From: Kineococcus radiotolerans SRS30216 = ATCC BAA-149
GTDB taxonomy: Bacteria; Actinomycetota; Actinomycetes; Actinomycetales; Kineococcaceae
Reading direction: 5' to 3'
Assembly (NCBI RefSeq): GCF_000017305.1
Contig: NC_009664.2
Coordinates: forward strand, 4,620,001 to 4,652,000
DNA: 32,000 nt
Shown: piece after piece, positions 1 through 32,000 of the stretch
How the letters are laid out: each line of letters begins with the position of its first letter
Position numbering within the stretch: the stretch's first letter is position 1
Translations under genes and position numbers: made by a program
Notes under the pieces: model-generated
Told to the model about the DNA's origin: nothing
Databases searched by the model: none
The model's input: the letters and a program-made list of their open reading frames with translations, nothing else

Positions 1-401
1 TCCTGCGCCCCGTGCGCGGCGGGGAGGCGGTGTACTTCCGTCCGCCGGCGTGGACGAGGGAGGGACGAGAGGGAGCGATCGAGGTCCCTTCCGGCCTGGA
101 CCTCGTCATCGTCGAGGGCGTCGGAGCCGCTCAACGGGAGCTGGCCGATGTCATCGATGCCACGGTGTGGGTGCAGTCCGACTTCGCTCAGGCCGAGGAG
201 CGGGGCATTGCCCGTGACAGCGCGCTGGGCGTCAACGGGGATCCGGTGGAGACCGTTGCATTCTGGCATGAGTGGATGGCCGAGGAGTTGCGCTTCCTGC
301 AGCAGCAGCGGCCGTGGGAACGGGCCTGTCTGATCGTCGCCGGAACCCCGCTCATCCCGTTGGACGATAACCAGGTCGCTGTCGCATCCGGCCCCCTGTG
401 A
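1..401 (+). CDS. P-loop uridine-kinase-like protein, C-terminal part (5' end outside window)
   Basis: The ORF is open to the window edge. The VIVEGVGA strand and following helices resemble uridine-kinase-family NTPases by recall. GC3-rich frame, TGA at 399-401. Confidence 0.5.
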   Translation, partial: LRPVRGGEAVYFRPPAWTREGREGAIEVPSGLDLVIVEGVGAAQRELADVIDATVWVQSDFAQAEERGIARDSALGVNGDPVETVAFWHEWMAEELRFLQQQRPWERACLIVAGTPLIPLDDNQVAVASGPL

Positions 402-406
402 ACCAC

Positions 407-472
407 GCGGCCATCGACAGGTCAGGACGTTCAGGGCCGGCCATGATCGCGCGCTGAGTGCGGGATGACCGG
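407..472 (+). repeat. Cassette-boundary repeat 1 (subtype A)
   Basis: Sequence gtcaggacgttcagggccggccatgatcgcgcgctgagtgcGGGATGACCgg, core at 462-470. Confidence 0.8.
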
Positions 473-587
473 ATGTTGGTGGGGGCGCGATCGCACCGCC
501 CCTGCCACCCTGCAGGCGGGGACCGATGAGGTTAAACGACATGGGCAGTCTGCCCGTCACCACCACATCAACCCCCAGGAGTTCGAC

Positions 588-875
588 ATGATCATCGTCG
601 CTGGTCACCTCGGCGTCGCCCACGAGGAGCGCGAGGCGTACTTGGCTGGCTGCTGTGACGTGGTGCAGCGGGCTCGGGGTGCTGAGGGCTGCCTGGATTT
701 CACCATCGCAGCGGACCTCGTGGACGCCGGTCGGATCAACGTCTTCGAGCGTTGGGCGTCGCAGGCAGCCGTGGAGGCCTTCCGTGGCAGCGGTCCGAGC
801 GAGGAGCAGGGCGCGGCGATCCGGTCGGCCTCGGTGGCCGAGTACGACGTGTCCAGGGCACGCTTCTTGACGTGA
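588..875 (+). CDS. ABM-domain (antibiotic biosynthesis monooxygenase-like) protein
   Basis: ATG at 588 follows AGGAG at 577-581. About 95 aa. The segment INVFERWASQAAVEAFRGS is typical of small ABM/ferredoxin-fold proteins. Confidence 0.7.
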   Translation: MIIVAGHLGVAHEEREAYLAGCCDVVQRARGAEGCLDFTIAADLVDAGRINVFERWASQAAVEAFRGSGPSEEQGAAIRSASVAEYDVSRARFLT

Positions 876-892
876 CGGCGTGCGCGTGGCCC

Positions 893-960
893 ACGCGGGC
901 ATCGGCGAGACCGTGACGTCCCGGGCGGCGGCGAAAGCGCGCACAACGCGGGATGACCGG
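893..960 (+). repeat. Cassette-boundary repeat 2 (subtype B)
   Basis: Left box gagaccgtgacgtc at 907-920. Right part gcgcgcacaacgcGGGATGACCgg, core at 950-958. Confidence 0.8.
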
Positions 961-1029
961 ACATTCCCCGTGCTGGTCCAGGCGCCGTTTCCCCAGCCGG
1001 AGGACGGCTGCCACGGTGGAGGGGTAAGC

Positions 1030-1701
1030 ATGCACAGCGAGGACTCCTTCCGATCCCGGCCTTTGAACGGCCTCCCGCTGCCGGCCTCGACCGCGGCCGC
1101 CGTGGAGTCGTTGCTGCCTCCGCGCGGGCGTCCTACCCGAGGTCCGGGCGAGCGGGGCCGGCTGGGGCACTTCGAGCCGATCCCGGAAGAAGCCGCAGCT
1201 GAGTGGCTGGGCTTCGCCCCGCCCACCTTGCCCAGCCTGAGCGGGTCCGGGTTCCGTCGGCACTTCGCACGCCAAGGTGGGCGCGACCTCGTCGCGCGGG
1301 CGGACCTGACTCGTGGGGAGAGTGCCGCGGTCTACGTCTTCTACTTGCCGGCGGGCTCGGCGTGGCGGGAGGAGACGAGGTTCGTCGAAGCACGCCGGGA
1401 GGGTCTGACGTTCTTGTGGCTGCGGGCGGGGTACGGGGTGCCCTGGCCTGAGGAGGAAGGAGGACCGGTGGGAGTGGAGGAGACCGCGACCATTGGTCGT
1501 GACCCTGCCAGTGGTGACTTCCTCACGCTGACGGTGGGCAGCACCCGGGTCGGGGTCCAGTACCAGCGAGGGGTGACTCGCCTGGCGTGGTCGTACCGTT
1601 CCCAGGACGCCGACTTCAACGTCACGGTGATGAGTGGGCGCTCACCGCGGGCGTCGGTGGAGATGCTGGTGAGCGACCGCGGCGCGCTCTACCTGGGCTG
1701 A
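1030..1701 (+). CDS. Hypothetical protein (duplicated cassette, copy A)
   Basis: ATG at 1030 follows GGAGG at about 1017-1021. GC3-rich. A near-identical paralog lies at 12298-12969. No family recognised. Confidence 0.6.
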   Translation: MHSEDSFRSRPLNGLPLPASTAAAVESLLPPRGRPTRGPGERGRLGHFEPIPEEAAAEWLGFAPPTLPSLSGSGFRRHFARQGGRDLVARADLTRGESAAVYVFYLPAGSAWREETRFVEARREGLTFLWLRAGYGVPWPEEEGGPVGVEETATIGRDPASGDFLTLTVGSTRVGVQYQRGVTRLAWSYRSQDADFNVTVMSGRSPRASVEMLVSDRGALYLG

Positions 1702-1725
1702 GACATGCTCCCTGCGTGAGGAGCT

Positions 1726-1774
1726 GTCGCATCACCGGTCACCGGAACCCGCCCAAATTGCGGGATGACCGTGA
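1726..1774 (+). repeat. Cassette-boundary repeat 3 (subtype C-like)
   Basis: Sequence gtcgcatcaccggtcaccggaacccgcccaaattgcGGGATGACCgtga, core at 1762-1770. Identical apart from 1 nt to repeat 15. Confidence 0.8.
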
Positions 1775-1819
1775 ACTAGCTCGACGAGGTCCAACTCCTC
1801 CTGCACGCGGCATGATGCG

Positions 1820-2272
1820 GTGATGGCGACGACGTCGACCGAGCGAGCACGGCGTGGTTCCCGCTACCGCGGGGAGCGGCTGCTGTGTGCGCTGGCGGTG
1901 CTGAGTCTGTCGGTGGCGGCCTGGCAGGTGTGGGTGAGCTGGTGGGCCGAGGATGCCCAGGCGCCGGCCGCGGCGGGGTGGTTGTACCTCGGTGCGGGCC
2001 TGACGTTGGCGGCGGCTGTGGTGCTCGGCAGTGTCCGTCTGGGGGTCCCGCTGCCGGTGGTGGTGGCGACGGTGGTGGTGTGCGCCACCGCGGCGTGGAC
2101 GCTGAAGGACACCGGAGGCCCGTTGTGGATGGTGGGGGTGCTCACCGTGGGCGTCGTCGCGGTGATGATCACTGGGCTGATCGGGACGCTGGTGGTGCTG
2201 TTGCGGGCCCGGGCTAACCTGCGGCGCGAGGTCCATGCACCCCCTTCCAAAGCACCGCGTGAGCGGGGCTGA
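1820..2272 (+). CDS. Integral membrane protein (about 4 hydrophobic segments)
   Basis: GTG at 1820 or ATG at 1823. Hydrophobic stretches include LCALAVLSLSVAAW and VVVATVVVCATAAW. GC3-rich. Confidence 0.6.
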   Translation: MMATTSTERARRGSRYRGERLLCALAVLSLSVAAWQVWVSWWAEDAQAPAAAGWLYLGAGLTLAAAVVLGSVRLGVPLPVVVATVVVCATAAWTLKDTGGPLWMVGVLTVGVVAVMITGLIGTLVVLLRARANLRREVHAPPSKAPRERG

Positions 2273-2314
2273 AGGCGCTACCGGGAGGCCCTTTGCAGAA
2301 AGCGCCGTCGCGGA

Positions 2315-2378
2315 CTTCGGCAGGACCACGACGTGGTCAGGCCAGTTGAGGCCGCCCGTATCGCGGGATGACCGTGCG
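2315..2378 (+). repeat. Cassette-boundary repeat 4 (subtype C)
   Basis: Sequence cttcggcaggaccacgacgtgg...gaggccgcccgtatcgcGGGATGACCgtgcg, core at 2365-2373. Confidence 0.8.
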
Positions 2379-2426
2379 TTCCCCGCGTCGGGAACGGATG
2401 CTCCGGCTGCTGGGGCTGCCGCTGCC

Positions 2427-3038
2427 TCAGCGCCGCTGCGCTGCCTCCTCCTCCTGCGGAGTCAGCAGCCACCGCGCGAAGCAGCCGCCATCCACTTCGG
2501 TGTACCAGCGAGCGGTGACCTGGAAGGTGGTGGCCGGCGCCACGGGTAGCCGTAGCCCGGCCGGAGCGTGGGCTGCTTCGGCACCGGTGACCGGGTGCGG
2601 CTTCAGCGTGGGGAACGGGCCTGGCGCCGAGTCGATGATCGGGCCGCTGTGCTCCCCGGTCCCGTCCAGCGCGGCGTTGTAGAGCACCAGCTCTCCGGTG
2701 CAGACGGTGAAAGTGCCCCCGGACTCGTCGTCGTCATCGAGGGGATGCTCCAGAGCGGCCTGCAGCACCGCCCCGTAGTCCTCGCCGGAGGCCTGCACGA
2801 TGCGGATGTGCTGCTGGTCGCAGAAGACCTCCAGCCAGCTCTCGTCGTTGACGGCGCCGTCGGGGGCGATGAGCCCGGCGCTGCCTTCTCCCACGGGGGT
2901 GCTCGTCACGCTCTGGCCCAGGTCGCAGAGGGGCTCGTAGTGGTCGTGGCTGAACCCGGCCCAGGAGGCCAGGTGGGGGGCGTCGAGGGCGAGGTAGATC
3001 TCGCCGTCGCTCCAGAGGCGACCCACGTGCGTCCACAT
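2427..3038 (-). CDS. Immunity-protein-like hypothetical (Imm21-like by recall)
   Basis: ATG at 3038 gives 203 aa, MWTHVGRLWSDGEIYLALDAPHLASWAGF... This is only the 3' third of the 546-aa track ORF; the rest is Arg/Pro-rich shadow sequence. The family call is from memory only. Confidence 0.55.
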   Translation of the reverse strand: MWTHVGRLWSDGEIYLALDAPHLASWAGFSHDHYEPLCDLGQSVTSTPVGEGSAGLIAPDGAVNDESWLEVFCDQQHIRIVQASGEDYGAVLQAALEHPLDDDDESGGTFTVCTGELVLYNAALDGTGEHSGPIIDSAPGPFPTLKPHPVTGAEAAHAPAGLRLPVAPATTFQVTARWYTEVDGGCFARWLLTPQEEEAAQRR

Positions 3039-3204
3039 CGGCTTCGCTCCCTTCGTCGAGGTGCTAGTCGCACCGGCTGCTGCGAACCCAGCCGCCACCC
3101 CAGCACGGCAGCCGGTGTTTGCATGATCTCGCACCTCGATCGACGTGAGGGCGCATGCGCGACCGGTCGTGAGACAGCGAGAGGGCGGCCACTCGTGATC
3201 ACAC

Positions 3205-3257
3205 CTGGATCGCGGGATGACCGTGCGCCCGCGGACCGCGGGATGAACGTGAGGTCG
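3205..3257 (+). repeat. Cassette-boundary repeat 5 (doublet core)
   Basis: Sequence ggatcgcGGGATGACCgtgcgcccgcggaccgcGGGATGAACgtgaggtcg, cores at 3214-3222 and 3240-3248, 26 bp apart. Confidence 0.8.
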
Positions 3258-3296
3258 TAGATGCCGGAATGAGGAGTTGATCGCTAGCGTGCGGGC

Positions 3297-3923
3297 ATGG
3301 ACCGTCGCCGCCGGTTGCTGACTGCCGCTCTGGCCGGTGTGGGCTACGGGGTCACCACCTCGGCGTTGAACGCGTTGTCCTCCCCGGACGGTGAGCTGGC
3401 CGGCACATGGTTGCAGTCCGGGCTGCGGGTGCTCAGCACGATGACGGGAGCTGGGTGGGCGTGGGCGGCGTTGGCCGTTGCCGCCGGCCGGTTCGTGAGG
3501 AGTCGGCGCTGGGGCGCTGCTGCGGGCGCGCTGGCCTTGGTGGCAGCCACGACGGTCTACTACGCGCTGGACAGCGTGCTGCGGGAGGAGCCCGTCGTGG
3601 ACTCCGACATCTGGTTCTGGAGCGCGGGTGCTGCGCTGCTGGGTCCGCCGCTGGGGGTCATCGGTGCCTACCTCGGGCGCCCCGGTGTTCTGGGGTTGCT
3701 GGCCGCGTTGACGGTTCCGGTGGGAGCCGGGGTGCAGGTGCTGGTGCTGCCGCAGGGTGTGGGCGGGGTGCAGGACGCACCCGAGGCAGTCTGGGCGCGG
3801 TGGATCGTGGCGGGGGCGGCTGTGGTCGCCGTCATCGTGGTGGTGCGTCGATGGTGGGCCATCCGAGGCGGGCGGGGCGGGCGGGATGCGGAGCTTGACG
3901 GGGCGGTCTCCTCGCCGCGGTGA
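3297..3923 (+). CDS. Integral membrane protein
   Basis: ATG at 3297. Several hydrophobic helices. GC3-rich. No family recognised. Confidence 0.6.
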   Translation: MDRRRRLLTAALAGVGYGVTTSALNALSSPDGELAGTWLQSGLRVLSTMTGAGWAWAALAVAAGRFVRSRRWGAAAGALALVAATTVYYALDSVLREEPVVDSDIWFWSAGAALLGPPLGVIGAYLGRPGVLGLLAALTVPVGAGVQVLVLPQGVGGVQDAPEAVWARWIVAGAAVVAVIVVVRRWWAIRGGRGGRDAELDGAVSSPR

Positions 3924-3952
3924 GCGCTCGTCGGTGTGCTCCTGCTCGGGCT

Positions 3953-4003
3953 GGCCCGTGGTCACAGCTGGCCGTGGCCGCGTCCGTATCGCGGGATGAC
4001 CGG
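3953..4003 (+). repeat. Cassette-boundary repeat 6 (subtype C)
   Basis: Sequence ...gccgcgtccgtatcgcGGGATGACCgg, core at 3993-4001. Confidence 0.8.
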
Positions 4004-4105
4004 GTGGTCGGCGCTGAGGCTCTGCTCCTTCCGTGGTGCTGAAGTTCGGCGAGCATGCGTTGGCCACGCCGGTTCAGAGGACGACCACCTGTCAGGGTGG
4101 TGGTC

Positions 4106-4363
4106 ATGGAGGCGGCGACGCTGTGTCGGGTGTGCGGGTGGAGCTTGGATGAGCCGGGGTGGGTCGACGGTCTCCCGCAGTACGTGATCTGCGACTGCTG
4201 CGGTGCGGAGTGTGGAGTGGATGAGCACTCCGCTGAAGCGGCACGGGGGTATCGGGCTGGGTGGGCGGCGCGGGGGTATCCGTGGTGGGACAGGGGGCAT
4301 CAGCCGGTGGGCTGGTCGTTCACCGAGCAGCAGCGTGAACTCATCCCCGCCGCCTATCGCTGA
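4106..4363 (+). CDS. Small Cys-rich (zinc-ribbon-like) protein
   Basis: ATG at 4106 (MEAATLCRVCGW...CDCCGAECG) gives CxxC plus a CxCCxxxC cluster. The start could instead be 4055. Confidence 0.5.
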   Translation: MEAATLCRVCGWSLDEPGWVDGLPQYVICDCCGAECGVDEHSAEAARGYRAGWAARGYPWWDRGHQPVGWSFTEQQRELIPAAYR

Positions 4364-4387
4364 GCCCTCTACATGAGGCGTGACGCC

Positions 4388-4441
4388 GGCCCCAGCGCGG
4401 GATGACCGTGCGCCTGCACCACGCGGGATGACCGTGACGTC
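4388..4441 (+). repeat. Cassette-boundary repeat 7 (doublet core)
   Basis: Sequence cagcgcGGGATGACCgtgcgcctgcaccacgcGGGATGACCgtgacgtc, cores at 4399-4407 and 4425-4433, 26 bp apart. Confidence 0.85.
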
Positions 4442-4519
4442 CTCCGCAGACTGAGTGCGGCTGTGATGCAACCGTGGGGCGCTGCCGCGGCGTACCAGGT
4501 GGTGAGGGGGTGATGGCCG

Positions 4520-5191
4520 GTGGGCGCGGACAGCGACACATCGTTCGACGACTTTGCCGTCGCGGCGATCCCGCGGCTGCGGCGGGTCGCCCACGCCTGG
4601 TGCCATGACTGGCACCACAGCGACGACGTCGTGCAGGACACCCTGGAACGCGTCTACGCTGCGTGGCCGCGGGTGCGCCGCAACGGGCAGGAGTACGCCT
4701 ACGCCCGCGCCACACTGGTGCACCGGCTGATCTCGGAGAACCGCCGCGCCTGGCGCCGCCACGAGACCACCGTGGACGAGCAAGGGCTCAGCGATGCTGC
4801 CGATGCTCATCCGGTCGCCGATAGCGCCGAGCAGAGCGCTGCGCGCCTGGACACCACCGACCTGCTGGCCCGCCTACCGCTGCGCCAACGCGCGGTCGCG
4901 GTGCTGCGCTTCGTGGAGGAGCTGCCGGTGACGCAGGTGGCCGAGCTGCTCGGGTGCTCAGAGGGCACCGTCAAGAGTCAGGCCCACCACGCCCGTACCG
5001 CTCTGCGCGCCCTGGGTCTTAGCGCGACGAGCGCGCCGGTTACACCGGCTGCGTCGTCCACGGTGTTGTCGCCCACGTCGGTCACGTCGCCCACGTCGGT
5101 CACGTCGCCCACGTCGCCCCCGTCGCCCACGTCGGCCGCCACCCCTGCTGACAGCTCACGGCCAGGCCCCGCCCGGAAAGGACGATCATGA
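4520..5191 (+). CDS. ECF / SigE-family RNA polymerase sigma-70 factor
   Basis: GTG at 4520 follows GAGGGGG. Region 2 (DDVVQDTLERVY) and region 4 (LPLRQRAVAVLRFVEELPVTQVAELLGCSEGTVKSQ) motifs are present. The tail is Ser/Pro/Thr-rich and repetitive. Confidence 0.8.
   Translation: MGADSDTSFDDFAVAAIPRLRRVAHAWCHDWHHSDDVVQDTLERVYAAWPRVRRNGQEYAYARATLVHRLISENRRAWRRHETTVDEQGLSDAADAHPVADSAEQSAARLDTTDLLARLPLRQRAVAVLRFVEELPVTQVAELLGCSEGTVKSQAHHARTALRALGLSATSAPVTPAASSTVLSPTSVTSPTSVTSPTSPPSPTSAATPADSSRPGPARKGRS
5068..5137 (+). repeat. In-frame 18-bp and 9-bp tandem repeat in the sigma-factor tail
   Basis: gtcgcccacgtcggtcac occurs twice, followed by 9-bp gtcgcccac-like units. It encodes SPTSVT SPTSVT SPTSPPSPTS. 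Confidence 0.7.
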
Positions 5192-5856
5192 TCGAGCAGT
5201 CTGAGGACCAGCCCGGCGACGTCGAGGTGGAGGCGCGGCTACGCCGGGACGTGCAGATGCGACCTGCTCCGCCGTTCGCCGCGGACCTGCAGGCCGTGAA
5301 GCGGCGGGGTCTGCGCCGGCGCCGGCGCCGGCAGCTCCTGCCCGCGGTCGTCGTGCTGGTGATCCTGGGCGCCGGGGCCACAGCAGTCAGCACGGGAATC
5401 CTGCCCGGCATGCAGCGGCAGGGAACGGTCACGGCCGTACCGGCCCAGGAGGCAGAAGGCGATGCTGCGGGCGCTGCAGGCATCCCGGCGTGGTGCCAGG
5501 GCGGGAGCATCAGCTACGACTACGACGGCACCGGTCCGGCTAGCCCAGAGCTGGCGGTGCAGTACCTCATCGACCTCACCACCGCTCAGGACGAGCACCT
5601 GGAGCAGCAGCCCGGGTCGGCGCAGGTCGACGACGCGCTGGCGAAAAACTCGGCCGTCGTGACGGCCTTGCAGGCGGTGAAGGAGCAGGCCACGCAAATG
5701 GGCGTGGACCGTGTCCGGCAGGACGGTTCCGTCGTTGCCCGTGATGGGAGCGGTGAGGTCATCGCGCGAGCTGAACTCGCGGAGGTCCAGCCAGGTCAGT
5801 GGAACGTCGTCACCCTCAGCTTCTCGCCCCCGGCTGTGCCTGAGTGCGGTCGGTGA
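5188..5856 (+). CDS. Membrane-anchored protein coupled to the sigma factor (possible anti-sigma or partner)
   Basis: ATGA start/stop overlap at 5188-5191. An Arg-rich segment is followed by one TM helix (LLPAVVVLVILGAGATAV) and an extracytoplasmic domain. Confidence 0.6.
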   Translation: MIEQSEDQPGDVEVEARLRRDVQMRPAPPFAADLQAVKRRGLRRRRRRQLLPAVVVLVILGAGATAVSTGILPGMQRQGTVTAVPAQEAEGDAAGAAGIPAWCQGGSISYDYDGTGPASPELAVQYLIDLTTAQDEHLEQQPGSAQVDDALAKNSAVVTALQAVKEQATQMGVDRVRQDGSVVARDGSGEVIARAELAEVQPGQWNVVTLSFSPPAVPECGR

Positions 5857-5893
5857 CGGTGGAGGTGATCGCGCTCGGTTGCCAGCAGGTCGT

Positions 5894-5939
5894 CTTGACG
5901 ATCGTGATTGCGCACTGAGTGCGGGATGACCGTGACGTC
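5894..5939 (+). repeat. Cassette-boundary repeat 8 (subtype A, short)
   Basis: Sequence cttgacgatcgtgattgcgcactgagtgcGGGATGACCgtgacgtc, core at 5923-5931. Confidence 0.8.
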
Positions 5940-5991
5940 GGATGCGTCGAACAGCCCTCCCCACCTGCCGGTGCGCGAGCATCATGCGGAG

Positions 5992-6441
5992 ATGGACAGC
6001 ACAGTCGCTGAAGCCCCGCCGAGACGACCCGTCCCCCTCGTCACAGTGCTGGGCGTCGTGCTGCTGCTCTTCGCCATCGGCATGGGCGCATGGGTGGTGT
6101 GGCAGCTCAGCGCCGGGGGGCGAGCCCCAGCGGCGTTCCGGGAACGCTCCGCCGTACCGCAGTGCGCCTCGATCACCGTCCCCCAGGGCGGGCCCGCCTC
6201 GTCGGCTCTGCAGGACTGCCTGCTCGGCGCGGCCGCGCAGCGCGAGGGCGCGGAGGTCCTGGTGACGTCGCTGACCACGGAAGGGGACCCGATCAAGACG
6301 TACTACCGCGTGGTGCCCGGTGGTGAGGTGGAGATCTTCACCGACGCCACTGCGGACTCCTTCGGTTCGGGGAAGTGGAGCCACGACTGGTGCCCGGACG
6401 TCGCGGCGCTGGAGAGCGGGAAGGGCTGCCGGCCTGCTTGA
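5992..6441 (+). CDS. Membrane-anchored hypothetical protein
   Basis: ATG at 5992 (MDSTVAEAPP...) precedes one TM helix (VTVLGVVLLLFAIGMGAWVVW). The upstream ATG at 5926 lies inside the repeat core, so the start is uncertain. Confidence 0.5.
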   Translation: MDSTVAEAPPRRPVPLVTVLGVVLLLFAIGMGAWVVWQLSAGGRAPAAFRERSAVPQCASITVPQGGPASSALQDCLLGAAAQREGAEVLVTSLTTEGDPIKTYYRVVPGGEVEIFTDATADSFGSGKWSHDWCPDVAALESGKGCRPA

Positions 6442-6468
6442 TCAGCGCCCACAACGTGGGATGACCGG
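6442..6468 (+). repeat. Cassette-boundary repeat 9 (subtype B, short)
   Basis: Sequence tcagcgcccacaacgtGGGATGACCgg, core at 6458-6466, 17 nt after the stop codon. Confidence 0.7.
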
Positions 6469-6532
6469 AAGGTTGTCGGCAACGGTGCGAAGACGCGCGG
6501 TTCAGGTCGTGCGGTTGTGCGAGGCTCCGACG

Positions 6533-7396
6533 ATGGCGAGCTTCCCCTGGTCACGTGAGTCGGTCGTTCGTGCTCTGGGGGAGCGGGTCCTCGTCGAGGG
6601 GGCGGTGACCCGTGGATTCACCGGCCTCGACGTCCGGCCGGCGCTGACAGGAGAGCCCCCACACTCTGACGCCGGCCATGACCACGTGGTCGTCGTCCTG
6701 CGGTGGCAGCAGGGCCCCAGTGTCTACGCCATCGCTATCCCCTTGCTCCCTGAGGGAGCCCACGGGCACGAGGAACTGCCGCCGGGTCTCAGCACGGGAC
6801 TGCCCATCACCTCGTTGCCGGAGTGGGTCGAGGAGGTAGCCCTGTGGCTGATGGAGGAGCTCGACACCGGACTGGTCCGGCGCGCCACCCGCACCCGGAT
6901 CGGTGACCTCACCTTCCTCACCACCAGTGGCGGGGCCGCCGACGTCCTGCCTCAGGGCTACTACGTCAGCACCCTTTACATCGGGCCCCATGGCGGTAAG
7001 GGCGAGCACCTCGCCGACGTCGGCCTCGACCTCAGCATCGCCCGGCGCATCCTGGACGGTGGCCGCCTGCTCACCTGGCTCCACGCCTACGTCAACAACA
7101 GCCGCGGCGAGCCCTTCGTCGGCCATGTCGTCGTAGCCCGTTCACCCGCTGACCCGGCCGGCAACGGAACGCAGTCAGCGCGGCTGGAGGTCCTGGAGGT
7201 CGTCCCCGGCACCCCGGACACGGTCGCTGCCGCGTTGGCCTACCACGCCGTCCGCGATGCCATCGAGAGCGGCGCGGAGACCGTCTCCAGCACTCTCGAC
7301 GATCCCGCCTTGAAGAAGGTCGGCTTCCGCCGTCACGGGAGCGGGTACCTGTCGTTGTCGTGGCGTGACGTCCAGATCCCTGACCTTCGCCGCTGA
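6533..7396 (+). CDS. Hypothetical protein, possibly with a GNAT-like C-terminal region
   Basis: ATG at 6533 (MASFPWSRESV...). GC3-rich, 287 aa. The C-terminal segment LEVLEVVPG...AYHAVRDAIESGAETV...KKVGFRRHG weakly recalls an acetyltransferase fold. Confidence 0.55.
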   Translation: MASFPWSRESVVRALGERVLVEGAVTRGFTGLDVRPALTGEPPHSDAGHDHVVVVLRWQQGPSVYAIAIPLLPEGAHGHEELPPGLSTGLPITSLPEWVEEVALWLMEELDTGLVRRATRTRIGDLTFLTTSGGAADVLPQGYYVSTLYIGPHGGKGEHLADVGLDLSIARRILDGGRLLTWLHAYVNNSRGEPFVGHVVVARSPADPAGNGTQSARLEVLEVVPGTPDTVAAALAYHAVRDAIESGAETVSSTLDDPALKKVGFRRHGSGYLSLSWRDVQIPDLRR

Positions 7397-7418
7397 CCTC
7401 CGCCGCAGCGGCGCTTGA

Positions 7419-7489
7419 GCTCGCTCATCGGCGTGTCAGGACGTCCGACGCCGGCCCCAATCGCGCGCTGAGCGCGGGATGACCGTGCG
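7419..7489 (+). repeat. Cassette-boundary repeat 10 (subtype A, full length)
   Basis: Sequence gctcgctcatcggcgtgtcaggacgtccgacgccggccccaatcgcgcgctgagcgcGGGATGACCgtgcg, core at 7476-7484. Confidence 0.85.
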
Positions 7490-7724
7490 TTGGCGCGATG
7501 ACGCCTTCCGCGGGTGGCGATGGCTCCTCCTGTTCCGCTGCTGCCGCCGCGAAGGAGGCTGCTGTGCCGCCAACCGGGCGATGTAGGGAAGCGTCTGCGC
7601 CTCGCGAGGGTACGGTCCTGATGCCCAGCAGCAGGTGAAACCCTTCACGGTGATGCGTCGATGCGGTCAGCACCGGCTGATGCCGCCTCGTGATCGTCAC
7701 GCAACGGAAGGTCATACCCCAGAC

Positions 7725-8195
7725 ATGGATCGCATCAGGCGGCTACCGCGCGGGCCGGTCCTTGTGCGAGCTCTTGGGGTCGGGGTGGGCTGCCTGGTGG
7801 TCATGCTGATCAGCAACTATGTCACTGCGCGTCGAGACGTCGGCGGCGCCGACCTCGGGCTCTTCCTCATCCTCTGGACCGCTGTGGGCTGCCTCACCGC
7901 GGTGTGCGGAGCCTGGGACGGTCGTCGCAGCGCTCGGCGAGGCACACCTCGCGACCAGGGGCAGTGGACCTGGGGCGTTGCTGCGTTCTTGGGCACCCTC
8001 ATCGGGTCGTTGATGCACGCAGGCGACACCCTGCTCAGTGAGTCCATCGACCGGATGGACGCGTACACCGCCGCTGTCCTTCTCTTCGATTTCGTGTTGT
8101 TTCCGATCGGACTCGCCCCCTTCCTCGGCGTGGTGGCTATCGCGCCGTTCACGGTGGTCTACGACCGCGTCGCGCGCCGGGGCGTGCCGGGCTGA
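7725..8195 (+). CDS. Integral membrane protein
   Basis: ATG at 7725 follows GGAAGG. About 4 hydrophobic segments. The start could be as early as 7635. Confidence 0.55.
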   Translation: MDRIRRLPRGPVLVRALGVGVGCLVVMLISNYVTARRDVGGADLGLFLILWTAVGCLTAVCGAWDGRRSARRGTPRDQGQWTWGVAAFLGTLIGSLMHAGDTLLSESIDRMDAYTAAVLLFDFVLFPIGLAPFLGVVAIAPFTVVYDRVARRGVPG

Positions 8196-8235
8196 GGTGT
8201 GGTGCGGCGGTCTTGATCGCCGCGCTCAGCGTGCA

Positions 8236-8363
8236 TTCGGTCATCGGCAGGACCGCGCTGTCGCCGGCAGCTCAGGACAGCGCGCACAACGCGGGATGAC
8301 CGTGCGCCCGCTCACCGTGGGATGACCGTGACGTCACGTGCGGCGCGCTATGACCGTGACGTC
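8236..8363 (+). repeat. Cassette-boundary repeat 11 (subtype B with triple core)
   Basis: Sequence ttcggtcatcggcaggaccgcgctgtcgccggcagctcaggacagcgcgcacaacgcGGGATGACCgtgcgcccgctcaccgtGGGATGACCgtgacgtcacgtgcggcgcgctATGACCgtgacgtc. Cores at 8293, 8319 and 8350. Confidence 0.85.
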
Positions 8364-8372
8364 CCGCTGTGG

Positions 8373-10067
8373 TCACTGCTGAGTATGGTCTCCTGCCGAC
8401 AACCGACGGTGTACGTCCTCCAGGACGGTCCTCGGCTTCTCGTGCCCCAGGGACAAGGCGTCGACGGCTCCCATCACCGCCTCGGCGGGGTCGGGCAGCG
8501 CGGACTGCTGCAGCGCGTCCAGGGCGACCACCTCAGGGGCGTAGGGCTCGTGGACCTCCTCGTCGTCCCAGCTGATGTAGGAGCCGCTGTATTCGACCTG
8601 CTCCTCGTCCTCTTCGTCCCCCTCGTCGGCGGGGAACACCTTCGCCAGCACCTGGTCGGGGTCATTCCACAGCGGCGGCAGCGGCCCGCCGGCGGCGGCA
8701 GCGTGCAAGGCATCCTCGACCCAGTCCCGGCCGGCCAGCCCGGCGAGCGTGCACGCCTGACGGGCCGCCCACACCGCCACCGCGCGCTGCTCGCCGGCCG
8801 GCATGACCGCGAGGGCTTCGGCCAGTTCGCGGTGCCGTCGGCCCACGGACGACGCGCGGCCCCCGACGGCCAGCAACCGTGCGGAGGGCAGCTGCTCACC
8901 GTCCTGCACCCCCCATTCCCGGCACAGGTCGAAGTACTCCTCGGGGTCCATCCCCTCGGGCACCTTCTCGAGCGGGTCCGGTTCGGTGAACGGTGGCCGG
9001 TGGTCCGCGACGTGCCCGACGCCGAACCGCTCGGTCAGTTCTCGCCGCAGACGTGTCAGTTCCTCACGGACCTGCGCCAGGAAGGCGTCCGCGTGCTCCT
9101 GCCCGATCGCCTCGTGAACCTGCTTCAGGGTCGAGACGACCGCGTCCAGGGGGTCGGTGCTGGCCGCCTCCACGATGCTGGACACCGCGTACGCGGTCCG
9201 GCTGCGGGGGTAGCCGTTGACCGCGGACGCCTCACCGTCCGGATCCGGGAGGGAGTCGTCCAGGCGGGCGTACAGGGCGTCGGGGTCGTGGAACAGCGCC
9301 GGTAGCGACCGGTCCTCGCGCAGGCTATGCAGCACCGCGGCGATCCAGTCCACGCGGTCGACGCCGGTCCGGGTGCAGGCCCACTGCGCGGCCCAGTACG
9401 CCACGGCCCGCTGCACGCCGGGTTCGGCCGCTGCCAGGTCCTCAGCCAGGTCGCGGTCCAGCTCGACCAGCCAGGGCGCGTCGAACACGTCCAGCAGCCT
9501 CTGGCTCGGCAGCAGGGTCTCACCCCACGTCGCGGACGTTCGCGCGGCGCGGGCGAAGGCGGGGTCCTGCATCCGGTGGCGATAGCGGGCGGTTTCACTG
9601 CCGACGCGCACGATCGCGTCGGGGGCGGGGGGAGCGGGCCACAGGACCAGTTCGTAGTGGTCCACCAGCGGTTCGTCTGCCATGACGACGTCGGCGTCGC
9701 GGCCGGCGTCGATGCCCTGGGCGCTGAAGCGGGCGCGGTAGCTGGGCTGGTCCAGGTACAGGTCGCACACGGCGTCGGATAGGCACCCGGCCAGGACCGC
9801 CTCGGGCCACTGGGGGGTGAACGTCGTCTCGACGAGGTCCTCCCACTCCGGCCCGACCGGCGGTGGTTCGTCGCACAGCAGGACCCGGAGGCCGACGTCA
9901 CCGGTGTGGACACCGACCAGCAAGGTCAGGTGGCCCAGCAGCTGCCCGCCGGCCAGGCCGTTGACCTGACCGGCGAAAGCGGCTTCGTAGTCGTCGGGGA
10001 CGTCCCCGGCGGACAGGTACGCCTGGAAGTAGGAGACGGCCATCCGCCCCTCGTAGACCAACTGCAC
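8373..10067 (-). CDS. Large hypothetical protein with an internally duplicated helical module
   Basis: 564-aa GC3-rich ORF. Two similar modules contain LPSxRLL...QRAVAxWAAxxACT...DW...LH...LPxLxxDPD. The N-terminal 160 aa are a separate domain. No confident family. Confidence 0.7.
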   Translation of the reverse strand: MQLVYEGRMAVSYFQAYLSAGDVPDDYEAAFAGQVNGLAGGQLLGHLTLLVGVHTGDVGLRVLLCDEPPPVGPEWEDLVETTFTPQWPEAVLAGCLSDAVCDLYLDQPSYRARFSAQGIDAGRDADVVMADEPLVDHYELVLWPAPPAPDAIVRVGSETARYRHRMQDPAFARAARTSATWGETLLPSQRLLDVFDAPWLVELDRDLAEDLAAAEPGVQRAVAYWAAQWACTRTGVDRVDWIAAVLHSLREDRSLPALFHDPDALYARLDDSLPDPDGEASAVNGYPRSRTAYAVSSIVEAASTDPLDAVVSTLKQVHEAIGQEHADAFLAQVREELTRLRRELTERFGVGHVADHRPPFTEPDPLEKVPEGMDPEEYFDLCREWGVQDGEQLPSARLLAVGGRASSVGRRHRELAEALAVMPAGEQRAVAVWAARQACTLAGLAGRDWVEDALHAAAAGGPLPPLWNDPDQVLAKVFPADEGDEEDEEQVEYSGSYISWDDEEVHEPYAPEVVALDALQQSALPDPAEAVMGAVDALSLGHEKPRTVLEDVHRRLSAGDHTQQ

Positions 10068-10273
10068 GGAGAACCCCTCAGGACGACGACGCTCGGTGAT
10101 GACAGCCCGTACCGCCGGCGGAGTCGACGCCGGCTCGGGCGGTGCAGATGTTCCACCATGCCGTGGGGTGACGCGCCAGCGGATCGCCGAGCACCCCCGA
10201 AGGGAGCAGCGAGCCGGTGCTGGAAGCTCCGAACGGTGGTCGCAGCGTGATCGGCGCAGGCACTTGTTGCGCG

Positions 10274-10372
10274 CTCTTCGCCGAGATCGTGACGTCGCGG
10301 GACGCCGGCGACAGCGCGCACAACGCGGGATGACCGTGAGGTCGCGCGCAGCGCGGGCTGACCGTGACGTCG
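10274..10372 (+). repeat. Cassette-boundary repeat 12 (subtype B, doublet core)
   Basis: Left box gagatcgtgacgtc. Then gcgcgcacaacgcGGGATGACCgtgaggtcgcgcgcagcgcGGGCTGACCgtgacgtcg, cores at 10327 and 10355. Confidence 0.85.
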
Positions 10373-10461
10373 AGTCCTTGCCGTCACGGCCGCGGGCCGC
10401 AAGTCACCGTGGATCGACGACGCGGTGGACTTTTTCGCCCTGTCTCTGACTGACTGGTTCT

Positions 10462-11406
10462 GTGATCGACGAGGCCGACCCGGTGCCTGCGCAGCTGGGG
10501 GCTCTGGGCTACCCCGACGCGCACTGGCTAGCCGCGGGCATGGAGGCTGACGTGTACGCCCTCGACGAGCAGACCGTCGCCCGGCTACCTCGGGAGGCGG
10601 CCGCGGCTGGTGCTGGACCCGAGGAGCCCGTGGAGCGACTGCTTGAGCAGCTGAACGGGTGCTGGCTGCCGTTCGCTGTCCCTGCCCTGCTGGGCCGCCT
10701 CACCCTGCCCGATGGCCGCTGCCTGCTGCGTCAGCCGCGCCTGCGTGGCCGCAGCATCGGCGACTTCTACGACCCGGCCAGCGGGCACCTGGACCCCCGC
10801 GCCGAGCAGGCATTGATCGAGCTGCTGAGCGCGCTGCGCACCATCCCGCACCCGCAGCGGATCGAGATGCCTGACCTGCCGATCCTGGGCGACTCGACGG
10901 TGACCACGGCTCAGCCGTGGGCGGCGGCCTTGCAACGGCTGCTGGAGGACCGCACCCGTCGCTTTGGGGGCCTGCTGCAGGCGCACGTTGATCGCCTGGA
11001 CGACTTGGTGGAGTCCTGCGACGCCTTCTTGGTCAGTCGCCGTGACGTGGCGGTCACGTTGCAGCACGGAGACATCTGCCCGGAGAACGTGCTGGTCGAC
11101 GACGACTGCCGGCTGACCGCGGTCCTGGACTGGGGATTCCTGACCATGCTGGCCGACCCGGTGCTGGAGATCGCACTGACGGCGGGGTTCTTCGACATGT
11201 ACGGCCCGCACGCCTTGCGCACGGATCGGCGGCTGAGCGATCTGTTCGTCGAGGCGTTCGACGTCGAGCGCGCGGACATCCTGCGGTTCAAGGCGGTGTA
11301 CGCCCTCATCGGCGCGAACGCTTACAGCGGCACCGCCGACGGGCACTTCCAGTGGTGCGCTGCGGTGCTGCGGCGGCCCGACGTCCGCTCCGCCGTCCTG
11401 CTGTAG
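10462..11406 (+). CDS. Aminoglycoside/choline-kinase-type phosphotransferase (APH family)
   Basis: GTG at 10462. Catalytic loop LQHGDICPENVLVD and DWGF (Brenner and DFG-like motifs). Confidence 0.75.
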   Translation: MIDEADPVPAQLGALGYPDAHWLAAGMEADVYALDEQTVARLPREAAAAGAGPEEPVERLLEQLNGCWLPFAVPALLGRLTLPDGRCLLRQPRLRGRSIGDFYDPASGHLDPRAEQALIELLSALRTIPHPQRIEMPDLPILGDSTVTTAQPWAAALQRLLEDRTRRFGGLLQAHVDRLDDLVESCDAFLVSRRDVAVTLQHGDICPENVLVDDDCRLTAVLDWGFLTMLADPVLEIALTAGFFDMYGPHALRTDRRLSDLFVEAFDVERADILRFKAVYALIGANAYSGTADGHFQWCAAVLRRPDVRSAVLL

Positions 11407-11427
11407 GCCGCCAACCCGGCATCAGCT

Positions 11428-11545
11428 GGTCGCTCGGTCATCGGCATTATGCGGGTGATCGTCGCGCTCAGCTTGACCTCGCTCATCGGCAGGACCGCGA
11501 TGTCGCTAGGGCAGTCGGGACCGCCCGTATCGCGGGATGACCGGA
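11428..11545 (+). repeat. Cassette-boundary repeat 13 (compact degenerate unit plus full subtype C unit)
   Basis: First unit gtcgctcggtcatcggcattatgcgggtgatcgtcgcg. Second unit cctcgctcatcggcaggaccgcgatgtcgctagggcagtcgggaccgcccgtatcgcGGGATGACCgg, core at 11534-11542. Confidence 0.8.
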
Positions 11546-11555
11546 TGCTCCCCGC

Positions 11556-12110
11556 TCAGCGGGATCGCTCGTGCATGAGCTGGCCGTCTTGGCGCAGGAG
11601 CGGGAGCCAGGTGCTGAGGGAGCGGCCGAGGCTGTCGATCAACCGCGGGCCGATGACGCACAGGCTCTTCTCCCAGGGGTGCCCGAAGGTGCCTTCGGTG
11701 AGGTCGGGGGTGAAGAAGGCGCAGTAGTCACCGTCGGGGTAGACCGGCACCTGCCAGTGGGTGGGGTCGGTGAGGGCCTGTTGGTGGGGTCGCAGGATGT
11801 GGGTGGGGTGCTGCCAGTCCAGGACGAGGAGCTCGTCGACGTCGTGCAGGGCCCAGAGGAAGCAGCGCAGGGCTTCGGCGTTGATGGCGTCGTAGGCCGC
11901 TGCTCGCTGCGCGCCGTCGTTGATGGCGGTGAGGTCGAAGGTCAGGGAGGGGGTGGGCTCGTGGATGGCCGGCCAGTCCTCGGGGTGGGGTGAGGCGCGG
12001 AAGTGGTAGCGGGCGTGGAAGGCGGCCCATGCCTGCTGGTGGTCGGTGTGGGTCAGTTCGGTCCAGGCTTGCTGGGTGGGGGCGGGTGGCTCTGCTGGTA
12101 GGTCGGACAC
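11556..12110 (-). CDS. DUF2716-like hypothetical protein
   Basis: 184 aa. The segment WQVPVYPDGDYCAFFTPDLTEGTFGHPWEKSLCVIGPRL matches the remembered DUF2716 signature. Confidence 0.65.
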   Translation of the reverse strand: MSDLPAEPPAPTQQAWTELTHTDHQQAWAAFHARYHFRASPHPEDWPAIHEPTPSLTFDLTAINDGAQRAAAYDAINAEALRCFLWALHDVDELLVLDWQHPTHILRPHQQALTDPTHWQVPVYPDGDYCAFFTPDLTEGTFGHPWEKSLCVIGPRLIDSLGRSLSTWLPLLRQDGQLMHERSR

Positions 12111-12164
12111 CGCTGCAGGTTAGTGATGTGTCGTTTCAGGACCCCTGCGGTGATCTTTCGCTTT

Positions 12165-12228
12165 CAGCGAGACCATGACGTCGCGAGCCGCACGCGACAA
12201 CGCACAACGCACAACGCGGGATGACCGG
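12165..12228 (+). repeat. Cassette-boundary repeat 14 (subtype B)
   Basis: Left box gagaccatgacgtc. Then cgcgacaacgcacaacgcacaacgcGGGATGACCgg, core at 12218-12226. The gcacaac unit is repeated. Confidence 0.8.
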
Positions 12229-12297
12229 ACATTCCCCGTGCTGGTCCAGGCGCCGCTTCCCCAGCCGGAGGACGGCTGCCACGGTGGAGGGGTGAGC

Positions 12298-12969
12298 GTG
12301 CACAGCGAGGACTCCTTCCGATCCCGGCCTTTGAACGGCCTCCCGCTGCCGGCCTCGACCGCGGCCGCCGTGGAGTCGTTGCTGTCTCCGCGCGGGCGTC
12401 CTACCCGAGGTCCGGGCGAGCGGGGCCGGCTGGGGCACTTCGAGCCGATCCCGGAAGAAGCCGCAGCTGAGTGGCTGGGCTTCGCCCCGCCCACCTTGCC
12501 CAGCCTGAGCGGGTCCGGGTTCCGTCGGCACTTCGCACGCCAAGGTGGGCGCGACCTCGTCGCGCGGGCGGACCTGACTCGTGGCGAGAGTGCCGCGGTC
12601 TACGTCTTCTACTTGCCGGCGGGCTCGGCGTGGCGGGAGGAGACGAGGTTCGCCGAAGCACGCCGGGAGGGTCTGACGTTCTTGTGGCTGCGGGCGGGGT
12701 ACGGGGTGCCCTGGCCTGAGGAGGAAGGAGGACCGGTGGGAGTGGAGGAGACCGCGACCATTGGTCGTGACCCTGCCAGTGGTGACTTCCTCACGCTGAC
12801 GGTGGGCAGCACCCGGGTCGGGGTCCAGTACCAGCGAGGGGTGACTCGCCTGGCGTGGTCGTACCGTTCCCAGGACGCCGACTTCAACGTCACGGTGATG
12901 AGTGGGCGCTCACCGCGGGCGTCGGTGGAGATGCTGGTGAGCGACCGCGGCGCGCTCTACCTGGGCTGA
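12298..12969 (+). CDS. Hypothetical protein (duplicated cassette, copy B)
   Basis: Paralog of 1030-1701 with a GTG start where copy A has ATG. Only 3 other amino-acid differences appear in the ORF-track translations. Confidence 0.6.
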   Translation: MHSEDSFRSRPLNGLPLPASTAAAVESLLSPRGRPTRGPGERGRLGHFEPIPEEAAAEWLGFAPPTLPSLSGSGFRRHFARQGGRDLVARADLTRGESAAVYVFYLPAGSAWREETRFAEARREGLTFLWLRAGYGVPWPEEEGGPVGVEETATIGRDPASGDFLTLTVGSTRVGVQYQRGVTRLAWSYRSQDADFNVTVMSGRSPRASVEMLVSDRGALYLG

Positions 12970-12993
12970 GACATGCTCCCTGCGTGAGGAGCT

Positions 12994-13042
12994 GTCGCAT
13001 CACCGGTCACCGGAACCCGCCCGAATTGCGGGATGACCGTGA
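12994..13042 (+). repeat. Cassette-boundary repeat 15 (subtype C-like, twin of repeat 3)
   Basis: Sequence gtcgcatcaccggtcaccggaacccgcccgaattgcGGGATGACCgtga, core at 13030-13038. Confidence 0.8.
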
Positions 13043-13082
13043 GGTCCGGCCCGGCTGCACCGGCGTGAGAGAGCATCGAGAC

Positions 13083-13301
13083 ATGGCGGCTTCAGGCCCA
13101 GGAGGACAGGCTCCGCGCAAGCTGCGCGCGGGGGACCGAGTACGGCTGAGAACGGTGGACGAGGAGCGTCGCCTGAACGGTCTGACGACGGACGCGGTGG
13201 GCGTGATCGACATGGAGCTGGCTGTCGGCGGCTGCCTCGTGGGCTTCCCCGATGCTGGCTTGAACGTCTTCGGTCAAGACGAGCTCGACCTCGTCGAGTG
13301 A
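13083..13301 (+). CDS. Small hypothetical protein (72 aa)
   Basis: ATG at 13083. GC3-rich. It fills its cassette exactly. No family recognised. Confidence 0.45.
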   Translation: MAASGPGGQAPRKLRAGDRVRLRTVDEERRLNGLTTDAVGVIDMELAVGGCLVGFPDAGLNVFGQDELDLVE

Positions 13302-13311
13302 TGCATCTCGC

Positions 13312-13387
13312 CGACCTCGCTCGTCGGCATGTCAGGCCATCCGAGGCCGGTCACGATCGCGCACTGAGCGCGGGATGACCGTGAAGT
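13312..13387 (+). repeat. Cassette-boundary repeat 16 (subtype A, full length)
   Basis: Sequence cgacctcgctcgtcggcatgtcaggccatccgaggccggtcacgatcgcgcactgagcgcGGGATGACCgtgaagt, core at 13372-13380. Confidence 0.85.
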
Positions 13388-13437
13388 TGACTCCGGATCC
13401 TCGGTGCCGTGGGACAGCGCAGCTGCCAATGGGGCCC

Positions 13438-14718
13438 TCAGGTAGCCGGGGTGCTCGGGGGCGCCGGTGGTGTCCAACGACGCAAGGCGGGGGTTGTGGC
13501 CGCGATCACCGCGACGGCAAGGACGCACGCCAGGCCACCGGTCAGTGAGGACACCGCGGTCGAGGTGACGCCGGCGACGGCGCCGGCTCGTGCGTTGCCT
13601 AGACCAGGACCGGCGACCCCGACGGTGCCTTCTGCGGCGCTGACCCGCCCAAGGAACGCGTCCGGGGTCGACAGCTGCACGATGGTGCCGCGGGAGATGA
13701 CCGCCACCGTGTCCGCCGCGCCGGCGACGGCCAAGCAGGCCAGTGTCGCGGGGAGGGAGTCCACCAGGGCGAAGGTGGTCAGGGACGTGCCCCAGGTGGC
13801 GGCGGCGATCAGCATCACACGCCCGGTACGCCGGGCGCGGGTCAACGTGCCGGAGGTGAACCCCGCGAGCAGGCCGCCGACGGCGATGGCGGAGAGGAAC
13901 AGGCCTAGCGTGGCTTCCTCGCCGTCGAAGCGTTGCGCGTTGATGGCGGGGAACAGCGCAATTGGCATGGCCAGCACGGTGGCGGCGAGGTCGGTGGCCA
14001 GGCAGCCGCGCAGGACAGGACGGCGCAGCAGGTACCTCCACCCCTCCCAGGTGGCGCGTACCGCGGGCAGCCCACCTCTCGCCGCCCGAGCGGTACCTGT
14101 GTCTGCGAGGGATTGTGGGCGTATGGCAGGCAGGCGCAGCACCCCGTACAGCGACACGGTGAGGCCCACGGCGTCGGTGAGGTAGGCGGCGCGCAGTCCA
14201 CCGGCGGCGAGGACGACGCCGGCAACGGCGGGGCCGGTGAGCATGGCGATCTGAAAACCAATGTGGTTCAGCGCCACTCCCGCCCGCACCAGGTCCGAGG
14301 GCAGCAGTCGGGAGATGAACGTGCGCCGAGCTGCTGCGCCCACAGCGGCCGCGGAGGTCTGAGCGGCGACCAGGACTAGCACCAGCAGCACCGTGGCGGC
14401 TCCAGCCACCGCCTGCAGCGCCAAGCTGAGGGCAGCCAGCACCGAGACGGTTGTGGTCACCAAGACCAGGCGGCGCCGGTCAAGGGTGTCGGCCAGGGTG
14501 CCACCGACGATGCCGCCCACGATGGTCGGGACGGCGGTGGCGATGCCGATCGCGCCCGTCCACACTGTGCTTCCGGTGAGGTTCCACACCTGGTAGAGCA
14601 CGGCGACGACGGCGACCTGGCCGCCGAACGCTGCTGCGGTGGTGCCGATCCACAACCGCCGGAAGGCGGGCGAGGACCGGAGGGGGCGGGTGTCGACGAA
14701 ACGGTCCAGCGACCTCAC
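13438..14718 (-). CDS. MFS transporter (EntS/drug-efflux-like)
   Basis: About 12 hydrophobic helices. The N-terminus VRSLDRFVDTRPLRSSPAFRRLWIG is typical of MFS proteins. The GTG start overlaps the MarR stop (GTGA at 14715-14718). Confidence 0.8.
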   Translation of the reverse strand: MRSLDRFVDTRPLRSSPAFRRLWIGTTAAAFGGQVAVVAVLYQVWNLTGSTVWTGAIGIATAVPTIVGGIVGGTLADTLDRRRLVLVTTTVSVLAALSLALQAVAGAATVLLVLVLVAAQTSAAAVGAAARRTFISRLLPSDLVRAGVALNHIGFQIAMLTGPAVAGVVLAAGGLRAAYLTDAVGLTVSLYGVLRLPAIRPQSLADTGTARAARGGLPAVRATWEGWRYLLRRPVLRGCLATDLAATVLAMPIALFPAINAQRFDGEEATLGLFLSAIAVGGLLAGFTSGTLTRARRTGRVMLIAAATWGTSLTTFALVDSLPATLACLAVAGAADTVAVISRGTIVQLSTPDAFLGRVSAAEGTVGVAGPGLGNARAGAVAGVTSTAVSSLTGGLACVLAVAVIAATTPALRRWTPPAPPSTPAT

Positions 14719-15254
14719 CGCTGTTCGCTGCCCTGGCCGTTGTCTTGGTCGTTGGCCGCTAGGAGGGCGTCGATGTGGGCGGTGACGCGTTCGGCGAAGG
14801 ACCGCTCGCGCAGGGCCGCGCCCAGGTCCTCCACGACCTGCTGCAGCCCGCGGGGGACTTCGGCGTCCAGTTCCGCCCAGGCGGCTTCGGTGGCGCGCCA
14901 CTCCGCCTCCAGGAACGGTACGAGGGCAGCGCCTGCGTCGGTCAGCGTCACCGTGCGGGTGCGGGCGTCGTCACCGGCGGTGCTGTTGGTGAGGCCGGCG
15001 TGGCGCATGGCGGTCACGGTCTGGCTCATGGCCGAGTGCGTCACCCCGACCTGCTGGGCGAGTGCCTTGATGCTCAGGGGTCCGCGGTGGTGTAGGCGGA
15101 TGAGGGCCTTGCTAAACCGTGGTCGTACCCCGTCGATGCCGTGCTGGGTGTAGACGGCGGCGATCTGGTCGTCCATCCCGGCGAGCAGGTCCTGCAGTGG
15201 GCGCAGCCTGTTCAGTTCGGTGGGGTCACCGTTACGGATCTCATCGGATGTCAC
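14715..15254 (-). CDS. MarR-family transcriptional regulator
   Basis: Winged-HTH segment LIRLHHRGPLSIKALAQQVGVTHSAMSQTVTAMRHAGL. GTG at 15254 is preferred because 15255-15290 is low-GC and looks non-coding. Translationally coupled to the MFS gene. Confidence 0.8.
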   Translation of the reverse strand: MTSDEIRNGDPTELNRLRPLQDLLAGMDDQIAAVYTQHGIDGVRPRFSKALIRLHHRGPLSIKALAQQVGVTHSAMSQTVTAMRHAGLTNSTAGDDARTRTVTLTDAGAALVPFLEAEWRATEAAWAELDAEVPRGLQQVVEDLGAALRERSFAERVTAHIDALLAANDQDNGQGSEQR

Positions 15255-15283
15255 AGCGCTAACGTAACAGTCCTCATGTGAAA

Positions 15284-15365
15284 TGGTCACGTCCCGCTCA
15301 TCGGCATGTCCACGAAGTCGTCAGCCGCCGCACGCCGCCCGGATCGTGGGATGATCGGGAAGTTG
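15284..15365 (+). repeat. Cassette-boundary repeat 17 (variant core)
   Basis: Sequence tggtcacgtcccgctcatcggcatgtccacgaagtcg...cgccgcccggatcgtGGGATGATCgggaagttg, core at 15348-15356. Confidence 0.7.
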
Positions 15366-15487
15366 ATCGTGACCGCGGGGCCGCTGCCGTCGTTGCGTCA
15401 CCCGGCCGACGCCACCGCCACCTCGCCCCCGCCGCAGGCAGCCCCGTGGGCAACAAGGCTGCACCCGTCTCGCTGATTCTGGCTGTG

Positions 15488-16267
15488 TCAGGTGCGGTGA
15501 CGGCCGCGATAGCTTGTCGGCCAGTCCGTGCGCCTGCCGGCGCGGCGAGCCGCCGGCTTGAGCTGCCTCCACCAGTCACCGCGACGGGTGGAGGCGCGAC
15601 GCTCGGCTTTGCGCTTCCTGGCAGCTGCCCGCTCAAGGGCTTCCTGCTGCTTGAGGGCGTGCGAGGCCGCGTCCTCGACCGCAGAGCGGAAGCCCCGGCG
15701 CAGGTCCAGGACGATCCAGCCCGTCAACGTCAGCGCCGCCGCGGACCCTACGAGGGTGAAGACCAGGCCCAGCGGCCGGTCGGTGTAGCCGGCCAGGCGC
15801 ACGTTGGTGACGTCGTGAGGGTCGTAGGTGACCTGCACCACCTGCCCGACACGCAAGTGCTCCGTACGTGGCGGGCAGTCCAGGAAGAGCAGGTCACCGA
15901 CGTCGGCGCGCACGTCGAAGGACGCGGACCGGCCGTCCAGAGGGCCGCACGTGACGTCGGTGACCACCGCGGAGGTCGTCACTCCCCGCTGGCGGAGGTC
16001 CTCGTCCAGGCTCAGGGTCAGCGTGCCTGTGCCGATGCCCAGGATCACCGTCGCCACCAGCCACAGCACGAGGCCCTTGGCGTAGAGCATCCGCGGGATG
16101 CGTGGCACGTGTGTCCTGGGTGAGACGCCGGTGGTGCGCTGAGCGCGTTCTGCTGCCGCAGGATCAGCAGTGTCTGCCGCAGGACCAGCCGTGTCTGCCG
16201 CAGGACCAGCCGTGTCTGCCGCAGGATCAGCCATGTTGGTGTCCACCCTGGTCTGCGTGACCTCCAC
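15488..16267 (-). CDS. Membrane protein (DUF3592-like two-TM architecture by recall)
   Basis: TM helix, a beta-rich domain (TSAVVTDVTCGP...VQVTYDPHDV), a second TM helix, then a Lys/Arg-rich tail. The start is ambiguous (16267, 16234 or 16090). The N-terminal extension has poor GC3. Confidence 0.55.
   Translation of the reverse strand: MEVTQTRVDTNMADPAADTAGPAADTAGPAADTADPAAAERAQRTTGVSPRTHVPRIPRMLYAKGLVLWLVATVILGIGTGTLTLSLDEDLRQRGVTTSAVVTDVTCGPLDGRSASFDVRADVGDLLFLDCPPRTEHLRVGQVVQVTYDPHDVTNVRLAGYTDRPLGLVFTLVGSAAALTLTGWIVLDLRRGFRSAVEDAASHALKQQEALERAAARKRKAERRASTRRGDWWRQLKPAARRAGRRTDWPTSYRGRHRT
16150..16233. repeat. About 4 x 21-bp tandem repeat
   Basis: Units tgtctgccgcaggaccagccg. If translated on the - strand they give ADTAGPA heptads. 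Third-position GC is atypically low, so the repeat may be non-coding. Confidence 0.75.
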
Positions 16268-16435
16268 CTCGGTCGGTGCAGCACCTGTCGCAGGCTCAGG
16301 TGCGCCGTGAGCGGTCCCATGATCTCACCGCGGGCCGCTGGCTGGGGTGGTGATGGGCCCGAACGGGCGACGTCGGTGGAGGCTCTCGTCGTCCTCGACC
16401 ATGATCACGACTGGAGGGGTGCCGTGGTCGGGTGT

Positions 16436-16510
16436 CCCGCACGGCGGGATGACCGGACGCGCCGCGGAGCGCCATGACCGGACGCGCCGCGGAGCGCCAT
16501 GACCGGACGA
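16436..16510 (+). repeat. Cassette-boundary repeat 18 with a 25-bp tandem array seeded by the core
   Basis: Sequence gcGGGATGACCggacgcgccgcggagcgccATGACCggacgcgccgcggagcgccATGACCggacga. Core at 16446-16454. The 25-bp unit occurs about 2.5 times over 16449-16510. Confidence 0.8.
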
Positions 16511-16641
16511 GGCGTCAGCACCTGCAGCCGCTCCGGGCGGCTGCGGTACAGCGCCTGTTACAGCAGTGATCAGTGCAGGGTGCGGTAAGAAGGGAGGGGC
16601 GTGCAGAGCGCCCCGTACCGAGGACAGGAGTGCTGGCGACG

Positions 16642-17043
16642 ATGGCGATTCTCATGGTGGGTGTCGCTCAACTTCCCCGAGTCCTCGAGAAGAAGATCAC
16701 CCCCAAGAACAAGCGGACGCGACAGCGCGGTCGCATCCGCAGGCAGGTGGTCCATGAGGAGGTGCACAACTCGGGTACGGACGAGGGACTGGCCGCTTTC
16801 GTGGAGTACTTCCGGGAGCAGCCTGCGGGGCTGGATCTAGGGGAGGTGCTCAGCTGGAACCCCTACGGGGCGACCCGGGTCTACCCGCCGGCGTCGCCTG
16901 AGGTCCAGCGGTTGCAGGAGGAGTTCGAGGGTGCCGTTCACGTCGCGCCTGAAGGCGCCATGCGGGAGGCCGTGGTGCGCGGTCTTGAGGTCATCGACGA
17001 GTGCCAGCGCAACGACTACTTCCTGCTCATCTGTCCCGATTGA
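16642..17043 (+). CDS. Hypothetical protein
   Basis: The ORF frame runs from 16573. ATG at 16642 is chosen but the start is uncertain. The C-terminal part (GTDEGLAAFVEYFREQPAG...VIDECQRNDYFLLICPD) looks like a real protein. Confidence 0.5.
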   Translation: MAILMVGVAQLPRVLEKKITPKNKRTRQRGRIRRQVVHEEVHNSGTDEGLAAFVEYFREQPAGLDLGEVLSWNPYGATRVYPPASPEVQRLQEEFEGAVHVAPEGAMREAVVRGLEVIDECQRNDYFLLICPD

Positions 17044-17288
17044 ACATTCCCGCGTTGTGTGGACGGCGCCCCCACCGTGTGGGCCGGGCCCGTCGCGCTG
17101 GGTCCGCCGCCTGCTGCGGGTGGGCTGTAGAGGGGCTGCGGAGGGGCGGCAAGGCGCACGACGCGGGACCGGTGTCATCCTCGAGCCGTCTCGAGCCGCG
17201 ACTGGAGTCTGCCGGCCCGCTGAGGCGGCGCCGGGTACACGAGCCGTCTGGGAGAGGCAGCTCCACGAGCAGGCCGCTGAGCGTTCAC

Positions 17289-17348
17289 GTGGCGTCAGGC
17301 CCGGACATGCCCGCAGAAGCGCCCTGAGCGCGGATGACGGTGAAGTCG
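17289..17348 (+). repeat. Cassette-boundary repeat 19 (subtype A, degenerate core)
   Basis: Sequence gtggcgtcaggcccggacatgcccgcagaagcgccctgagcgcGGATGACGgtgaagtcg. One G is missing and the core has a C-to-G change. A second relic gcgcacgacgcgggaccggtg lies at 17154-17174. Confidence 0.6.
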
Positions 17349-17449
17349 TGCGCCGCCACCCGCGCCATGAGCAAGCACTGCGTCAGGGTGCTCGCGGGCG
17401 CGGGGGAAAGTCGCTGTCCGCTGGACGCGACAGCTCCTAGGGTGATCGT

Positions 17450-18100
17450 GTGGCCGTCATCTTGAGCGTCAACGTCGGCCAGCGCCGGCCCATCGCGGCG
17501 AAGTCGGGGACCAGTGGCATCGACAAGCGCCCGGTGGCCGGCCCGGTAGCGGTACGGGCACCCGGACCCAAGGGTGAAGGTGGCAGCGGCCTGGCAGGTG
17601 ATCAGATCAGCGACACCGCCAACCACGGTGGCGACCACCAGGCCGTCTACGCCTACGCTCGCGAGGACTTGGACCTGTGGGAGAGCGAACTGGGTCGTCC
17701 ACTGCCCAACGGCACCTTCGGGGAGAACCTCACCACCTCGGGGCTGGCCGTCAACGAAGCGGTCATCGGCGAGCGGTGGTCCATCGGTGAGGTGGTCTTG
17801 CAGGTCTCCTGCCCGCGGATCCCGTGTGTGACGTTCGCGGTGTGGTTGGGAGAGCGGCGGTGGCTGCCGCGCTTCACCCGGGCGCGTGTTCCCGGGGCCT
17901 ACCTGAGGGTGCTGACGCCGGGAACGCTCAACGCCGGTACGCGGATCGAGGTTCTGGACGTGCCAGCGCACGGGGTGAGCGTGGCCACGGCGTTCGCCGC
18001 GTTCACCACGCAGCCGGAGCTGCTGCCGCTGCTGGGCGACGTGCCGGAGCTGCCACCGGAGGATGCGCAAGTGGTCGCTCGCCGCCTCGGTCAGCGCTGA
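17450..18100 (+). CDS. MOSC-domain protein (YiiM-like)
   Basis: GTG at 17450. Signature segments GDHQAVYAYAREDLDLWESELG and GENLTTSGL...VLQVSCPRIPCVTF are typical of MOSC. Confidence 0.8.
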   Translation: MAVILSVNVGQRRPIAAKSGTSGIDKRPVAGPVAVRAPGPKGEGGSGLAGDQISDTANHGGDHQAVYAYAREDLDLWESELGRPLPNGTFGENLTTSGLAVNEAVIGERWSIGEVVLQVSCPRIPCVTFAVWLGERRWLPRFTRARVPGAYLRVLTPGTLNAGTRIEVLDVPAHGVSVATAFAAFTTQPELLPLLGDVPELPPEDAQVVARRLGQR

Positions 18101-18130
18101 GAGGCGCCAGGTGAGCAGTCATCGAGCCAG

Positions 18131-18214
18131 GTGTCGGCAGGGTGTCCAGGTCGCGCCTGGGCCGACCGGACACTGCCTGGGTGGCGACCACAATGCGGGA
18201 TGACCGCGAGGTCG
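18131..18214 (+). repeat. Cassette-boundary repeat 20
   Basis: Left block gtgtcggcagggtgtccaggtcgcg. Right part gcgaccacaatgcGGGATGACCgcgaggtcg, core at 18197-18205. Confidence 0.75.
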
Positions 18215-18239
18215 TCAGCTCGTGCGCGTCTATGGGGGC

Positions 18240-19238
18240 TCAGCTGGTGGTCCCGTACTCGTTGAAGATCGCTTTGAGGACGCGGCGAGCTGTAGCGGCT
18301 GCTTCTGCATCGTCGTCAAGGACTCCGACGTAGGTGGCCAGGGTCTTCCACAGCGCCCAGCCGCGTCCTCGAGCCCACGTACCTTCATCAACGCCCATCC
18401 GGTGGCGGAAGGCCACCCGGCCTGCGGTGTTCAGCAGGGTCCAGGCCGCGGCGAGGTCGCAGGCGGGGTCACCGACCCCGCAGGTGCCGAAGTCGATGAC
18501 CGCGCCGAGCCGGCCCTCGCGCAGCAGCAGGTTGCCGGCGGCGATGTCGCCGTGGAACCAGACCGGCACCCGGTTCCACCGCGCCTCCAAGGCGGTAGCC
18601 CACACGGCGCGGGCCAGCTCGACGTCGATGCCCGCGTCGATGCCCGCGGCGGGGCGGTCCTTGAGGGTGCTCAACGCGTTCTGCGTTGTCTTGTCGTAGG
18701 TGCGCAGCGTGCCGCCGCGAAACCAGTTGTGGATCCCTGGTGCCGGCCCGTCGGTGGCGTCGATGCGCTGCAGGGCGGTGAGGAAGTCGGCGAGGTCGAG
18801 GGCGAAACGGACCGGGTCGACCTCACCGTCGACCTCACCGCCGACACCGCGGGCGCCGTTGGTGCTGCCGTCAGCGATGCGGGCGGCCGTCACCGGGCCC
18901 TCGGGCAGCCACCGGTACACCGACCAGGCGAAGGGGTAACCGCGGCCGGGTGCGCCCTGGGCCAGTGGGGTGGAGATGGGCAGCGGGAGCTGCGCTGCGA
19001 GCTGGGGGAGCCAGCGGTGCTCCTTGTCCACGGCGAGGGCGTACTCGGCGGCGCTGGGCAGGCGCACTGACATGTCCGGGCCGAGGTGGAAGGTGAAGTT
19101 GTCCCAACCGCCGTCGGGGACCGGGTCCACCGGCAGGTCGGCCCAGTGGGGGAACTGGTCGGTGATGAGCTGGTGGACCAGGTCGGCCTCGACGCTGAGG
19201 CGGGTCGGTACGGGGCCGAGGTCGTGGGCGGTGCTCAT
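18240..19238 (-). CDS. Aminoglycoside phosphotransferase-family kinase
   Basis: 332 aa. Catalytic motif WFHGDIAAGNLLL and IDFGTCGVGDPACDLA. N-terminal segment LVHQLITDQFPHWADLPV is typical of APH(3')/APH(6)-like proteins. Confidence 0.8.
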   Translation of the reverse strand: MSTAHDLGPVPTRLSVEADLVHQLITDQFPHWADLPVDPVPDGGWDNFTFHLGPDMSVRLPSAAEYALAVDKEHRWLPQLAAQLPLPISTPLAQGAPGRGYPFAWSVYRWLPEGPVTAARIADGSTNGARGVGGEVDGEVDPVRFALDLADFLTALQRIDATDGPAPGIHNWFRGGTLRTYDKTTQNALSTLKDRPAAGIDAGIDVELARAVWATALEARWNRVPVWFHGDIAAGNLLLREGRLGAVIDFGTCGVGDPACDLAAAWTLLNTAGRVAFRHRMGVDEGTWARGRGWALWKTLATYVGVLDDDAEAAATARRVLKAIFNEYGTTS

Positions 19239-19386
19239 GCACGCGGTCTCGCGCCGTCTCCCGGGCGGGGTGTGGGCGCTGCGGTGGCTTCGTCCGAGGC
19301 TGCCTGGGCTGCTTCGTCGTCGTAGATCATGCCGGTCATGCCGATCAGGCTGGCAGACGGGACTGCGGCTCTCGCCGGCACCTCGT

Positions 19387-19456
19387 GCTTCTCGGCAGAA
19401 CCGCGATGTCGACAGGCCAGTCGAGACCGCCCAGATCGCGGGATGACCGTGAAGTC
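19387..19456 (+). repeat. Cassette-boundary repeat 21 (subtype C, full length)
   Basis: Sequence gcttctcggcagaaccgcgatgtcgacaggccagtcgagaccgcccagatcgcGGGATGACCgtgaagtc, core at 19440-19448. Confidence 0.85.
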
Positions 19457-19474
19457 AGTGGCGGGACGTTGACC

Positions 19475-19918
19475 ATGCGCCAGGCTGGTGCCGTGACCAT
19501 CGAGATGACCCGAGGAGACCGGCAGAGCTTCTCCCGAGCCTCCTACGGACAGCATCTGCACCAAGTCTCCTTCGCCGGACAAGACCTGACCTCCGTAAGC
19601 ATCCCCAGGCTGCTGTGGCTCGAACGGTGCTCCTTCGACGGGGCGGACCTTCGCCAGGCCACGCTGGACGGCATGCACCTGAAGCTCTGCACCCTGAAGG
19701 ACGCGAACCTGCGCGGAGCCTCGCTACGAGGTGTCAGCTTCACCGGCTGTGACCTGACGGGAGCCGACCTGCGTGACGCAGACCTGCACGGGGCATCGTT
19801 TGGTGCCGTGAACACCGGCAACAGCAGCGGACGGACGGTGTTGAGCGGGGCGCTGCTCGATCAAGCTGCATTGGTCGACGCGGAGGTCGATGCCAGCACC
19901 GTGCTTCCGGAGGACTGA
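19475..19918 (+). CDS. Pentapeptide-repeat protein (MfpA/Qnr-like fold)
   Basis: ATG at 19475. Runs of A(D/N)LxG pentapeptides: CSFDGADLRQATLDGMHLKLCTLKDANLRGASLRGVSFTGCDLTGADLRDADLHGASF. Confidence 0.75.
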   Translation: MRQAGAVTIEMTRGDRQSFSRASYGQHLHQVSFAGQDLTSVSIPRLLWLERCSFDGADLRQATLDGMHLKLCTLKDANLRGASLRGVSFTGCDLTGADLRDADLHGASFGAVNTGNSSGRTVLSGALLDQAALVDAEVDASTVLPED

Positions 19919-19930
19919 CGCAAGTCTCGC

Positions 19931-19977
19931 GAGGGACCGGGACCTGGCTGTGTCACGGATTGCGGGATGACCGCGCG
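19931..19977 (+). repeat. Cassette-boundary repeat 22
   Basis: Sequence gagggaccgggacctggctgtgtcacggattgcGGGATGACCgcgcg, core at 19964-19972. Confidence 0.75.
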
Positions 19978-20005
19978 TTTTGGACGGAGTGCCATGGGCG
20001 GGGTC

Positions 20006-20581
20006 CTATAAATGGTGGGGTTGCTGTCTTGCCCGCTCGGCGGCGAGTAGGCGCTGCACCAGCTCAGACTTGGCCTCGAGGTAGGCCTGCCGGTCGGTGC
20101 GCAGCAGGGGAGCTATCCGCTTCTTCAACGCTCCGTACTCGGCCGCGGCCGCAGGGTGGCAGCGCAGGTGCTCGCGCAGGAGTACGTGGTCCAGGTGGGG
20201 CTGGCTGCCATCGATGACGACGTAGAGGTGGTGGTAGGGCAGATCGGGTCGAGCCTGCAAGGCTTGCCTTCCGGGAATGCCGAGGTCACCTTCGGGTGTC
20301 CATCCTCCGCTGGCCAGGGCGTGTACTGCGGCACGCGAGGCGTGCTCGTCGGCGACGACGACGTCCACGTCGATGATTGGCTTGGCGGCCAGGCCGGGAA
20401 CGGCGGTGGAGCCGACATGCTCGATGCTCAGAGCGACGTCGGCGACCAGCGGGTGAAGGCAGGAGCGCAGCATGTCGAAGTCCTCACGCCAGTGGGGGTC
20501 GTAGTCGACGACGACTGCGGGTGGGGTGTGAGTCGCCTCATCGCCCCGGCGGGTTCGTGCGGTACCTGGCGAGTCGTCCAT
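20006..20581 (-). CDS. GrpB-family protein (nucleotidyltransferase fold)
   Basis: ATG at 20581. Signature VVVDYDPHWREDF...IEHVGSTAVPGLAAKPIIDVDVVV...HHLYVV...REHLRCHPAAAAEYGALK matches GrpB. Confidence 0.8.
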   Translation of the reverse strand: MDDSPGTARTRRGDEATHTPPAVVVDYDPHWREDFDMLRSCLHPLVADVALSIEHVGSTAVPGLAAKPIIDVDVVVADEHASRAAVHALASGGWTPEGDLGIPGRQALQARPDLPYHHLYVVIDGSQPHLDHVLLREHLRCHPAAAAEYGALKKRIAPLLRTDRQAYLEAKSELVQRLLAAERARQQPHHL

Positions 20582-20642
20582 GATGCTCAGCTTGCCCGAG
20601 TAGCAGCAGCTGCCGGCCGGGGGGACACATCCGGAACTCAGC

Positions 20643-20697
20643 AGCTCAGGACGTCCGAGGCCGGCCATGATCGCGCACTGAGCGCAGGATGACCACG
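20643..20697 (+). repeat. Cassette-boundary repeat 23 (subtype A, variant core)
   Basis: Sequence gctcaggacgtccgaggccggccatgatcgcgcactgagcgcAGGATGACCacgcg, core at 20685-20693. Confidence 0.8.
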
Positions 20698-20731
20698 CGG
20701 TGCTCAGCAGATGGCCTACGCCAGGACGCGG

Positions 20732-21222
20732 TCAGTCCGGCCGGTGGCTCCCCGCAGCTCCGTCGATGAGCTCGCGCAGGATGTCCATGTGCCCGGCATG
20801 GCGCGCGGTCTCCTCAACCAAGCCGATGAGGACTCGGCGCAGGCTGACCTGATCACCGAACCACGCCGTGCCCACGTCCTCGATGCCGTGCTCGGCGATC
20901 ACCGCATCGAAAGCGGCGCGGGCGCGTCCGTAGAAGGCGACGATGTCAGCGCTCGACTCGTGCGGGCCGGCGTTCATGTCGGCGACGGGATCGGTCTCCA
21001 GCACCTCCGTCACTCGGCCGTAGGTCGTAGGCAGCCACTCGTACTCGACCCCGGCGAGGTGTTTGACCAGCCCAGCAGGTTGGTGCCCGTGGGGGTCATG
21101 GGCCGGCGCAGCTGCTCCTCGTCGAGGCCCTCTAGCTTCCACAGGACGGCGTCGCGGTGGCGGTCGAGGCTGATGTGCAAGCTGGTCTTCTCCTCACCCC
21201 TGAGCGGCACCCGCTTCGCCAT
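20732..21222 (-). pseudogene. DinB/DUF664-family (mycothiol-transferase-like) gene with a 1-nt frameshift
   Basis: The N-terminal half MAKRVPLRGEEKTSLHISLDRHRDAVLWKLEGLDEEQLRRPMTPTGTNLLG is in one frame. LVKHLAGVEYEW...EETARHAGHMDILRELIDG continues in another frame. The junction at about 21065-21078 (ctgctgggctggtc on the - strand) is consistent with one missing base. Confidence 0.7.
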
Positions 21223-21339
21223 GGCAGCCACCCTCCCATCACCCTGCCATGACCTCGACACCGCAAGACCCCTCGGAGGCCACCCCAGCCACGCAGCGGG
21301 CGCGGCGGGCGCGTGTGGGCTTCCCGATACGGTCCTGCG

Positions 21340-21786
21340 GTGCCTCACGACCGCTTCCGCCTGCCCGTCGCCGTCTACGGGATCCTGCGGGTCGGAGAGC
21401 AGGTTCTGATGCTGCGCCGCGCCGGCACCACCTTCCGCGCAGGTCAGCTGAGCCTGCCCGCCGGGCACCTGGAGGGCGGGGAGGACGCCGTGGCCGGGTT
21501 GCTACGCGAGCTGCGCGAGGAGGTCGGCGTCGAGGCGACGCCGACCGACTGCCGCCTGGCGCTGGTGGTGCACTCAGCGCCCGAGGACGAGGACGATCTG
21601 GAGTACCTGCACCTGTTCTTCGTCCTGGAACAGTGGAGCGGTGAGCCGGTCGTTGGTGAGCCGGACAAGTGCAGCGAGCTGGTGTGGGTGAGTCCGGCTG
21701 CGTTGCCCGGCGATGTCGTGGACTACGTGGCCGAGGCGCTTCAGGCGATCGAGCGGGGTGAGTCCTTGCTGCTGCACGGCTGGTGA
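21340..21786 (+). CDS. NUDIX hydrolase
   Basis: Nudix box GHLEGGEDAVAGLLRELREEVGV. The start is uncertain (GTG at 21340 or 21313). Divergent from the DinB pseudogene. Confidence 0.8.
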   Translation: MPHDRFRLPVAVYGILRVGEQVLMLRRAGTTFRAGQLSLPAGHLEGGEDAVAGLLRELREEVGVEATPTDCRLALVVHSAPEDEDDLEYLHLFFVLEQWSGEPVVGEPDKCSELVWVSPAALPGDVVDYVAEALQAIERGESLLLHGW

Positions 21787-21821
21787 CCAGGCGCGGTCCT
21801 GGGGCGCGGATGGACTACCCA

Positions 21822-21909
21822 GCCATCGCCGTGTCCGGGGCATCGCCGGCAGCTCAGGACCGCGCACAACGCGGGATGACCGCGCGGACGGCGGGATGAC
21901 CGTGAAGTC
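21822..21909 (+). repeat. Cassette-boundary repeat 24 (subtype B, doublet core)
   Basis: Sequence gccatcgccgtgtccggggcatcgccggcagctcaggaccgcgcacaacgcGGGATGACCgcgcggacggcGGGATGACCgtgaagtc. Cores at 21873 and 21893, 20 bp apart. Confidence 0.85.
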
Positions 21910-21966
21910 GTCTCACCGCGCGGAGCGCGGCTACTGCGGCTGCAGCGGTGCTCACGAGGCGGGGCC

Positions 21967-22476
21967 TCAGATGTGCACGGCGTCTTCGCTGGTGCTGTAG
22001 CCGCCGCGTTGGGCTAGGAGTAGGTGCTGGGACTGGCTGAAGATGGGGAGGCGTCGGAAGGTCTGACGGAAGCCCTCTGCGCGGAAGCGCACGTCGAAGT
22101 CGGATCCGGCGATGTGCCAGCCCTCAGTGGTGCGGGTGATGTCGGAGATGTCCAGCCAGCCTGTGCCGCCGGCGGTGTTCATGCCGATGTTGAGGTCCAT
22201 CACGCGGTGGAAGATCAGCGTGGCGGGGGCGACCCAGAAGTCGTAGAGGCCGCGGCGTGGGTCCCGCAGTCGGCGGCGGGGTGGCTCGACCCAGCGGGTG
22301 ATGTAGTCGAGGTCGATGACGAGGCGGTCCATCAGCCAGTCGACGTCCTCGGCGTAGGGCTCTTCGGTCTTCTGGATGGTGAAGGACCACATGGTGGCGT
22401 CGTGCCAGCCCATGTCGGCAAAGTCGGCCTCGGTCCAGACGGCCTTGGCCAGGCCGTGCTCGTGCTCGGTCGTCAC
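21967..22476 (-). CDS. Hypothetical protein (immunity-protein-like size and composition)
   Basis: 169 aa, GC3-rich, MTTEHEHGLAKAVWTEADFADMGWHDATMWSF... No family recognised. Confidence 0.6.
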   Translation of the reverse strand: MTTEHEHGLAKAVWTEADFADMGWHDATMWSFTIQKTEEPYAEDVDWLMDRLVIDLDYITRWVEPPRRRLRDPRRGLYDFWVAPATLIFHRVMDLNIGMNTAGGTGWLDISDITRTTEGWHIAGSDFDVRFRAEGFRQTFRRLPIFSQSQHLLLAQRGGYSTSEDAVHI

Positions 22477-22518
22477 CGCAGCAGGCTATCGAGGCACGGG
22501 GCGCGTTCTGGGCCCAAG

Positions 22519-22548
22519 ACGTACCGCAGCGCGGGATGACCGGTAGAT
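22519..22548 (+). repeat. Cassette-boundary repeat 25 (short)
   Basis: Sequence acgtaccgcagcgcGGGATGACCggtagat, core at 22533-22541. Confidence 0.7.
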
Positions 22549-22580
22549 CGGCCGTGTGCTCGTTGCGGCAGGCTAGGGCC

Positions 22581-22820
22581 ATGGACGGCACCTGGGACGC
22601 GGAGGTCGACGCGGCTTACATCGACTTGAGTGGCGACTGCACCGACCTCGCACTGGAGCAGGTCATCGTGGACACGGGGTCGAAGGAGTACGAGGTGATC
22701 CTTGACTTCAGCACCGCGGGTCGTCTGCTGGGAGTCGAGGTGCTGGGCGCTACGACTGCCCTAGACCCTGCTCTGCTCCGGACGCTGCGTCGTATCGACG
22801 GGTCGGCAGAAGCGCACTGA
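22581..22820 (+). CDS. DUF2283-like small protein
   Basis: ATG at 22581. The segment DAEVDAAYIDLSG...ILDFSTAGRLLGVEVLGAT recalls DUF2283. Its last codons and TGA stop (22818-22820) lie inside repeat 26. Confidence 0.65.
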   Translation: MDGTWDAEVDAAYIDLSGDCTDLALEQVIVDTGSKEYEVILDFSTAGRLLGVEVLGATTALDPALLRTLRRIDGSAEAH

Positions 22821-22836
22821 GCGCGGGATGACCGGA
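22806..22836 (+). repeat. Cassette-boundary repeat 26 (subtype A, short, overlaps a gene end)
   Basis: Sequence gcagaagcgcacTGAgcgcGGGATGACCgga, core at 22825-22833. The same gcagaagcgcNctgagcgcgg string occurs in repeat 19. Confidence 0.8.
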
Positions 22837-22925
22837 TGCTTGTCGGGGACCATCCTGACCGGTGGCTGCGCCCGCGTCTGCAAGGAGCGACCCACCCAGG
22901 AGGCGCGCCCAGTACCGTCGCGCCT

Positions 22926-23333
22926 GTGACGGATGAGGAGTTCGACGCCCTGTGGAACCGTGCGTGCGAGTGGGACGCTCCGGCCATCAAGACCCACCGC
23001 GGGGATGAGGCTCTGCACGTCGCGCTGACCTTCCACGGCAGCGTCATGAACGGCGGCCTGCTGGACGCGGTGGAGAACTACGGCGAGGACCTCGAGTACC
23101 CCCTGCCCCGGGTGCTGCAGGCCTACCGCTTCCTGGGCCTGGACGCCGTCGCCTCGATCATCGAGCGGGCACGCCAGGAGTACGAAGAGCTGGCGGGTGC
23201 TGACGGCCAGGTGCACGACGACCTCACCGCGGAGCGCGTCGACGCCTCGTACTCCTTGGACGGCGACGCTCTCAGTGCCGCAGCCCGTGCCGTGGTGGAG
23301 GCGTCTCCGAACGGCTTCGCCCCGCTCAGCTGA
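22926..23333 (+). CDS. Hypothetical protein (DMP19/DUF4375-like by weak recall)
   Basis: GTG at 22926 (VTDEEFDALWNR...). The segment HGSVMNGGLLDAVENYG recalls the NGG motif of DUF4375-type proteins. Confidence 0.55.
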   Translation: MTDEEFDALWNRACEWDAPAIKTHRGDEALHVALTFHGSVMNGGLLDAVENYGEDLEYPLPRVLQAYRFLGLDAVASIIERARQEYEELAGADGQVHDDLTAERVDASYSLDGDALSAAARAVVEASPNGFAPLS

Positions 23334-23403
23334 GAGCACCACCAGCCTGATCCGTGCTCGGGCACCGTCCGTACTTCGACAGATGAGTGAAGTCGCCAGC
23401 CGC

Positions 23404-23438
23404 CAGCGTCAGCGCGCACATCGCGGATGATCGTGCGG
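23404..23438 (+). repeat. Cassette-boundary repeat 27 (degenerate)
   Basis: Sequence cagcgtcagcgcgcacatcgcGGATGATCgtgcgg. The core has lost one G and has a C-to-T change. Confidence 0.55.
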
Positions 23439-23476
23439 TTGAAGCCTCGGCTGCGGGTAGCGACGGAGCGCTGATG

Positions 23477-23830
23477 CTAGAAGGGGATGCGTGGGCTGCG
23501 TAGCTCGCCGATGAGCAGGGCGAGCACCTTGCCGTCTTCGCTCTCCCAGCGCTGCAGCCCGCCTTCGTTGTTCACGAAGCGGACCAGGCCGGCTTTGATG
23601 ATCTTGCGTCGTTCGGCGTCGGTGGCCACACGCTTGGACCCCACGCGGGGGTTGGGGCTGCAGTCGAGGAGGTTGAAGACCATGACGTCGGCGGCGTTGA
23701 GCAGGTCGCTTTCGCGCTTCCAGAGGCGGTCGCTGGTCAGGTGGTAGGTGCGGGTGCCGTCTCAGAAGAGGTCGTCGTCGGTGTACTCCGGTTCCCCCGG
23801 CTGCAGGGGGTAGCCGCTCCAGTCCTTCAC
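23477..23830 (-). pseudogene. Hypothetical gene interrupted by an in-frame TGA
   Basis: - strand frame: VKDWSGYPLQPGEPEYTDDDLF, then TGA at 23762-23764, then DGTRTYHLTSDRLWKRESDLLNAADVMVFNLLDC...RIPF. Alternatively only the 68-aa ORF 23477-23683 is real. GC is lower than in the neighbours. Confidence 0.4.
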
Positions 23831-23896
23831 CGCAGCAGCATGTCCTGTGGCTCCTCAGCCTGCCAGCGACTTCCCGACCGAGCGGGTGACCCGAGG

Positions 23897-23936
23897 CCGC
23901 TCAGTGCCAGGCCAGCGCGATGACCGTGACGTCGGT
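23897..23936 (+). repeat. Cassette-boundary repeat 28 (degenerate)
   Basis: Sequence ccgctcagtgccaggccagcgcGATGACCgtgacgtcgg. The GGG of the core is lost but ATGACCGTGACGTC is intact. Confidence 0.55.
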
Positions 23937-24045
23937 CAGGGTGCGTCGGGTGGGCGTCGGGTGGGCGCCGGGTGGGGCGCGTCCGTGTGGGTGATTTGCC
24001 TCGGCATCGTCAGGCGTCGGAGTGCAGGCCTGTTAGCTTCCGGCG

Positions 24046-24288
24046 GTGCGCTACCGCTTCAAGCCCAGCAAGCCGGCCGCCGTCCTGGGCGCGTTCGTCG
24101 GGGCGGGCATGCTGGTGTTCGGCATCAGCAGCTTCAAGGACACAGACTCACGTCCCTTCATGATCTTCTGGTGCCTCGTCGTCGTCGCCATCGTCGTCTT
24201 CAACCTGTGGTCGGCGTTCAGCACCAAGGGGTCCTCGGGGTCCTTCGAGGCCACCGACGATGAGCATGACCACCGCCCCCGCCGGTGA
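24046..24288 (+). CDS. Small two-TM membrane protein
   Basis: ATG at 24046. Two hydrophobic helices (AAVLGAFVGAGMLVFGI and FMIFWCLVVVAIVVFNLW) and an acidic tail. Confidence 0.55.
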   Translation: MRYRFKPSKPAAVLGAFVGAGMLVFGISSFKDTDSRPFMIFWCLVVVAIVVFNLWSAFSTKGSSGSFEATDDEHDHRPRR

Positions 24289-24414
24289 AGAGGCGGTCCC
24301 GGCGAGAGAACGGTTCCGGTGAGGAACGGCCGAGGATGCGCAGGACAGGCAACCCGCCGTGAGCGCAAGGCGGGTAGAGCAAGCAGGGCAGGTAGCGCAG
24401 TCGAGCGCTGACCG

Positions 24415-25062
24415 GTGGTGGCCTGCCGCGGTGGGCGCAACGAACCCGGTGGTCCCGGTGGGCTCGGTGGCCCCGGTGGGCTCGGTGACGGGGTGAGCAG
24501 CAGCGCCGGACGGTGGGCGACGCCCCCACGTCGCTGGCACCGCCCGTCCTGGGATGAGGCGGCCGGCTCGTTCTTCTGGGTCACCTTCGTCGCGGGGGTC
24601 CTGCTGGCCGCTACCGGTGACTGGGCAAGCCTGGTGGTGGGGAGCGGCTCGATGCTGGTGGGGGCGATCAGCAGCTACCACCACGCCGATGAGGAAGCTC
24701 CCTACGCCAAGCGTTTCTCCCAACCTCTTGATGCAGCGACCCAGCAGCTCGTGCACGACAGCGTGAGCGAGGGCCGGTGGCCGCCAGAGGCGGCGCTGCG
24801 GGAGCTGGGGCTGGCCTACGCCGCAGGATGGGCGCGGCGGGTGCGGCGGGGTCTGGCCATCGCTGTTGTGGTCGTTGTCGGGTCCTGCCTGGCCTGTGCG
24901 TTGCTGGTGTGGCTGCTCGATCAGCGCTGGCCGGAGTCGACCCCGACGAGGTCGTGGGGGGTGGTGATCACCGTGGCGGGGGCGGTGGGATGGCTGCTTA
25001 CCGCGGTCGTTCCCGGGATGAGACGTCTGCGGGCACTGCGCCGCCTGCAACGGTCCGCGTGA
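24415..25062 (+). CDS. Membrane protein (start uncertain)
   Basis: Hydrophobic helices FFWVTFVAGVLLAATG, LAIAVVVVVGSCLACALLVWLL and WGVVITVAGAVGWLLTAVV. The first 25-40 codons overlap an 18-bp tandem and may not be coding. Confidence 0.45.
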   Translation: MVACRGGRNEPGGPGGLGGPGGLGDGVSSSAGRWATPPRRWHRPSWDEAAGSFFWVTFVAGVLLAATGDWASLVVGSGSMLVGAISSYHHADEEAPYAKRFSQPLDAATQQLVHDSVSEGRWPPEAALRELGLAYAAGWARRVRRGLAIAVVVVVGSCLACALLVWLLDQRWPESTPTRSWGVVITVAGAVGWLLTAVVPGMRRLRALRRLQRSA

Positions 25063-25065
25063 CGT

Positions 25066-25131
25066 CTCGCGGGATACCGGCTCGCGACCGGTCGACCACG
25101 TCCGGCCTCGGTCACCGTGACGACGTCACCA
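25066..25131 (+). repeat. Cassette-boundary repeat 29 (terminal, degenerate)
   Basis: ctcgcGGGATACCggctcg is the core lacking one base. The near-palindromic box ggtcaccgtgacgacgtcacc lies at 25111-25131. This is the last recognisable copy before the replication region. Confidence 0.45.
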
Positions 25132-25233
25132 CCCCGACAACACCACAACCGCGACAACGTCACCGTCCCGGCCGCGGCGCTGACCCCGGCCAGCACGAAC
25201 CGCCCCGGCTGCTCGGGTGCGGCTGCTGGTGCG

Positions 25234-25274
25234 GAGCAGCACCTACCGGTCACGCTGGCCGGTAGGTGCTGCTC
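25234..25274. terminator. Perfect 16-bp inverted repeat (hairpin) at the array/replication-region boundary
   Basis: Arm gagcagcacctaccgg at 25234-25249, a 9-nt loop, arm ccggtaggtgctgctc at 25259-25274. It lies between convergent ORFs. No U-tract. Confidence 0.5.
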
Positions 25275-26166
25275 ACGCGGCGAGCCAGGCCGGTGGGTCA
25301 GCGCTGACAGAGGTGACGACGTGGCCGGGGGCGCTTGCGCGTCCGCTGCTGCCGGCGTCGTCCACAGCCGCCCCGTGGCTACCGCGCGAGTCCTCCACCG
25401 TCCTTGATGCCCCCTGCTGTCGAGACCGAGGATGAGCGGCCACGTCGCCAGCCGCGATGATGCACCGTTTCGACAGCCGCATTGATGCACCGTTCCGTAC
25501 CCGGTCCCCGACGCCCGCCTCGCGGGCCAGCAGAGCCGCGGTGTGATCAGCCGTGATGCAGTCTTCGAAGTCCGCGGCCGCGGCCAGCCCCCACACCACC
25601 GCCTGCAGCGACGTCCGCGACGGCGCTGGTCACTGCGTTCGCGGGATCGGGTGGATGGCGGCGTGGACGCTATGGGCCCAGCGCACGGCGAAGCGGGCCA
25701 TGTCACGGGGATCGGTGGGCAGGATGCGTACACGTTCACCCGTCAGCGCTTCGACCCCCACCGTTTCGGGAGGCATCGCCTCGGGGAGCGCCCCCTCGGT
25801 GGGCATCGCCTCGCCGATCACGGGGCTGCACCCCGCTGCTCATTGCAGCGCGGATCGCAGCGCTGGTGGTGGCGGGGCCTTGATGGCGACCCAGATGCGC
25901 GCTGCAGCCAGGAAGCGCAGCAGGCTTCGCGGCTGGGCGTAGACAGTGACCGCCTGCCCCCTCACGTATTGGGTCACACCGATGTCGGCGACGTCGACGC
26001 CGAAGGAACGCAGCTGCCCGGCGAGGGCGGCCGGCAGGTGCGCGGTGGGCGGCAACCTCACCAGTTCAGTCCGGATGGCGGGTGAAAGCTGGCGCCACCA
26101 GGCCGCCAGGGCGTCACTTTGTTGGTGCACTGCACAGGTCTCGGCGCAGGTGGAGACTTGCTTCAC
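25273..26166 (-). pseudogene. Possible decayed gene: three co-linear same-frame ORFs separated by single TGA codons
   Basis: ORFs 25840-26166, 25630-25821 and 25273-25599 share one frame. The gaps are 18 and 30 nt. The TGA codons are at 25840-25842 and 25630-25632. GC3 is high in this frame. No family recognised. Confidence 0.3.
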
Positions 26167-26374
26167 GGCTACTCACCCACCCGGCGGGTGCGCCTCACCC
26201 AGACAGACGGAGGCGAAAGGCCGGCGTGCGCGAGGCCACCGCGCGCTCGAGGCCACCGCGAGGTCGAGACCTCGTGAGGAGCCCACGGTGAAGACGCGGG
26301 GGCGAGATGCATGCGATGTATGCGCTCAGTGGGGGATGGGTCACGGAAGCGACGGATCTCGTCCTAGACGGTCT

Positions 26375-26407
26375 GAGGCCCCGCACCCCCCGAGGGTGCG
26401 GGGCCTC
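26375..26407 (-). terminator. GC-rich 14-bp stem-loop downstream of hup
   Basis: Arm gaggccccgcaccc, loop cccga, arm gggtgcggggcctc. It lies about 90 nt after the hup stop. No clear U-tract, which is common in high-GC actinobacteria. Confidence 0.55.
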
Positions 26408-26495
26408 ATACTCCCGCTCGACCCGCCCCGGTTCGTGTCAGATCAGTTCAGATCAGTCTGCGGTGACTACGCCCGGTGCGTACGGCGGCTACAGG

Positions 26496-27053
26496 TCAGG
26501 CCTTCTTGGCGACCCGACGGGTGGTGGTCTTGGCCGGGGCCGACTTGCTAGCAGCAGCCGTGGTGCGAGTCGTCGGAGCTGCCTTCTTCGCCGCAGCCGT
26601 CGTACGAGCCGGGGCGCTCTTGGCGGCGGTCTTCGTCGCAGCCGTTCCCGCAGCACTGGTGGTTCGTGTACCCGACGCCGTGCGGGCCGGGGTCGTCGTC
26701 TTGGCGGCGGCCGTCTTCGCGGCAGGTGCGGTGCCGGTGGCCTTGGCCTTCAGCTCCGCCTGGTAGGCGCGCAGGGCCTTGGTGTCGGAGACGACTTCTT
26801 TAAAGGCGGTGCCGGGGCGGAAGCGCGGCACGGAGGTCTTCTTGATCTTGACGGCTTCGCCGGTGCGGGGGTTGCGCCCGGTGCGGGCGTTGCGGACCTG
26901 CTTCTCGAAGGTGCCGAACCCACTGATGGCGATCTTGTCGCCCTTGGCGACGGTGAGCTGGATGAGCTCGATGACCGCCTCCACAGCGGTGGTGGCTTCC
27001 TTGCGGCCGCCGAGACGTGTCTCGAGGGCGTCGACCATCTCTGCCTTGTTCAC
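26496..27053 (-). CDS. hup: HU-family histone-like DNA-binding protein with a long Ala/Lys/Thr-rich C-terminal tail (Hlp/HupB/HupS type)
   Basis: The N-terminal 90 aa (MNKAEMVDALE...GFGTFEKQVRNARTGRNPRTGEAVKIKKTSVPRFRPGTAFK) form a canonical HU fold. The tail has AAKK/TTAAK repeats. GGAGGA precedes the ATG. Confidence 0.9.
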   Translation of the reverse strand: MNKAEMVDALETRLGGRKEATTAVEAVIELIQLTVAKGDKIAISGFGTFEKQVRNARTGRNPRTGEAVKIKKTSVPRFRPGTAFKEVVSDTKALRAYQAELKAKATGTAPAAKTAAAKTTTPARTASGTRTTSAAGTAATKTAAKSAPARTTAAAKKAAPTTRTTAAASKSAPAKTTTRRVAKKA

Positions 27054-27386
27054 GGGGGTTCCTCCTGCAGGTGGGGGGTGGGACCGGGTCGTTCGGGTCG
27101 TCGGGAGTTGGGCAGGAGCCCGACAGGGGAGACGGTACGACTGTTGATCACTTCCCCGTCATAGGAGGGCCTCACCGGCGTGGCGCGGAGTCGTTGCGAC
27201 ACAGACTGCCTGGCCTCGTAGCGCAACCCCAACGCCTGCAGGACAGTCTTTTTCGAGGGGCTGCCCTCGTGCACTGGCTGTGGGCTGCCCCTTATCCATC
27301 CGTCCATGACGCACGACCACGGACCCGGTGAAGCCACCGCATACCGGAATGGGCTGTCAGGTGAGCATCGACCTTGCCACAAGTCG

Positions 27387-27494
27387 GCCCATGACTCAGC
27401 CCGTGACCCAGCCCGTGACCCAGCTCGTGACCCAGCCCGTGACCCAGCTCGTGACCCAGCCCATCACCCGGCCCGTGACCCAGCCCATCACCCG
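27387..27494 (+). repeat. 9 x 12-bp tandem direct repeat in the origin region
   Basis: Units gcccgtgaccca, gctcgtgaccca and gcccatcacccg lie head to tail. They fall in non-coding DNA between hup and repA. The track ORF reading VTQPVTQL is judged non-coding. Confidence 0.8.
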
Positions 27495-27654
27495 GTCCGG
27501 CCCCGGCCTCCCCAATGGGCCCGCAGCCGGCTCAAAGCCGGCCCCAAAGTCACCCCGCGACGCATGCCGCCTCATCGCCGCCAGCTGCCGCGCTCGCAGT
27601 GACCCGTGCCGTCCGCGAGCTGTACCCAGCGCTCGATGTTCACAGTTGGCGCTG

Positions 27655-27700
27655 ACGACTACAGGTAAAGATGTACAGGAAGAAGCTACAGGGGGACCCA
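27655..27700. other. Lowest-GC patch of the window with 3 x TACAGG (candidate unwinding or architectural-protein site)
   Basis: Sequence ctacaggtaaagatgtacaggaagaagctacaggggg. TACAGG occurs at 27660, 27674 and 27687. Confidence 0.4.
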
Positions 27701-27736
27701 CCCACACCGCCGCTGACCTGCGACGATGCTCATGGG

Positions 27737-27823
27737 GGCGGCGCCAAAAATACGTAACGGCGGCGCCAGAAATACGTACCCTCCCGCACAAGCACCCCAC
27801 CCCAGGCGGCGCCAGAAATACGT
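27737..27823 (+). promoter_or_regulatory. Three 19-bp iterons upstream of repA
   Basis: ggcggcgccaRaaatacgt occurs at 27737-27755, 27759-27777 and 27805-27823 in direct orientation, about 350-440 bp upstream of the repA start. Confidence 0.75.
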
Positions 27824-28175
27824 GGACCGCTCCCACCGTCCACCCCCACCTGTGGACACCCACGAGCCCCTCAGCCCGCCCACCAGCACCCCCTCAGCGC
27901 ATCCGTCCCCAGGCTCACCACGGCGCTCGCGAACGCCCGCACCAAGGTCGAGTACCGGTCTGCGATCGCTGTCCTCACCAGGTGAGGACCAAGGCGTGGT
28001 CAGGGCGTAGGCAGGGCGTAGAGAGAGCTGGCTAGGCCGAGCCACCACCCTGACGCCTGGATGGGTGGGCACACATGGGCTTCTCGTCGGGTGTCTCGTA
28101 TGGGGCAGCGGTCGCGCGTCAACACGCTTCCCGCTGGTGCGTGACCAGCAGGCGCCCACGTGGAAGGCTGATGTC

Positions 28176-29252
28176 GTGACCTCCCGGCCTGGTCGGCCTC
28201 CACGCGACGACCTCGCCTGGCTCGATGAGGCCGCCCAGCTGTGGGACCAGGCCCACGCCGACATCGGCTACCTCGCCCGCGTCTTCGCCCAGACGTCTCT
28301 GCCTTACCGCGACCCCGGGGACCTGCCCGTGTGGCAGCGCCGCAACGGTGGCCTCACCCTCACTCTGCAGCCCAATGTTTCGCTGCTGGACCCGGACGGG
28401 GTGTAGGAGTTGATCGGCTACCCCTACAGGACCCTGCCGCGGTCGCTGCTGGCGTGGCTGACGACGGAGGCGGTGCGGACGAAGAGCCGCACCATCCCGC
28501 TGGGGGAGTCCCTCAGCGACTTCTGCCGGCAGTTGGAGCTGCCCATCACCGGGCTGCAGATCCGCCGGCTGAAGGACCAGGCCCGGCGGTTGTTCAACGC
28601 CCGCCTCTCCGTGCACTACGTCGAGCACCTCGACATCAGTACAGAGACCGACCCGTCCCCGCGAGGACAGCGTCGTCAGGTGCGTCAGGAGGCGGGGCAG
28701 AACCTGCTCATCGCGTCTCGCTACGAGCTGTGGACCACCACCCAGCGCAACGCCAAAACCGCCGACCCTGTCGAGGCTGCTGGGCCAGCCGGCAAGCCGG
28801 CCACCCGGCAAGGCGCCAAGGCCGCCGCCCCGCGAGGTGCGAAGCAGACGGCGGTAGCGGCCGAGGTGGCACTGCCCTCCAGCGTCACCCTCAGCGCGGA
28901 GCTGTACGAGGAAGTCACCCACCGCCCCGTCCCCGTCGACATCGGCGCGCTGCGGCTGCTGCGCGGCTCCCCGTTGCGCTTGGACGTGTACACGTGGCTG
29001 ACGTACCGGATGAGCTACCTGCGCAAGCCCGTGGTCGTCACCTGGGAGCAGCTGCGGTTCCAGTTCGGCACCCAGGTGTCCACCCCGCGTGGCTACCGCC
29101 ACTTCCGCGCTGACTTCTCCGAGGCCCTGCGGTGGGTGCTGGCCATCTACCGGGAGGCGAAGGTCGATGAGGTCGCCAACGGCATCCGCCTGCGACCCTC
29201 TCCTCCGCACGTGGGTCGTGGCAAGCGGCCGGCGCTCAACCAGCGCACCTGA
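28176..29252 (+). pseudogene. repA: Plasmid replication initiator RepA (RepA_C family) interrupted by an in-frame TAG
   Basis: The upstream part (...YLARVFAQTSLPYRDPG...LTLQPNVSLLDPDGV) and the downstream part (LIGYPYRTLPRSLLAWLTTEAVRTKSRTIPLGESLSDF...LDVYTWLTYRMSYL) are in the same frame. TAG lies at 28404-28406. GTG at 28176 follows GGAAGG. Confidence 0.75.
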
Positions 29253-29388
29253 GCACCTGAGCACCTGAACCCCTCGAGCAGAGTCACGGCCCGCTGTCGT
29301 GGCCCACCCCGGCCTCACACAAGCGCCAGAGCAGAGGCGACCAGGGACCATGCTCCTGCTTCGCCCCACGGCAACGCCGCGATAACAC

Positions 29389-29436
29389 GGCCGGCGGGAC
29401 GGCCGGCGGGACGGTCGGCGGGACGGTCGCCGCGGG
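29389..29436 (+). repeat. About 4 x 12-bp tandem repeat downstream of repA
   Basis: Units ggccggcgggac, ggccggcgggac, ggtcggcgggac and ggtcgccgcggg. Confidence 0.65.
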
Positions 29437-29627
29437 CGGTGACTGGATGGGGGCGGATTGTTTAGGTGGCGGCGGGAAAGCTTGTGGAGGTGGTGTAACG
29501 GGGACGGGCGCGGCTACGTCCTCCTCGTGTCGGCTTCCCCACCGCGAAGACCGGCGAGGAGACGACCAGGAGCGCGCGGACCCACCGAGGCGCTTGACCT
29601 GCACACTGTGACGAAGGGGCTGACACG

Positions 29628-30449
29628 ATGCCCGGATCAACGGAGACCGACGGCGACGACCCGCTGGTCCGCGCCCTGCGCCGCCACGACCTATCCGATC
29701 ACCCGCTGGGGACGGAGGAGCTGCTGACCGGCGCGCGCCGGCGGGCCGGGCGCATCCGCACCCGCCGCCGCGCCACGCTCGCCGCGTTCGCACTGGTGGT
29801 AGCCGTACCGACCGGAATTGGGATCCTCGGCGACGGGTTCGGCGCCTCGCCGGACCCGACGGTGATCGCCGGTCCCGCCCCGAACGGGCGCCCGCAGGCC
29901 CAGCCGGTCGCGGCCACCGACATGCTCGACGACGAGACCGCGACCGCGGTGCTGCCCGGGGCGACCCGCGACAGCGGCACCGTCGAGGAGTTCGGGGCGG
30001 ACGTGAACGCTGGGTTGTGTGTGGACGAGGTGTTCGCTGCGGCGACCTTGCTGGGTGGGCGCAGCGTGACGTGGGCCGTGCCCGGCGACGACGCGCGACA
30101 AGTCGTCTCCCAGACCGTGCGCCGCTTCGCCAGCGACGGGGCGGAGGACTACGTGCAGGTGGCTCGTGACCAGATCGCCGCGTGCGAGGCCGGTTCGCTT
30201 CCCGATCTGGAGACCACCGCCTGGACCATGGTCGGTGACGGCAGCACCGGCCCGGACGTCGTTACCGCCTACGCGAAGGTTCAGGACATGGAGGGCGGGT
30301 CGCTGTGGCGGGTGCGGGCGGTGCTGGAGAACGACGGGATCGTCGTCGACGTGAGCGCCGACCTCGTCCGCACCGACCCCGATGTGCTGTCGTCGACAGC
30401 GGCCGGCCTGGCCGACGCGGGCCTGAAGAAGCTCACCGGGCCGCAGTGA
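29628..30449 (+). CDS. Membrane-anchored protein of the type usually encoded next to SigE-family sigma factors
   Basis: ATG at 29628 follows GAAGGGG. The N-terminal Arg-rich segment and single TM helix (LAAFALVVAVPTGIGILG) parallel the 5188-5856 product. Confidence 0.6.
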   Translation: MPGSTETDGDDPLVRALRRHDLSDHPLGTEELLTGARRRAGRIRTRRRATLAAFALVVAVPTGIGILGDGFGASPDPTVIAGPAPNGRPQAQPVAATDMLDDETATAVLPGATRDSGTVEEFGADVNAGLCVDEVFAAATLLGGRSVTWAVPGDDARQVVSQTVRRFASDGAEDYVQVARDQIAACEAGSLPDLETTAWTMVGDGSTGPDVVTAYAKVQDMEGGSLWRVRAVLENDGIVVDVSADLVRTDPDVLSSTAAGLADAGLKKLTGPQ

Positions 30450-30496
30450 GCCTCACCACCCGGCCCGCGACCCGGCCCGCGACTCTCGTCCGAGGG

Positions 30497-30817
30497 GTGG
30501 CCGGGGTGGAACTGCGCTATGAGGAGTTTGCCGCCGCTCGCGGACTGGCGCTGTAACGCCTGGCCCGCGGCCTGCTGCGTAATCCCTCCGACGCCGAAGG
30601 CGTCACCCAGCGCTTCCCTGGCCGCGACGCGCTGCTCGCCGCGGTGCGCACGCTGCCGACCAAGCAGCGCTCGGTGGTCGCCCTGCGCTACCTCGACGAG
30701 ATGGACGACGAGCGCATCGCCGACATCCTCGACATGACCACCGGTGCGGTGCGCGTCAACGCCAGCCGCGGGCTGGCGACCCTGCGCGCGGCCATGAAGC
30801 TTCCCGCACCCGTCTGA
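30497..30817 (+). pseudogene. Remnant of a SigE-family sigma factor (in-frame TAA and internal deletion)
   Basis: The frame reads ELRYEEFAAARGLAL, TAA at 30554-30556, RLARGLLRNPSDAEGVTQ, then directly region 4 (LPTKQRSVVALRYLDEMDDERIADILDMTTGAVRVNASRGLATLR). Most of regions 2-3 is absent. Confidence 0.55.
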
Positions 30818-31104
30818 CCCCCGCACCCGTCTGACCGCCGCGACGGTCAGGCCTGGGCGCCGTCTGACCTGCTCCGAGTCGCTGCCCGCTGTGAAGCGGC
30901 CTTCCCCGGACGGTGAGTTGGCTCCTGCCCGCGGCCCTCCAAAGCACCTCCGCCTAGTGCCATCGCAGAGATCAACCACTGGGACGAACCTGCTTGAAGT
31001 GCATGTAACAGCCACGCCACCTGATGCGTCTGACCCAATGACGGAGCCGGACACGCAGACAGTGCGACCGAACCTCCGCACCCGTTCGAAAGGTCACAAG
31101 CACC

Positions 31105-31956
31105 ATGAGCACCCAGCACCGCAAGGTTGTCACCGCCGGTGTCCTCACCGCCGCCGCGCTGCTCGCGGGCGCCGGCGTGGCCAGCGCCGCCGGCCCGGTC
31201 ACCGGCACCGGTACCGGCTCCGGCGCCCACGGCGTCCCCGCCGCCACGGTCATCCACTTCGCCCACGGCGCCACCGCTGCCAGCGTGAAGGGGACGGTCG
31301 GTCCCGGCGAGGACGACCGCTACGTCTTCGACGCCAAGGCCGGGCAGACCGCCAGCTTCCACCTGGCCCGCTCCACCTCCGCCCAGACCTGGACCCTCGT
31401 CGGCCCCACTGGTCCGGCGGTGCACGACGCGCACAGCTCCCGGCAGTCGGACTTCACCTACCGCCTGCCCGAGACGGGGCGCTACTACGTGGACATCGTC
31501 TCCACCCGCCCCTCCAGCTACCGCCTGGACCTGTCCATCCCGGCCAGCACCAAGCCCGCCAAGCCGACCAAGCCCGCGAAGCCCAGCACGGGCACCGAGC
31601 CGGGCAACGGGGGTGGGGTGCACGGGGACCTGCCGGTGGTGGCCGAGGCCACGAAGATCGACTTCCCGGCCGGTCGCACCAGCGCGTCGGTGACGGCGAA
31701 GGTCGGCCCGGCCGACCGCGCGGCGTACACCTTCGAAGCGAAGGCCGGGCAGCGGGCGCGGATCCAGCTCGACGGGTCCTCCACGGGGACGTTCGCGCTG
31801 ATCGCCCCGGACGGGACCCCGTTGCACACCACGAAGAGCCGGAACCAGAGCGACGTGACGGTGAAGCTGCCCACCAGCGGTCTGTACCGGATCGACGTGC
31901 AGGACGCGGTGCACACCGGCACCCAGCAGGTCACCTTGACCCTGCCCCGCCGCTGA
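31105..31956 (+). CDS. Secreted protein with two tandem beta-rich domains joined by a PAKPTKPAKP linker
   Basis: Signal peptide MSTQHRKVVTAGVLTAAALLAGAGVASA. The two roughly 95-aa halves align (GxxxASVxGxVGPxxxxxYxFxAKAGQ...YRxDxxx). Confidence 0.7.
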   Translation: MSTQHRKVVTAGVLTAAALLAGAGVASAAGPVTGTGTGSGAHGVPAATVIHFAHGATAASVKGTVGPGEDDRYVFDAKAGQTASFHLARSTSAQTWTLVGPTGPAVHDAHSSRQSDFTYRLPETGRYYVDIVSTRPSSYRLDLSIPASTKPAKPTKPAKPSTGTEPGNGGGVHGDLPVVAEATKIDFPAGRTSASVTAKVGPADRAAYTFEAKAGQRARIQLDGSSTGTFALIAPDGTPLHTTKSRNQSDVTVKLPTSGLYRIDVQDAVHTGTQQVTLTLPRR

Positions 31957-32000
31957 GACACCAGGCGGCAGTGAAGACGCACGCACCGCGATCTCTAGAT

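Follow-up and report, generated by a model that had tools for sequence, protein, structure and literature searches.

A 24-kb stretch of the chromosome of Kineococcus radiotolerans SRS30216 is a string of about 27 small, apparently swappable gene cassettes separated by one ~30-bp site that always points in the same direction. Related genomes carry the same arrays together with an Xer-like tyrosine recombinase which is inferred to be dedicated to them. The system therefore looks like an integron-type gene-capture system, namely a non-IntI, non-attC integron analogue, in a phylum (Actinomycetota) in which complete integrons have not been found (PMC9024848). This reading has moderate confidence. 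Recombination itself remains unproven, in the absence of data on circular intermediates and junction reads and of a detectable copy of the recombinase in the source strain. No published description of such a system was found. The window, that is, the whole stretch of DNA analysed, comprises 32,000 nucleotides (NC_009664.2, positions 4,620,001 to 4,652,000), and the array occupies its positions 1-23926, which are the downstream part of a chromosomal array running off the left edge.

The core GCGGGATGACCG occurs 24 times exactly in the window, against 0.02 occurrences expected. A PWM built from the sites of other genomes gives 31 hits above the best shuffle score, all of them on the + strand and located at 26 loci from 460 to 23915, whereas none lie on the − strand and none beyond 23926. 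Five more degenerate copies (8345, 16469, 16494, 17328, and 23421) bring the total to about 36 copies at 28 loci. The first-pass annotation had reported about 35 copies at 29 loci, all intergenic and on the + strand, and the observation is confirmed with two corrections: the array ends with the last site at 23915-23926 and not at 25131, and the conserved element is about 30 nt long (CGCgCnnAnC-GCGGGATGACCG-TGAgGTCG) rather than 12-19 nt. No site overlaps a GC3-supported CDS. Between the PWM sites there are 25 complete units of 292-2008 bp (median 812), or 27 if the two degenerate sites are counted. Each unit holds one gene or a coupled pair, such as an ECF sigma factor plus its partner or MarR plus MFS. 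About a third of the genes are on the − strand, so each cassette presumably carries its own promoter. No recombinase was found in the window by tblastn or Pfam searches. The coordinates of the sites and of the main cassette genes are collected in Table 1.

Table 1. Sites, cassettes, and flanking region in the window. L followed by a number denotes a locus compared with the window.
Position	Strand	Feature	Remarks
1..23926	+	Cassette array	Runs off the left edge; at least 28 site loci and about 27 cassettes; 69.8% GC
460..471	+	Site 1	Core GCGGGATGACCG; the full site spans about −12 to +8 around it
948..959	+	Site 2	The window and L002/L004 diverge after GCGGGATG (position 955)
1760..1771	+	Site 3	
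2363..2374	+	Site 4	
3212..3249	+	Site 5	Two tandem copies 26 nt apart
3991..4002	+	Site 6	
4397..4434	+	Site 7	Two tandem copies
5921..5932	+	Site 8	
6456..6467	+	Site 9	GTGGGATGACCG
7474..7485	+	Site 10	
8291..8363	+	Site 11	Three tandem copies (8291, 8317, 8345)
10325..10364	+	Site 12	Two tandem copies; homology with L101 and L073 ends here
11532..11543	+	Site 13	
12216..12227	+	Site 14	
13028..13039	+	Site 15	
13370..13381	+	Site 16	
15346..15357	+	Site 17	GTGGGATGATCG
16444..16509	+	Site 18	One full copy plus two degenerate tandem copies (16469, 16494)
17328..17347	+	Degenerate site	GCGCGG-ATGACGGTGAAGTC, one G deleted; homology with the MOSC cassette of L095 starts here
18195..18206	+	Site 20	Homology with L095 ends here
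19438..19449	+	Site 21	
19962..19973	+	Site 22	
20684..20695	+	Site 23	GCAGGATGACCA
21871..21902	+	Site 24	Two tandem copies 20 nt apart
22531..22542	+	Site 25	
22823..22834	+	Site 26	
23421..23438	+	Degenerate site	TCGCGG-ATGATCGTGCGG; homology with L101 and L087 starts here
23915..23926	+	Last site	GCGCGATGACCG; downstream end of the array
8244..8262	+	Variant second site (example)	TCGGCAGGACCGCGCTGTC; about 50 nt upstream of a canonical site, making a "long unit"; others at 902-920 and 11486-11504
956..1767	+	Duplicated cassette	Duplicated at 12224-13035 (805 of 812 identical)
12224..13035	+	Duplicated cassette, second copy	
588..875	+	ABM monooxygenase cassette gene	ABS03853; an identical copy, ABS03738, lies elsewhere in the genome
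4520..5856	+	ECF sigma factor plus overlapping partner gene	In one cassette
8373..10067	−	564-aa hypothetical protein	Cassette shared with L101 (92% identity) in a different context
10462..11406	+	APH-family kinase	Cassette shared with L083, L115, and L057 (about 87% identity)
11556..12110	−	DUF2716 cassette gene	
13438..15290	−	MFS transporter plus MarR-type regulator	In one cassette
17450..18100	+	MOSC-domain cassette gene	
18240..19238	−	Second APH-family kinase	
19493..19918	+	Pentapeptide-repeat protein	
20006..20668	−	GrpB	
21340..21786	+	NUDIX hydrolase	
22926..23333	+	DMP19-like (immunity-type) protein	
23927..32000		Non-array flank	No sites; RepA_C-like gene at 28410-29252

The conserved element is an asymmetric sequence site and not an attC-like hairpin. 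Indeed, an upstream complement occurs in 8.5% of the units against a mean of 5.5% for scrambled motifs, RNAalifold finds no consensus structure, and no covariation was detected. The statement of the first-pass annotation that there is no attC core is also right. The site has only weak dyad symmetry, which is unusual for the core site of a tyrosine recombinase.

The same site forms co-oriented arrays in at least 15 Kineococcus species. In these arrays, 312 of 322 cores lie on the majority strand of their block, and across 71 sequences 97% of cores share the local strand. Only 3.8% of the cores (10 of 262) lie in CDS against 62% coding (p about 4e-92). There are 176 cassettes with a median of 775 bp, and gene orientation relative to the site is 100 same-strand to 98 opposite. 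The motif is not spread evenly on both strands. In the complete chromosome of Kineococcus sp. DHX-1, it forms one ~45-kb run (2,158,520-2,203,432), all on one strand and with none in the 5 kb to its left, plus a second cluster near 4.70 Mb. Flanks are also site-free in the window and in L128. The cargo is highly diverse: the blocks encode 552 predicted proteins, of which the largest family has 7 members. As in chromosomal integrons, it includes PIN, Phd, and VapB toxin-antitoxin genes, GNAT, APH, and NUDIX, with 79 families in all.

Cassettes behave as independent modules whose boundaries fall inside GCGGGATG. Window cassettes occur at 85-92% identity in other species in a different order, with homology ending at the core, and L101 joins window cassettes that lie 13 kb apart. 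Of 28 homology ends, 8 lie within 15 nt of a core, against 3.9% expected. A 100%-identical two-cassette block has different neighbours on both sides, with breakpoints inside GCGGGATG: the window and L002 diverge after GCGGGATG, and L001/L002 and L003 diverge just before GCGGGATGACCG. However, this block may represent two paralogous copies in one genome (ABS03738 and ABS03853) rather than strain polymorphism, and L001 could be an assembly join across the duplicated cassette.

A conserved Xer-like tyrosine recombinase of about 310 aa, which is neither IntI nor XerC/D, sits inside these arrays on the strand opposite to the sites in 8 of 9 loci examined. This was observed in 6 of 6 Kineococcus loci, including one fetched independently of the motif, and in Cellulomonas and Motilibacter, whose site differs by one base (GCGGCATGASCG). 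Jatrophihabitans is the exception, with sites on both strands. The protein matches PF00589, conserves the catalytic residues R..K..HxxR..H..Y, and has XerD as the best solved structure. Its gene is itself bracketed by sites and lies near the upstream end of the arrays, where the first-pass annotation had guessed that the machinery would lie. In four genera, a site is found 70-120 nt upstream of the int start. In metagenomic loci, 68 hits lie on the int strand and 24 on the opposite strand, against 11.8 expected per strand, with a peak just upstream of int. Conversely, in Spirillospora and in the MAG locus L134 there are few sites beyond the one next to int. No K. radiotolerans member was found in the ten closest recombinase clusters. 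The interpretation of the first-pass annotation, that the stretch is a recombination-site-delimited cassette array, is supported: the distribution of the motif, the rearrangement of cassettes, and the association with a recombinase, each of which it had proposed as a test, came out in its favour as far as the tools allowed.

It is inferred that the recombinase recombines pairs of sites. Since all sites are direct repeats, recombination between two of them would excise a cassette as a circle carrying one site, and the reverse reaction would insert it at any site. That would account for shuffling, duplication, and exchange. Strand exchange would fall in the invariant centre, around the short dyad CGCGG-GATGA-CCGyG. 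Because the recombinase gene is itself cassette-like, it can be lost, and the K. radiotolerans array may be an orphan array (the analogue of a CALIN) or may be served in trans.

Alternatively, the arrays could be real recombination-site cassette arrays worked by a different enzyme, either the host XerC/XerD (Krad_3139 and Krad_1691) or an unlinked recombinase. In this case, the ~310-aa recombinase would be a passenger, i.e., a small integrative element that uses the same site for attachment or simply accumulates in permissive accessory DNA. This is considered unlikely, although there is evidence for it. K. radiotolerans keeps a 24-kb array without a detectable copy, and the recombinase family is very large and very conserved (more than 6,700 homologs, 72-94% identity across orders), being far more widespread and conserved than the arrays seen so far. 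It could thus be an independent mobile element that merely targets or accumulates in arrays. Some loci have only the int-proximal site, and a second, unrelated Xer-like gene lies 2 kb past the end of the DHX-1 array. However, the orientation relative to the sites is constant in 8 of 9 loci, a site sits next to int in several genera, and the site variant changes together with the recombinase lineage. In addition, the site has no resemblance to a dif site and none was found in the window, subject to the accuracy of the dif consensus used.

A REP- or MITE-like repeat that has proliferated locally, with the apparent cassette behaviour arising from homologous recombination or slippage between copies, is considered less likely still. 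The copies are indeed short, intergenic, and numerous, have sequence subfamilies, and often form tandem runs of 26-28 nt, and the window lacks a recombinase. Yet there is no hairpin, 97% of copies are co-oriented, copies are clustered in arrays with site-free flanks, there is about one copy per gene boundary with hypervariable cargo, a recombinase is associated with the arrays, and an identity of 12-30 nt is generally too short for efficient homologous recombination. A regulatory element (operator, promoter, terminator, or insulator) shared by a regulon of accessory genes appears very improbable. The intergenic placement, the strongly conserved sequence, and the TGACGTC-like and short dyad elements would fit, but the site has a fixed orientation while that of the genes varies, so it lies 5′ of some genes and 3′ of others. 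Moreover, it shows no terminator-like fold and no Rfam family match, and a regulatory role does not explain homology breakpoints inside the core. As for a divergent classical integron (IntI plus attC), the overall layout and the cargo resemble sedentary chromosomal integrons, but this possibility is contradicted by the tests performed and is only remote. The recombinase scores 46-54 bits against the integron-integrase model (cutoff 265), and only over the C-terminus, and IntI4 is a marginal match (7e-5) while XerD scores 6e-19. There is no RYYYAAC/GTTRRRY motif and no attC fold, and the genes show no co-orientation.

Sedentary chromosomal integrons, such as the Vibrio superintegron, share with these arrays the long series of tens of small, mostly single-gene cassettes with one co-oriented recombination site per boundary, as well as a hypervariable cargo rich in toxin-antitoxin modules and GNAT acetyltransferases. 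Cassettes can be duplicated within an array, a tyrosine recombinase is encoded on the opposite strand near the upstream end with a site close to its start, and orphan arrays without the recombinase may exist. On the other hand, the recombinase described here is a plain Xer-like enzyme without the IntI signature, and it lies inside the array rather than on a fixed platform. The site is conserved in sequence rather than being a structure-conserved, sequence-variable hairpin, and a single Pc promoter cannot serve cassette genes that show no orientation bias.

The Bacteroidales rAID-1 (recombinase-associated acquired interbacterial defence) clusters (Ross et al.; bioRxiv 10.1101/471110) also link a XerD-family tyrosine recombinase to an array of small accessory genes with repetitive intergenic sequences, and they were described by their authors as reminiscent of integrons. 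Some of the cargo found here is likewise immunity-type (DMP19, SMI1_KNR4, Imm8, WapI). However, rAID-1 is defined by a 5′ recombinase followed by co-directional genes with a GC of 41% or lower, mostly immunity genes and up to about 31 genes, and is restricted to Bacteroidales. Here, genes lie in both orientations, the recombinase is on the strand opposite to the sites, the cargo is broad, arrays reach about 45 kb, and the phylum and the site differ. In the Acinetobacter pdif modules and other Xer-dependent elements (IMEX), accessory genes are bounded by short sites for a Xer-type tyrosine recombinase. The pdif sites appear to be 28-bp dif-like XerC/XerD sites which flank modules in inverted orientation, lie on plasmids, and use the host XerCD, whereas the sites described here are co-oriented, chromosomal, and not dif-like, and come with a non-XerC/D recombinase. 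REP/BIME elements with RAYT transposases are also short, abundant, intergenic repeats that sometimes occur in tandem. REPs are usually palindromic, dispersed, and found in both orientations, while the present sites are not palindromic, are confined to arrays, and coincide with cassette boundaries.

The sequence GCGGGATGACCG occurs 24 times exactly in the window, always on the + strand, against 0.02 occurrences expected. When up to two mismatches are allowed, 47 matches are obtained, 40 of them on the + strand, against 10 expected for both strands together. A position weight matrix (PWM) was built from sites in other genomes, excluding the sites that matched the search pattern, and it gives 31 window hits above the best score in shuffled sequence. 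All of them are on the + strand and are distributed over 26 loci, whereas none is found on the - strand and none further right. Five more degenerate copies were found by mismatch search and by comparison with other species, which gives about 36 copies at 28 loci, close to the 35 copies at 29 loci counted in the first-pass annotation. The downstream end of the array had instead been placed too far to the right, at 25131, in that annotation. No site overlaps a CDS supported by third-position GC.

The PWM sites delimit 25 complete units of 292-2008 bp, with a median of 812 bp. These units contain an ABM monooxygenase, an ECF sigma factor plus partner, two APH-family kinases, DUF2716, MarR plus MFS, MOSC, a pentapeptide-repeat protein, GrpB, NUDIX, DUF2283 and DMP19, together with several proteins with no family match, and about a third of the genes are on the - strand. 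Interestingly, the core contains an ATG (GGGATGACC), and the GenBank protein ABS03853 (136 aa) starts at that ATG inside the repeat, whereas the 95-aa version starts after a plausible ribosome-binding site. Repeat-derived false starts may affect annotation across these arrays. Sites are often tandemly repeated with a 20-28-nt period, forming "empty" mini-cassettes, with up to 6 copies in Kineococcus sp. DHX-1 and a 17-copy 34-nt run of the Motilibacter site variant.

Coordinates of features in the window and in the related sequences with which it was compared (L-numbers designate individual loci or contigs)
Feature	Sequence	Position	Strand	Remark
PWM sites	window	460 to 23915	+	31 hits at 26 loci
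End of the array	window	23926
Degenerate site copies	window	8345, 16469, 16494, 17328 and 23421		last two with one G deleted
Tandemly repeated sites	window; L124; L131	window 3212/3238, 4397/4423, 8291/8317/8345, 10325/10353, 16444/16469/16494, 21871/21891; L124 1442-1579; L131 14993-15548
ATG inside the core and start of the 95-aa version of ABS03853	window	465 and 588
Duplicated cassette encoding a hypothetical protein	window	956-1767 and 12224-13035		812 bp, 805 of 812 bases identical
Cassettes joined directly in L101	window	8325-10332 and the one starting at 23421		13 kb apart in the window
Stretch without ORFs supported by third-position GC	window	24300-28100		3.8 kb
RepA_C-like "replication protein RepA" gene (ABS03813)	window	28410-29252
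Change of sign of GC skew	window	about 27200
Immunity-type protein families (DMP19, SMI1_KNR4, Imm8, WapI)	window; L131; L132; L215	window 22926-23333; L131 9175-9819; L132 8001-8360; L215 2705-3202
Array	Kineococcus sp. DHX-1 chromosome	2,158,520 to about 2,203,432	every site on one strand	no site in the 5 kb to its left
Second cluster of sites	Kineococcus sp. DHX-1 chromosome	near 4.70 Mb
Second Xer-like tyrosine recombinase	L124 (DHX-1)	5375-6400	same strand as the sites	about 2 kb past the downstream end of the array
Two convergent clusters of sites	L132 (Jatrophihabitans sp. DSM 45814)	3010-5310 and 7993-9821	opposite orientations	next to the recombinase gene
Palindrome containing the recombinase start codon	L069; L062	L069 about 4275-4300; L062 about 2963-2990
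IS110-family transposase genes	L013; L128; L134; L215	L013 422-2020; L128 2002-3240 and 6143-7213; L134 6501-7842, 15057-16397 and 17584-18924; L215 5505-6854

When aligned on the core, 272 non-tandem units from the window and 70 Kineococcus sequences show a conserved block of about 30 nt, CGCgCnnAnC-GCGGGATGACCG-TGAgGTCG. An attC-like hairpin was considered because some window units carry GGTCATCGGCAGGACCG... about 50 nt upstream, GGTCATC is complementary to GATGACC, and one such unit folds into a long imperfect stem. However, this hypothesis fails on several counts. Fold z-scores are not significant, only 26% of units have the upstream segment, and a complement to the core is no more frequent upstream than for scrambled motifs (8.5% against a mean of 5.5% and a maximum of 9.6%). 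RNAalifold finds no consensus structure in 39 long units (-4.6 kcal/mol, with a covariation term of 0.01), and an inner palindrome noticed by eye pairs no better than shuffled partners (71% against 72%). The segment is not the start of a small minus-strand gene either, as the peptides are not conserved and are full of stop codons.

Comparison of one APH cassette in four species shows that the segment travels with the gene, while the ~25 nt between it and the core switches between repeat subfamilies. Its sequence, TCGGCAGGACCGyGACGTC, matches the Cellulomonas form of the core, GCGGCATGACCG, at 10 of 12 positions. A "long unit" is therefore best read as two sites in tandem, like the frequent 26-28-nt tandem copies. 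The only symmetry observed is a short dyad, CGCGG-GATGA-CCGyG, and no Rfam family matches.

The window lies on the Kineococcus radiotolerans SRS30216 chromosome, from ABS03853 at the left to ABS03813 at the right, and the genome paper (PMC2587704) does not mention the repeat. Of the sequences with hits, about 70 are from at least 15 Kineococcus species and carry several copies each, and the rest are single hits in unrelated taxa. In the Kineococcus blocks plus the window, 312 of 322 cores (97%) lie on the majority strand of their block, and only 10 of 262 lie within a predicted CDS, although 62% of the array span is coding (p about 4e-92). There are 176 cassettes with a median of 775 bp, usually with one gene each, and genes are on the same strand as the site 100 times and on the opposite strand 98 times. 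In the complete chromosome of Kineococcus sp. DHX-1, the sites form one array of about 45 kb and a second cluster. This clustering, together with the co-orientation of the sites, argues against genome-wide dispersal in both orientations.

The 552 predicted proteins in these blocks are extremely diverse, and the largest family has 7 members. Of 147 cassette proteins, the commonest families are PIN (8), GNAT acetyltransferases (8), APH (4), AAA_33 kinases (4), NUDIX (3) and PhdYefM (3), among 79 families in all, which resembles the cargo of chromosomal integrons. Window cassettes recur in other species at 85-92% identity in different contexts; for example, the related locus L101 joins directly two cassettes that are far apart in the window. 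Homology ends lie within 15 nt of a core in 8 of 28 cases, against 3.9% expected.

Contigs from other sequencing runs (L001 to L004) carry the first two window cassettes at 100% identity but with different neighbours. To the right, ...CGCACAACGCGGGATG is followed by ACCGGACATT in the window and by TGCGGATGTT in L002/L004, where a minus-strand acetyltransferase comes next. To the left, GCGGGATGACCGTGAAG is preceded by ...CACCATT in L001/L002 and by ...CCTGAGC in L003. The exchange point therefore lies within GCGGGATG. However, the ABM gene exists twice in SRS30216 (ABS03853 and ABS03738), so these may be two copies in one genome rather than strain differences, and no closely related pairs were found among the blocks compared for strain-level gain or loss. 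Either way, it is a recent duplication or transfer bounded exactly by cores. One cassette is also duplicated within the window, and contig L001 joins the left context of the first copy to the right context of the second, which is either a deletion variant or an assembly join.

Clustering of the block proteins revealed one recurrent larger family, a tyrosine recombinase of about 310 aa (PF00589, E=1e-24) in which the catalytic residues R, K, HxxR, H and Y are conserved. It scores far below the NCBIfam cutoffs for XerC/XerD (113-120 bits against 330-335) and is multi-copy in some genomes; the genome paper assigns XerC/D to Krad_3139 and Krad_1691 (PMC2587704). It also scores far below the cutoff for integron integrase (TIGR02249 / NF011946; 46-54 bits against 265), and only over the C-terminus. 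Its best solved relative is XerD (6e-19), while IntI4 is marginal (7e-5). It is thus a "simple" Xer-like recombinase in the sense of PMC8138268. In DHX-1, a second Xer-like tyrosine recombinase (341 aa, about 29% identical to the array-associated one) is also found.

With sites oriented on the + strand, the recombinase gene is on the - strand in all five block loci and in K. endophyticus, which was retrieved through the protein and not through the motif. Sites lie on both sides of the gene, and a variant site abuts its stop codon. In DHX-1 the gene sits four cassettes in from the upstream end of the 45-kb array. In two Kineococcus loci, L069 and L062, its start codon lies within the perfect palindrome GGTCATGACC, which resembles the core and could be an autoregulatory site or a recombination site.

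The family has more than 6,700 members at E<1e-30, with 72-94% identity across Kineococcus, Cellulomonas, Motilibacter, Jatrophihabitans, Actinomadura and Spirillospora, and its site variants are GGGATGACC, GGCATGASC and GGCAAGAGC. In Cellulomonas sp. ATA003, 12 of 13 copies of CGSTCATGCCGC (the reverse complement of GCGGCATGASCG) lie on the recombinase's strand, and the array stops at the recombinase plus toxin-antitoxin module. In Motilibacter peucedani, 27 of 28 do, including a 17-copy tandem run; here, 19 copies of a motif that resembled an array are a 34-bp tandem run, and the real evidence is the set of dispersed co-oriented copies. In Jatrophihabitans, by contrast, the sites lie on both strands, 5 and 5, in two convergent clusters, a layout that could be produced by a past inversion between sites. 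A site lies 70-120 nt upstream of the recombinase start in four genera, and in 57 metagenomic loci there are 68 hits on the recombinase's strand and 24 on the other, against 11.8 expected per strand, with a peak just upstream of the gene. No copy of the recombinase is present in the window, beyond which the source genome was not read, and none of the ten closest recombinase clusters contains a K. radiotolerans protein.

The simplest account of these data is an integron-like system, in which a dedicated recombinase exchanges strands in the invariant centre of a ~30-bp site. Recombination between two direct repeats would release a cassette circle, and the reverse reaction would insert it at any site. 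Co-orientation is what such a system requires, because inverted sites would invert DNA rather than excise it, and the lack of gene-orientation bias implies that cassettes bring their own promoters. In this scheme, catalysis by this recombinase, the circular intermediates and the exact cleavage positions are inferred, whereas the sites, their polarity, their clustering, the modular boundaries and the recombinase association are supported directly by the sequences.

Other explanations seem less probable. It is unlikely, although not to be dismissed, that the recombinase is a passenger and that some other enzyme does the work, and somewhat more doubtful that a REP-like repeat combined with homologous recombination is responsible, as the hairpin expected of a palindromic repeat is not supported by the folding, complementarity and covariation analyses. 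A regulatory element is considered very unlikely. A divergent true integron is the most remote possibility, since the array shares with integrons a series of mobile single-gene cassettes with variable content and one site per boundary, but it has no IntI, its site is conserved in sequence rather than in an attC fold, and its cassettes are not co-oriented and promoterless.

Bacteroidales rAID-1 clusters resemble this system in pairing a XerD-family recombinase with repetitive intergenic sequences. They are defined by a 5′ XerD-like recombinase with at least 44% identity to BF9343_RS08045, close homologs of which are reported by the authors to be restricted to Bacteroidales, and by two or more co-directional downstream genes of low GC, mostly immunity genes. 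Here, genes lie in both orientations, the cargo is dominated by toxin-antitoxin genes, GNAT and kinases with only a few immunity-type families, which recall the orphan immunity arrays of Bacteroidales, and the site and the phylum also differ. As regards pdif modules, which appear to have 28-bp dif-like XerC-spacer-XerD sites in inverted orientation, the present sites are co-oriented and are associated with a dedicated enzyme; no dif-like sequence was found in the window with a probable actinobacterial consensus, to which the core bears no resemblance.

Integrons are the model system for gene capture by site-specific recombination, and IntegronFinder 2.0 reports that Actinobacteria lack complete integrons, for reasons that are called unclear (PMC9024848). 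No description of the present system was found in the literature examined, the coverage of which was incomplete, so that prior description cannot be excluded. It is about as likely as not that Actinobacteria have their own, independently evolved integron analogue, consisting of a highly conserved, horizontally spreading Xer-like tyrosine recombinase that is itself cassette-borne and of a ~30-bp double-stranded site (GCGG[G/C]ATGACCG core), which together build chromosomal arrays of tens of self-expressed cassettes in either orientation. Such a system would span several orders (Kineosporiales, Micrococcales, Motilibacterales and probably more) and would be abundant in soil metagenomes. A different recombinase-and-site pair that does the same job would explain part of the gap of integrons in this phylum and would show that cassette arrays have evolved more than once. 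It would also give a simple marker, a 12-30-nt site plus one recombinase family, for mining accessory genes in a biotechnologically important phylum. The arrays carry toxin-antitoxin, drug-modifying (APH, GNAT), detoxification and immunity-type genes. In addition, a plain 30-bp double-stranded site with a small Xer-like enzyme could be a useful recombination tool for high-GC bacteria.

The remaining 8 kb to the right of the array has no sites and includes a stretch without supported ORFs, followed by the RepA_C-like gene. This may be a remnant of an integrated plasmid-like element. There was no match in the plasmid collection, and the source is the chromosome. GC skew is positive across the whole array and changes sign in this flank, which suggested the vicinity of the replication terminus or dif; in the absence of a dif-like site by the probable consensus, the change may mark a replication landmark or only gene-strand composition. 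Finally, IS110-family transposase genes recur inside or next to the arrays and, since IS1111/IS110 elements appear to target integron attC sites and REPs, they may target this site too.

What the first reader, a model, noticed from the sequence alone, without database searches (positions are those of the whole stretch)
940..13042. A whole cassette is duplicated 11.27 kb apart, with identity starting and stopping inside the repeat cores
Segments 940-1774 and 12208-13042 (835 bp each, constant offset 11268) differ at about 7 positions by eye. One difference turns the ATG start into GTG.

Identity begins a few bases before the upstream core. It ends 4 nt after the downstream core: gggatgaccgtga is followed by actagc in one copy and ggtccg in the other.

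The downstream boundary repeat (repeats 3 and 15) is identical in both copies. The upstream repeats (2 and 14) differ in their left and central parts.

So the mobile or duplicated unit is [core]-gene-[next repeat up to its core]. In integron cassettes the attC likewise travels at the 3' end of its gene. This is the most direct evidence in the sequence that the repeats are recombination junctions.
Basis: seen in the sequence. Interest (0 to 1): 0.8.

Follow-up and report, generated by a model that had tools for sequence, protein, structure and literature searches.

The report
Integron-like gene cassette array in Kineococcus
An 835-bp one-gene unit is copied 11.3 kb apart, cut exactly at a conserved 12-base motif that separates about 27 gene cassettes in Kineococcus radiotolerans; related species show the same pattern, which points to an undescribed integron-like cassette system in a phylum reported to lack complete integrons.

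Summary
Segments 940-1774 and 12208-13042 are identical except at 7 positions, and their flanks are unrelated. Identity starts 8 nt before the motif GCGGGATGACCG and stops 3 nt after the next copy of it.

The window is Kineococcus radiotolerans SRS30216 chromosome. It holds 30 significant sites, all on the + strand, from 444 to 23936. They delimit about 27 cassettes of 292-2034 bp carrying unrelated accessory genes on either strand.

Co-oriented arrays with the same core occur in at least 14 other Kineococcus species. Cassette-sized homology blocks shared between those arrays end at cores: 41 of 141 ends lie within 25 nt, against 7.3 expected. The duplicated gene family is core-flanked in four other contigs. 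The two halves of the site vary almost independently, as expected for a recombination junction.

The site is not an attC. It shows no excess folding, no GTTRRRY motif and no dyad symmetry. I found no recombinase in the window or beside other arrays.

The best reading is a cassette system that works like an integron but shares none of its parts. The enzyme is unknown. Homologous recombination at a conserved repeat remains a live rival.

The parts
940..1774 (+). Copy A of the duplicated segment. The cassette proper runs core-to-core, 948-1771.
   Evidence: 7 mismatches to copy B over 835 bp, with sharp loss of identity on both sides.
12208..13042 (+). Copy B of the duplicated segment. The cassette proper runs core-to-core, 12216-13039.
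1030..1701 (+). Gene of copy A: 223 aa, ATG start, hypothetical protein ABS03852 / WP_012087931. No Pfam domain. The family is known only from Kineococcus and a few metagenome contigs.
   Evidence: The AlphaFold model is unusable (pLDDT 40).
12292..12969 (+). Gene of copy B: 225 aa from a GTG start (WP_238985790), or 223 aa from the GTG at 12298 (Krad_2358, ABS03838).
948..959 (+). Core GCGGGATGACCG at the left junction of copy A. The sequence to its left belongs to the preceding ABM cassette.
1760..1771 (+). Core at the right junction of copy A. The about 60 nt to its left travel with the cassette.
12216..12227 (+). Core at the left junction of copy B.
13028..13039 (+). Core at the right junction of copy B.
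444..23936 (+). Array of about 27 cassettes separated by a roughly 35-nt site, cgCgCaCaAc-GCGGGATGACCG-TGArGTCg. Cores start at 460, 948, 1760, 2363, 3212, 3991, 4397, 5921, 6456, 7474, 8291, 10325, 11532, 12216, 13028, 13370, 15346, 16444, about 17331, 18195, 19438, 19962, 20684, 21871, 22531, 22823, about 23421 and 23915. The array continues to the left of the window.
   Evidence: A profile built only from sites of other species finds 30 sites with E <= 0.0013, all on +, and none beyond 23936. Conservation profile, cassette table. Contig L122 shows one more site 341 nt left of position 1.
909..922 (+). Upstream box GACCGTGACGTC of the long form of the site. It is a direct copy of the box that overlaps the core.
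   Evidence: partial profile hit; 32 of 112 sites have such a box against 12.5 expected, peaking 37-40 nt upstream of the core.
8291..8356 (+). Example of stacked cores 26-28 nt apart, with a conserved filler TGCGCCCGCnCACC. Others are at 3212-3249, 4397-4434, 10325-10364, 16444-16505 and 21871-21902.
   Evidence: The same 26-nt unit occurs in other species (L056, L057).
23408..23936 (+). Last cassette of the array, bounded by two degenerate sites: GCGG-ATGATCG at about 23421 and GCGCGATGACCG at 23915.
24000..32000 (.). Flank without sites, not part of the array. It is plasmid-like or integrated-element-like: RepA_C 28410-29252, HU-like 26496-27158 (-), sigma-70 region 4 protein 30557-30817.

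Best explanation
The 835-bp duplicate is one mobile gene cassette present twice in a large array of cassettes in the Kineococcus radiotolerans chromosome. A third copy, Krad_2283, lies about 75 genes away.

Each cassette is one gene (sometimes two) plus the left part of a roughly 35-bp site at its right-hand end. Neighbouring cassettes are joined inside the invariant 12-bp core GCGGGATGACCG.

The most likely mechanism, which is inferred and not shown, has three steps:
- A site-specific recombinase, encoded elsewhere in the genome, recognises the core and its flanks.
- It excises a cassette as a circle by recombining two co-oriented cores.
- It re-inserts the circle at any other core.

This would produce arrays of co-oriented sites, duplicated cassettes in new contexts, and arrays that are mosaics across species.

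Functionally this resembles an integron cassette array, or more precisely a CALIN (a cluster of attC sites lacking an integron integrase). The site is recognised as sequence rather than as a folded attC hairpin, genes sit on either strand, and a genome carries several arrays.
For: Shown:
1. The breakpoints of the duplicate fall at cores and its flanks are unrelated.
2. The window holds 30 significant sites, all on one strand, in every kind of intergenic gap (convergent, divergent, tandem). None lies in the adjacent 8 kb.
3. The same core forms co-oriented arrays in 29 loci from 14 other Kineococcus species. All 91 non-Kineococcus hits of the scan are single matches.
4. Cassette-sized blocks (250-960 bp) are shared between arrays of different species. 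Of their 141 ends, 41 lie within 25 nt of a core, against 7.3 expected and a maximum of 18 in 1000 randomisations.
5. Locus L101 is a mosaic whose consecutive cassettes have their closest relatives in six different arrays.
6. Junction alignments place the switch inside the 12-nt core. A core variant at position 10 travels with the right-hand cassette.
7. The duplicated gene family is core-flanked in L129, L130, L106 and L107. In L131 it is flanked on both sides by a variant core, GCGGCATGAGCG.
8. The left and right halves of the site are almost independent (mutual-information z = 2.3), while each half has strong internal subfamily structure (z = 8.6 and 10.5). This fits composite junctions.
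9. The 12 core bases are invariant in 112 sites across species by selection of exact matches, but the flanks also show conservation from -15 to +20, which implies recognition by a protein.
10. Cassette contents are typical accessory functions: APH, aminoglycoside acetyltransferase, GNAT, GrpB, NUDIX, PIN/HTH, an ECF sigma factor with a co-transcribed unannotated ORF, and MFS.
Against: - No recombinase was found in the window or next to array ends in other genomes. Those ends abut ordinary genes such as dnaX, MCP, GGDEF-EAL and amylase.
- The site has no dyad symmetry of the kind seen in simple tyrosine-recombinase core sites, and no excess secondary structure. No known enzyme class is implied.
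- Crossovers confined to a 12-20-nt identical stretch are also what rare homologous recombination between repeats would give.
- Excision circles and cassette movement have not been observed.
- The left end of the array and the rest of the K. radiotolerans genome could not be read with these tools.
Confidence: 0.6

Rival explanations
1. The repeat is a genus-specific intergenic element with some other primary role, such as a binding site for a regulator or nucleoid protein, or a REP-like element. Cassette boundaries fall at it only because ordinary RecA-mediated or microhomology-mediated recombination uses the 12-35-nt identical stretches as portable homology. No dedicated recombinase exists.
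For: - No recombinase was found near any array.
- Arrays and single sites are scattered among housekeeping genes on several contigs per genome.
- Breakpoints cannot be resolved more finely than the stretch that is identical in all copies.
Against: - Strict local co-orientation regardless of gene direction, and presence in divergent promoter gaps as well as 3' ends, do not fit a transcript-level or regulatory element.
- The site has no hairpin and no inverted pairs as in REP/BIME elements.
- Homologous recombination on 12-20 nt is very inefficient, yet cassette shuffling is pervasive across species.
- A single cassette copied 11 kb away needs an excised intermediate, not unequal crossing-over.
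Confidence: 0.25
2. The repeat itself is the mobile element: a small non-autonomous transposon (MITE-like) that has inserted between genes. The genes are not mobile, and the duplicate arose secondarily.
For: - There are many copies with subfamilies, including a long form of about 70-115 nt.
- Stacked copies occur 20-28 nt apart.
Against: - There are no terminal inverted repeats and no dyad symmetry.
- The left and right halves of the site assort almost independently, so it is not inherited as a unit.
- Homology between arrays covers the genes and stops at the core, not the reverse.
- All copies within an array are co-oriented.
Confidence: 0.07
3. An ordinary segmental duplication, a gene-conversion tract, or an assembly artefact that has nothing to do with the repeats.
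For: - The two copies are 99.2% identical.
- A short-read contig (L122) joins the flank of copy A to the sequence of copy B, which shows that assemblers can mix the copies.
Against: - Homology does not extend into the neighbouring genes on either side.
- The copies differ at 7 positions and both are separate annotated proteins in the finished genome, together with a third paralogue.
- The same core-bounded pattern recurs in independent genomes.
Confidence: 0.03

Closest known systems
Sedentary chromosomal integrons and CALINs (clusters of attC sites lacking an integron integrase; Cury et al. 2016, PMC4889954)
   Same: - Long arrays of co-oriented recombination sites separate single accessory genes.
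- The site travels at the 3' (right) end of its cassette, and the crossover lies in a short conserved core at the very end of the site.
- Cassettes are duplicated and shuffled within and between genomes.
- Cassette sizes are mostly 0.3-2 kb.
- Cassette contents are similar: acetyltransferases, toxin-antitoxin-like genes, resistance-type enzymes and many unknowns.
- As with CALINs, no integrase lies beside the array.
   Different: - The site is unrelated to attC. It has no R''/L''-L'/R' imperfect palindrome, no GTTRRRY motif and no excess folding on either strand.
- It is conserved as primary sequence over about 35 nt, with an optional upstream direct-repeat box.
- About a third of the genes are on the opposite strand.
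- A genome carries several arrays, next to housekeeping genes.
- No IntI was found.
- The host phylum (Actinobacteria) was reported to lack complete integrons.
REP/BIME elements (REPINs mobilised by RAYT transposases)
   Same: Short, genus-specific intergenic repeats present in many copies, which can act as recombination substrates.
   Different: REPs are palindromic hairpins, often in inverted pairs, dispersed genome-wide, and they do not delimit shuffled gene cassettes. Here there is no hairpin signal, orientation is strictly uniform within an array, and homology blocks are cassette-bounded.
pdif / Xer-dependent modules of Acinetobacter plasmids (from my own knowledge)
   Same: Small gene modules bounded by short conserved recombination sites and found in different contexts, using a recombinase encoded elsewhere (host XerC/XerD).
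   Different: pdif sites are 28-bp dyad-like XerC-spacer-XerD sites that alternate in orientation around each module. The Kineococcus site shows no dyad symmetry, and all sites point the same way.

Membership tests
Integron (complete) | An intI gene (tyrosine recombinase with the IntI-specific insertion) next to the array, with attI and the Pc promoter | tested here: not met
   No recombinase domain was found in any window ORF with Pfam, PHROGs or NCBIfam. None was found at visible array ends in other Kineococcus loci, and no recurrent flanking protein family exists. Caveat: the left end of this array lies outside the window.
Integron / CALIN | attC sites: R''-L''...L'-R' imperfect inverted repeats that fold into a hairpin, with R' = GTTRRRY | tested here: not met
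   The consensus is cgCgCaCaAc-GCGGGATGACCG-TGArGTCg and contains no GTTRRRY. The folding z-score of 70-nt site segments is -0.34 (top strand) and -0.25 (bottom strand), against -0.10 for random segments (p = 0.26). There is no dyad symmetry. Only a weak 3-5-bp CCCGC/GCGGG hairpin is enriched: 31 of 120 sites against 13 expected.
Integron / CALIN | Cassette = gene plus site at its 3' end, with the crossover in a short core at the end of the site, and all sites co-oriented | tested here: met
   Junction alignments, the duplicate breakpoints, and 30 of 30 significant sites on the + strand.
Integron | Cassette genes mostly promoterless and oriented away from Pc | tested here: inconclusive
   By GC3-based and Pfam-based calls, 18 cassette genes are on + and 9 on -. 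The consensus promoter scan found nothing either way.
REP/BIME (REPIN-RAYT) | Palindromic hairpin units, commonly in inverted pairs, plus a RAYT (Y1 HUH) transposase in the genome | tested here: not met
   There is no excess folding and orientation is uniform. The presence of a RAYT gene elsewhere in the genome could not be tested.
Xer/pdif modules | 28-bp sites with two inverted 11-bp arms around a 6-bp spacer, alternating in orientation around modules | tested here: not met
   The best arm complementarity of the site profile is 0.46, against 0.29 expected from base composition. All sites are co-oriented.
MITE / small non-autonomous transposon | Terminal inverted repeats, target-site duplication, inheritance as a unit | tested here: not met
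   There is no dyad symmetry. The two halves of the site are nearly independent: mutual-information z = 2.3 across the core, against 8.6 and 10.5 within each half. Target-site duplications were not examined.
Ordinary segmental duplication | Homology extends into neighbouring genes, with breakpoints unrelated to the repeats | tested here: not met
   identity collapses at 939/940 and at 1774/1775, and the neighbouring genes differ.

The most novel reading that the evidence does not exclude
Kineococcus (Actinomycetota) carries a previously unrecognised cassette-capture system that evolved independently of integrons. In this reading a dedicated, still unidentified recombinase acts on a roughly 35-bp double-stranded sequence site, not a folded attC. 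It excises and inserts one- or two-gene cassettes at any copy of the core. This builds several arrays per chromosome and exchanges cassettes across the genus, and the core co-evolves with the enzyme in different lineages: GCGGGATGACCG in most species, a GCGssACGACC-like form in K. rhizosphaerae, and GCGGCATGAGCG in the L131 organism.
Probability: 0.5. Interest if true: 0.9.

Novelty: new variant of a known kind. Interest (0 to 1): 0.8.

Why it matters
Integrons are the only well-established system that stockpiles and shuffles single-gene cassettes. A survey of 2484 bacterial genomes found no complete integron in any Actinobacteria genome (PMC4889954).

A functionally equivalent array built on an unrelated site would show that cassette platforms evolved more than once. 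It would reveal a hidden route of gene exchange in a soil and desert genus known for radiation and desiccation resistance. It would also point to a new site-specific recombinase with a compact, sequence-defined 35-bp target.

The question can be tested directly:
- The site is defined.
- Three copies of one cassette exist in a culturable, sequenced strain.
- Lineage-specific core variants offer a handle for finding the enzyme by covariation.

Tried and rejected
- **Rfam and tRNA scans of the window:** nothing found.
- **Plasmid collection:** megablast of the window and a blastn of the site consensus gave no real match.
- **Viral contigs scanned for the site:** six single matches that, by eye, lie in unrelated lower-GC (56-68%) sequence without the upstream repeat part, so no phage attP lead.
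- **attC-like hairpin hypothesis:** rejected, because site segments fold no better than random segments. A first attempt timed out.
- **Small CCCGC/GCGGG hairpin:** only weakly enriched.
- **Dyad symmetry as in Xer or simple tyrosine-recombinase sites:** absent.
- **The core as a start codon (ATG ACC GTG...) or as coding sequence:** in copy A that frame stops after 24 codons, and the site lies in all kinds of intergenic gaps. Rejected from the sequence itself.
- **Search for the recombinase:** Pfam, PHROGs and NCBIfam on window ORFs, on 30 array-flanking ORFs and on 120 ORFs from other loci, plus all-against-all clustering. Nothing recurrent was found except cassette genes.
- **Two large unannotated ORFs (8373-10067 on the - strand, 6320-7396 on the + strand):** no PDB or NCBIfam relatives.
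- **Reading the rest of the K. radiotolerans chromosome:** The third copy (Krad_2283) and the left end of the array were therefore not seen.
- **Structure prediction of the duplicated protein:** pLDDT 40, so no fold search was run.
- **Literature:** no paper in the library mentions these repeats, the core sequence in this context, or the locus tags.
Full report
**1. The observation**

MAFFT alignment and a position-by-position comparison at offset 11268 confirm the duplication. Segments 940-1774 and 12208-13042 differ at exactly seven positions: 988, 1026, 1030, 1117, 1317, 1385 and 1755.
- Position 1030 turns ATG into GTG.
- Positions 1117 and 1385 are non-synonymous.
- Position 1317 is synonymous.

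Identity begins 8 nt before the core GCGGGATGACCG (948-959 / 12216-12227). It ends 3 nt after the next core (1760-1771 / 13028-13039). To the left, the two upstream repeats are only family-level similar (about 70%, with a 5-nt indel). To the right, the sequences are unrelated.

The neighbouring genes differ. An ABM monooxygenase (465-875, + strand) lies before copy A, and a DUF2716 gene (11556-12110, - strand) lies before copy B. This is therefore not a segmental duplication.

**2. Where the window comes from**

The two proteins match exactly ABS03852/WP_012087931 and Krad_2358/WP_238985790 of Kineococcus radiotolerans SRS30216, on its 4.76-Mb chromosome. A third paralogue, Krad_2283, differs from copy B by three residues and lies about 75 locus tags away.

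The family has no Pfam domain. Its homologues come only from Kineococcus and a few metagenome contigs. The AlphaFold model is too poor to use (pLDDT 40).

**3. The array**

The core has 47 matches with up to 2 mismatches, against 10.0 +/- 3.3 in shuffles. Every exact copy is on the + strand.

I built a profile HMM only from 86 sites of other species. It finds 30 sites with E <= 0.0013 in the window, all on +, between 444 and 23936. Four weaker sites are also on +. There is nothing on the - strand or beyond 23936.

The sites delimit about 27 cassettes of 292-2034 bp, plus six places where cores are stacked 20-28 nt apart. Identified contents are unrelated accessory genes:
- ABM monooxygenase and DUF6518
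- an ECF sigma factor with a downstream, start/stop-overlapping ORF that has no Pfam match, in the same cassette
- two APH-type kinases
- DUF2716, MFS, MOSC, a pentapeptide-repeat protein, GrpB, NUDIX and DMP19

Eighteen cassette genes are on + and nine on -.

Sites sit in tandem, convergent and divergent gaps alike. Examples are 10325 and 12216 (divergent) and 11532 (convergent). This argues against a terminator or other transcript-linked element. The scan found no terminator-like structure at the sites in 400-2500, and Rfam found nothing.

The last 8 kb of the window lack sites and look plasmid-like or integrated-element-like, with RepA_C and an HU-like protein.

**4. Anatomy of the site**

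Across 112 sites, conservation runs from about -15 to +20 around the core: cgCgCaCaAc-GCGGGATGACCG-TGArGTCg.

About a fifth of the sites carry a direct copy of the box GACCGYGAMGTC 37-40 nt upstream of the core. In all, 32 of 112 sites have such a box, against 12.5 expected.

Three tests argue against a folded or symmetrical site:
- The 70-nt site segments fold no better than random segments on either strand (z = -0.34 and -0.25 against -0.10; p = 0.26).
- Only a 3-5-bp CCCGC...GCGGG hairpin is mildly enriched.
- The profile has no dyad symmetry.

The left and right halves of the site each have strong subfamily structure (mutual-information z = 8.6 and 10.5). They are almost independent of each other (z = 2.3). 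This is what is expected if each site is a junction between the end of one cassette and the start of the next.

**5. Other genomes**

- 29 rows are Kineococcus, from 14 species, usually with several co-oriented cores per 8 kb and several loci per genome.
- The other 91 rows are single matches in unrelated taxa, consistent with chance.

All-against-all blastn of these loci shows many cassette-sized blocks (250-960 bp, 70-97% identity) shared between arrays of different species. Of their 141 internal ends, 41 lie within 25 nt of a core. The random expectation is 7.3, with a maximum of 18 in 1000 trials.

Locus L101 is a mosaic. Its consecutive cassettes have their closest relatives in six different arrays, including a 96.8% copy on another contig of the same genome.

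Junction alignments of five cassette pairs show homology starting at the core on the left and stopping right after the core on the right. A position-10 core variant is inherited with the right-hand cassette, so the switch lies inside the 12 nt.

The duplicated gene family itself is core-flanked in L129, L130, L106 and L107. In the more distant L131 it is flanked on both sides by a variant core, GCGGCATGAGCG. K. rhizosphaerae (L001) has decayed sites of the form GCGssACGACC.

Cassette contents in the other species include GrpB, TetR, GNAT, an aminoglycoside acetyltransferase, PIN/HTH proteins and methyltransferases.

**6. Mechanism**

*Shown:* the cores are the junctions at which cassettes are joined, duplicated and exchanged.

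*Inferred:* a trans-acting site-specific recombinase excises cassettes as circles between two co-oriented cores and inserts them at other cores.

*Not found:* the enzyme.
- No recombinase domain appears in the window.
- None appears at array ends elsewhere. Those ends abut genes such as dnaX, MCP, GGDEF-EAL and amylase.
- No protein family recurs beside the arrays.

Because breakpoints cannot be resolved below the invariant stretch, homologous recombination at a repeat conserved for another reason remains a real rival. I put it at about 0.25.

Four points argue against that rival:
- the strict co-orientation of the sites;
- the independence of the two half-sites;
- the conservation of a 35-nt asymmetric sequence across species, in otherwise unconserved spacers;
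- the dispersed single-cassette copy, which needs an excised intermediate.

**7. Comparison with known systems**

The array works like a chromosomal integron or CALIN, but it fails the defining tests for that family: it has no attC structure, no GTTRRRY core and no IntI. It also fails the tests for REP/BIME, pdif and MITE elements (see the membership table).

Cury et al. found no complete integron in any Actinobacteria genome. The K. radiotolerans genome paper does not mention these repeats. Full-text searches for the core sequence, the locus tags, and Kineococcus together with integron, cassette or repeat terms found nothing relevant.

I therefore rate this as a new variant of a known kind of system, namely cassette arrays. 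There is about a 50% chance that it is a mechanistically independent system.

**8. Limits**

- I could not read the K. radiotolerans chromosome outside the window, apart from 509 nt to the left via contig L122, which shows one more site.
- The third copy, the left end of the array and the genome-wide site count are therefore unknown.
- No experimental evidence for cassette movement exists.

Noticed in passing
L122 (Logan contig from run SRR999644), which equals window -508..987 joined to 12256..13199: This contig is identical to copy A's upstream flank through the core. It then carries all 7 copy-B variants and copy B's downstream flank, with zero mismatches. That is the product expected from a deletion of 11,268 bp between the cores at 948 and 12216. 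It could equally be an assembly chimera, because the third copy (Krad_2283) is B-like and would bias bubble popping towards B.
   Followed up: partly
window 3212-3249, 4397-4434, 8291-8356, 10325-10364, 16444-16505, 21871-21902; also L056:4667-4706 and L057:6505-6547: Cores are stacked 20-28 nt apart. A recurrent 26-nt unit, GCGGGATGACCG-TGCGCCCGCnCACC, is conserved across species, and its filler can form a 5-6-bp hairpin with the next core. These may be empty mini-cassettes or a double-site form.
   Followed up: partly
window 8214-8264 and 11456-11506; L114 around 2092 (- strand): Some sites have a longer conserved left part of about 115 nt. On the reverse strand this part reads as a short ORF start, M-(S/T)-E-(V/C)-(K/T)-L-S-A-(T/A)-I. 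No ORF of 60 aa or more follows, and its meaning is unknown.
   Followed up: no
window 24000-32000: A plasmid-like or integrated-element-like block abuts the distal end of the array. It contains a RepA_C protein (28410-29252), an HU-like protein (26496-27158, - strand), a small sigma-70 region 4 protein (30557-30817) and a PPC-domain protein (31042-31956). No integrase lies within the window.
   Followed up: partly
window 27363-27523: A tandem 12-nt repeat (GCCCGTGACCCA, about 10 copies) lies inside ORF 27328-28035. In that frame it would encode a four-residue repeat.
   Followed up: no
window 8373-10403 (- strand): This is the largest cassette gene: 564-676 aa, GC3 0.87. It has no Pfam, NCBIfam or PDB relative. 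Two internal segments resemble each other (...AVAYWAAQWACTRTG... and ...AVAVWAARQACTLAG...).
   Followed up: partly
L001 (K. rhizosphaerae) and L131 (metagenome contig): There are lineage-specific variants of the core: a GCGssACGACC-like, partly decayed form in L001, and GCGGCATGAGCG on both sides of the homologous cassette in L131. This suggests that the site co-evolves with whatever recognises it.
   Followed up: partly
window 10462-11406 (+) and 18240-19238 (-): Two different APH-family phosphotransferase cassettes sit in the same array on opposite strands. Other species' arrays carry an APH(6)-like kinase and an aminoglycoside 3-N-acetyltransferase.
   Followed up: no

Follow-up and report, generated by a model that had tools for sequence, protein, structure and literature searches.

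The region from 26.5 to 29.3 kb of the window, the 32-kb stretch of Kineococcus radiotolerans SRS30216 DNA analyzed here, is best explained as a basic replicon from a family of Kineococcus plasmids, persisting as an inactivated relic inside the linear chromosome, a reading to which we give a probability of about 70%. It comprises a gene for an HU-family protein (hup), an origin core with three iterons, and a repA gene that is split by an in-frame nonsense codon. The feature is ordinary in kind, the iteron/RepA_C type of replicon being already known. Positions are those of the window, and all features described lie on the plus strand except hup and the right-hand DnaA-box-like site.

The module lies on the main chromosome

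The RepA and HU products of the window (records P0002 and P0121) are found on a K. radiotolerans SRS30216 contig of 4,761,183 bp, a size identical to that published for the linear chromosome CP000750 (PMC2587704). The module is therefore chromosomal and does not belong to a separate plasmid, chromid, or secondary replicon. The first-pass annotation had placed a nearby cassette array on a plasmid, a secondary replicon, or an integrated plasmid remnant. The first two proposals are not supported, given the location of the module on this 4,761,183-bp linear chromosome, the nonsense codon in repA, the lack of ParA, and the absence of the array repeat GCGGGATGACCG from all nine related loci examined, and only the integrated remnant fits the chromosomal location, the TAG codon, and the missing ParA. 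The array repeat itself stops 3.5 kb from the replication module. The parAB genes that the same annotation suggested looking for did not turn up beside the origin: a tblastn search for ParA against all frames of the window gave no match below E = 1 to 1.7, and Pfam scans of about 40 window open reading frames (ORFs) contained no ParA or ParB domain.

The G+C content of the window, 0.67 to 0.73 compared with a genome average of 74.2% (PMC2587704), fits acquired DNA, and the module presumably reached the chromosome by integration of a plasmid. No integrase, att site, tRNA, or IS was found at the module borders within the window, and the 32 kb contain no tRNA at all and hence no suppressor tRNA. 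The published restriction map of the chromosome ends (PMC2587704) matches neither end of the window. GC skew over the 32 kb changes sign from positive to negative near 27 kb, a polarity that is terminus-type and not origin-type under the convention of a G-rich leading strand. The sign change falls where the one-directional cassette array ends. At the dnaA locus (Krad_0001) there is no obvious GC skew, and strong skew occurs near the chromosome ends (PMC2587704).

A conserved candidate origin core

As judged from its sequence, the putative origin core is a 230-bp segment in which an AT-rich patch, where TACAGG occurs three times, and three iterons are flanked by one DnaA-box-like site on the left and an inverted one on the right. 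The segment is kept in four other Kineococcus-type sequences, including those from Kineococcus gypseus, Kineococcus aurantiacus, and the metagenome contig L009, with a mean column identity of 79% in a four-way alignment in which the flanks fail to align. The three 19-bp iterons, presumed to be RepA binding sites, span 27737 to 27823 and are exact copies of GGCGGCGCCARAAATACGT at 27737 to 27755, 27759 to 27777, and 27805 to 27823. Their start-to-start spacing is 22 and 46 bp, and both the iteron sequence and this spacing are identical in K. gypseus, K. aurantiacus, and L009. No further copy within three mismatches occurs in the 32 kb, and none of 100 shuffled sequences held any match. An iteron origin is recognized by at least three phased direct repeats of 17 to 22 bp beside a rep gene, and the module has them.

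The AT-rich patch (27657 to 27695), the presumed DNA-unwinding element, carries TACAGG at 27660 to 27665, 27674 to 27679, and 27687 to 27692. The 50 nucleotides from 27635 to 27684, which overlap it, have 46% G+C compared with a window mean of about 70%; the patch had been called the lowest in G+C of the window, a rank that it shares with 15238 to 15287. Within the patch, the 16-mer GACTACAGGTAAAGAT is invariant in three related loci (L002, L007, and L009). As a single strand the patch has little self-structure, with weaker folding than in 199 of 200 shuffled sequences (z = +2.2). An A+T-rich region adjoining the iterons, as iteron origins have, is thus present on composition, conservation, and self-structure, its role in unwinding being putative. 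Between the patch and the first iteron lies a conserved spacer motif, CTGACCTGC...GATGC (27713 to 27729), with invariant columns in the four-way alignment.

The two DnaA-box-like 9-mers flank these elements. The left one, ATGTTCACA (27636 to 27644, left of the AT-rich patch), matches TTRTNCACA at eight of nine positions, and its CACAG is invariant in all four aligned origins. The right one, which reads GTGTCCACA on the minus strand (27851 to 27859, right of the iterons), is likewise an 8/9 match, and CTGTG.A.AC is kept at its position in 4/4 origins. Over the whole window such matches show no enrichment (11 compared with 12.3 expected), and it is the position of the two origin sites that is conserved across the four origins. 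Over a dS of about 0.5, the iterons have kept their sequence and spacing and the AT-rich patch has been preserved, unlike the flanking noncoding DNA, and the core of the window is as well conserved as the cores of replicons with an intact repA. A blastn search of the origin region in distant mode against 72,556 plasmids gave no match. Scanning metagenomes with GACTACAGGTAAAGAT returned at least 120 matches, none with an iteron; we rejected these as origins and regard them as chance matches, the pattern being too short for the collection.

These sequence features support an iteron-type, RepA_C-dependent origin module. The iteron-origin layout proposed in the first-pass annotation was borne out by the conserved core with its 22- and 46-bp spacing and by the match of the RepA fold to RctB and RepE.

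An HU gene accompanies the origin

The hup gene (26496 to 27053, minus strand) encodes an HU-family DNA-binding protein of 185 amino acids with an Ala/Lys/Thr-rich tail that matches PF00216 (E = 6.5e-27). Its start codon is at 27053 and its transcription points away from the origin. A second, canonical K. radiotolerans HU (P0128) is encoded on the same 4.76-Mb contig, making the window gene an extra copy. The hup-ori-repA layout recurs on L009, where the HU protein has 91% amino acid identity to that of the window, and a Kineococcus vitellinus repA contig likewise has an HU gene; hup is part of the plasmid backbone. The gap between hup and the repA GTG at 28176, described earlier as a 1.1-kb noncoding stretch, is indeed 1.12 kb long and noncoding, with no frame-specific GC3. 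Between 26.9 and 29.7 kb, a sigma-70 promoter scan found nothing and a single terminator-like site appeared, which is at chance level. The repA promoter showed no operator of inverted half-iterons.

repA encodes a plasmid-type initiator and is interrupted

The N-terminal part of repA (28176 to 28403) has 76 codons from a GTG start, preceded by a GGAAGG ribosome-binding motif at 28162 to 28167. Its GC3 is 0.86, its product is 87 to 88% identical to the RepA N termini of K. gypseus and K. aurantiacus, and codons 1 to 59 differ from the intact gene of L009 by 10 synonymous and no nonsynonymous changes. At codon 77 the frame is split by an in-frame TAG (28404 to 28406), at a position that is TGG (Trp) in L009 and K. 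aurantiacus and GTC in K. gypseus. The K. aurantiacus gene has an apparent frameshift, and its contig (174.6 kb), like those of K. gypseus (95.9 kb) and K. vitellinus, is a putative plasmid. The genome was finished to less than one error per 100,000 bases (PMC2587704), and the same TAG is found in contigs of a second repA copy from independent data sets and read sets. Codons 60 to 95 have accumulated 13 nonsynonymous changes, among them the replacement by Ser of the near-invariant Leu of PRLLL in the family alignment. The C-terminal part (28407 to 29252; GC3 of 0.90; 79% amino acid identity to K. gypseus RepA) contains a 280-amino-acid ORF from the TTG at 28410, which includes a disordered linker rich in Ala and Lys as well as the RepA_C domain. 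The TAG is overlapped by an AGGAG motif and followed 3 nucleotides later by the TTG, and repA may be expressed as two pieces.

The earlier identification of a RepA_C-type initiator was confirmed by a PF04796 match to the ORF at 28410 to 29249 (E = 4.9e-14; 53.4 bits compared with a gathering cutoff of 26), and the joined translation gave the same match. The homology thus stands, and what the first-pass annotation missed in calling repA an initiator gene is the TAG. The 76 residues lost from the N terminus include the family-invariant P49, W59, and G64, and the gene accordingly does not offer an uninterrupted frame with the invariant residues of the family. No NCBIfam model matches RepA. When tblastn was run across the stop, RepA homologs appeared on 1,072 plasmid records, 681 of them covering at least 80% of the query, and the best match, a Pseudonocardia plasmid RepA, aligned with residues 9 to 346 of the 358-residue joined translation (46% identity; E = 2e-76). 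The homology to plasmid-encoded RepA is therefore full length and collinear. The best 120 matches included no further RepA_C protein of full length encoded by this genome, where an intact RepA acting in trans may yet be encoded elsewhere, below the sensitivity of the search.

A sequence search with RepA against PDB chains gave no match. An AlphaFold2 (AF2) model of K. gypseus RepA, which is 80% identical to the window protein, reached a pLDDT of 85 and a pTM of 0.80, and Foldseek paired it best with domains 2 and 3 of RctB (5tbf and 5ubf; E = 2e-6 to 9e-6) and with RepE54 at a probability of 0.98 to 0.99. By homology to this modeled ortholog, we infer that the window RepA has the tandem winged-helix (WH1-WH2) initiator fold.

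Tandem repeats outside the core are not conserved

The first-pass annotation had listed five repeat sets in the layout of the origin. The nine 12-mers, the three TACAGG copies, the three 19-bp repeats, and the three 8-mers are all where it had placed them, and the repeat downstream of repA, given as about four 12-bp units at 29389 to 29436, is present as 3.3 copies at 29387 to 29426 in Tandem Repeats Finder (TRF). The TACAGG and 19-mer sets hold up as candidate origin parts and the other three do not, for want of conservation.

The nine head-to-tail 12-mers GCCCGTGACCCA (27387 to 27494), which form a variable-number tandem repeat separating hup from the origin core, gave the highest TRF score of the window (151; 8.3 copies; 86% matches), which holds 60 TRF rows in total. 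The array has no counterpart in K. gypseus or K. aurantiacus. The equivalent position of L009 has three copies of the 11-mer CAGTGGCCCGG, which shares 8 of 11 bases with the window unit, and the 12-mer region gives no blastn alignment. Over the repA stop codon lies a nonconserved microsatellite of three GCACCTGA units (29245 to 29268), the first of which holds the stop codon itself; this site is free of repeats in K. gypseus and K. aurantiacus, and the second K. radiotolerans repA copy has a different one, 4.5 copies of the 13-mer GACGCACGYGGCT. The spacer downstream of repA contains about 3.3 copies of ACGGCCGGCGGG (29387 to 29436) that relatives do not share, homology to related loci stopping at 29252 to 29259. 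Overall, homology to related replicons spans only 27656 to 29252, plus hup in L009. The GCCCGTGACCCA, GCACCTGA, and ACGGCCGGCGGG arrays thus appear from sequence comparison to be unstable tandem repeats and not conserved origin elements.

Two other roles were considered for the 12-mers. They were rejected as coding sequence, the ORF with PVTQ repeats at 27328 to 28035 having no frame-specific GC3 beyond the repeat, no Pfam match, and no conservation. A role as a centromere is at best conjectural, there being no partition protein and the sequence and length of the unit differing between close relatives.

How the intact replicon would have worked

In its functional form, by analogy with F, R6K, pPS10, and Vibrio chromosome 2, RepA_C monomers with two winged helices would bind the three phased 19-bp iterons. 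RepA and host DnaA, the latter at the DnaA-box-like site on either side, would then jointly melt the TACAGG patch, probably assisted by the adjacent HU protein, and theta replication would start from the melted AT-rich DNA. The change of TGG to TAG at codon 77, with the substitution of near-invariant residues nearby, would have cut repA short. Since the nonsense codon leaves no full-length initiator, the origin should be silent, although the chromosomal iterons could still bind RepA from an incoming related plasmid.

Alternative readings and a second repA copy

Not all of the evidence sits comfortably with a relic. The N-terminal part of repA lacks nonsynonymous change over codons 1 to 59 relative to an intact allele, and C-terminal frames that are open, in frame, and conserved at the protein level are unexpected in a long-dead pseudogene; both count against the relic reading. 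The same chromosome carries a second TAG-bearing repA (P0241; ABS04027.1), a truncated copy B that retains only about 55 nucleotides upstream of the TAG and the C-terminal frame and is accompanied by genes for DUF87 and AAA_23/SMC_N ATPases. The C-terminal frames of both copies are open in at least four samples, with in-frame indels only (12 and 42 nucleotides). Their folded domains differ by 22 synonymous and 4 nonsynonymous changes (pN/pS of 0.067; P = 1e-9 compared with neutrality), whereas the disordered linker has a pN/pS of 0.65. The two copies with their open frames, the pN/pS values, and the setting of copy B, with an origin core conserved to the level of replicons with intact repA, would suit a domesticated fragment, in which the TAG-bearing gene is expressed as two polypeptides by reinitiation at TTG 28410 or as the 280-amino-acid C-terminal piece; the iteron-binding winged helix would be retained and, with the chromosomal iterons, would form an incompatibility or exclusion determinant or a regulator. 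We nevertheless regard this as unlikely. Differences between the copies are mosaic, at most 3% over 28365 to 28750 and 28875 to 29075 and 11%, a between-species level, over the last 174 nucleotides, with only nine differences beyond that 11% tract. The excess of synonymous change may therefore have arisen as the copies recombined with functional alleles on plasmids, without selection having acted on the copies themselves, and we rejected dN/dS between them as conclusive proof of function. In addition, open frames last by chance at 70% G+C, the C-terminal piece is missing family-invariant residues, and AGGAG abuts the TTG with zero spacing and makes a poor ribosome-binding site. Either recombination or a retained function of the fragment may lie behind the conserved frames. 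It is more doubtful still that the TAG-split repA and the intact iterons are kept specifically as a chromosomal anti-plasmid (incompatibility) device that blocks incoming plasmids of the same family, and a variant in which the relic origin aids replication of a linear chromosome whose oriC has no GC-skew signature is less likely again.

That the module is an active secondary origin, whether of a plasmid, a chromid, or the chromosome, working for example through stop read-through or RepA supplied in trans, is the main reading of the first-pass annotation, and we consider it improbable. The complete and conserved architecture, the undamaged N-terminal part of the RepA protein, the lack of obvious skew at dnaA with strong skew near the chromosome ends (PMC2587704), and the local sign switch near 27 kb would favor it. 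However, the module is carried by the 4.76-Mb chromosome and has a nonsense codon in repA, with neither a suppressor tRNA nor ParA in the window; the best 120 matches offer no other full-length RepA_C from the genome, the other copy being truncated; and the skew switch has terminus polarity and falls at the end of the cassette array. Least probable of all is that there was never an origin here and that the repeats are regulatory operators of hup or repA or chance tandem repeats in G+C-rich noncoding DNA. Tandem repeats are common in the window, three of the sets are unconserved, and DnaA-box-like sites are not enriched, but the iterons with their spacing, like the AT-rich patch, were kept over a divergence at which the noncoding flanks were not, the layout is that of iteron replicons, and in a Pseudonocardia RepA_C plasmid, too, iterons precede repA. 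The inactivated plasmid replicon remains our preferred reading.

Relation to known replicons and significance

RepA_C plasmid initiators, annotated in RefSeq as replication protein RepA, are found on plasmids of Pseudonocardia, Nocardia, Micrococcus, and Curtobacterium as well as on numerous plasmids of proteobacteria (Ralstonia, Xanthomonas, Klebsiella, and Escherichia), and the window RepA shares 35 to 46% identity with them over more than 90% of its length. It differs from them in being chromosomal and TAG interrupted and in the additional linker between its domains, which is disordered, rich in Ala and Lys, and about 55 amino acids long. In the Pseudonocardia plasmid pLS2-1, repA similarly follows about 1 kb of noncoding DNA with direct repeats, here 11 iterons, but the plasmid also encodes ParA, which does not adjoin the window repA. 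With F (RepE/ori2), R6K (pi), pPS10 (RepA), and P1, the module shares the predicted two-winged-helix initiator fold, and as in classical iteron theta replicons, phased repeats of about 19 bp adjoin an AT-rich patch, DnaA-box-like sites flank them, and the rep gene is next to the origin. Unlike those replicons, it has only three iterons and no inverted half-iteron operator, and in a background of 70% G+C its AT-rich patch is AT rich only in a relative sense; its RepA also lacks detectable sequence similarity to any protein of solved structure. The best structural match, RctB of Vibrio cholerae chromosome 2 (ori2), is likewise a plasmid-type initiator tied to a chromosome. RctB, however, is an intact, essential protein, and the separate replicon that it drives has its own parAB, whereas the window initiator is truncated and sits inside the main chromosome without partition genes. 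F or R1 integrated in Escherichia coli forms plasmid-chromosome cointegrates that have been used for integrative suppression. The window module resembles them as a basic replicon embedded in a chromosome, with a G+C content below the genome average, and differs in that no integrase, att, tRNA, or IS was found at its borders within the window; with its initiator inactivated, integrative suppression is not expected.

These results correct the context of the cassette array, which is chromosomal, is not plasmid borne, and is unlinked to the replicon in relatives. They define a candidate minimal replicon for a Kineococcus plasmid family, in which hup and repA enclose an oriV core of 230 bp containing the three 19-bp iterons; with an intact repA allele it could serve in vectors for these radiation-resistant actinomycetes. 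They also provide evidence that plasmid DNA has moved into the chromosome, in a genome of which the linear chromosome and its origin are still little understood. If the TAG-bearing fragments were functional, they would represent a replication initiator domesticated for plasmid exclusion.

An origin module with a conserved core

No coding signal was seen in the 1.12 kb that separate hup from repA, as the first-pass annotation had held, and the repeat sets that it had reported in and around this gap were all recovered where it had placed them. Nine head-to-tail units of the 12-mer GCCCGTGACCCA occupy 27387-27494 and give the highest TRF score in the window (151). Three copies of TACAGG are present (27660, 27674, and 27687), and the 50 nt around them have 46% G+C, the joint lowest value in a window averaging about 70%. 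The 19-mer iteron GGCGGCGCCARAAATACGT is present in three exact copies (27737, 27759, and 27805), with zero further copies in the window at ≤3 mismatches and zero matches in 100 shuffles. GCACCTGA occurs three times, overlapping the repA stop codon, and ACGGCCGGCGGG follows in 3.3 copies at 29387-29426. The proposed RepA_C initiator was likewise confirmed, the profile HMM (PF04796) matching the window repA at 53 bits versus a Pfam threshold of 26.

The closest full-length RepA is an intact protein from K. gypseus (P0001), showing 80% identity and encoded on a 95.9-kb contig. Further repA loci were found in K. aurantiacus (on a 174.6-kb contig) and K. vitellinus, as well as on L009, a metagenome contig. 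At the nucleotide level, the window shares homology with all these loci only over 27656-29252, apart from L009, which additionally shares hup and its promoter. Noncoding conservation is confined to a core of about 230 bp with 79% column identity in the origin alignment. The core consists, in order, of a DnaA-box-like 9-mer (27636-27644), the invariant 16-mer GACTACAGGTAAAGAT with the three TACAGG copies, the motif CTGACCTGC...GATGC, the three iterons, TCCACC, and an inverted DnaA-box-like 9-mer (27851-27859). The iteron spacing of 22 and 46 bp is identical in every origin compared. The AT-rich part of the core folds less well than all but one of 200 shuffles, as would fit DNA that opens readily. 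Iterons are also present in pLS2-1, a more distant RepA_C plasmid from Pseudonocardia: eleven lie in the 1.2 kb upstream of its repA, and beyond these it has a ParA gene, whereas the window does not.

RepA of K. gypseus was modeled with AlphaFold on an alignment of 115 homologues (pLDDT, 85; pTM, 0.80), and the model matched RctB domains 2-3 (E = 2e-6) and RepE54 (probability, 0.98-0.99). It has the two-winged-helix fold of iteron initiators. Together, the conserved core, iteron spacing, and initiator fold give good support to the earlier proposal of an iteron-type theta origin plus its initiator.

The five repeat sets did not fare equally as parts of an origin. The TACAGG patch and the 19-mers are conserved, whereas the other three are not. 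Neither K. gypseus nor K. aurantiacus has anything that corresponds to the nine 12-mers, and at the equivalent position L009 has just three units of a related 11-mer. Neither the 8-mers at the repA stop nor the downstream 12-mers were found in relatives, and a second repA copy on the same chromosome has a different repeat, a 13-mer, at its stop codon. These three sets are best seen as unstable tandem repeats. The K. vitellinus repA contig also encodes an HU-family protein (L005, 2688-3123), with 3.8 copies of a 13-mer tandem repeat, GATCGTGCAGCTT, immediately upstream of the HU start. Since a tandem array thus also precedes a plasmid HU gene, such repeats may have a cis-acting role tied to hup, and an HU gene preceded by a tandem repeat may be an accessory that recurs across this replicon family.

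An interrupted initiator gene on the chromosome

The first-pass annotation read the module as a sign of a plasmid, a secondary replicon, or an integrated plasmid remnant and missed an in-frame TAG at 28404-28406 that interrupts repA. Codons for the N-terminal part (28176-28403) are in one frame with those for the C-terminal part (28410-29252), and homology to plasmid RepA proteins continues across the TAG without a break. The codon is one G-to-A change from the TGG of L009 and K. aurantiacus. It is not a sequencing error, because the genome was finished to <1 error per 100,000 bases (PMC2587704) and the identical TAG is present in independent read sets. It sits in an 80-nt patch (28365-28445) that differs by 25 to 33% from every intact allele, versus 6 to 14% for neighboring segments, and that substitutes residues near-invariant in the RepA family. 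The 76 residues ahead of the TAG include family-invariant positions and, in the K. gypseus model, make up the initial helix and strands of the N-terminal domain.

Both the window RepA fragment and the window HU are encoded on the 4,761,183-bp linear chromosome CP000750, which is distinct from the 182,572-bp and 12,917-bp plasmids of this strain (PMC2587704); the region is therefore chromosomal. The window is not located at either chromosome end. Its G+C content, 0.67 to 0.73, is below the genome mean of 74.2% (PMC2587704), as expected for acquired DNA. The parAB search that had been proposed yielded no ParA-like gene in any frame of the window, and no tRNA, integrase, or transfer genes were found there. 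The TAG, the divergent patch, the invariant residues ahead of the TAG, and the lack of these genes argue that the origin module is probably not active. The window HU is an additional paralogue, the canonical HU being encoded elsewhere on the same chromosome. An HU gene accompanies the origin in L009 too, and the relic therefore takes in hup, oriV, and repA. We consider it about 70% probable that the replicon survives as a relic in the chromosome, its initiator broken, and is neither a plasmid nor a chromid.

In the K. aurantiacus contig (L007), where genes of central metabolism (PPDK, GAPDH, and adenylate kinase) adjoin repA, a 1-nt deletion in a C run (9795-9815) splits repA into ORFs of 262 and 120 aa; this is either another, independent inactivation or an artifact of sequencing through the homopolymer.

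A second repA fragment

The same chromosome carries a second RepA_C gene (ABS04027.1; 290 aa), named replication protein RepA in RefSeq. Its product starts with the same MIGYPYR, and the gene has the same TAG patch as the window copy but lacks an origin and the N-terminal 58 codons. The patch is near-identical in the two copies (0 to 1 difference), which suggests that one local event, of mutation or recombination, is common to both. Upstream, in the loci carrying this copy (L130, L131, and L006), are genes for a DUF87 protein (700 aa), an unknown 515-aa protein, and an AAA_23/SMC_N ATPase (829 aa); together they may form a defence-type cluster. Downstream lies a small-ORF/Lsr2-like gene, as downstream of the K. 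gypseus repA.

Comparison of the two copies bears on whether the TAG-bearing C-terminal fragment could be a functional, constrained product. In the folded domains past the TAG there are 22 synonymous versus 4 nonsynonymous differences (pN/pS, 0.067; p = 1e-9), the disordered linker varies freely, and indels are in frame; taken at face value, the synonymous excess suggests constraint. However, divergence between the copies is mosaic, most segments differing by ≤3% and the last 174 nt by 11%, a between-species level, so that the excess may have come in through recombination with functional alleles from plasmids. From these alignments we regard a functional fragment as unlikely, and a decayed initiator within a chromosomal relic is preferred.

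The cassette array beside the module

From 460 to 23926 there are 29 copies of the array repeat GCGGGATGACCG (≤1 mismatch; 0.6 expected), every one on the + strand, at intervals of 0.3 to 3 kb. The array, which the first-pass annotation had placed on a plasmid, a secondary replicon, or an integrated plasmid remnant, ends 3.5 kb short of the replicon module, and its repeat was found in none of nine related loci. Proximity, and nothing else, links it to the plasmid backbone. Just ahead of every copy there is a short hairpin, with stems that vary yet remain complementary (CGCG/CGCG, CCCG/CGGG, and CGCGC/GCGCG). The unit, a hairpin followed by GGGATxAACCG, resembles a CRISPR type I-E repeat, but the array units separate whole genes, including APH kinases, DUF2716, MFS, MOSC, GrpB, NUDIX, DMP19, and an ECF sigma factor. 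The array also contains a direct duplication of 300 nt at 99% identity (940-1239 and 12208-12507, 11.3 kb apart).

On the other side of the module, a short ORF at 30557-30817 (57 to 86 aa) encodes only sigma-70 region 4, with no space upstream for region 2, and could be either a piece of a sigma factor or an HTH protein in its own right. It is preceded by a 273-aa protein with one membrane-spanning segment and no Pfam match.

Chromosome replication and significance

GC skew is steadily positive (about +0.03 to +0.2) over most of the array (1-26500) and negative from about 27 kb, with the cumulative maximum at the hup/ori boundary. This switch is probably due not to replication but to the single orientation of the array, together with the C-rich top strand at the origin. 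The central dnaA locus shows no obvious GC skew, the chromosome ends show "remarkable" skew, and the DnaA-box clusters are 94 kb or more away from dnaA (PMC2587704). It seems that no study has yet located the origin from which this linear chromosome replicates. The kind of feature described here is well known and the finding modest. It gains some value from defining the basic replicon of Kineococcus in a form that can be put to use, and from raising a possible function for the conserved TAG-bearing repA fragments.
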